From Botryllus schlosseri (taxonomy: Eukaryota): a stretch of DNA of 33,000 nucleotides. The notes under the pieces were generated by a model that searched no databases, was not told the origin of the DNA, and was given only the letters and a program-made list of their open reading frames with translations. Both the position numbers and the translations under genes were made by a program. Shown here in pieces: positions 1 to 33,000 of the stretch; the stretch's first letter is position 1; each line of letters begins with the position of its first letter. Location: NCBI GenBank assembly GCA_051294905.1, contig CM119386.1, positions 12,152,001 through 12,185,000 on the forward strand. Reading direction: 5' to 3'.

Positions 1-360
1 GTTCTTACCTTAACCAAACCTCTTGTTTTATTGAAATTGAATTCAGATATAAGTTTATATTGTCCTTAACAATTAGCGCAGGTCGGAATTTTATCATTAC
101 AATTTGTAAATGGGTAATGTAATGCGTCTTATCAATTCGTTTCCGTATTCTCTATTTTGGCTGGTAACTATAATCCGAGGCTATGCAATTACTTACGTAG
201 TTCAGCATTTCTACGTATGTGAGCAATAAAGCATCTTCTTGTGTTTATATTTAACTCTATATTCGTTCATAGGTCCAGAATCAATGACAACTCAATCTGT
301 ATTTCAGACAGCTGGCAAAATGCAATGGGTATGCATGCCTCATACTCCGAAAAGGCAACG

Positions 361-570
361 ACTTGACTTCAATTGTGACTTGACTCGTGACTTGACTCGA
401 CTTGACTCGACTTGACTCGACTTGACTCAAGTCACCTTCAAAAATCGAGTGACTTGACTTGACTCGAGTCACCTTCGAAAATCGATTGACTTGACTTGAC
501 TCGAGTCGAAATGTGCGATGACTCGAAATGACTCGTGACTCGAAGGTATAGTGACTTCATCCCAACACTG
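361..570 (-). mobile_element. One end of a non-autonomous hAT-like element with a (GACTT/GACTC)n subterminal array
   Basis: Dense GACTTGACTCGAGTC-type array at about 361-545 ending in CCCAACACTG (561-570; reverse complement CAGTGTTGGG, a hAT-like terminus). The partner end is not found in the window. ORF 281..472 is only the translation of this array. Confidence 0.6.
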
Positions 571-2206
571 GTACCTTCCAGGTAAATCCTAGTGAAAACA
601 CTGTCGCGTAAGTTGGTTGCTTGATAGCTGTCGCGCTTCCATCAAAATATAATGCAAGCTAAACGTTAAATATAATCCGTACATATTTATGGATTTTGCT
701 CTCGAAGAGATAACGTAGATTCGTAGATAAGGTAGAAGAATAGTTCCAAAACAGACGAATAATGGTAATATTTCTATTGTTGTGTTTGGTATACCACAAC
801 ACTGGTGCTTATCGCACAGAAACGTCGTACCGTAATGTGCGGATACAGTTCTTGGGAATAACTCATTGACTATGTCAGCATAATTTAGCTACAGCCAGGA
901 AACGGATATCTCTGCGTTCCAATATTATGTGATGCGGACGTAGCAAGAAACTCAAGCAAGGCTTTCGTCGTCGCTGACAAGTAAGGCCATGGGACAGAGT
1001 GGAACGACGACGGTATTAATGGCGTTGAGATCCCGAGCATTATGTAGCTGGACGTAATATTCGGGTACACAATCTCAAAAAATTCGAAGTGTAGTGCGTC
1101 ATACTTCAGCGCGCTTTTGTGAATATATCGAGGTTGAAGGGTGTACCGAATGTATAGAAATAGTACTTTATACATATTAAATGGTAATATTGTGAAAACC
1201 CAGTGATACCGACGTGGTGCAAACTTTACCATTGATTCTGTTTGAGACGGTCATAGCGAAGGGAGCTAGGTAAAATGATAGCTTCCCATCAGAATATTCT
1301 GGGTTTACTCTCCGTAGAAATACTCACGAAAGACAAACGAAATATGATGTCATTATTAACTTCGCTCACCCAGGCCACAAATACGACTGCATGGAGTGCA
1401 CACCCTTTGACCAAGTTGGTTGAATTTTGTTTCAGAGTGAGAGAGCGGTGAAGGGAGATTTAAAGGCACGAAGGCGTCTCGCGAATCTGCGTAACCGCCC
1501 GTGTCCATCTCTTGTGGCATCGTTATGACTTTGTTCTCCTTAATTCTCGCCTGACTCTTCCAAAACATCGCCACCTTCGCGTTTAAAATACAGGGACCAT
1601 TCTTCAAAACTAGTGACAACAGTTAACGTTGGACCTCCACCCAGTCCGCAATAAAGGTCCTTCATCCGTTACTCAATTCAGTAATTATGTCGGTGAATTT
1701 GTAAAACCTACTCTTCAGATATTTTTCTTATTTTGTCTACCTCCTTGTTAAGACTTATAATTTAATTTGACTGTGGTGTCTAACTAACCATTTCATGTTG
1801 ACACTTTAGTTTTGCGAAGCACATCCATTCATATTGTAAAACATTTGGTTTATGGTATATGTCTTGGATATCTTTTATTGACTGATGATGATCTTTAAAT
1901 GACTGCATTTGGTTGTCAATGTTTTCCAATGCAGCGCTTTTTGTGATGTGGTACGTTCATATGGTATCGGTACATTGAAGCGAACGCCGCCGTATTTGTT
2001 AAAGACAAAGTTGATTACTGGCCAAGGCCAACATAGGGGCTGCTGTTGGCATAGCATGGCTTACAGCAGCATTATGCATAAATAGTCCTGTAATATATCT
2101 AATAGGCTTTTTATTCGTTAATCTACAAATAGATATTTTGGATTAGTTATTGGACCATGCTGGAATTGACGACGACGTGTAGTTTTATTTAGATTCTCCA
2201 AAAATT

Positions 2207-2415
2207 ATGTTTGTACACGTAGGCCTACACGTTTTACCATTGCTCATGTTTAATAAATTCTATCTTCTTGGCGCATTCAACATCGAAACAGCTCCTGTGA
2301 CTATGCGCGGCTTCTCGTGGAGCGCCGAAAACAGTAGTGACCCATCGTTCGGAAATACTCCTGTATATTTCGGGTATTCGTTGCAAGGAAACGTGCTGGG
2401 AGGGAGATCACTCTC
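2207..2415 (+). CDS. Integrin alpha cassette A, exon 1: signal peptide and mature N-terminus
   Basis: MFVHVGLHVLPLLMFNKFYLLGA/FNIET...PVYFGYSLQG... The FNxE/D start and YFGYS motif are typical of integrin alpha N-termini. Donor TC|GTAAGT at 2416 (phase 2). Confidence 0.88.
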
Positions 2416-2554
2416 GTAAGTATTGAAGGTAGTTATCTACTGTAGTCAGGCATTTGACATTTGGCCCGGCTCTTCAGTGTCACCACACGATGTGTTTTCG
2501 TACATTGTACATGATGTTAAATATGCTAATATAATTCATGTCTTCTACCCGCAG

Positions 2555-2756
2555 ATTTGTCATTAGTGCTCCATTAAAGGCGGTCGAAGTATCCGAGATC
2601 ACCCCATTGCAAAACCGGCCCGGCGAAAGTGTGCCACACCACCCTGATACTCTTGAGAAGATCGCTGAATCAACTGGAGTCTTGTACAATTGCGGTTGGA
2701 ACTTTCTTGCGTTCAATTCGATGATTAAGTTGGCCCAAAGTGTCACAATCTCCAGA
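2555..2756 (+). CDS. Cassette A, exon 2: propeller blade 1 (3' boundary uncertain)
   Basis: Acceptor cttctacccgcag| is phase 2, matching exon 1. Reads FVISAPLK...STGVLYNCGW (cf. LxVGAP...GxxYxC). Donor is ambiguous: 2729 GTTGGC, 2757 GTCCGT or 2761 GTTATC. Confidence 0.75.
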
Positions 2757-3397
2757 GTCCGTTATCACTACATATATAGTAGTAGAGAATCTAGCTATCG
2801 CCCATACAAGAGCCTATACACGAAATTATTGATGTGATGAATACGAAAACCGAGCCATCTCGTTCGACAAAGACTCCACTGGTATATGATAGCACGTCAG
2901 ATGCAGACCCTAAATTTCTGTTCGCTGGCACGGATACAGCTGAACATGAATATATACCAGTATTCGCATATTCGTTCTTGTATTAAACGAGTATGTGTCT
3001 TTATTATATTGTATATAGAGCAGCGGTCCACAACGTGGACGATACCCCCCCCCCTCCAGTGGATAATTTTGAGGATCAAGGGGGTGAAAATACCAAAGGG
3101 GTTGACAGGGGAGCGATGAAGGGCGAAAATGTTAGGATGTCCAGTGAGATATATTTAATAAACACGGCCAAAAAATGAAAGTTATGGCGGCTTATTCTGA
3201 TTATGATACGAAAGGCCAACTCAATGGGAAGTAGACGCGGAAACCGGTTTCCCGAGCACTTAGAACCTCGAAAAAATGACATTTTTTCATAAATTCACCA
3301 GCGATCGGAGTTAAGTGAATAAATTTCCCGTTTGTATGTCCTCTTTTTCAGATCCCTAAATATGGGGGGAGTGCGAAAATTTGTTTCGAGATAGACA

Positions 3398-3433
3398 GGG
3401 GGCGATGAGTCGAAAAAGGTTAAGAAGAACATG
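3398..3433 (-). mobile_element. Degenerate terminus of a hAT/Charlie-like MITE
   Basis: GGGGGCGATGAGTCGAAAAAGGTT is nearly the reverse complement of the element start at 21906 (AACCTTTTTCGACTTATCGCCCCC) and shares GTCGAAAAAGGTT with the 18924 terminus. Related GGGCGAAAAT motifs occur near 3110-3135 and, reversed, near 23125-23165. Confidence 0.5.
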
Positions 3434-3534
3434 ATATAGAGCCTCCAGTATGAACGACCCCGCGATGGGCCCTTTGGCCCTCAGCAACCAGAGTAATATT
3501 AAAATATTTTGGCAACACTAAGTAATGACTGCAG

Positions 3535-3791
3535 CATCGGTGATATTTATGCGCCAGCAAGTAATTTATCTCACCAACATGCTAGCTATTTCGATTTACC
3601 AGGTATGCAGCTCGAAGACTTTGATCTTAATGAAAATTACACCATTGGAATAATGTACAAGTGCGGAAGACATGAGCCGATCGCGCGACAATTGCACCAA
3701 AGCGATATGGCTTTTCGAGACAGTCTTGGGACATCACTGTCGTCTGACGGTCAGGAAAACGCCACAAGTACGGACCGATTACCGACGGATC
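3535..3791 (+). pseudogene. Extra paralogous blade 1-2 exon (alternative or decayed exon 2')
   Basis: Phase-2 acceptor (ctgcag|C ATC), compatible with exon 1. Open frame IGDIYAPA...IGIMYKCGR...DSLGTSLSSDG matches the AP...GxxYxC...SLGxSL integrin motifs. Donor C|GTATGT at 3792. Confidence 0.55.
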
Positions 3792-4346
3792 GTATGTTGG
3801 TAGGATATTGACCAAATCGTGTTCATCTCATACCAATGGGCTGGCTACATCGATTACTTCTGTTTATAGGATTGTTCACGGACAAAATATCAATTCACAA
3901 TTGCGAGTCTTTGAGAATGTCATGTGTCAAAACAGCGATTACTGCCTCGCTTAAAATTGCTAATGTTGAAATTGAGATTTTCATAATCTACAGAGCTGAT
4001 GAATAATTGCAACATGTTATGGTACACGCCTTGTCGCTGTAGGTCGGGTACTCCGATATCGCTCCGCCCTCAAACTCGCCAACTCTACCTCTTACATCAG
4101 GAATCACGCCTATTCTCTCGTGATTAAGGAACAGGCTACTCTTATCTGATAATCCCGCTGTAAATCCCGCCATGTTCAAACCCAACCGTTTCTAAAAACT
4201 CCCTAATCTGTCAACAGCCACCAACTCAAGCTTCCTACTACAAAACGCAAACTCAACTCACGTTCCATACCCTCTAACCCGGTGGTTCTCAAACTTTCCG
4301 GAGTCAGGGCCTCACAGACTGTGGATTCAAAAGACCGTGGTCCCTG

Positions 4347-5922
4347 CAGAGTTGGATCAATTACATTATTACAGTTCAATTACAATTACAATTACAATTA
4401 CTTTCATGCATGTTTCAATTACATTACAATTACAATTACTCCATGCTAAAAATATCAAATTACAATTACAATTACAATTACTCCTTGCATGCTTCAATTA
4501 CATTACAATTACAATTACAATTGCTGCTGTTGAACATGTAATTGAATAATCATAAATTCAACCGTGCTCCTTGACAACCGTAGCGTCGTATTTAACAACG
4601 ATTCAAGTCTAGTTCAGATTGTGTAGTAATAAATGCGTTTATGTGCGTACACCGTACATAGTATGCTATGTAAGATGTCATTGTGACGTAATATAAGCGT
4701 GTTTTGTATGCTCGGTAATTATGGCTCACGTAATTGGAAATGTAAAATGTTATTTACCTAATTACCTATGGGTTAGGATTAAGGATAGGGTGCAGTATGT
4801 CATTGAAAAATTATTATAATATATGCACGTGTTGGATTTGCGTATATAGTATATAATTAAAGAAATAATATTATTTTTATCGAGGGACGTAGGAATTAGG
4901 ATGATGAGTAAAAACAAAACCGTGCTTTGTCAGATAAGACGTTATATAATATCCAGTGGTCTGGTTAGTTAGCCAGACGAAGTAACGATGAAGCATCGTG
5001 ATCTGAAATCGTATTGTAGATTGCCAACCCACGGATAGATGCGCAAGATGTGAGTCACGGATGAATGAATCGTCAAACGTACTGCAGAGCCGGCTAAAAG
5101 CAGCAAACTTTGTAGTCCTAGAGCTGGCGATCCATGCGTCCAAATTTGATGCATCTGGTCTTTATCGTAAGCTATTGATGTACTAATTCCGAAAATACAA
5201 AATAAAATCTTGTCAGGGCAATGTAATTACTCCAAAATAGCCGTTTAAGGCCGACTGTTCTGAAAAGTGAGAGCGCTGCAGCAGCATGACCACAACAATT
5301 ACCAATTACGCCCAGCGATTGTTCAGAACAATGCCGATTCCCATACTTTCACGACTATTTTGGGATGGTACCATTGCCTGGAAATATACTTTTATTGCGG
5401 AATCAGTGCGACACTAGCTTCCGATTAGGACCATACATATCAAATTTCGACGCTTGGATCGCCAGCTATGGGACTATCAATTCTGCTGCTTTTAGCCGGC
5501 TCAGCAGTTCGCTTCTCGGCGTATTCAATCTTGAGTCACGTGTTGCGAATCCATCCGTTGGTTAGTAATCTAAAAATTGTATACAATGGCAGCCGAGGCC
5601 AGCATAGCGGTAAAAATAAAAAAACTTCACCCGCAAGGGCGCAGTCAAGGGTTTACGCGAATGGATCCACCAAATTCCTTGTCGACATTTAAAGAGAATG
5701 CATTATAAGTCAATTATTTTATGTTGTGCTTGTCAGGTCTCAATAGCAATTTAATGTAATTAAAATTGTAATTGAGCAAAATTTTTGTCAAATTACAATT
5801 ACAATTACAATTACAATTACACAAAATAAAAATGCTTCAATTACAATTACATTACAATTACATTGAAAAATGTAATTAAGTACATTCAATTACAATTACA
5901 AATTACAATTGATCCAACTCTG
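4347..5922 (+). mobile_element. Non-autonomous hAT-like element, (CAATTA)n family, copy 1
   Basis: 16-bp TIRs CAGAGTTGGATCAATT / AATTGATCCAACTCTG. Flanks GTCCCTG and GTCCCTAG form an imperfect TSD. (CAATTA)n arrays at both ends. A second copy starts at 31431. Confidence 0.9.
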
Positions 5923-6666
5923 GTCCCTAGTCGAGTATTAGATTATCATTGACGATGACATCATAAGTGCCAACTAAGTAGTTTTTATATGACCACAAAG
6001 ATTACAGTGCTGGTTCTACGCCACATAACGATAGCTTCGTATTTTTCCACCATATATGCCCTACTTCATTCGACTCTGTGACAATGGTGTTGGGCTGTAT
6101 AGAAATGCTATTTCCGCGTACGTGCGTAGCTTGGTACAACATGTTTTGGATGCTTGATACGATCATTCGAAGTTTCAAGGCTTCCAGGTTGAGAGAAAAA
6201 CAGCGAAACTATAATTCTCATTGAATATATGGGGCCATGATAATATGTATGTTATAATTCATTATCGAAACTATTTATCGTGCCCCCTAAGAAAGTTGTG
6301 AGGACGGCAGTTGAAAACCCCTGTGAAGTAGTGCTAGTGGAGCAGTCGGTGCAGGAAAGTAGCATCTGGCAGCTCCGAATGACTCGATATTAACACAATA
6401 GATCATTTTAACATTCACTAATGTTTTTGAAATGTTTCTATACTTTTATACTCGTTTAGACATGTGCCCCCCTGAGATCTCACAATTGCACTCTCAACTA
6501 CGAAGTCGAGGGAGCGTGCTATCTGTCAAAGGTGTCTGCGTCAGGTCGCGGGGACAGTCAAACCTATCACGTGTCTTGGGAGCAGCGGTCACCGTGTCGC
6601 AATGGTAATGCATAGAAGTTGAGAAATGCCCACATACTTTATTTTTGCATCACAGCGTTTCTTTAG

Positions 6667-6901
6667 CCTCAAGACTCTCAAAAGCTATATCAAAGCCTTT
6701 TCTGACAATAACCTCAGCATACGATAGGGGTCGTTGTATAGGACGAATGCAAGTCTGTGTCAACTGCCATGGACGCAACAGGATAAGATATATAGAAGCG
6801 ATGATGTTCTGCCCAAATATTGTTTTGCGAGCTCTTATAACACTAAGACCTCTACGCACACGCAGTTCGGTATTTGTAGAACATGGCAGGAAATGTCGAG
6901 A
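6667..6901 (+). pseudogene. Cassette A, candidate exon 3 (blade 2) with an in-frame TAG
   Basis: One frame reads ...SDNNLSIR*GSL...ASLCQLPW...PKYC...QFGICRTW.... Its three Cys match VCQP..QIC..GAC of cassette B, and the only stop is TAG 6725-6727. Donor AGA|GTAAGG at 6902. Acceptor could be 6655, 6666 or 6727. Confidence 0.5.
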
Positions 6902-7824
6902 GTAAGGACTACGCTAGCAGCTTACTGAGTTTGATGTCCAATCTTTCCATTTCGCATCCCAACGGTCTATCTTTACTGGTATATTGCGCGAGTTCATTAA
7001 GAGGGTGCTACACCCAGATGTAATATACACTGTTAAAAATATTCTATGCCAAATTACTGGTCTGGTCCTGGCAGCAGTTTTACGACTCTGAGACCGGTAA
7101 ATTTGAAAAATATTTTCCCGGAAATAATATTGACCGTAATTTATTTTTACAAAGACTGACTGTTAAAATTTCTACGGAAAGTGCACACTGAGTTCAGATT
7201 CTTATGAAAAAATGAGACAAAAAGTAGTTCTTCGTAAAGTGAAAAAGAAACTGTTATATGCAGGTCGCATGGAGAATATATTAGTTACAAAAAATACAAT
7301 TTAAATATATTTGGACGCACTGCTGTATCACTTCAACTCAAAGGCCCCAGACAGACAGAGAAACCCGAATGACGATTAATAATGAGCCAAATTCCAACGT
7401 CTGCGTTTACAATTAAATCACTTGTGTTCCTTGAAGCGCATACGCCGAGTTAACGGCGGATTACGAATAAAACAAAGGGAGCATACAATTATGTCAGCTT
7501 ATTCCGTCGTTAGAGTCAGTGGTTTAGCGGTTGAATTCAAAAGACCATTCTTTGAATTTTTGCCAAAATTCCGTTGTTTGCGAGTAAAAGTGCTGCTAGA
7601 ATATATACATATGATATGATCGTGAATGTTATGTAATATACCAAAATGTATACAGCATTGATAATAAACTGTTCAAGCGAAAAGTAAGGGTGGGCGTTTT
7701 GAGGTACCGTAACATTTTGACTGATCCGGCCCGCGAGCGGTTTGAAAGTTTGAATCCGGCCAGCGACGCAAGTTGATTTTGATACCCCTGGCCTAGGACT
7801 TCGTACCTGAATAATCTTTTCCAG

Positions 7825-7873
7825 CGTGATTGCAAACTTTTCTGGCAATATTCCCTTGCATCGCACGTCCAAC
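7825..7873 (+). CDS. Cassette A, candidate exon 4 (pre-I linker)
   Basis: Acceptor aatcttttccag|; phase 0 to 1 as needed between 6901 and 9418. Reads RDCKLFWQYSLASHVQ. One extra C would give WQYSPCIAR, like B's WREISPCLQN. Confidence 0.4.
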
Positions 7874-8850
7874 GTATTTCGCACGGCACAGTGCTAGAAG
7901 CGAGAAGCGAAATGATCCCTTTCTATCACATAAGCATTCGACGTCATGATTCATAATGCCATAACGCTTCCATTTTCGTGTAGTTCAATGTCAGAAAATG
8001 TAATACATTCTTATAAGCCATAGCTTCTGTTCACCATTAAACTGTAACGAAAATAGATACGTCTTCAGAAACAGGACTGAGAGCAACTTGCCAGGTTTGA
8101 GCTCGGATACTGCTATACCTACAATATCTGCTATCAACACTTGCAATATTCTAAAGCTAAAGTTAAGCTGTGGCTTCGAAACCCTCAATATCTTACAACA
8201 ACGCATCTTGTTATTATCCAATACGAAAACATCGCGCCGATATAATATCTATCTCGGAACATTCAGCCACACGTGCTCACTGCTCAGATATGTCTGACGT
8301 CTGACGCCGCTACGTCTGGAATATGTATGACGTCATAATGTACTGTTCGCTCGAGCAGCTACGAATTCATGATCGAACAATTCATAAGGCCATTCGCAGG
8401 AAAAAGGTAAAGGACGTCTACTACTCTCGTCGCAACGGCAAAGGAGCATGGCGGCTATACGCCAGCTCCAGTGTTTCGATATAAAGTTTGCATCAAACAT
8501 GCGTTAAGGAGTCTACAATGGTGGCAGAACTGGTCCAGCAAATAATTACACAAAAGATCATACATGCAGTAAAACTACATAAGATACCGAATTCGCTTGG
8601 CATGCTACTATTGCTAGACCTTGATGTCTCAAAGGATACTATTTATAAATCGATATAAACGATGGTATCTGAAATGCCTAAATGTTCGGATACCACTCAC
8701 CGATTAGCATTCAGCACGGCCATCGATGTCGTAATATACTTGATGATTGAAACATGATGTAATGACGAAAATCACATATATATGTCCATAATAAGACCGT
8801 AAGCGTGTAAAATGATCGAATTGTAAGTGCGATAGCAATGTTGCAAATAA

Positions 8851-8980
8851 TGATTATCCAGTAAATCGCTTTTACGAATGCAAAAGTAAATCCGGAATAC
8901 TGATTATCCAGTAAATTGCTTTTACAAATCAAAAAGTAAATCTGAAATACTGGTTATCCCGTAAATTGCTTCTACGAACT
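8851..8980. repeat. 50-bp tandem repeat, about 2.6 copies
   Basis: Units start at 8851, 8901 and 8951 (TGATTATCCAGTAAAT(C/T)GCTTTTAC...). Confidence 0.9.
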
Positions 8981-9417
8981 TAATCTGCAATTTTTTTAAC
9001 CTTTAAAAACAAGTAAATTTACTTTTGACGTGTCCGTATGTTAATTTAACGGGCATTTACCGTTAATATAACTGACGGGACAAATTTACCGGTATAATTT
9101 GGGTAAATCTACGAATATTTCTAAGAGTGTATATGGAATATATATATCGCATAGACCGCGCATATAGCATAGGAAAGTCAATGAATTTCATCCAGTATCC
9201 ATGAAATCCGTTGAGATTATATTTCATCATAACTCTGGCATATGGCAAACCGGTCCATTTTCACTGCCCCGTATCATATAATTCCGTTCAGGTCAGGCAT
9301 GACACATAGCCACCACACTTCCTTATACCCGCGACATTTCCATATCTCTCTTAGTGTGTTGGTTTTTTACTCCGGTTGGCGTGCAGTGGTTACCATATGT
9401 CATTTTAACAAAATCAG

Positions 9418-9560
9418 GCTGCGCTAAATTGACGATAGACCTGATGTTTCTCGTGGACGGCTCTGGATCGATAACAAAGAGTAGATTTGAACAAGTTAAA
9501 ACCTGGATAATTACGGTCGCCGCTGCCTTCAACATCACCGGACCGGTTCAAATCGGCGTG
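9418..9560 (+). CDS. Cassette A alphaI (vWA) exon 1
   Basis: CAKLTIDLMFLVDGSGSITKSRFEQVKTWI...VQIGV with MIDAS DxSxS. cag|...|GTAAGC, phase 1 to 0, 143 nt. Confidence 0.96.
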
Positions 9561-10304
9561 GTAAGCTATCGTAAATGTGCTTGTATACTCGTGCTATCGG
9601 CGAAAACTGCATGAGGTACTCATGAGATGAGATTTGGGTTTCGGAGTGATCAAGGCGTGACAAGTTAATGGAACTTTAATCGGAGTAACACCTGAATTAC
9701 TTCGCGGTTTTCAAGTTTTCGATCGAAATTTTAGTGATTTTCAGAGTCAATTTGTCTTCCCCATTCTGTGTTGATTGGTATGTTCCCAGGATTCAGCCTG
9801 TAGTCGTAGACATAGCGAACGCCAAATATGCGATGGCATATCTGATTAAAATATTTGCGGGAGCGAATTTCAGGCATATGAATATCAAAACCCAACTACC
9901 ACGTAAATTTAGCTTTTAATAGAGTCATATTATAAATATGTTAGATAAAATCGTTACTGTTTATTGGCGATGTTACAATTACCCATCAGTGCAACGTCAA
10001 ACATATTAATTGTTATGTTTCTAATTATAAATGCTAATTAGCAATACCCGATTCCATAAACGCCTGATTTGAGCCCGGCATCCTCACGCCATATGTTTGT
10101 CGGCCATATAGTATCGAAATACCAGAGAGACTAACTCAACTGATGTCGCTCACTGCTTATCGTCACCATATCACTCGTGCCCCGCAGAATTCTAAACAAT
10201 TTGACGCGACTGAGATTACCTTTTCTTTCCTTATGGCGCCCTTCCCAATGTAGTCTGGCTATGGTCCAATAAACGAGTTCATGTTAACATTACAAACTTT
10301 TTAG

Positions 10305-10421
10305 ATGCAGTATTCCCATTATTTCGCCGGTAGGAACGGTCAGCCATACCTGAAAACCGCAATAGAACTAGGACAATTCACTAACGAGAGTGACTTCGCG
10401 GAAGCCGTGCGGGCAATCGAG
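10305..10421 (+). CDS. Cassette A alphaI exon 2
   Basis: MQYSHYFAGRNGQPYLKTAIELGQFTNESDFAEAVRAIE; ttttag|...|GTACGA, phase 0 to 0. Confidence 0.93.
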
Positions 10422-10481
10422 GTACGACAAGCAGTGTATTCGACATAAAAGGGAGTAATTGGGAAGAATGTACTTCTATAG

Positions 10482-10618
10482 TACCACGACTTCACAACCT
10501 ATACTGCTCATGCAATCATGAAAATCGTCAGAGATGATTTCAATTCCGGGCGGTCTCGCTACCCCAGAGCGAGAAGAGTGATGGTGCTCTTGACAGACGG
10601 AGGTGCTGACGATAAAGA
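10482..10618 (+). CDS. Cassette A alphaI exon 3
   Basis: YHDFTTYTAHAI...RYPRARRVMVLLTDGGADDK carries the MIDAS Thr and Asp. Follows a 60-nt intron; donor GA|GTGAGT, phase 2, 137 nt. Confidence 0.95.
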
Positions 10619-11894
10619 GTGAGTAACTCTGGTTCAACGACAGTGTAGTGCAAATGGCCGTCAGGCGAAATCGTCAAATATTTTTGTTTAATAAACAACA
10701 GCAACAACTCTGGTTAGACCAAATCAGGAAATGGTTCAATGTGGCGCTCGGTGCCCGCAAAATGTTGTGCAAGAAAATGACCGATCATATTAAAGTGAAA
10801 GCTAACGAAATCTAAACATGCAGAAATTTTTTTCTATATCTGATTCGGAATACTAAATATATTAAATGCGTGATGGTGATGCGACTTCAATTATGTCGCA
10901 GTTAACATTTCAAAATTGCTGCAATTCGAGCGATGTGGATGATGGCGATGCACATATCGTAACGTCACCTATCGACATGCCTACTGTAATGACCATGCTC
11001 GAGGTCACTGATTGCTGTCCCAATCGTTGGTATACCTAAAACCGTTAGCGATGTTGGTCCTGCCAAAGCTCCAGATCCGCACCACCGACAAGTCAACAAC
11101 TCCGATCTTCATCCATTTTATTCGTATATCTTCCGCTAGATGTCAGTATTAGAGTACCATTTGGTAAGTATCATATCTCGATTGGAAACACGAAGTCGGT
11201 ACATGTTATAGAATACGTGAATATATAACCTGAGTTGCAAATTATAAAATTGTACTATACATGATTGGTATTGCAGCGCGCCAGTGTTGGACAACTACAA
11301 AATTTTCAACTTTTCCAATTATTCTCATAATTAAATTAGAATTAGAATTTATAGCTACGCAGTTTCGTAAGTACCGAATTCACGAAAACTTAGAAATTGA
11401 ACTACATTCCGAATTTGAAAGAAAGCAAAACCGGGTTCAATCAGAGTTCATTCTAGCTGCTGTCTTTGCACTAGGCTTGGCTCGTTTCGCATTGTCTATG
11501 TGGACTTCCTGTTGTCTTTTCAGGAAAACCATAAATTAGATTATTATCAAAATTAGAGCATGGAAACATTTCACGAATTAGATCTGAATTATATTACCGG
11601 CATTTGGCTTTAAGTAGTTAATTTATCCAACGTGAATTCTCTTGTTGTTCAAGCAGTTCCCTACTGTATTTCCTTCGCGAGTCATGTCCCCCGAGAAATG
11701 TTGCTGTAATCATTAATCCGACGTAAACAATTGTAAAATACCTTTGTGCTGTTGGAAACATCGGAATCCAAAATCAGAAAGATAGGGTCCAACGTAGAGA
11801 GATTATATACAATATACATGGGACATATTCATCCAAAAGGTTCGCGTTAGCACTGAATTTCAGCGATGAATTAGGCTAGTTAAACATGTCCCAG

Positions 11895-12088
11895 GTACCT
11901 GGACGAAGCCGTACGTTTACTGAGGGATGAGCACGTAACAACGTTTGCGGTGGGTGTGGGCCGGTTCATTAATCGTCAAGAGCTACGCAGCATCGCGGGA
12001 TCACAAGACAGAGTATTTACTGTCAACAATTTCGAGCTGCTGCAACGCATCGTGAAAAGAATCCAAACCGGGATCCAGTCCCTGGAAG
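11895..12088 (+). CDS. Cassette A alphaI exon 4
   Basis: YLDEAVRLLRDEHVTTFAVGVG...ELRSIAG...RVFTVNNF...GIQSLEG. The IxxLEG end is characteristic of integrin alphaI. Phase 2 to 1. Confidence 0.96.
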
Positions 12089-12588
12089 GTACGGACCAGA
12101 ATATTGTTTTACTTCTATACCTAATAACGAATTTGTGTAAGTCCTTTGTCGATTATTCATATGATGGTCATTGTCACGTACTCCACGTATTACGAAATTT
12201 GACATATCTTAATAGATGCAAAATATCCCACGCTTCGGCGAGTTCAAATTCAGTGACATTGCTTGCATCCTGGAGAATTCAAGAATTACCTTTTAAGTCC
12301 TTTAAGAAGAGAGTGGAGACATAAAATGGTAGAATAAACATTTCACGGCGGTTAGCATGGGGTGCGACGTTTCGCTGACTATACCATGAGAACAGTAGCT
12401 TTGGAAATGGAATGTGTAATAAAAGAATGTACTAACCGCACGATGTAAACTAGTAACATTCGGCGCCACTATTTCGGTGACATCACACTAGTTAAATTAT
12501 AACGGTTGACGATTGCATGATCCTGCCTATTTCCCTGATGAATCTGGATCCGATCATAACCGTTTTCAAACAATCCTATACTTATAAG

Positions 12589-12659
12589 GGGAGAGTGACC
12601 CGAAGGCAACGAACGAACTATCTCAATGTCAAGCCGGGATCTCATCTGACATATCAAGA
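12589..12659 (+). CDS. Cassette A post-I exon (start of blade 3)
   Basis: G-ESDPKATNELSQCQAGISSDISR. CQAGISS matches the motif I recall from vertebrate integrin alpha4. Phase 1 to 0; donor GTAAGT. Confidence 0.85.
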
Positions 12660-14786
12660 GTAAGTATCGTATGAGTGAATGGTGTAACTTGTGATTGGGA
12701 TGAGTGGTGGTTTGAGAGTCTGACTGTGCGATATGCTTGCGCACGCTTACGCGAAATTCTGTACCGCGAATTTGGCGATATACATGTCGTTAACTTAAGT
12801 TGTATGAGCCGGTTATCCGCAAGCACGTACGTTATCAATAGAAGTCGATATTTCCTGAGTTCAAGAGTCGATGGATTTCTCCAGGTGAGTGCCAATGTTG
12901 GAGGTCAGGAATGCTGGCCGCATGCCTATACATAAATTATCCCGCAATGTTCGTATTGCAAACAAATCGTGTGATCCTATCAAAGAACACAATCAAATTG
13001 CACAAATGCACAATTGCACATGCACACTCAGTAAGCCCACGTGTTTCATAAAGACATGACGGATATATTTTCTAATCAATAATACACACTCGTGCTTTTA
13101 AAGAATACGCACGATACGTGGGATTCGCGTATTCGTGGAATTAACTAGCTATATCATGGTAAGGACAGCTCAAAATTAAGAGTAGTTCAAATAGGAGGTG
13201 CGTGGTACGAAACTTGTAGGTTGCTTACAAGACATGTTGCAAAAACAGGTTGATATGTCGATTTTACAGAATACACTTCGTCGATTGGTCGGCGACTCGG
13301 CGTTCAGAGAAAATATTTCTGGTACGAAAAGCTATTAGTTCACTGTCATTGCGATGGGTAGGTCATTGTTTCATTGAAACGTGCTGGAGTGAGCAAGTAC
13401 TTAGTTGACCAGTACCATTTTATGTAAATAAAATATTTTTTTAGAACTTACAAATCTCCAATCACTTTAGTTTGCTTGGTTTTATATACGCTGCCTGCCG
13501 TTTATTTATCTTTAACATTGCCAATACTGTACTGTTTGTTATTGCAATTGCTACAATGCGACTTCTATTGTCCACAATTGTGATTGCAACATCATCCTTT
13601 GTCATATTGTTTTCACCTTTGAATCAGTATGAATCCCTTTGCTGTCGATAACTCTTGATAAGACACGCCGGAAATGTGTTTGAGTCTTAAATAGTGTTCG
13701 TTCGATATATATTGTAATGAAAGCAATAATGATTAGAGGTGCAACTGGGGATAATGATCATAGTAAGAAACGAATAAAGCTAGTTAGTTGAAAATGAACT
13801 GTGTACTGACTGGATAGCGATTTATATTGTTATATGCCTAGTGTGGTCACGCACATGTACTATCTCGAAGCGGAAGTGAGACGACACAATGATAATTGCA
13901 CACTTTATGCACTTCTGGATGTGGCCGCGATTTTTCCGCCAAATCGTTGATGCAGACGGCAGACAAAAGCAAACGGCACGTTTTCTTACCTTAGTCCATT
14001 CTTAAATTTGGACGGGATACAAATCACGACTTATTCGATAGCCGCGGAACACGTTGCTGTATAACTTAATCTACGATTTCCTTTGGTAGGAATTAGGAAG
14101 CTGTGGCATATGCTGTTTTATTAAAGTTTCGTCTTTTAGTAACACTGTACAAATGAGTATAGTTCATTAGCGCCATAACTCATAATTATCAAGGTGTAGT
14201 AGGCGTGTATATTGTCAAAAATAAATCTTTCATTGTCTAAATATGTGGATAGAAGAGAAGTGTTTTAAAGGGACATATAGTTATAGATATAGTTCATTTA
14301 TTTCGAATAATACTCTACAACAGAGAGTAGATATCACCATGAACTGCACGACTGCTGGACTGGTCTAATATGAGAGGAGTTGCATAATTTTGTGCACATC
14401 AGATTTTGTCACCATATCCAATTTTACAACGGCTTTTATGCATGGAAAGAGCAAAATGATAAAATGACTGCTCTCATTGTGAGATATGGTAGCTGGAATA
14501 AAACGAGAAGGATTACCCGTGGCATGCTAAAACGGGTGGCCCTGTGGTGATAGATTGATGTTAGTAGGCCTGTTTATATATAGTGTGACAGTGTCACCTC
14601 CAGCTGCATGCCGGTAAATATTTTGTCATAGTTGGTGCACCCGAAATCCAAAATTTCAATAAAGTTAATGCCAAATAGTTCGTGACTGATTACCGTAACA
14701 CATGATCTCGTTTCATACCCGTACCTAAATAATAAAGTTTATTGCGGGCATCATCAAAGCATGAAAATTTGGTGCTTTGGGACAAC

Positions 14787-14947
14787 ATGATTTGGACAAC
14801 AGCGTTGAGTGGTTTTGCGTTGTTCTGTGTGACATCCGCTTTCAACGCCGAGACAAGGAATCGACGTGGTAATCCCGATAGTTATTCCTACAAAGAACGG
14901 ACTTATCATATATGGAAGACGCAATTCAGCAACACGGTTGGATCCAA
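14787..14947 (+). CDS. Integrin alpha cassette B, exon 1: signal peptide and mature N-terminus
   Basis: MIWTTALSGFALFCVTSA/FNAET... has the same AFNxET as cassette A. Donor AA|GTGAGG, phase 2 as in A. FGYS is degenerate (PDSYSY). Confidence 0.8.
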
Positions 14948-15827
14948 GTGAGGGAGAAGTTAAATAATGTCATTGCCGGACAACAAAGCCCCAAATCGTT
15001 TTTGTTGGGTGTCGTTATGGCCGTATTGACGTGCACGTCTTCATACGTTTTGGCTACAATAAGTTTTGCATTCGTGTTGCCGTCACCTGATTGCTTTCAC
15101 GTCAAACATTCTACTAAAACTCGATATCAAGCGAAATCTGACCTTCGTAGATTATTATTTATTAAAATCGGTTACCACAAAATCGGCCTTATTTTCCTAA
15201 AAGTTATATTTGTTAGGATGATATTCACCGATCAGTGAACAACGTCAAAGGAATCTTGACGTAATAAGTTTTCAGCTTGCGCCGCTTCACTCTCGTAAAT
15301 TTAATCGGAGAAATGTCATGCCTATATATCATGGTTGGAAAAAGTCCATCTTTTCCACAAAACGCGACGCAACATACTTGACGCAAATTTGAGCTACGAA
15401 CGTATGTACTCGGTGATCGCAGACTGCATGGTAGACATACAGTGTCCCATATTCGCCTCCTTTATCCGGAAACGGTCGTAAATCTTCGGAAGCCACTCTG
15501 TCTCTCTCGCTCAAAATTGAGAATGCGTGATCCCATTAAACCCAGGACATTGTTGGCTACCGATTGAGGCTGGGTAAATATACCCTAATATTGAACTACT
15601 GGTACAGGCAGGATACTGGTACCTTGAAAAGTATCGTAGTGTATTGATGTAGTGAAAAAACATGACTTCACAATGCAAAAGTCAAAAATGTGGCAGAGTA
15701 CGCAGGCGGCTTCCCTTCCGTGCTTTGCTATGTGCCTGTGCTTATCCGTGATAAAGTCGGCTTTGATTTCATACCGGCCCCTTTGTGTATTCTTCTGATG
15801 CTAATTAGATATCTATATTCATTTCAG

Positions 15828-15892
15828 AACTTTCCATGAGCACCCGGAGATGGCTCATAGCCTTAATCAAATAAACATCAAGTACGGTTGCG
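15828..15892 (+). CDS. Cassette B exon 2
   Basis: tattcatttcag|...|GTGAGT, phase 2 to 1. TFHEHPEMAHSLNQINIKYGC-G (YGCG vs YNCG in A). Keeps frame between exons 1 and 3. Confidence 0.72.
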
Positions 15893-17422
15893 GTGAGTGT
15901 TCTTTCTGAGTCGTTTATACGATCCCAAGTGGAAGAAGTACATAGTACATTATGAGTTGTTTAAAATAGACCAAACAATCGAAGCGCATGACCAAAAGTT
16001 GTCTCAATGTCTGTCCCTTCTCAAAGCTTTCTATAATTAGAATGTTGCTGTAGGCCTACATTACAACACAGCACCTGTCTCTATGGGAATTATATCTGAC
16101 GGTAGCTCATAATTTTTTTTTCAACTTTGCGCCCGAATGTTATGTGGAAGCTCTGCATTCAATTATATTATTACAGAAATAATCTTCAAATATAATCACG
16201 AAGATCGCGTATATTTAAGATGTATGTATGGGGAACTGTTAACCTTTGACATAAGATTCGTTTTACTGTGATTGTATGACAGCATATGATAAATTTGCAA
16301 TTTGACTTCCATATCAAATAGCTATGAGCTTCGCGCTAAAATTCATCCGTTCGCAGTAATAAACTATCCTTTCATTTTTGACATTTGCATTAGAAATACG
16401 TCATAACGTCACCTTTACAGCACGTGTTTGGTACTTCCGCTATGCCTCTCCGTATTTTAAGAAAACTTAAGATACCATGACATCCCTTTTCTCAATAATA
16501 TGCTCATTTATTTGTGTACAGTAATCAACTATATAGGGTTGCTGGAAAGAGTGGATATCAAATTTCTATTCAAATATACCGTTATCAATTTGATCTTCAT
16601 ATCCCAATCCGAATTCTCTAGAGATGATACGAAAACGTATGACCATTTACACTATTTACAGCGACGATCTAATTCACCCAAATTAATTATATCATGTTTT
16701 CCCGATATCTATCAATGACCATGCTATGGTTGCCATTCATTTATGCCTAATTAGTCAGACCATAAATAGAGAATCGTACGCGTGTACTTGGAAAGACCTT
16801 TGGCGGGCACGATCTATCAATCACAGTAACTTACGTGAAGTATGGTTTTAAACTCGGTTCATTGCTGTGGCTGGTTATGGATCAATTATGGCTTGTTTAT
16901 AATGTTGCGAATAACGGAATGGGCAGAAATCAACGGGAATCATCTGGACACATTCAGTGTTTTGACTGGTATTAGGGATAGGGCGCAAATGACATCCCGT
17001 GCTTACCTTTACGGCGTATATGGTTGGTCCCGTTCACTCGGGACACTGACAGATACGGTGAATACTTTGCATAACGGCAAAACACGTGATTCTTATGGCG
17101 TATATAGATAGTAACATGCATTTCAAAACTTTTCAAGAACTTTAACTTAGTCGTGAAAATGTTAGAGAACTATGGTTCTACTGCGTATCGATTCCTTCAG
17201 TCCTCAAACGCGTTAGGTTCATGGGGTCAATCGTGATGCGTCAAATTACGGTCGGCCATATGGATTTGCGTTAAAACACTGGCTGGAATCGAGTTTGCAT
17301 GTGCGTAATTTTATGCCATTGCGTAATACTTACAAAGATGTAGGCTAGCACGCGTTAGTGACCGGTCTCGCATATACTTGTACAGTAGGATACAAGTTTT
17401 CAATATGATTATTGATTGACAG

Positions 17423-17568
17423 GTCTTTCAAGTTTGTCTGATAATAACTCATCACCGGTATGCACGGATGGGATTCAACTGAACATTCCCACACCAACAG
17501 CAAATCTCAGCTCGTCGGGATATACTTCAGTAACTGTCGACCGACACGCTGATAAAGGCGTGACCCTG
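17423..17568 (+). CDS. Cassette B exon 3
   Basis: LSSLSDNNSSPVCTDGIQLNIPTPTANLSSSGYTSVTVDRHADKGVTL: second blade-1 Cys and an NxSxG-like motif. Phase 1 to 0; donor GTAGGT. Confidence 0.8.
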
Positions 17569-17724
17569 GTAGGTATTTAGCTATGATTTTCTGGTCGTGT
17601 ATACCGGCAACTGATGCTGAATCGCGCTGTACAACAACTATGGTGCTGCGTGGGGTACATATTCGTTTTATACCAGCGTAATATATGTCAACAATGTTAC
17701 GTTATATTGGCACGTTCTCTAGCG

Positions 17725-18924
17725 CAGTGCTCTTCAACCGGGGTTGTCGTACACCCTGGGGTGTACCAGAATTTGCAAAGGGTGTACCACTCGGATGGGG
17801 TGTACAGGGGTGTACCAGATCCGAATTACAATGAGCCGATGGCTAGCTATCACAAAAGGCAGGTTTATGGGCCAGTACAGGTTGACGCACAGGTTAATGA
17901 GCAATATGGTACGATGTTATCTCAAGTGTAATACTGTATACCACTTGATTGTGATGTCATAAGCAAATATTTCTCCTATTCATTTAGCCGTCGGCAATAG
18001 ACCAATGGTTCCGTTTGGTGTTGGAAAGTATGCAGTTAACAAATATGTTTTCAGCTAGTCATTTGTCTTTTAGTGATTTTTGAGGGAACCACCGCGATAG
18101 CTCAGACTTCTTGAATCGGTGCTTCCTACCCGACGTTAATAAATACCGCAATGCAGTGAATGCAGCAAATGAAGTGACGTAGCTAGCCAGTGTCGAAACA
18201 GCTTCCATGTTGAAATCGAAAACCTTTTGTTTTAAAATGCCGATTTTATGTCCAATATTTCGCCATGCATTTGCAATTTAGTATTTTGTTATTAGTGATG
18301 CAAGTGCTACTATCGACTGTGTGTGGTGTGGGGCAGGCCTGATACGCAGTAGGCTGGTGCGCCTGCTATCATCGCTGATCTGAATCACCGCTTCTGCAGC
18401 AGTAACTTTACCTACTCTCGCCCCAATACTGTTACATTTAGGTTGATTATCGTTCGTAATGCCATGCTGTTTTGGGGCTGACACGAAATAAATTCCAATT
18501 TGCGTGGCGGGCGGCTTAACTGGCTGCGAATAGACTCTGTGACCAAATACTATTTTATTCAAATCCAAATTTTTTGACGGCAATAACTCCGCTTCTACTG
18601 GTCGGAATTAAACCAAATTTGAAGAACATCGTTTTTATAGACAACCTAATACTTTCATGGGTGAACAGAAAAATTTCAAATTTTTCGTTACTTATTTTAT
18701 ATAATAAATAGAAAATTTCTTCTCCCGTAGCAATGCGGCTACCGGTTGGAATTGAACCAAATTTGGTGTGTAGGCTTAAGTTAGGTAACCTAACAATTTT
18801 ATCAAGTAGCCAGTACGATTTGAGAAAAAAAGTCATTTTTGAAGACCCCTGATGAACAGGGGTGTACGAGTTTTGAGCAAACGTTAAAAGGGTGTACCAC
18901 GTCGAAAAAGGTTGAGGAGCACTG
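17725..18924. mobile_element. 1.2-kb hAT/Charlie-like MITE
   Basis: 15-bp TIRs CAGTGCTCTTCAACC / GGTTGAGGAGCACTG, perfect 8-bp TSD CTCTAGCG, and repeated GGGTGTACC subterminal motifs at both ends. Confidence 0.95.
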
Positions 18925-19544
18925 CTCTAGCGCACATGATATATATTGCAAAAGGTGAATAGAATACACTCATGATGTCGGTACAAGATTTCATCCCAAA
19001 AGTAAAGATTTTGGTTATGGCTACGAGTCGAATACCCCTACTGGGATGTTTACTTGGTCTTATTCAATTACCTGTTGATTTGGTATTCACGGGGTTTTCG
19101 ATTAAAATTTTCATTTACCATAGACTGATTTACTTGAAGCAGGGCCCACTTTTAGGCTTTTTAATACACCGCTTACGCGGATCAGATGGGGAGGAGTCCA
19201 GATAAACCTGTAAACTTGGGATGGATTATTCAATTCCCTTCTATCGTAGGCCTACACTTATTTGCAATATTCGGTTTGTCGGCAACATAGCGGCAACGAC
19301 GAGACTGTTCCGTCCCGTTCTTCCGTGAATTTAGTATTGGACAACTGGTTGCATGAACCGCGCAATCTACACGCAATGGAGAAAGAAGCCTGTGAAATGT
19401 ATATGTTCCTTCACAATGCACGCATGCCCATGCCAAATACATGTCAGGAAACGAGCATATTGCCAAATGCGTTGGAATACCGTAAATGCCAGCAGCAGTC
19501 TGGAATGCTAATCATGTCCACACTTCATTTTCTTTGTCGTCTAG

Positions 19545-19695
19545 GTTTGTCAGCCTCAAAGCAGACAGATTTGCGAGTCGGAGTCTTACGCGCCTGGTGC
19601 TTGTTTCCTAACCACTGTGAATATGCTTGACTCCGGAGACCACTCAGGAGGTGATCGGTCGCGAGAATGGCGAGAAATATCTCCGTGCTTGCAAA
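19545..19695 (+). CDS. Cassette B exon 4 (blade 2 and pre-I linker)
   Basis: VCQPQSRQICESESYAPGACF...WREISPCLQ, closely parallel to alphaM ACGPTVHQTCSENTYVKGLCF as I recall it. tctttgtcgtctag|...|GTATGT, phase 0 to 1. Confidence 0.92.
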
Positions 19696-20637
19696 GTATG
19701 TTCCTCCTCTGAAGCTGCGTAGAGAATAATTTCATGAAATAGAGGCTCTTGCTCTATCTGTGGTTACTAGCATTTACTAACCGGCAAGCTTTCGTCTAAC
19801 TTCAAATTTTCGCCGAGTCACAAAAACAAATAAACTTATCCACCACATTAATAGCAATACATCAATGAGACTACTGTTGTTGTTTTCCGGAGACCAATCG
19901 TGATATTCTAGGCTTTGTCTCGGAAGTAGCAATTCTCATGTCAGTTTCCCAAGCAAGCCAATCTTGTTATAGCTTTGACATCCACCATAATAGAAAGCGT
20001 ATGGGTCAACTTCAAGGATAACTTCCCATTCCTCGGCACTAATACCTTAGAACAGTGGTTCCCAACCGGGGAGGAATTCCCCCCTTGGGGGGAATTTCAC
20101 GATCTTTAGGGAGGAATTCCACTTCAGAATTGTAACGGATTTCCCAAATTGTTCATGTCCGAACTGTCATGTAGTCAACCAGTTATATCCGAACGTATGC
20201 TCCTTATGGCTGTTTGTTGTTCGCTGAAAGTATGTTCAAATGCTATTTGAAAACTCTTTTTCACATACAAATCCCTCCCCCCCTTTTTAAAACTAGTTCA
20301 GATGTGATGCAGTTCGCAAGAAAATTTTGTAGGCCAGCGACGGCCTCTCAATCAAATATATCCTAAGCGAGCAAATGTTGTGCCGAAGCTATCACAACGA
20401 GGCCTCAAGTGAAAGTATTTATCTTATATTTTCAAGTCAATATTTACAGACAGTGACAAATTATTCCAACGTCATCGATTCAAGTCAAAAAGCTCGCTAG
20501 CGTTGCTTTATTTTTAGTGAACAGCTACCCGATTGAAAAAAGACATATTAAACTTGGTGAATGTTGCCGAAACGCAATGGGTGTCCTACATTTCAATGAG
20601 CCCCAGCAGGGAACCTGATCACGTGCATGTTTTATAT

Positions 20638-21157
20638 CAGGGCTGTAACCAAATCACGAGGCTCCGAGTCACAAGTCAATCTAACTTTCATAGTTTTGAC
20701 TCGAGTAAAGTCGAGTCATTTTCAATTCACCATTGAGTCAAGTCCGAGTCTAAGTCACCGAGCAGAGGGCCGAGTCCGAGTCATGGTATTATGACTCGAG
20801 TCCGAGTCCGAGTCACACTCCGGTCAACACGATTTGGTGATATTGAATGATTCGGATTTTTGATAAACTAATTTTCCTCACTTTGAGCAGTTTCTTGCCG
20901 CATTGTCAACTACCAGGATCAATAGACAAAATTCCAATGGGGTGGTCACTTTACTGTTCTTCGAAATTACAATGAAAGGTCGGTCTTGGCCGTCTTACAG
21001 TCTCGAGTCGTATGGCTTGGTTCGAGTCATGCACAATGACTCGAGTCCACGTCGAGTCAATACCCAGATTGTCTCGAGTCGAGGCGTTTCCGTATTTTGA
21101 GAAAATGACTCGAGTTATGTCGAGTCATCAGAAAATGGTGACTCGAGTCAGACTCGA
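20638..21157 (+). mobile_element. Nested truncated element with (GAGTC/GACTC)n arrays
   Basis: Starts CAGGGCTGTAACC and has two GACTCGAGTC-rich arrays. It ends abruptly at the SINE; no matching right TIR was seen. Confidence 0.6.
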
Positions 21158-21402
21158 GCGAGGTAGTGTAATGGTTATGCATCTGGCTTCTCGGGGGTAG
21201 GCCGTGGGTCCGAACCCAGGCCGGGTAACACCGAAGACTCTAAAATTGGTATCCGCAGCTATCCTGCTAGGTGCTCAGCAATCACGGATAGCATGGAGAA
21301 ACAAAACGGGGGCGCAGATAAGATGACCTCATGGGGCCGTATCGCAGCTCCGTCGTCAAAGCATATCGATGGTGCAGGCGAAAAAGAATATCATCTCTCT
21401 CT
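21158..21402 (+). mobile_element. tRNA-derived SINE
   Basis: Pol III A box TAGTGTAATGG (21164-21174), B box GGTCCGAACCC (21207-21217), a central AAAATTGGTATCCGCAGCTATCCTGCTAGGTGCTCAGCA block, and a short (CT)n 3' end. The 3' boundary is approximate. Confidence 0.8.
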
Positions 21403-21905
21403 GATCCACCCTCCTATATATGAAAGTACCAATATTATTGGCCAAATGCATGCGCAAACTTGAGGGAAAAAATCACGAAACCAGTAAATTTATGCATACT
21501 GATTTTTCACAACAGTTTTATTAGCGATTGGTGCATGGTAAGCCGAAAACACAAATGGAAGTGTTGGGGTCTGTTGAGTCAAGCCTTCCAGAATTTGTTT
21601 GATTGGGACCAGGACCATTGTTTTGTAGGTCTACAAAGTGCTAGAAACAAACACTCGGTACAGCCCATCTTATTCTCTCAGTCAACAGATGTTGGCGCGG
21701 TAAAACTGACCTTTTTTAATCATCGGGCAGATTTATCCTAAGGGGGGAACTTTGGCTTAAATTTCGGCCAAGGGAGGCACGGGATGAAAAAGGTTGGGAA
21801 CCACTGCCTTAGAAGATCTGTTGTGTTGAAGTGTCTTTTTTAATCCTCGCTTTCTTGAAGTTCTTGAGCAATGAGCAATTAAAACCGTGAAAATATGTTC
21901 TACTA

Positions 21906-21980
21906 CAGTGGTTCCCAACCTTTTTCGACTTATCGCCCCCTTATCAAGCTCGACACAAATCTTCGCCCATCCCCCAGGAA
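21906..21980 (+). mobile_element. Solo left end of a hAT/Charlie-like MITE
   Basis: CAGTGGTTCCCAACCTTTTTCGACTTATCGCCCCC has the same TIR as 20053; no partner TIR was found downstream. Confidence 0.6.
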
Positions 21981-23383
21981 TATTTACGGATTTGAAAAAG
22001 AGGACATATAGCCTATATACGGGAAATGTATTTATTAACTCTGTTCAGTGGTGAATTGACTAAAAAATGTCATTTATCATAGAAGGTGCTCGGAAAACCA
22101 GTTTCGCGTCTACTTTCCGTTGAGTTGACCATTTTTTAGTAAACTTTCGCGTCATATGCAGAATAAGCCGTCTTCACGTGCATTTTTTCGCAGTGGTAAT
22201 AAATAGGGAGAGATGTGGTACCGATGAGACACTGGGACACTACAATTGTATGCTGAAAGAATCTTTCCTCTCATGCAAAAAAACTTCGACCTGCATGAGT
22301 TACGGGGTCTCTGACAGATGTTTGCTGTCTTGGGGGTGTAAAACATATTTCGATCGACGCAACCATTTTTCTTTGTAACATTCAACACGAACAAACCAGC
22401 AATTATGCAAACCAGCAATGTGAAGTGTATGGCTTGTACCAGGCTATATAACGGCACATATATTCTATTCAATACCATCCATGGGTGGACTTTTTTCAAT
22501 TCCAATACATAACTTATAGAGTTGAGGCCAATGATACCATGGCCAAATCAAGCAAAATAGTTGGACTGACTAGTCATTCAACAACAGAAACACGCCTACA
22601 CACACTAACGCTGTACTTGATATTTACCTGTGATCTTTTACAGCTCTAATGAGCTATTTTGAAGTAAAAATCTCGATTTACGGGTAATATGTATGTACCC
22701 TCAAATTTTTAAGTTTGCGCTTAAATCGAAAGTGATCTCATCACAACATTTGAGGTATTATTTATTCTATTTTCTCGACGGTTGCGACCAAACATTCTTT
22801 TTTTGGCTTGCTGTAGCTTACATCATATTACACAGCAAGAAAATTTGGAACATTTAAGTATGTCTCAAATTTCCCCAGATCTTGTTCATTCCGACCCACC
22901 GGGTGAGGACCGATGATACGTTCGAGCAACAAATTTTGAACGTTCATAAATATATTTTCAATTGGTGGATATTCATGTAAAAATATCCTATAGGTAGAGC
23001 TTGTATAAAAGTGCTGAGCCAGTAAAAGATCTGCTCTTATCAGCTGAAGATTGGGGGGCGAGAGATCATTTTGCAATTCTTGATCCATAAGTACCACATC
23101 TCCCCTATATATCACAGTGTGTTCTAAAATTTTCGCCCCCCATCGCCCCCCCCCCAGTCGCCCTCATTCCATTGCTATCTGCATTTCGTGAGCATCGAGC
23201 CCACTTTGATATTTGATATGCTTTGGTTAGGTCGAAAGGTACCGGCACTCCTAAACTGATGTAAATCACGTCATGTGAATTCTCAATGTAAAATTGCAGC
23301 ATGTTAAGAGAAAGCTGAATTAACCACATGCATTGATAATGAGTATGTCTTGACGCAAGTTAAGCATACATGTATACATTTAG

Positions 23384-23526
23384 ATTGTGAGCCGTCGCTT
23401 GTTGACTTGGCATTTGTCATTGACGGATCCTCATCAGTAACTGCGGGAAATTTCAGACGGGTAATCGCCTGGATGCAGGGAATTTCAAGAGATTTTGATA
23501 TTTCCGGGCCTTATAGAATCGCTGTC
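23384..23526 (+). CDS. Cassette B alphaI (vWA) exon 1
   Basis: CEPSLVDLAFVIDGSSSVTAGNFRRVIAWM...YRIAV; 143 nt, phase 1 to 0, same size and phase as in A. Confidence 0.96.
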
Positions 23527-23658
23527 GTGAGTACTCTTCATATATGAAGATTGTGGAGTTGATGCAGGCTACTTTGTCTACCTAGTTTCGAAGCGAATGA
23601 CGCTGGGAGAAAGATGCGGATATTGCGAAATTTATTTCGATTTGTATTATGTCTGCAG

Positions 23659-23754
23659 GTTAAATTTTCGAGACCAAAATTTACGAAAGTCGAGATACAG
23701 CTTGGCCAATACACCGATCAGGAAGCTTTAGCCACTGCAATCGGCAACATTAAG
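23659..23754 (+). CDS. Cassette B alphaI exon 2
   Basis: VKFSRPKFTKVEIQLGQYTDQEALATAIGNIK; ctgcag|...|GTAGGT, phase 0 to 0. Confidence 0.93.
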
Positions 23755-24110
23755 GTAGGTTCAGGCCCTACAGTTATGTAGGTGCGTGTCAGCCAGCCTA
23801 GACGATAGGCTTCACTATTGTCGGGTGAATACATTGGGAACACAGACTGCGGCTATACATTCACTGTAAATGTAAACTATTTTGTCATTCAGATACCGGA
23901 TTCATAGCGTTATTTACAAGGTTACGCCCTCGTTGGTTGTAGAAGTAATTTTTGCGCCTCATTATACCTCGCCTTCCTTAACTGTTCTGGTCGCGGCCAG
24001 GAAGTCCGCGCCCGAAATGTTCCGTGAAATCCACTCATTAAACAGGGCTGGGGGTGCCTGTGTTGCATGCTAATTTCGTAAAACGAATATTCACAATTCA
24101 CATGTTACAG

Positions 24111-24247
24111 TACACACCCGGTGGCTCTGCCGCCAGCAACGCTATCCAATTAACCGTCAATCAAGTATTTCGAGGGAAGAATGGTAGATATCCAAAAGCG
24201 AAAAGAATAATGATATTCTTGGCCGATGGAAAATCATCAGATTCACG
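24111..24247 (+). CDS. Cassette B alphaI exon 3
   Basis: YTPGGSAASNAI...GRYPKAKRIMIFLADGKSSDS; 137 nt as in A; donor CG|GTAAGT. Confidence 0.95.
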
Positions 24248-24448
24248 GTAAGTGAATAAGTTATTTATGATTTTTATAACACTTCTCGATTGAAAAAGCG
24301 AATTTTACTTAAATTAATGAACTGCTTGTAGGGAATTTTTGTGATCACTGTTCGAATTTTTGTTATGACAATTTGATTGCAGTTTTTCACATTCTCAATT
24401 AATAGCATGCATTGCATCCAATGCGCTAATAACGATGTTGCGGTTTAG

Positions 24449-24639
24449 GAGGCTAGCGCGTGTCACGAATAATGCGCGCGCGAACAAAATCCAAGCCTTC
24501 GCTGTTGGCATCGCTGAATACGAGATGGAGGAATTGCTGATGATTGCCGGAGACCCGAGTCGGGTTTTTACCGAGAAGAACTTCGAGAATTTGTCAAATA
24601 CAATAACAAAACTGCAAGTGCGAATACGCGCGCTAGAAG
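24449..24639 (+). CDS. Cassette B alphaI exon 4
   Basis: RLARVTNNARANKIQAFAVGIA...ELLMIAGDPSRVFTEKNF...RIRALEG; phase 2 to 1. Confidence 0.96.
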
Positions 24640-25335
24640 GTAGGATTTTGTTTGGAATGTATGGAGTGGATGTCATGCGTTTGTTCCCACATTCATCGCC
24701 GAAAGACAAATTGCATAAAAAGGGTAACAATCGATTGCAGCTGCGGCACTGATTATGAACATATGGATTTTATTCTGCTCGTGATCCCGGAACCCTCCTA
24801 AATCATCCTCGTATTTTGTAATTTCGCATTGTTACGGAGTGTGACATTGTGCCGCATCAATGCCGTCTGAGATGACGATGGCGCAGCTCAGGCAAGTCAG
24901 CAGGAGCGCAAATCGCAAGCGTAATGACCATTGTTAGTAACTTATTGAGCATCGAGCATGAGCACTCACAATCTCACTCTCGCAGAAGAGGGCATTTTTG
25001 CGTCACAATCCGAACGCCGTAACAATGCAAAATTCCAGGATGATTTTGCAAAGTTCCAGGATCGCGACAGCTTTCGATTAACACCCGTTTCATCAAATTT
25101 AGCGCTCAGCAAGCCAGACTAAATATTAATTGCCTTTGGTCGAATGGTGAGAATGACGTAACCCTGTCGCAATGAGCCGTGCTATTTGCTTGTGCCCACA
25201 CCACTGCAGGACACTATGGTCAAGGTATAGATTGCTAACCTACGGTTCGTAATCCTTATAATCAGAGTCAACGCAGAGCAAACATAAACGTCGACCGGAA
25301 CACCGTAATTGATGATGCCGTATATATATTTACAG

Positions 25336-25421
25336 GAGGTAACACATTCAGTCAAAACCTAACCAACGCAGGCCTGGACCACTGTGGTATCGGAAGTTCC
25401 GTCGAGTTCGATAGTAAAGAG
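25336..25421 (+). CDS. Cassette B post-I exon (start of blade 3)
   Basis: G-GNTFSQNLTNAGLDHCGIGSSVEFDSKE shares LxxCxxGxS with 12589-12659. Phase 1 to 0; donor GTAAGG. Confidence 0.87.
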
Positions 25422-26072
25422 GTAAGGGACTGTTCACAATAAGTTGGTGCGTTGAACGTGAGATATTTGGTGATGAGTGGTTTGTGAGTGGATGTGTGAC
25501 GCAGCTGCATAATCACATCCTGCAGGATAGGGTTACAGTATGACGAACGGTACGGAGGGTAAGTCACCACGGTTTTACTCCTCGTGTATGACGGTCTGAA
25601 TAGGGAATTGCAGGAACATCTTTTCTGATACGTTCCGATCAGTTTCATCACGAAGAACTAGAATAGCAACGTGCACATCTTGGTAGGTTGGTTTTGACTT
25701 TCCTATAGCAGTCGGCTTCATTCGACATCGTGTCAATGCAGTCCGAACGATAAAATACCGACAGGGATCGCAGTTTAAATACGACCATATGTAAAGAACT
25801 CCTGATCTAGCGTTTGGCAGTACTCTCAATTTGTAGCCTGACCACGGGGACTTTCCCCATGAACTTACGGCACACGTGAAAAGAGGGAGAGAGAGAGAGA
25901 TTTTTATTGCTTCATTAACCGGAACATTAACAACAGAAAAATTGAAGACTTGAAAACAATAATGCATTCACAATGATATAGGTGACTGTGCGTGTTTCTT
26001 TCTGTCTAACAGTACAGACGGATGCCGGGAACAGTTGATGAGGGGAGTCAATATAAAGCATTACATATATAG

Positions 26073-26092
26073 GTGTGTGTGTGTGTGTGTGT
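26073..26092. repeat. (GT)10 microsatellite; a (GA)n run also lies at about 25886-25900
   Basis: Read directly from the sequence. Confidence 0.9.
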
Positions 26093-26421
26093 ATGTGTAT
26101 TTTCTGAGTAGGACGTTTGGTAAAAAGATTTAAAGTGAATCCACCGGTCTAGCAAAGGTATTAATGTAATCTATAAGCAGTAGACGTCAGGGATATCTAT
26201 AACTATATATCTTCCTGGCAGTACGTAACTGTGGCAACTCCAATTACGCTATCCTATCAAATGTATGGTAAGTTAACGTTACTGAAATATTGATATATTT
26301 CCATACGAAAGTAGACCAAGCTTTCGCGTGGTAGAGTAGGCCACTGTACAAAGTACCGCGGAAACATACTGACAGAAGTCATTTCTATGTTTACTTGATG
26401 AAATGAGAACGTGTTAGTGAT

Positions 26422-26565
26422 TTATGCAGGTTGATTTGACGGAGCAGTGTTTTCGTACAGCTCGCTTTCGGCCTCGTTGCTGGCAGCACCTTCTTCTTTC
26501 ACGAGTTGTTCGCTCGACTGGTGTTGCTGTAGCTTTGTGCGGTAATTATTTTCAAAAAATCCCGC
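26422..26565 (-). CDS. Minus-strand integrin alpha, last exon (cytoplasmic tail)
   Basis: ggtctcctttcag|AGFFENNYRTKLQQ...SELYENTAPSNQPA*. GFF follows LWK at the usual phase-0 junction. Candidate AATAAA on the - strand at 25903-25908. Confidence 0.92.
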   Translation of the reverse strand, partial: AGFFENNYRTKLQQHQSSEQLVKEEGAASNEAESELYENTAPSNQPA

Positions 26566-26899
26566 CTGAAAGGAGACCATCTAATTTTAATAAGAGCCAT
26601 AAGGGATAAGCGACACAAATATAAGCAAATATTAACATTATGTGATCTAGTTAGTCAATGGCGAATTTTCACTGATGATTTCCATTTCGTGTATCTTGGA
26701 TGATTTCGGATTCGCTGATATCTAATTCTTGAAAGTACAGACCATGGTTTTTAGTACAGATTATGGTTTTGGGCTCACACGAATTTGAAATCTGAAATTT
26801 GAAAATTTGAAATCTGAAAATCAGTTCAGAAGGCCATTGACACTTTTCCATCACGCGGTAGCCTGATAGACCTCAAAAATTTTGCATACAATGCCTTAC

Positions 26900-27028
26900 C
26901 TTCCACAATATTAGCGTCAGCAGACAAATGACGAGGAATCCAACGGCCGCAGCAACGATAACGAAAGTTAACTCGCCTGTTGTCTCCGTCTCCCTGATTG
27001 GAATATATTTTTGAACTTGCACAATAAT
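26900..27028 (-). CDS. Minus-strand integrin alpha, transmembrane exon
   Basis: IIVQVQKYIPIRETETTGELTFVIVAAAVGFLVICLLTLILWK; tttcctcgcag|...|GTAAGG, phase 0 to 0. Confidence 0.94.
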
Positions 27029-27364
27029 CTGCGAGGAAACATCAAGTCAGACGTAAGTGTCAGAGCCGAACATGTTCAGCGCGGAAGGGCAACTCTATTG
27101 TATATTAGGTCCTGCTAATTGGGATGACGTTTCCAGTCTAACTACGAATCTACATGTACTATCCATCGTACGTGAAGATATCCCGTTTGGGATACGAGGA
27201 ATTAAAGTTTTTTCTCAATGGACAAGGCGTGGTTTTATCATCCGATAATGATTGTGTTTTAATGAATTGCGTCTTTTCATCTTTTATCTTTATGCATATT
27301 AAAAATAAATCTTGTCGGTGTCAATGCAGAGTTGAACTTGCACTAATCGGCCTAAATTGCTTAC

Positions 27365-27469
27365 TTCGTCCTCGTCAAACATCCGTTCCCCATGCTCACT
27401 ATATAAATTATCAGGAGTCTCGATTGACGCGATTGAAAGTCGTGACCTCAAATTTAGGAAGGTCCTGTT
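27365..27469 (-). CDS. Minus-strand integrin alpha, calf-2 C-terminal exon
   Basis: NRTFLNLRSRLSIASIETPDNLYSEHGERMFDEDE; tttttattcag|...|GTAAGC, phase 0 to 0. Confidence 0.85.
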
Positions 27470-27610
27470 CTGAATAAAAACAGATATTTCCATTCATTAT
27501 TCGCTCGAAATACACATTAATACGCTTTGCGACAATTGATAGCCTATAAATACGCTTTTCAAAAATTGATCGCCTATCGATATGCATATCACGAGTGTAA
27601 TTCAACTCAC

Positions 27611-27748
27611 GGTCTGTTGGAATGTAACACTGGAGCTCCACAGCCTGAAGTGCGCTACGAATGAGAGCTCCCTCGTCAATCCGAGATTTGCAACTTCGCA
27701 TTTCAATTCTGCGCAACTATGGTTGGTCTCAAATGCGCCGTTACAGTT
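27611..27748 (-). CDS. Minus-strand integrin alpha, calf-2 exon
   Basis: NCNGAFETNHSCAELKCEVANL...FRLWSSSV has the C..CxxxxC...LWxS calf-2 pattern. tacttttag|...|GTGAGT. Confidence 0.9.
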
Positions 27749-28002
27749 CTAAAAGTAGCAATATTCAGTGGATATGCAAGCATGTTTTTATGCTTTGTGC
27801 AACGCAAATCGCTGGGTGCTTCTATGTGTTCGTTTATCCTGTCAATATAAGTATAGGCCAACTTCCTCGGCGTCTTTGGCATATTTGATCCAACCGTGAT
27901 GATTATCGAGGAAATGCACACGATATTGATAGCACCAATAGATCACTTTCTCTCGACTTGGAACTTCTTTTCCGGTCGATCTTAGTCCATAGCGATTATA
28001 AG

Positions 28003-29200
28003 CAGAGGTGGTCAGTAACGAAGTAGGCTACTTCTACTTTTTCGAAGTACTCAAGTAGTTTTCCTCTACTTTTGGTACTTACTCAGGTAGATCTGATTTT
28101 CGCTACTTCTACTTAGTAATATTTTGTGATCTACTTACTTACTTTTCGCTATTTTCAGTTTGTCAAGTAGAAGTAGTTTAATCCTCCAATCGGGAAGATA
28201 GCCTGAGGAATTTCGGGGCTGTTTTCACGGAGCATCAACATTTCATGTTCATAAAATTTGAGTAAAGCCCAGAATTTTCGTTGCGCGTCGCGCGCAGTGG
28301 CTATGAAGTATAGCCAATATGATTTCACTATGGTATCTGTGAATATAATTTAGGTAGCCGGTTGGCGTGGTTCCGTTCACACCGCGTTGTCGCCCTTCGC
28401 CATATCAAATTTTTCATCACAGTATATAATATTATAGCTCATCATAACGTTTGAAACTGATGTTTCGCAATCTAGCATTTATGCCTACTTATCAAATCGT
28501 AATCTAGCAGTCCATGGCGTGCCCTAATCTGGACCATGAAATACATGTTCCGGTTTTAGATATAGTATTTATATTTCACTTTCAATTCCCGTGAGTTCTA
28601 ATTAATATCAGTTCTTTTGTCTGGATAACATACATGTTGAAGTATAAAAACAAGTGTGGTAATGCCTTTAATTTCCGGAAAAAAGCTACACAATATGGCA
28701 TTTTTACGACCCACCATATTTTTTATTAATGTTTACTAATTGCGCCAAGTCTTTACACCGTATCCTACAACTTCTCCGTATTGCTCTTCGATGGGGGAGG
28801 GCGCCATATACCATGATATTTTCTAAAACGTGCTGTCCGAGTAAACAGAGGATTAGTATCGCATTTCCATATCAATACTATTTTTTTCATCCCATGATGC
28901 GGACGAATTCTTATGCAGTCGAAAATTGGATACCTTCTGGTATGCAACAATAAGAATCAAGCTCTGCACCTTTCGCATAGCTCAATTTGCACCTTTTGAC
29001 AATCCATGTGAACGAATTACGATCGTTTTCACAACTACTTACTTACTTGAGTAGATTTAAAGTCAGTCAATTCTGCTTCTACTTCAAGTAGTTTTAGGTT
29101 GCTTCTGGAAGAAGTACTTTTACTCGTACTTGAGTAGATGTTTTCGTCACTACTTCTACTTCTACTTGTGTAGCTTTCTGGACTACTTTGACCACATCTG
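28003..29200. mobile_element. Non-autonomous hAT-like element with (AAGTAG/CTACTT)n arrays
   Basis: TIRs CAGAGGTGGTCA / TGACCACATCTG (1 mismatch). TATAAG abuts both ends (imperfect TSD). CTACTT/AAGTAG arrays lie at both ends. Confidence 0.8.
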
Positions 29201-31430
29201 TATAAGCGCATAGAAATATCAGATTCTTCCCATCAAGGCTAAATTCCCCAACTGGTTACAATTTAGGCTTATAGTGTTATAGATCAGAAACGTTGAGTAT
29301 ACAATTTGGGATTGAGTGCAGTAGCCGTGTTGCTTGGAACGACACTATTCTCCAGTATTTTACTGGGACTGATATGACTTGCAAAGTAGTACAGACGTAT
29401 TTAACTTTAAAAGAATATTTGTACGATATTGTGGTCGTACCAGTGTCACTTGATTCATTTGAAACTTGCGAGAAGCAAATCATGGCTTTACACGCAGGTA
29501 TACTAGACTGACACGATATGGGTTATCGAATGATGCGTCAGAGCTCGTACATCTGCGGCATTATTACTATATCTTCTGAAACAGGGATTATCCTCATTTT
29601 TCTCAGTCCGCCCTCATCATGTTTTGAGTATTAGGCTACGATTCAGAGACGACGAAAAACGGTCAAATTGCTACAAAGTACACGTGGAAATCGACTTTTT
29701 CTGGAACTGCCGCGGAGGTTGTCTAAAAATAGGTTAACCGAACGGGAATTGTCCATGGAAACCCGCATGTAAGTTACCGACGTGGATGGCTGACTTTATT
29801 TATCTTTTCAGTAGTCAACTAAACTAACTGGATGGTCATCTTTATGTGTATAAATGTCCCATATTTATTTATCTTATTGTAAGTTGAAAAAAGTACCCTC
29901 TTCTTCGGTTCTTAAAATATGGTCACCCTATCCGAAACCTCTTCGGACTCCGAGGTGAGGTTCATAATTGTGCCCAGTTAACCTATGATTCGTCTGGACT
30001 CAATAGTGGAAAGTCAATGGTGCTTTAATAATAATAATTTATTATTCCTACCAATTCATCAGCGTCGATTGGTTCCGTGGCTGGCGTTATCGTATAAGAT
30101 GTTTGATTCGTGTCATTACCAGCCAATGGCTGGATCGGTAACTGATATGGATTAACCTTTGATTTATCGCACGAACACGAAACCTGTAGTGCAAAGATGA
30201 TGTATCATTAAAACAATTCAACGTGGCTGAAAAATGAAATAAGCATGCAAAATTTGACGTTTCTAACCCTAACTAAATCTTACCCCAGCGTCGATGGGCG
30301 AACACTCGACATCGTACAGATATAAAAGAGGATTGTTGTCATGTATCAACCACGGCCATTGGAAGCTCATCACGCTTTTCGACACAGCTGCATATCCAGA
30401 TTTGATCTATTGAAACATGGAATCTGGTGAATAGGAACCATGATTTACTTACATTATACCAAGGACACAACACCTACGTTGTGTGCTTGTACTTGGCTAA
30501 TTTATTACTGTACATTTGCACACGCACATTACGCATCCATAACATCCAAGATATTAAACGCCGGTTGGGAAAATACGCGATTGTAAAAAAAACAGCTTTA
30601 TAAATATTAGTATACCTTTTAGTGTATGTAAGTAGCCCATAACTCAATGTTTATCTACTTTATTTTACCTTGAATCTCATAGAGATATCGGATGAATTTC
30701 CTCCAATATTCGATACACTGCTGATGTTATTGTATATATTGGTCGAATTTATTGTAACTCTCGCGTCACTGCTTTGCCTTTGAAGGAATCAAAATATCAG
30801 TAAACATCTCCATATACCTACATTAGAGTCCTTTAACAAAATGTTACAAAGCAACTGACTTTTGTACATCCAAATATGATACATATCGGATTGGCCTCTC
30901 CCCGTACCAAGCGTTGTTTTCTGGATTGATTTCTTGCGAGTATGGTGAACTGGAGTCGTCACAGCATGAAAGAGGAAATAGATTTGCATCGGGACAGCGT
31001 TGTGGTGGTAAGCAGAAAGTCTAACAAATGGCTAAACTACATTTCATGTAAAATTATAGCGGTAGAAGCAACCGAACAGTAGGTACACGAAAGATCCTTT
31101 TACCAAGCATATCTGATTTTAGAAACATTTAAAAACCTGCTCATATATATGGCTGGAAGTAAGGCGTTTGTATTTGGAGAGGGTACTGAATACGTCGATA
31201 CCACATTTTTTAGCCTTCCTGTGCTGGTTCACGAAAACCGATGCTACTCAGCCCCTGGTTTGTATGCCCATAAGGACCTATTCACATTGGCATAGAAGTG
31301 TAAGCAAAACAATATACCAGAAACTGTCGTTTATCTAATTTGCACCCTGTGCTATATGTTGGAATTCGGTGAAGTACAGGATTTTCTTTAACATTGTACC
31401 TACCAACTTCTTATAAAAGTACATGTGTAC

Positions 31431-33000
31431 CAGAGTTGGATCAATTACATTATTTCAGTGTAATTACAATTACAATTACAATTACTTTCATGCATGTTTC
31501 AATTACATTACAATTACAATTACTCCATGCTAAAAATATCAAATTACAATTCAAATTACAATTACTCCTTGCATGCTTCAATTACATTACAATTACAATT
31601 ACAATTGCTGCTGTTGAACATGTAATTGAATAATCATAAATTCAACCGTGCTCCTTGACAACCGTAGCGTCGTAATTAACAACAATTCAAGTATTCATGT
31701 TTCATTCATGATGCGCAAATACCCGTTAATTATTAAAAAGAAAAAACGTTTTCGAACTATATGCAGTATGTCGTTGAAAAAAGTATTATAATATATGCAA
31801 GTGTTGGATTTGCGTATATAGTATATAATTAAAGAAATAATATCATTTTTATCGAGGGACGTAGGAATTAGGATGAGGAGTAAAAACAGAACCGTGCTTT
31901 GTCAGATAAGACGTTATATAATATCCAGTGATCTGGTTAGTTAGCTAGACGAAGTAACGATGCAGCATCGTGATCTGAAATCGTATTGTAGATTGCCAAC
32001 CCACTGATAGATGCGCAAGATGTGAGTCACGGATGAATGCACCGACAAACGTACTGCAGAGCCGCCTAAAAGCAGCAAACCTTGTAGTCCTAGATCTGGC
32101 GATCCAAGCGTCTAAATTTGATGCATCTGGTCTTTATCGTACGCTATCGATGCACTAATTCCGAAAATACAAATTAAAATCTCGTCAGGGCAATGTAACT
32201 GCTCCAAAATAGCCGTTTAAGGCCGACTGTTTTGAAAAGTGAGAGCGCCGCAGCAGCATGACCACAACAATGATCAATTACGCCCAGCTCCTCCTCGCCA
32301 CTTCATCCGCGTCAGCGGTGTCTTACAAAAAGCCTAGAGGTGGGCCGTGCTATAAGTCGGCAGTTACGGAAAATAACAAGAATATCGGCCTGGTGTAAAT
32401 GACCATAGTAGTCGAAAAACACCATGAATACCCCAAAAACAAACAAACAAACAAATTACGCCCAGCGATTGTTCAGAACAATGCCGATTCCCAGACTTTC
32501 ACGACTATTTTGGGATGGTACCATTGCCTGGAAATATACTTTTATTGCGGAATCAGTGCGACACTAGCTTCCGATTAGGACCATACATATCAAATTTCGA
32601 CGCTTGGATCGCCAGCTATGGGACTATCAATTCTGCTGCTTTTAGCCGGCTCAGCAGTTCGCTTCTCGGCGTATTCAATCGTGAGTCGCGTGTTGAGAAT
32701 CCATCCGTTGGTTAGTAAGCTAATAATTGTATACAATGGCAGCCGAGGCCAGCATAGCGGTAAAAATAAAAAAAACTTCGCCCGCAAGGGCGCAGTCAAG
32801 GACTTCCGCAAATGGATCCATCAAATTCCTTGTCGACATTTAAAGAGAATGCATTATAAGTCAATTATTTTATGTTGTGCTTGTCAGGTCTCAATAGCAA
32901 TTTAATGTAATTGAAATTGTAATTGAGCAAAATTTTTGGCAAATTACAATTACAATTACAATTACACAAAATAAAAATGCTTCAATTACAATTACATTGA
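31431..33000 (+). mobile_element. (CAATTA)n family element, copy 2 (runs off the window end)
   Basis: Starts CAGAGTTGGATCAATT and is colinear and highly similar to 4347-5922 in the same orientation. Confidence 0.92.
32289..32453 (+). mobile_element. 165-bp 5'-truncated retroposed insertion (SINE/LINE 3' end)
   Basis: Absent from copy 1 of the host element. Flanked by a 13-bp direct repeat AATTACGCCCAGC (32276-32288, 32454-32466) and ends in an (AAAC)n tail. Confidence 0.88.

What the first reader, a model, noticed from the sequence alone, without database searches (positions are those of the whole stretch)
2207..25421. Tandem 5' integrin-alpha ligand-binding cassettes ending at the same splice junction: possible variable-cassette / shared constant-region system
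Seen: two complete-span units (signal peptide, blades 1-2, alphaI, first blade-3 exon). Each has its own ATG, each ends at a homologous phase-0 GTAAG donor (12660, 25422), and their alphaI domains are strongly diverged. Only 2.1 kb separates A's last firm exon from B's ATG, far too little for the roughly 700 residues of blades 3-7, leg, TM and tail, and I found no such + strand exons after B either. Known: clustered protocadherins, UGT1A and chelicerate sDscam splice alternative promoter-bearing 5' cassettes onto common 3' exons. I know of no integrin case. Inference: this locus could make receptors with swappable alphaI specificity on one signalling stalk. Alternatives are a partial duplication with A dead, secreted truncated forms, or an inversion.
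Basis: partly seen in the sequence, partly recalled or inferred. Interest (0 to 1): 0.92.

Follow-up and report, generated by a model that had tools for sequence, protein, structure and literature searches.

The report
Integrin half-gene cassettes lacking their stalks
The window holds two of at least seven tandem "front halves" of an integrin alpha gene (signal peptide, two propeller blades, ligand-binding alphaI domain), each ending at the same conserved splice donor, while the only matching "back half" on that strand lies about 296 kb downstream. This layout would fit swappable ligand-binding heads on one stalk, but no transcript has been seen to join them.

Summary
Unit A (2207-12659) and unit B (14787-25421) each encode a signal peptide, blades 1-2, an alphaI (VWA) domain and a short last exon. 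That last exon ends in a phase-0 consensus donor (GTAAGT at 12660, GTAAGG at 25422).

A and B are two of seven + strand cassettes spread over about 121 kb; six look intact and one is degenerate. None has a 3' half. No + strand blade 3-7, leg or TM exon occurs in the 183 kb examined.

Directly after B lies the 3' end of a complete alphaI integrin gene, C, on the minus strand.

About 296 kb downstream on the + strand is an orphan 3' half, G. It starts exactly at the blade-3 exon with a phase-0 acceptor and runs intact to the TM segment and a GFFKS tail. It has no 5' cassette within 49 kb upstream.

In two related species, an A-like cassette and a G-like 3' half form a single gene, separated by a 5.8 kb or a 10.6 kb intron.

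Cassette pairs show dN/dS of 0.26-0.48.

Four RNA-seq runs gave no reads on A's or B's exons, so the join is inferred, not shown.

The shared-constant-region reading is the best single explanation, at about 0.4.

The parts
2207..2415 (+). Cassette A exon 1: ATG, signal peptide, start of blade 1 ('AFNIETAP...YFGYSLQGNV')
   Evidence: ORF and motifs. Homologous exon 1 in cassettes Y, W2 and Z. Splice model.
2555..2739 (+). Cassette A exon 2, blade 1/2 ('FVISAPL...GVLYNC'); donor position uncertain
3603..3799 (+). Cassette A exon 3, blade 2 ('DSLGTSLSSDG...')
   Evidence: Five-member + strand exon family. Splice model.
6460..6604 (+). Cassette A exon 4, Cys-rich loop carrying an RGD (6547-6555)
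   Evidence: Homologues in all cassettes and in gene C.
9418..9560 (+). Cassette A alphaI exon 1 with MIDAS 'DGSGS' (an alternative acceptor would start it at 9355)
   Evidence: Pfam VWA E 5e-8.
10305..10421 (+). Cassette A alphaI exon 2
10482..10618 (+). Cassette A alphaI exon 3 ('RRVMVLLTDG')
11895..12088 (+). Cassette A alphaI exon 4, ending in the internal-ligand-like 'SLEG'; phase-1 donor
   Evidence: Ortholog in a close relative (P0153).
12589..12659 (+). Cassette A last exon '(G)ESDPKATNELSQCQAGISSDISR'; phase-0 donor GTAAGT at 12660
   Evidence: DNA read. Conserved in W1, W2, Y, Z, H and two relatives.
14787..14948 (+). Cassette B exon 1 ORF: ATG, signal peptide, 'AFNAETRN...'; exact donor not fixed
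17470..17577 (+). Cassette B blade-2 exon ('SSSGYTSVTVDRHADKGVTLVG'); approximate bounds
   Evidence: Motif reading only.
19545..19690 (+). Cassette B Cys-loop exon; approximate bounds
   Evidence: Homology to A 6460-6612 and to gene C.
23380..23532 (+). Cassette B alphaI exon 1 with MIDAS 'DGSSS'
   Evidence: Pfam VWA.
23650..23760 (+). Cassette B alphaI exon 2; approximate bounds
   Evidence: Weak homology; colinearity.
24096..24245 (+). Cassette B alphaI exon 3; approximate bounds
   Evidence: Pfam VWA.
24447..24639 (+). Cassette B alphaI exon 4, ending 'RALEG'; phase-1 donor
   Evidence: Pfam VWA; DNA read.
25336..25421 (+). Cassette B last exon '(G)GNTFSQNLTNAGLDHCGIGSSVEFDSKE'; phase-0 donor GTAAGG at 25422
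   Evidence: DNA read.
26425..26565 (-). Gene C (complete alphaI integrin, minus strand): cytoplasmic tail exon 'AGFFENNY...', stop codon at 26422-26424
26876..27046 (-). Gene C transmembrane exon, within this ORF ('...VIVAAAVGFLVICLLTLILWK')
27605..30406 (-). Gene C calf-2 exons (ORFs 27605-27748, 30028-30204, 30272-30406). The gene continues to its ATG exon at window coordinate 48598, outside the window.
   Evidence: Homology to G's calf exons. ORF map of C.

Best explanation
A and B are two members of a tandem array of alternative 5' modules of an alphaI-type integrin alpha gene.

What each module carries. Each has its own start codon and signal peptide, propeller blades 1-2 and a diverged ligand-binding alphaI domain. 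Each stops at the exon that precedes blade 3, with a conserved phase-0 splice donor.

The proposed partner. The modules would be completed by splicing to a single shared set of 3' exons, 'G', at C16:12473067 onward on the + strand. G encodes blades 3-7, thigh, calf-1, calf-2, TM and a GFFKS tail. The result would be receptors with different heads on one stalk.

Shown here: the anatomy of the array; the absence of private 3' halves; coding constraint on the cassettes; the orphan and intact state of G; and the fact that cassette plus G-type 3' half form one gene in two relatives.

Inferred, not shown: that the exon-8 donors of A, B and their neighbours are actually joined to G's first exon, across 296-417 kb that contain opposite-strand integrin genes.
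For: 1. The array. Exon families place + strand cassettes W1, W2, X, Y, Z, A and B between C16:12056545 and 12177421.

2. No 3' halves. No + strand match to any 3'-half exon of C or G occurs in 183 kb. Genome-wide blade-5/6 hits on this chromosome arm are four minus-strand genes and G only.

3. The last exon and its donor.
- The last exon is the best-conserved part ('QCQAGISSD[IM]S').
- It is followed by GT at the same phase-0 place in W1, W2, Y, Z, A, B and H, with donors GTATGT, GTAGAA, GTAGAA, GTGAGC, GTAAGT, GTAAGG (H: GT only); its translation is likewise followed by Val (GTN) in both relatives.
- The flanking intron sequence is unalignable between lineages.
- Read-through would hit a stop within 4-11 codons in five of the six intact + strand cassettes (W1 stays open for at least 15).
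- No downstream exon is shared among cassettes.

4. Coding constraint.
- dN/dS is 0.48 for W2-Y, 0.30 for W2-Z and 0.26 for Y-Z.
- Exons are 85-96% identical against 50-75% for introns in the W2/Y pair.
- A gives an uninterrupted 466-aa, 9-exon model.
- A's exon 7 is 46/52 identical in a close relative, while the adjoining intron read-through is far less conserved.

5. G as an orphan 3' half.
- Its first exon starts at 12473067 behind 'ttgtttattcAG', in phase 0.
- It has three FG-GAP exons, Integrin_A_Ig_1/2/3 exons, a TM exon and an 'LGFFKSKY...' tail with a stop.
- No cassette exon lies on the + strand in the 49 kb upstream.
- Small runs of 8-26 M letters hold 14-23% of G's words (a 135 M-letter run of the same study holds 28%), which suggests it is transcribed.

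6. Relatives. In contig ctg14216l (ERZ21736675), cassette exons are followed by a last exon '...HCEAGISINSGE|GT', a 5.8-kb intron and a G9-like exon. In JGI24158J21664_10002533, exon 7 is at 401-589, the last exon near 2030 and the G9-like exon at 12675.

7. The junction reads correctly. '...AGISSDISR|NGRLYLGAVGAYDWSG' is colinear with my recollection of human alpha2 ('GFSADYS...LMLGAVGAFGWSG'). That human sequence is from memory and was not checked with a tool.
Against: - No transcript evidence. Four bulk RNA-seq runs (about 5.9 Gb read) gave no reads on A exons 5-9 (its four alphaI exons and last exon) or B exon 1, and there was no positive control for those runs.
- The small, RNA-like runs that hold G's exons were not holders of 9300-15299.
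- The implied intron is 296 kb for B and about 309 kb for A. It would contain four complete integrin genes and one cassette on the opposite strand. In both relatives the same intron is only 5.8-10.6 kb.
- The relatives' contigs show one adjacent cassette, not an array.
- The tree does not resolve whether the array descends from G's own cassette.
- One cassette (X) is degenerate.
Confidence: 0.4

Rival explanations
1. Uncoupled halves. The cassettes once sat next to G's 3' exons, as in the relatives. A rearrangement then placed the 296-kb block of minus-strand genes (C-F, H) between them. The cassettes and perhaps G are now unjoined relics that have not yet decayed; any transcripts would be non-productive.
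For: - In both relatives the cassette lies 5.8-10.6 kb from the G-like exon 9, and a minus-strand cassette lies just upstream of it. The same H(-)|G(+) neighbourhood is seen here, but without the + cassette.
- There are no RNA reads on A or B.
- One cassette, X, is already degenerate.
- dN/dS for the youngest pair is relaxed, at 0.48.
Against: - Six cassettes and G keep open frames, canonical splice sites and key motifs.
- The cassettes duplicated as 3'-less units over a long time (dS from 0.24 to saturation) while under constraint. The 3'-less state is therefore old, not recent.
- G appears to be transcribed.
- A simple inversion does not give the present order, because H keeps its orientation relative to G.
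Confidence: 0.25
2. Stand-alone genes. Each cassette makes a truncated, secreted protein of roughly 470 aa (signal peptide, two blades, alphaI). The transcript would end either by read-through of the last donor or by splicing to a non-conserved terminal exon. Such products could act as soluble ligand binders or decoys.
For: - Each cassette has its own ATG and signal peptide.
- Stops follow the last exon within 4-11 codons in A, B, W2, Y and Z (W1 stays open for at least 15).
- Coding constraint holds without any nearby 3' half.
- Spacing between units (12-25 kb) is gene-like.
Against: - The GT, and a consensus-like donor, is kept in every lineage although the surrounding intron has randomised. 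That would be unnecessary for read-through termination.
- No shared terminal exon exists.
- Two blades of a seven-blade propeller are not expected to fold alone (general knowledge of the fold).
- This reading leaves the intact, probably expressed orphan 3' half G without a 5' end.
Confidence: 0.2
3. Genic trans-splicing. The cassette donors are joined in trans to an exon-9 acceptor on another pre-mRNA: G's, or that of an opposite-strand paralogue such as C or F. Strand and distance would then not matter.
For: - Conserved donors have no cis acceptor nearby.
- Complete paralogues with phase-0 exon-9 acceptors lie close by; C's 3' end is 1 kb from B.
- AlphaI integrins are reported only from tunicates and vertebrates (PMC12422189). 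From my own knowledge, tunicates have spliced-leader trans-splicing machinery.
Against: There is no direct evidence. Genic trans-splicing is rare. The organism is not identified. Cis splicing to G is the simpler reading.
Confidence: 0.05
4. Assembly artefact. The cassette block or the C-H block is misplaced or misoriented in this assembly, and in reality the cassettes abut G.
For: With the relatives' order (minus-strand cassette, + cassette, + 3' half), the array would fit neatly between H and G.
Against: - There are no N runs in the 183 kb around the window, nor across the B|C junction.
- The B last exon and C's tail exon lie 1 kb apart in continuous sequence.
- Moving a 121-kb block requires three breakpoints.
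Confidence: 0.05

Closest known systems
Clustered protocadherins and UGT1A (variable first exons, each with its own promoter, cis-spliced to shared constant exons)
   Same: - A tandem array of diverged 5' units.
- Each unit has its own start codon and a conserved 5' splice site.
- The units have no private 3' exons.
- A single 3' exon set lies on the same strand downstream.
   Different: - Each variable unit here is a nine-exon module of roughly 10 kb, not a single large exon.
- The candidate constant region is 296-417 kb away.
- It is separated from the array by complete opposite-strand paralogues.
- Joining has not been observed.
- The protein family (integrin alpha) has no reported case; a literature search found none.
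Tandemly duplicated alphaI (alphaA)-domain integrin alpha genes of ascidians (Ciona Ci-alpha5-8; PMC1145181)
   Same: - The alphaI domain is inserted between blades 2 and 3 and is encoded by four exons.
- A short exon of roughly 57-71 nt follows it.
- The genes form local clusters made by tandem duplication.
- Genes C, D, E and F of this locus are of that ordinary complete kind.
   Different: The Ciona genes are complete, with 26-27 exons each. Here seven units stop after the short post-alphaI exon, and one unit (G) starts just after it.
Genic trans-splicing loci (Drosophila mod(mdg4) and lola; C. elegans eri-6/7)
   Same: Gene halves are encoded apart, in some cases on opposite strands, and joined at conserved splice sites.
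   Different: In mod(mdg4) the common part is 5' and the variable parts are 3'. No trans-spliced product has been shown here. This is recalled from general knowledge and was not tested.

Membership tests
Integrin alpha subunit with inserted alphaI domain | N-terminal FG-GAP propeller blades with a VWA/alphaI domain (MIDAS DxSxS) inserted between blades 2 and 3 | tested here: met
   - Pfam VWA hits on four exons of B and one of A.
- MIDAS 'DGSGS' (A) and 'DGSSS' (B).
- Blade motifs lie upstream of alphaI, and the post-alphaI strand 'Q.AGISSD' downstream.
- The exon order matches that of the complete paralogue C.
Integrin alpha subunit with inserted alphaI domain | Internal-ligand glutamate motif (I/LEGT) at the C-terminal end of alphaI (PMC12422189) | tested here: met
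   A has 'SLEG|E', B 'ALEG|G' and the other cassettes 'LLEG'. The fourth residue is not T.
Integrin alpha subunit with inserted alphaI domain | Blades 3-7 with Ca2+ loops, thigh, calf-1, calf-2, a TM helix and a GFFKR-type tail in the same gene | tested here: not met
   - No such + strand exons follow any cassette in 183 kb.
- On this strand they occur only in the orphan unit G, 296 kb downstream.
- The cassettes alone are therefore not complete integrin alpha genes.
Variable-cassette / shared-constant-exon gene cluster (Pcdh or UGT1A type) | A tandem array of paralogous 5' units, each with its own start codon, and presumably its own promoter | tested here: met
   Seven + strand units were found. 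ATG-plus-leader exons are at C16:12056545, 12080433, 12111819, 12130777, 12154228 and window 14787. Promoters were not tested.
Variable-cassette / shared-constant-exon gene cluster (Pcdh or UGT1A type) | Every variable unit ends at a 5' splice site of the same phase and has no private 3' exons | tested here: met
   Phase-0 GT donors are found in all intact units. No shared private downstream exon exists. No 3' halves are present.
Variable-cassette / shared-constant-exon gene cluster (Pcdh or UGT1A type) | One set of constant exons downstream on the same strand, starting with a phase-compatible acceptor and lacking its own 5' coding exons | tested here: inconclusive
   G fits in strand, order, phase and its orphan state. 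It is, however, 296-417 kb away, with opposite-strand genes in between.
Variable-cassette / shared-constant-exon gene cluster (Pcdh or UGT1A type) | Transcripts that join each variable unit to the constant exons | tested here: inconclusive
   - The single read-laying run (9300-15299, four RNA runs) found no exon reads at all and had no positive control.
- Protein-database searches returned only genomic ORFs.
- No retrocopy of the junction exists in the genome.

The most novel reading that the evidence does not exclude
An integrin locus built like the clustered protocadherins. Six or more promoter-bearing modules, each encoding blades 1-2 and a different alphaI ligand-binding domain, would be alternatively spliced over roughly 300-400 kb, across antisense paralogues, onto one shared propeller-leg-TM-tail. 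One signalling stalk would then carry a repertoire of heads. This would probably be in a tunicate immune or adhesion context.
Probability: 0.4. Interest if true: 0.9.

Novelty: new variant of a known kind. Interest (0 to 1): 0.78.

Why it matters
Integrin alpha subunits are taken to be one gene, one receptor. Diversity is known to come from whole-gene duplication and from small alternative exons. A cluster in which the ligand-binding head is chosen from an array and placed on a common stalk would be a new way of diversifying adhesion or innate-immune receptors. It would also be a new example of the protocadherin/UGT1A architecture in an unrelated family.

Even if the halves are not joined, the locus is unusual. 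It holds at least seven half-genes that were duplicated and kept under coding constraint without their other half, beside an intact orphan other half. That needs an explanation: very long-range splicing, trans-splicing, truncated secreted alphaI proteins, or a recent break.

The question is directly testable with long-read cDNA.

Tried and rejected
- The representative-protein search with a blade-5/6 exon of gene C returned only bacterial multi-repeat FG-GAP proteins.
- Pfam Integrin_A_Ig_1 against the whole genome was too insensitive to map leg exons.
- Read laying on 9300-15299 with X11, X13, X15 and X16 gave only a handful of repeat-like reads and none on exons. This shows no expression in those runs. 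There was no positive control, and the single call was then spent.
- Three homologous-protein searches (G's first exon, W2's exon 7, G's blade-5/6 exon) found only ORFs called on genomic contigs of relatives. No transcript-derived protein crossing the exon-8/exon-9 junction was found. The query-length rule prevented reaching full-length annotated proteins.
- A first alignment of exon 7 was too diverse for the locus scan. A narrower one worked.
- A search for a retrocopy of the cassette-G junction found none.
- A tree of the alphaI exons left A, B, H and the relative's cassette unresolved, so it cannot say which cassette is G's original partner.
- A one-step inversion was considered and rejected as the origin of the layout. 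It would flip H relative to G, whereas the H(-)|G(+) arrangement matches the relative.
- The ORF 'YFVIVGAPE' at 14625 was considered as B's true blade-2 exon. It was rejected because B's ATG and 'AFNAET' exon lie downstream of it.
- The organism was not identified. The tunicate assignment is an inference from the literature on alphaI distribution (PMC12422189) and from G's closest solved relatives being alpha4, alpha6 and alphaV rather than the vertebrate alphaI subunits.

Full report
**Location and approach**

The window is G000:C16:12152001-12185000 of a 495.5-Mb assembly. I read 183 kb around it (C16:12062001-12245000). I also read 80 kb further downstream (12404001-12484000) and contigs of related species. 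Below, 'win' means window coordinates. Negative values lie upstream of the window.

**Check of the observation**

Both units exist as described.
- VWA (alphaI) exons score against Pfam in A and B.
- The DNA shows A's alphaI ending '...IQSLEG' with a phase-1 donor at 12089. A 71-nt last exon follows at 12589-12659, behind the acceptor 'cttataAG'. It ends on a complete codon before GTAAGT at 12660.
- B's alphaI ends '...RALEG' at 24639. Its 86-nt last exon, 25336-25421, ends on a complete codon before GTAAGG at 25422.
- Each unit opens with an ATG, a hydrophobic leader and 'AFN(I/A)ET' (A at 2207, B at 14787).
- For A, nine exons with frame-compatible GT-AG sites give an uninterrupted 466-aa ORF.
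- B is colinear but far more diverged. Its first three exons rest on motifs only.
- A and B alphaI exons are 38-47% identical.
- The gap from A's last exon to B's ATG is 2.1 kb.

**What follows B**

The minus strand at 26425-27046 encodes a TM helix ('...LTLILWK') and a tail ('AGFFENNY...' followed by a stop). This is the 3' end of a complete alphaI integrin gene, C. It runs from an ATG exon at win 48598, through blades 1-2, alphaI, the Ca2+-binding blades and the legs. B and C are therefore convergent. Only 1 kb separates B's last donor from C's stop codon.

**The array**

Exon-by-exon homology shows that A and B are not a pair. They are the last two of seven + strand units: W1, W2, X, Y, Z, A and B. 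These span C16:12056545-12177421 at 12-25 kb spacing.

No + strand match to any 3'-half exon of C or G occurs in the 183 kb, even at E 0.1. No + strand Ca2+-loop or GAP motif occurs beyond blades 1-2.

Genome-wide, the conserved blade-5/6 exon hits this chromosome arm five times. Four hits are minus-strand genes (C, D, E, F), each of which also has a MIDAS exon at the proper distance. The fifth is one + strand unit, G.

**The last exon and its donor**

In W1, W2, Y, Z and A the last exon is the most conserved part ('...NGL.QCQAGISSD[IM]S.'). In all six intact units it has a good acceptor and is followed by GT in phase 0.

The donors are GTATGT, GTAGAA, GTAGAA, GTGAGC, GTAAGT and GTAAGG. Sequence beyond them is unalignable between lineages.

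Reading through would end the protein after 4-11 codons in five of the six intact units; W1 stays open for at least 15. Regions downstream of the last exons share only pairwise, all-frame (non-coding or repeat) similarity, with no common terminal exon.

X looks degenerate: one alphaI exon is split between frames, and exons 7-8 were not found.

**Constraint**

Over about 400 aligned codons:

| Pair | dN/dS | dS |
|---|---|---|
| W2-Y | 0.48 | 0.24 |
| W2-Z | 0.30 | about 0.9-1.0 |
| Y-Z | 0.26 | about 0.9-1.0 |

More distant pairs are saturated at synonymous sites, with pN 0.28-0.44. In the W2/Y duplicate pair, exons are 85-96% identical and introns 50-75%, with gaps.

A genomic ORF from a close relative (P0153, Logan SRR25569784) matches A's exon 7 at 46 of 52 residues. 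The intron read-through that follows is much less alike.

The units have therefore been copied as 3'-less modules over a long period while evolving as coding sequence. This argues against 'one partial duplicate, A dead'.

**The orphan 3' half, G**

At C16:12473067 on the + strand, behind 'ttgtttattcAG', an exon begins in phase 0 with 'NGRLYLGAVGAYDWSG...'.

It is followed by:
- compactly spaced FG-GAP exons carrying DxDxDG loops;
- thigh, calf-1 and calf-2 exons (Pfam PF01839, PF08441, PF20805, PF20806);
- a TM exon ('...LVLILWK');
- a tail exon, 'LGFFKSKY...', ending in a stop.

The 49 kb upstream hold no cassette exon on the + strand. The nearest neighbour is H, an eighth cassette on the minus strand (12423600-12429594). 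H has the same conserved last exon and GT donor. It has no 3' half in the 19.6 kb before the complete gene F.

Runs of the same organism with only 8-26 M assembled letters hold 14-23% of the sampled words of G's 9-kb body, and a 135 M-letter run of the same study holds 28%. That is 5-10 times what random DNA coverage would give in the small runs, and close to G's exon fraction. G is therefore probably transcribed. The kind of these runs is only guessed by the tool. The same runs were not holders of win 9300-15299.

**Relatives**

ORFs called on genomic contigs of related species gave comparative loci.
- In ERZ21736675 ctg14216l (716 kb), an A-like cassette lies at roughly 186.4-191.9 kb. It has a Cys-loop exon, a MIDAS exon, alphaI exons (one 77% identical to W1's), exon 7 and a last exon '...HCEAGISINSGE|GT'. 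It is followed by a 5.8-kb intron holding a transposase-like ORF, then a G9-like exon (64% identical) and further G-like exons. A minus-strand cassette sits upstream, as H does here.
- In JGI24158J21664_10002533, exon 7 is at 401-589, the last exon '...MQCEAGISSTIQK|GT' near 2030, and the G9-like exon at 12675.

A-like cassettes and the G-type 3' half are therefore the two halves of one gene lineage, and the intron between them is its longest intron. In this genome the halves are on the same strand and in the right order. They are 296 kb (B), about 309 kb (A) and up to about 397 kb (W1's last exon; 417 kb from W1's first exon) apart. C, D, E, F and H lie on the other strand in between.

**RNA**

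It put no read on A's alphaI exons or last exon, nor on B's first exon. The few reads that mapped were partial and repeat-like. There was no positive control. This shows only that A and B are silent or very low in those samples.

The protein database searches returned genomic ORFs only. No retrocopy of a cassette-G junction exists in the genome.

**Interpretation**

Four things together fit alternative 5' modules on a shared 3' region, with G as that region:
- conserved donors without private acceptors;
- long-term coding constraint on 3'-less units;
- an intact, probably expressed 5'-less unit on the same strand;
- the one-gene state of the two halves in relatives.

The weak points are the distance, the intervening antisense genes, the lack of any transcript evidence, and the fact that the relatives examined show a single adjacent cassette rather than an array. 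I put this reading at about 0.4.

Other readings:
- Halves uncoupled by a rearrangement and not yet decayed: 0.25.
- Stand-alone truncated secreted alphaI proteins: 0.2. This reading explains neither the conserved donors nor G.
- Genic trans-splicing: 0.05.
- Assembly error: 0.05. The sequence is continuous, without N, across the B|C junction.

**Comparison with known systems**

The complete neighbours C-F resemble the tandemly duplicated alphaA-domain integrins of Ciona (PMC1145181), which also have a short exon of 57-68 nt at a comparable position (their exon 9). Recent work finds alphaI integrins only in tunicates and vertebrates (PMC4237329, PMC12422189). G's blade exon is closest to human alpha4, alpha6 and alphaV, not to vertebrate alphaI subunits. 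A tunicate is therefore likely, but this was not established.

The array-plus-constant layout is that of clustered protocadherins and UGT1A. I found no report of it for an integrin. As a member of 'integrin alpha genes', each cassette fails the test of having blades 3-7, legs, TM and tail. As a member of 'variable/constant clusters', the anatomy passes, but the defining joined transcripts are untested.

**Verdict**

If it holds, this is a new variant of a known architecture in a family where it would be surprising.

Noticed in passing
window 6547-6555 (A); also W1 (win about -85.8 kb) and relative locus L030 about 6.6 kb: An RGD tripeptide sits in the Cys-rich loop exon just before alphaI in several cassettes: A 'SGRGDSQT', W1 'SGRGDGRR', relative 'PGRGDSET'. 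An integrin-recognition motif inside an integrin alpha head is curious.
   Followed up: no
window 26425-33000 minus strand, continuing to window coordinate 48598 (L005, L006): A complete alphaI integrin alpha gene (C) is convergent with B. Its stop codon is only 1 kb from B's last donor, so its 3' UTR probably overlaps the sequence just downstream of B.
   Followed up: partly
C16:12473067-12483500 (L020, L021): G is an intact integrin alpha 3' half (blade 3 through to the GFFKS tail) with no 5' half within 49 kb. It is probably transcribed in several small runs.
   Followed up: yes
C16:12423600-12429594 minus strand (L027, L038): H is an eighth orphan cassette, on the opposite strand, upstream of the complete gene F. 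It has the same conserved last exon and GT donor, and no 3' half in the next 19.6 kb. It could be an alternative head for F in cis.
   Followed up: partly
window coordinates about -52000 to -44400 (L017, L014): Cassette X appears degenerate. AlphaI exon 3 is split over two frames, and exons 7 and 8 are not recognisable. DNA-level similarity to W1 continues past the exon-8 position.
   Followed up: partly
window 4331-5850 and 31415-33000: Two copies of a repeat, 94-97% identical, that has more than 190 near-identical copies across the genome. It contains internal inverted segments and (NY)n-coding microsatellite-like stretches, so it is a young transposable element family.
   Followed up: no
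window 14600-14660: A + strand ORF 'KYFVIVGAPEIQNF' resembles a blade-2 'VGAP' motif and lies 160 nt upstream of B's ATG. It has no partner exons, so it is either chance or a relic.
   Followed up: partly
L030 14176-15000 (relative contig ctg14216l): The long intron between the cassette and the 3' half in the relative holds a 274-aa ORF with an HTH_animal (transposase-like) domain on the opposite strand. This intron appears to be a landing site for insertions.
   Followed up: no

What the first reader, a model, noticed from the sequence alone, without database searches (positions are those of the whole stretch)
25422..27748. An integrin-alpha 3' end on the opposite strand, about 1 kb after cassette B stops
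Four clean minus-strand exons encode 171 residues (calf-2, TM, tail), part of what A and B lack, with the stop codon facing B. This is the geometry expected if the 3' half of the gene were inverted (real, polymorphic or mis-assembled). It also fits a separate convergent paralog nested in, or blocking, the + strand unit. An invertible constant region would be highly unusual. An antisense nested paralog would imply transcriptional interference.
Basis: partly seen in the sequence, partly recalled or inferred. Interest (0 to 1): 0.82.

Follow-up and report, generated by a model that had tools for sequence, protein, structure and literature searches.

The report
Tail of a separate integrin gene
The four minus-strand exons are the expressed 3' end of a complete, separate integrin alpha gene that faces cassette B tail to tail, so they are not an inverted half of the plus-strand unit, whose missing half probably lies about 296 kb further on.

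Summary
Exons 27748-27611, 27469-27365, 27028-26900 and 26565-26422 are all phase 0 with AG/GT borders. They encode 171 aa: the end of calf-2, a TM helix and a WKAGFFENNYR tail. A transcript contig joins them exactly and links them to the next upstream exon (30183-30052).

The inversion reading fails. The minus-strand exons continue past 33 kb through calf-1, thigh, blades 7-3, a four-exon alphaI domain (DGSGS MIDAS, SLEGT) and blades 2-1, up to a signal-peptide exon at about 48.6 kb. Twenty-five GT-AG exons thread one 1230-aa ORF. This gene (M1) is the first of four tandem minus-strand paralogs. Tandem alphaI integrin arrays are already described in ascidians, so the gene itself is ordinary.

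The 1 kb after cassette B is M1's 3'UTR plus a spacer. It is unique sequence with no inverted repeats.

Seen on the way: at least seven plus-strand N-terminal cassettes have no C-terminal half. Four of them (A, B and two upstream) end in a phase-0 donor. The only plus-strand C-terminal unit on the contig starts 296 kb downstream of B with a phase-0 acceptor. One cDNA contig links B to that unit, through a non-canonical junction. M1-M4 may therefore lie between variable heads and a shared constant region.

The parts
26422..26565 (-). M1 last coding exon: AGFFENNYR... cytoplasmic tail and TAA stop (26424-26422)
   Evidence: X17 record 10 and X10 record 3 cover 26107-26564 without a break.
26900..27028 (-). 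M1 exon: end of calf-2 linker plus the transmembrane helix, ending ...LILWK
   Evidence: X17 record 10 piece 26899-27028. 46% identical over 24 aa to the TM exon of paralog M3.
27365..27469 (-). M1 calf-2 exon (35 aa)
   Evidence: X17 record 10 piece 27365-27469.
27611..27748 (-). M1 calf-2 exon (46 aa) with the C..C...FRLW motif
   Evidence: Pfam Integrin_A_Ig_3 positions 144-175, E 0.033; best PDB match is integrin alpha-5 calf-2, not significant (E 0.8); 41-47% identical to the minus-strand paralogs, 35% to the plus-strand unit. RNA contigs.
30052..30183 (-). M1 calf-2 exon directly upstream of the four in the finding
   Evidence: spliced to 27748 in X17 record 10 and X10 record 5; homologous exons in M2, M3 and M4.
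30284..30406 (-). M1 calf-2 exon
   Evidence: Integrin_A_Ig_3 positions 43-76, E 0.005; 34-40% identical to M2-M4. Phase fits.
30669..30768 (-). M1 calf-2 exon (borders inferred)
   Evidence: 43% identical to M3 and M4; phase-compatible GT-AG chain.
30860..31020 (-). Tentative extra M1 calf-1 exon
   Evidence: phase-compatible chain together with 33834-33703; weak similarity to M4, E 0.013. No RNA check.
25886..26421 (-). M1 3'UTR. Its end is inferred from the only AATAAA, at 25908-25903.
   Evidence: RNA contigs reach 26107, where a (CA)n repeat cuts them; poly(A) signal.
25336..25421 (+). Cassette B 'exon X' (blade-3 strand after alphaI). It ends in phase 0 at a GT donor. It belongs to the neighbouring plus-strand unit, not to M1.
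   Evidence: depth arithmetic shows X10 record 1 covers exactly these 86 nt and then leaves the genome. X17 record 8 leaves at 25384 into a plus-strand exon 296 kb away.
24450..24639 (+). Cassette B, last alphaI exon (...RIRALEG). Only the part that was laid is given.
   Evidence: RNA contigs X10 record 1 and X17 record 8; donor GAAG|GT at 24639/24640.

Best explanation
The four exons are the last four coding exons of a complete, transcribed integrin alpha-subunit gene of the alphaI type, here called M1, on the minus strand. M1 runs from an ATG and signal-peptide exon at window-relative 48598 (15.6 kb beyond the window's end) to the stop at 26422. It has at least 25 exons and spans about 22 kb. 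It encodes blades 1-2, an inserted VWA/alphaI domain with an intact MIDAS and an SLEGT internal-ligand motif, blades 3-7, thigh, calf-1, calf-2, one TM helix and a short tail. It is the first of four tandemly duplicated minus-strand paralogs (M1-M4, C16:12.178-12.40 Mb). Its 3' end faces the last exon of plus-strand cassette B across roughly 460 bp of spacer. This is an ordinary convergent arrangement, not an inverted gene segment. By family knowledge, the product would pair with a beta subunit and bind ligand through the alphaI MIDAS. That functional step is inferred. Gene structure, splicing of the last five exons and transcription are shown.
For: Exons and frame. Spliced RNA contigs from two studies cover the four exons plus exon 30183-30052. 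Minus-strand integrin exons run on in order beyond 33 kb. One 3693-nt ORF (1230 aa, a single terminal stop) threads 25 canonical GT-AG exons with compatible phases. Exon-level Pfam matches are co-linear: VWA 37 bits, FG-GAP 27 bits, then Ig_1, Ig_2 and Ig_3 in order. The blade-5 exon matches only integrin alpha chains in the PDB, at about 1e-8. Every M1 exon class has co-linear homologues in three further minus-strand genes. M1's calf-2 exon is closer to those genes (41-47%) than to the plus-strand C-terminal unit (35%). The interval 25422-26421 is unique, with no inverted repeats in 313 kb. A single poly(A) signal sits in the right place. Tandemly duplicated alphaI integrin genes of 26-27 exons are described in Ciona: PMC1145181.
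Against: Only the last five exons were checked against RNA. Upstream borders are inferred, and one or two calf-1 exons remain uncertain. Most single-exon Pfam scores for the leg domains fall below the curated cut-offs. The membrane-proximal motif is GFFEN rather than GFFKR. No single DNA contig from an independent sample spans 25.4-26.4 kb, because contigs break at two simple repeats and one run has a hole at 25650-25849. Co-linearity is therefore shown only piecewise.
Confidence: 0.93

Rival explanations
1. The minus-strand exons are the inverted 3' (constant) half of the plus-strand cassette gene, inverted either in the genome, as a polymorphism, or by mis-assembly.
For: Cassettes A and B do lack a C-terminal half on the plus strand nearby. 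The minus-strand stop codon faces B.
Against: The minus-strand gene has its own signal peptide, blades 1-3 and alphaI. Three more complete paralogs share its orientation. The spacer has no inverted repeats. Transcripts splice the four exons to upstream minus-strand exons. B's transcript contig continues into a plus-strand exon elsewhere. An orthologous 'headless' plus-strand C-terminal unit exists in a related species.
Confidence: 0.02
2. The four exons are a dead 3' fragment or a pseudogene copy left by duplication. The apparent upstream exons do not form a working gene.
For: Partial duplicates do occur in this cluster. One is a fragment copy of M2's 3' region at window-relative 98.7-105 kb. 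The GFFKR motif is degenerate.
Against: The four exons plus the next exon upstream are correctly spliced in RNA contigs of two studies, at a depth similar to neighbouring expressed exons. A stop-free 1230-aa frame runs across 25 exons with the MIDAS, Ca-binding loops and cysteines conserved.
Confidence: 0.04
3. M1 is a separate gene and in addition lies inside a very long plus-strand transcription unit. Pre-mRNA started at cassette B, or at earlier cassettes, runs about 296 kb through M1-M4 to a constant region at C16:12.473 Mb. M1 would then be an antisense nested gene open to transcriptional interference. This extends the best explanation rather than replacing it.
For: B's exon X donor (phase 0) is used and the transcript leaves the locus. 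One B contig continues into exon Z of the downstream plus-strand unit. That unit begins with a phase-0 acceptor and has no head of its own. There is no plus-strand poly(A) signal in the 1.6 kb after 25421.
Against: The only observed B-to-constant junction is non-canonical: mid-exon to mid-exon at an 8-nt microhomology, typical of template switching. A 296-kb intron would be about 100 times the usual intron here. Plus-strand carbonic-anhydrase genes and other cassettes with acceptor sites lie in the path. Trans-splicing of separate transcripts would give the same mRNA without read-through.
Confidence: 0.25

Closest known systems
Ascidian alphaI (alphaA)-domain integrin alpha chains, e.g. Ciona Ci-alpha5-8 (Ewan et al. 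2005, PMC1145181)
   Same: Integrin alpha subunits with an inserted VWA domain. The genes have about 26-27 exons, are multiplied by recent tandem duplication, and lie in clusters. M1-M4 show the same pattern.
   Different: The organism here is not identified. That it is a tunicate is inferred from the I/LEGT motif together with invertebrate-like gene structure. Orthology to particular Ciona chains was not tested. The tail motif is GFFEN.
Vertebrate alphaI integrins (ITGA1/2/10/11, ITGAL/M/X/D/E)
   Same: The domain order is the same. The alphaI domain sits between blades 2 and 3, with a DxSxS MIDAS and an (I/L)EGT internal ligand after the last alphaI helix (motif as described in PMC12422189).
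   Different: Only 30-50% local similarity at exon level. The basic pair of GFFKR is missing. No structure or ligand data.
Convergent or nested antisense neighbour genes
   Same: The two 3'-facing ends are separated by under 0.5 kb. M1 may lie between parts of another gene.
   Different: No overlap of mature transcripts was shown. Nesting depends on the unproven B-to-constant link.
Clustered variable-exon loci (protocadherin alpha/gamma, UGT1A) and trans-spliced loci (Drosophila mod(mdg4), lola). Relevant only to the surrounding plus-strand cassettes.
   Same: Several alternative 5' units each end in an open donor of the same phase, and a single downstream constant unit starts with a matching acceptor.
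   Different: Here each variable unit is a multi-exon cassette of about 10 exons, not one exon. Unrelated and opposite-strand genes lie in between. Canonical variable-to-constant cDNA junctions have not been seen.

Membership tests
Integrin alpha subunit, alphaI type | N-terminal signal peptide followed by an FG-GAP beta-propeller with DxDxDGxxD-type Ca2+ loops in the last blades | tested here: met
   Signal-peptide exon at 48598-48399. Ca loops DINGDKNDD, DLDRDGFND and DIDDNGFPD. Pfam FG-GAP 27.2 bits, above the cut-off. PDB matches are integrin alphas only, about 1e-8.
Integrin alpha subunit, alphaI type | VWA/I domain inserted between blades 2 and 3, with MIDAS DxSxS...T...D | tested here: met
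   Pfam VWA 37 bits, above the cut-off, on the exon at 44886-44718. DGSGS, then a Thr-containing RRTYT stretch taken as the MIDAS Thr, then LTDG. The domain is flanked by the blade-2 exon (VCAP...) and the blade-3 exons.
Integrin alpha subunit, alphaI type | (I/L)EGT internal-ligand motif at the C-terminal end of alphaI (PMC12422189) | tested here: met
   ...SAVSLEG|TSAG... across the exon junction 42840/42291. The junction is inferred, not RNA-checked.
Integrin alpha subunit, alphaI type | Thigh, calf-1 and calf-2 Ig-like leg domains in that order | tested here: inconclusive
   Single-exon Pfam matches are co-linear: Ig_1 positions 1-48, Ig_2 20-66, Ig_3 43-76 and 144-175. Each is below the curated cut-off. 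The spliced protein could not be handed to the tools. The second half of calf-1 is uncertain.
Integrin alpha subunit, alphaI type | Single TM helix followed at once by a GFFKR-type motif | tested here: inconclusive
   TM stretch FVIVAAAVGFLVICLLTLILW followed by KAGFFENNYR. GFF is kept but K-R is replaced by E-N.
Integrin alpha subunit, alphaI type | Forms a heterodimer with an integrin beta subunit | not testable with these tools
   Not attempted. The spliced sequences cannot be submitted.
Inverted or invertible gene segment | The segment lacks its own 5' part, is bounded by inverted repeats or breakpoints, and both orientations or junction reads are seen | tested here: not met
   M1 has its own complete 5' part. 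No inverted repeats. Transcripts are co-linear with the minus-strand gene.
Variable-cassette plus shared-constant locus (protocadherin/UGT1A-like). Applies to the neighbouring plus-strand unit only. | Several 5' units, each ending in a donor of the same phase, none with its own constant part, and one downstream constant unit | tested here: met
   Seven plus-strand alphaI first exons lie between 12.067 and 12.175 Mb. Exon X ends in phase 0 in four cassettes. Only one plus-strand blade-5 exon exists on the whole contig, at 12474053. Exon Y has a phase-0 acceptor.
Variable-cassette plus shared-constant locus (protocadherin/UGT1A-like). Applies to the neighbouring plus-strand unit only. | cDNAs that join each variable unit to the constant unit at canonical splice sites | tested here: inconclusive
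   There is one contig for cassette B only, and its junction is non-canonical, at a microhomology. The 30 nt that follow 25421 in X10 record 1 were not shown.

The most novel reading that the evidence does not exclude
M1-M4 lie between the two halves of a split, diversified integrin alpha locus. At least seven plus-strand multi-exon 'head' cassettes (signal peptide, blades 1-3, alphaI, exon X), including A and B, have no leg, TM or tail of their own. They would be joined alternatively to one 'headless' constant unit (exon Y through blades 4-7, thigh and calf-2; its TM and tail exons were not seen) at C16:12.473-12.481 Mb. The join would be either a roughly 0.3-Mb cis splice or trans-splicing of separate transcripts. 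This would give a family of receptors with variable ligand-binding heads on a common stalk. The headless unit, with at least 10 kb of integrin-free sequence before exon Y, is conserved in a related species.
Probability: 0.45. Interest if true: 0.8.

Novelty: new member of a known kind. Interest (0 to 1): 0.35.

Why it matters
For the finding itself, the result removes an exciting but wrong idea, an invertible constant region. What replaces it is an ordinary tandem-duplicated alphaI integrin gene. For the locus, it moves the open question. The plus-strand cassettes really are headpieces without legs, and the only candidate leg unit lies 296 kb downstream on the same strand, beyond four opposite-strand paralogs. 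If the heads are joined alternatively to that unit, this would be a new way of diversifying an adhesion or complement-type receptor in a chordate relative. It might also be a case of long-range splicing or trans-splicing between genes.

Tried and rejected
1. The one whole-library representative search, run with M1's blade-6 FG-GAP exon, was swamped by long multi-repeat FG-GAP proteins. It returned no integrin alpha, so no full-length reference protein was available.
2. Protein-database searches with exon Y and with B's last alphaI exon found no transcript-derived proteins of this species. Exon Y did give one genomic ORF of a relative, which proved useful.
3. Pfam family scans of the whole genome missed M1 entirely, so they are too insensitive exon by exon.
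4. Raw ORF-against-ORF comparison of the region was dominated by repeats and needed restricting.
The 40 kb upstream of exon Y was therefore probed only through genome-wide exon searches.
7. A canonical GT-AG placement for the X17 junction 25384|exon Z was sought by sliding within the 8-nt microhomology. None exists.
8. A plus-strand C-terminal half within -60 to +253 kb was sought by BLAST and by a Ca-loop motif search and not found.
9. Literature searches for alternative head cassettes or trans-splicing of tunicate integrins found nothing relevant.

Full report
**Position and material.** The window is G000:C16:12152001-12185000. I fetched flanks to make a gap-free 313-kb stretch, C16:12092001-12405000. 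Coordinates beyond 33000, and negative ones, are window-relative.

**Observation.** On the minus strand there are four blocks: 27748-27611, 27469-27365, 27028-26900 and 26565-26422. Each follows an AG and a pyrimidine tract, and the first three are followed by GT(A/G)AG. All are phase 0. Joined, they give 516 nt, which is 171 codons plus TAA. The peptide reads ...NHSCAELKCEVANLG...FVAHFRLWSSS... (calf-2), then ...ELTFVIVAAAVGFLVICLLTLILWK (TM), then AGFFENNYR... and a 47-aa tail.
- Pfam places the first exon at Integrin_A_Ig_3 positions 144-175 (E 0.033).
- Its best PDB match is the same motif in integrin alpha-5 calf-2, though the match is not significant (E 0.8).
- A 1043-nt contig of run X17 (record 10) lies on 26107-26564, 26899-27028, 27365-27469, 27611-27748 and 30052-30181. 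The 1-2-nt shifts are alignment ambiguities at G|G and GT.
- X10 record 5, from another study, joins 27611-27748 to 30052-30181.

The exons are therefore real, spliced as predicted and transcribed.

**The gene they belong to.** Minus-strand ORFs beyond the window carry, in order going upstream:
- calf-1 (NYGEYAFDP),
- a genu exon,
- three thigh exons,
- blade 7 (DIDDNGFPD), blade 6 (DLDRDGFND) and blade 5 (DINGDKNDD),
- blades 4 and 3,
- four VWA exons (DGSGS ... LTDG ... SLEG),
- blade 2 (VCAP...GACY) and blade 1 (LIFGRPRPG...GAIYSC),
- an exon starting MSVLLSSSWFWVGVLSFALVHC at 48598.

A dynamic-programming search restricted to AG/GT sites and compatible phases threads all anchors without a break. 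The resulting 25 exons give one 3693-nt ORF of 1230 aa with only the terminal stop. Two further calf-1 exons (33834-33703 and 31020-30860) are possible.

Exon-level Pfam matches are co-linear: VWA (37 bits), FG-GAP (27 bits), then Ig_1, Ig_2 and Ig_3. The blade-5 exon matches only integrin alpha chains in the PDB. The SLEG|T junction recreates the (I/L)EGT internal ligand described for alphaI integrins of tunicates and vertebrates (PMC12422189).

**Relatives in the locus.** Every class of M1 exon has co-linear homologues in three more minus-strand genes: M2 (140.8-173.2 kb), M3 (187.5-209.6 kb) and M4 (229-250 kb). A genome-wide search with a blade-5 exon finds only 13 such exons. Five are on C16: M1-M4 on the minus strand and one on the plus strand at 12474053. 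M1's calf-2 exon is 41-47% identical to M2-M4 and 35% to the plus-strand unit. Tandemly duplicated alphaI integrin genes of 26-27 exons are known from Ciona (PMC1145181). M1 is thus a new member of a known kind.

**The 1-kb interval.** The stretch 25422-26421 is unique within the 313 kb and has no inverted copy. RNA contigs cover 26107-26564. A (CA)n run at 26061-26106 and a (CT)n run at 25875-25909 cut the contigs. The only AATAAA on the minus strand is at 25908-25903. No poly(A) signal lies on the plus strand between 25422 and 27000. The interval is therefore M1's 3'UTR of about 0.5 kb plus roughly 460 bp of spacer. Independent DNA contigs (run X5) cover it piecewise but none spans it, and X5 has a hole at 25650-25849, which X10 record 2 (25507-25874) bridges. 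Co-linearity is supported but not proven by a single molecule.

**Verdict on the interpretation.** The inversion model predicted that the minus-strand exons would end at a blade-3 exon. Instead they continue to their own alphaI and signal peptide.

**What cassette B does instead.** B's last alphaI exon ends at 24639 (GAAG|GT). Its exon X is 25336-25421 and ends in phase 0 at GAG|GTAAGG. In X10, the contig covering 24450-24637 (record 1, depth 17.5) accounts for exactly 86 nt of depth in the exon X bin and has 30 more letters that do not lie on the stretch. So the donor at 25421 is used. In X17, the corresponding contig (record 8) covers exon X only as far as 25384 and then reads AGTACGTCGCCACCGGAGATC.

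That 21-mer occurs once in the 495-Mb genome, with one mismatch, at C16:12473321 on the plus strand. It lies in the middle of an exon encoding GYSVTTGTFNDETTEYVATGAPRYKLMGA, which is blade 4, called 'exon Z' here. The junction falls in an 8-nt repeat (GACCACTG) and cannot be placed at GT-AG. It therefore looks like a template switch, which most easily happens within one RNA molecule.

The locus around the 21-mer (L030) holds the following:
- exon Y (NGRLYLGAVGAYDWSG...), with a phase-0 acceptor and a phase-1 donor,
- exon Z,
- blades 5, 6 and 7.

Pfam matches for the thigh and calf-2 follow at 12.4755-12.4814 Mb. Exon X of B (phase 0) followed by exon Y (phase 0) reads like the X-Y junction inside M1.

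**The plus-strand architecture.** Genome-wide searches find plus-strand alphaI first exons at 12067.7, 12085.4, 12102.1, 12114.9, 12140.1, 12161.4 (A) and 12175.35 kb (B). They find signal-peptide exons at 12056.6, 12080.5, 12111.8, 12130.8 and 12154.2 kb. They find none between 12.43 and 12.473 Mb. No plus-strand blade 4-7, thigh or calf exon lies between -60 and +253 kb. Cassettes at -40 kb and -21 kb, and A and B, all end in a related exon X (...TN.L.QCQAGISS...) with lead 2 and trail 0 and a GT donor.

In a related species, a 22-kb contig carries the ortholog of the constant unit: exon Y 67%, exon Z 68%, blade 6 68% and blade 7 79% identical. There is no integrin exon on either strand in the 10 kb before exon Y, while the introns after it are at most 3 kb. 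A headless constant unit is thus conserved.

Together this makes it plausible (I put it at about 0.45) that the head cassettes are joined alternatively to one constant stalk, with M1-M4 and two carbonic-anhydrase genes lying in between. Whether this would be a giant cis intron or trans-splicing cannot be told here.

**Limits.** No full-length integrin reference could be obtained. Spliced proteins could not be given to the family, structure or fold tools. Only one read-laying run was allowed.

Noticed in passing
window 12589-12659 (+) and 25336-25421 (+); window-relative -8151..-8081 and -35173..-35103 (+): Four plus-strand head cassettes (A, B and two upstream) each end in a related short 'exon X' (...TN.L.QCQAGISS...) with the same phases (lead 2, trail 0) and a GT donor. 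After it, no further plus-strand integrin exon comes before the next cassette.
   Followed up: partly
L030 (G000:C16:12471821-12474841), exons at 1247-1397, 1460-1546, about 2278-2470, about 2621-2740 and 2830 onward (+): A 'headless' plus-strand integrin alpha unit starts with exon Y (phase-0 acceptor), 296 kb downstream of cassette B. It holds the only plus-strand blade-5 exon on contig C16. Its ortholog in a related species (L031) also has at least 10 kb without integrin exons before exon Y.
   Followed up: partly
window 25384 / C16:12473321: Transcript contig X17 record 8 passes from the middle of B's exon X into the middle of constant exon Z, at an 8-nt microhomology (GACCACTG). The junction is non-canonical and is probably a template switch.
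   Followed up: yes
window 27850-29250: A very high-copy repeat sits in M1's intron. Summed contig depth reaches about 1.2 million in a DNA run and thousands in RNA-type runs, with many internal joints. Copies lie at window-relative 58.5-59.9 kb, 117.3-117.8 kb and 247.3-248.6 kb.
   Followed up: no
window 31450-32980 and 4370-5840: A 1.5-kb element is present twice in the window in the same orientation, with 83-100% identity of translated ORFs. One copy is in an M1 intron, the other inside cassette A's region.
   Followed up: no
window 25507-25874: Run X10 has a 380-nt contig covering this stretch, beyond M1's predicted poly(A) site and after B's last exon. It could be a longer M1 3'UTR, plus-strand read-through or intron, or DNA carry-over. 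X17 has no cover here.
   Followed up: no
window-relative 80655-81518 and 118229-119127 (+), outside the window: Two copies of an alpha-carbonic-anhydrase-like gene (…QYHIHWG…GSEHTIDG…LHVVHYN) lie on the plus strand between M1 and M2. A reverse-transcriptase ORF lies at 54713-55951.
   Followed up: no
window-relative 98.7-105 kb (-), outside the window: A partial duplicate of the 3' region of paralog M2, including a calf-2-like exon, lies without the rest of a gene. It is probably a dead fragment.
   Followed up: no
G000:C16:12429122-12429289 (-): An extra minus-strand alphaI-like first exon, with one TGA reported in one of the two searches. No blade-5 exon was detected for it. Its status is unknown.
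   Followed up: no
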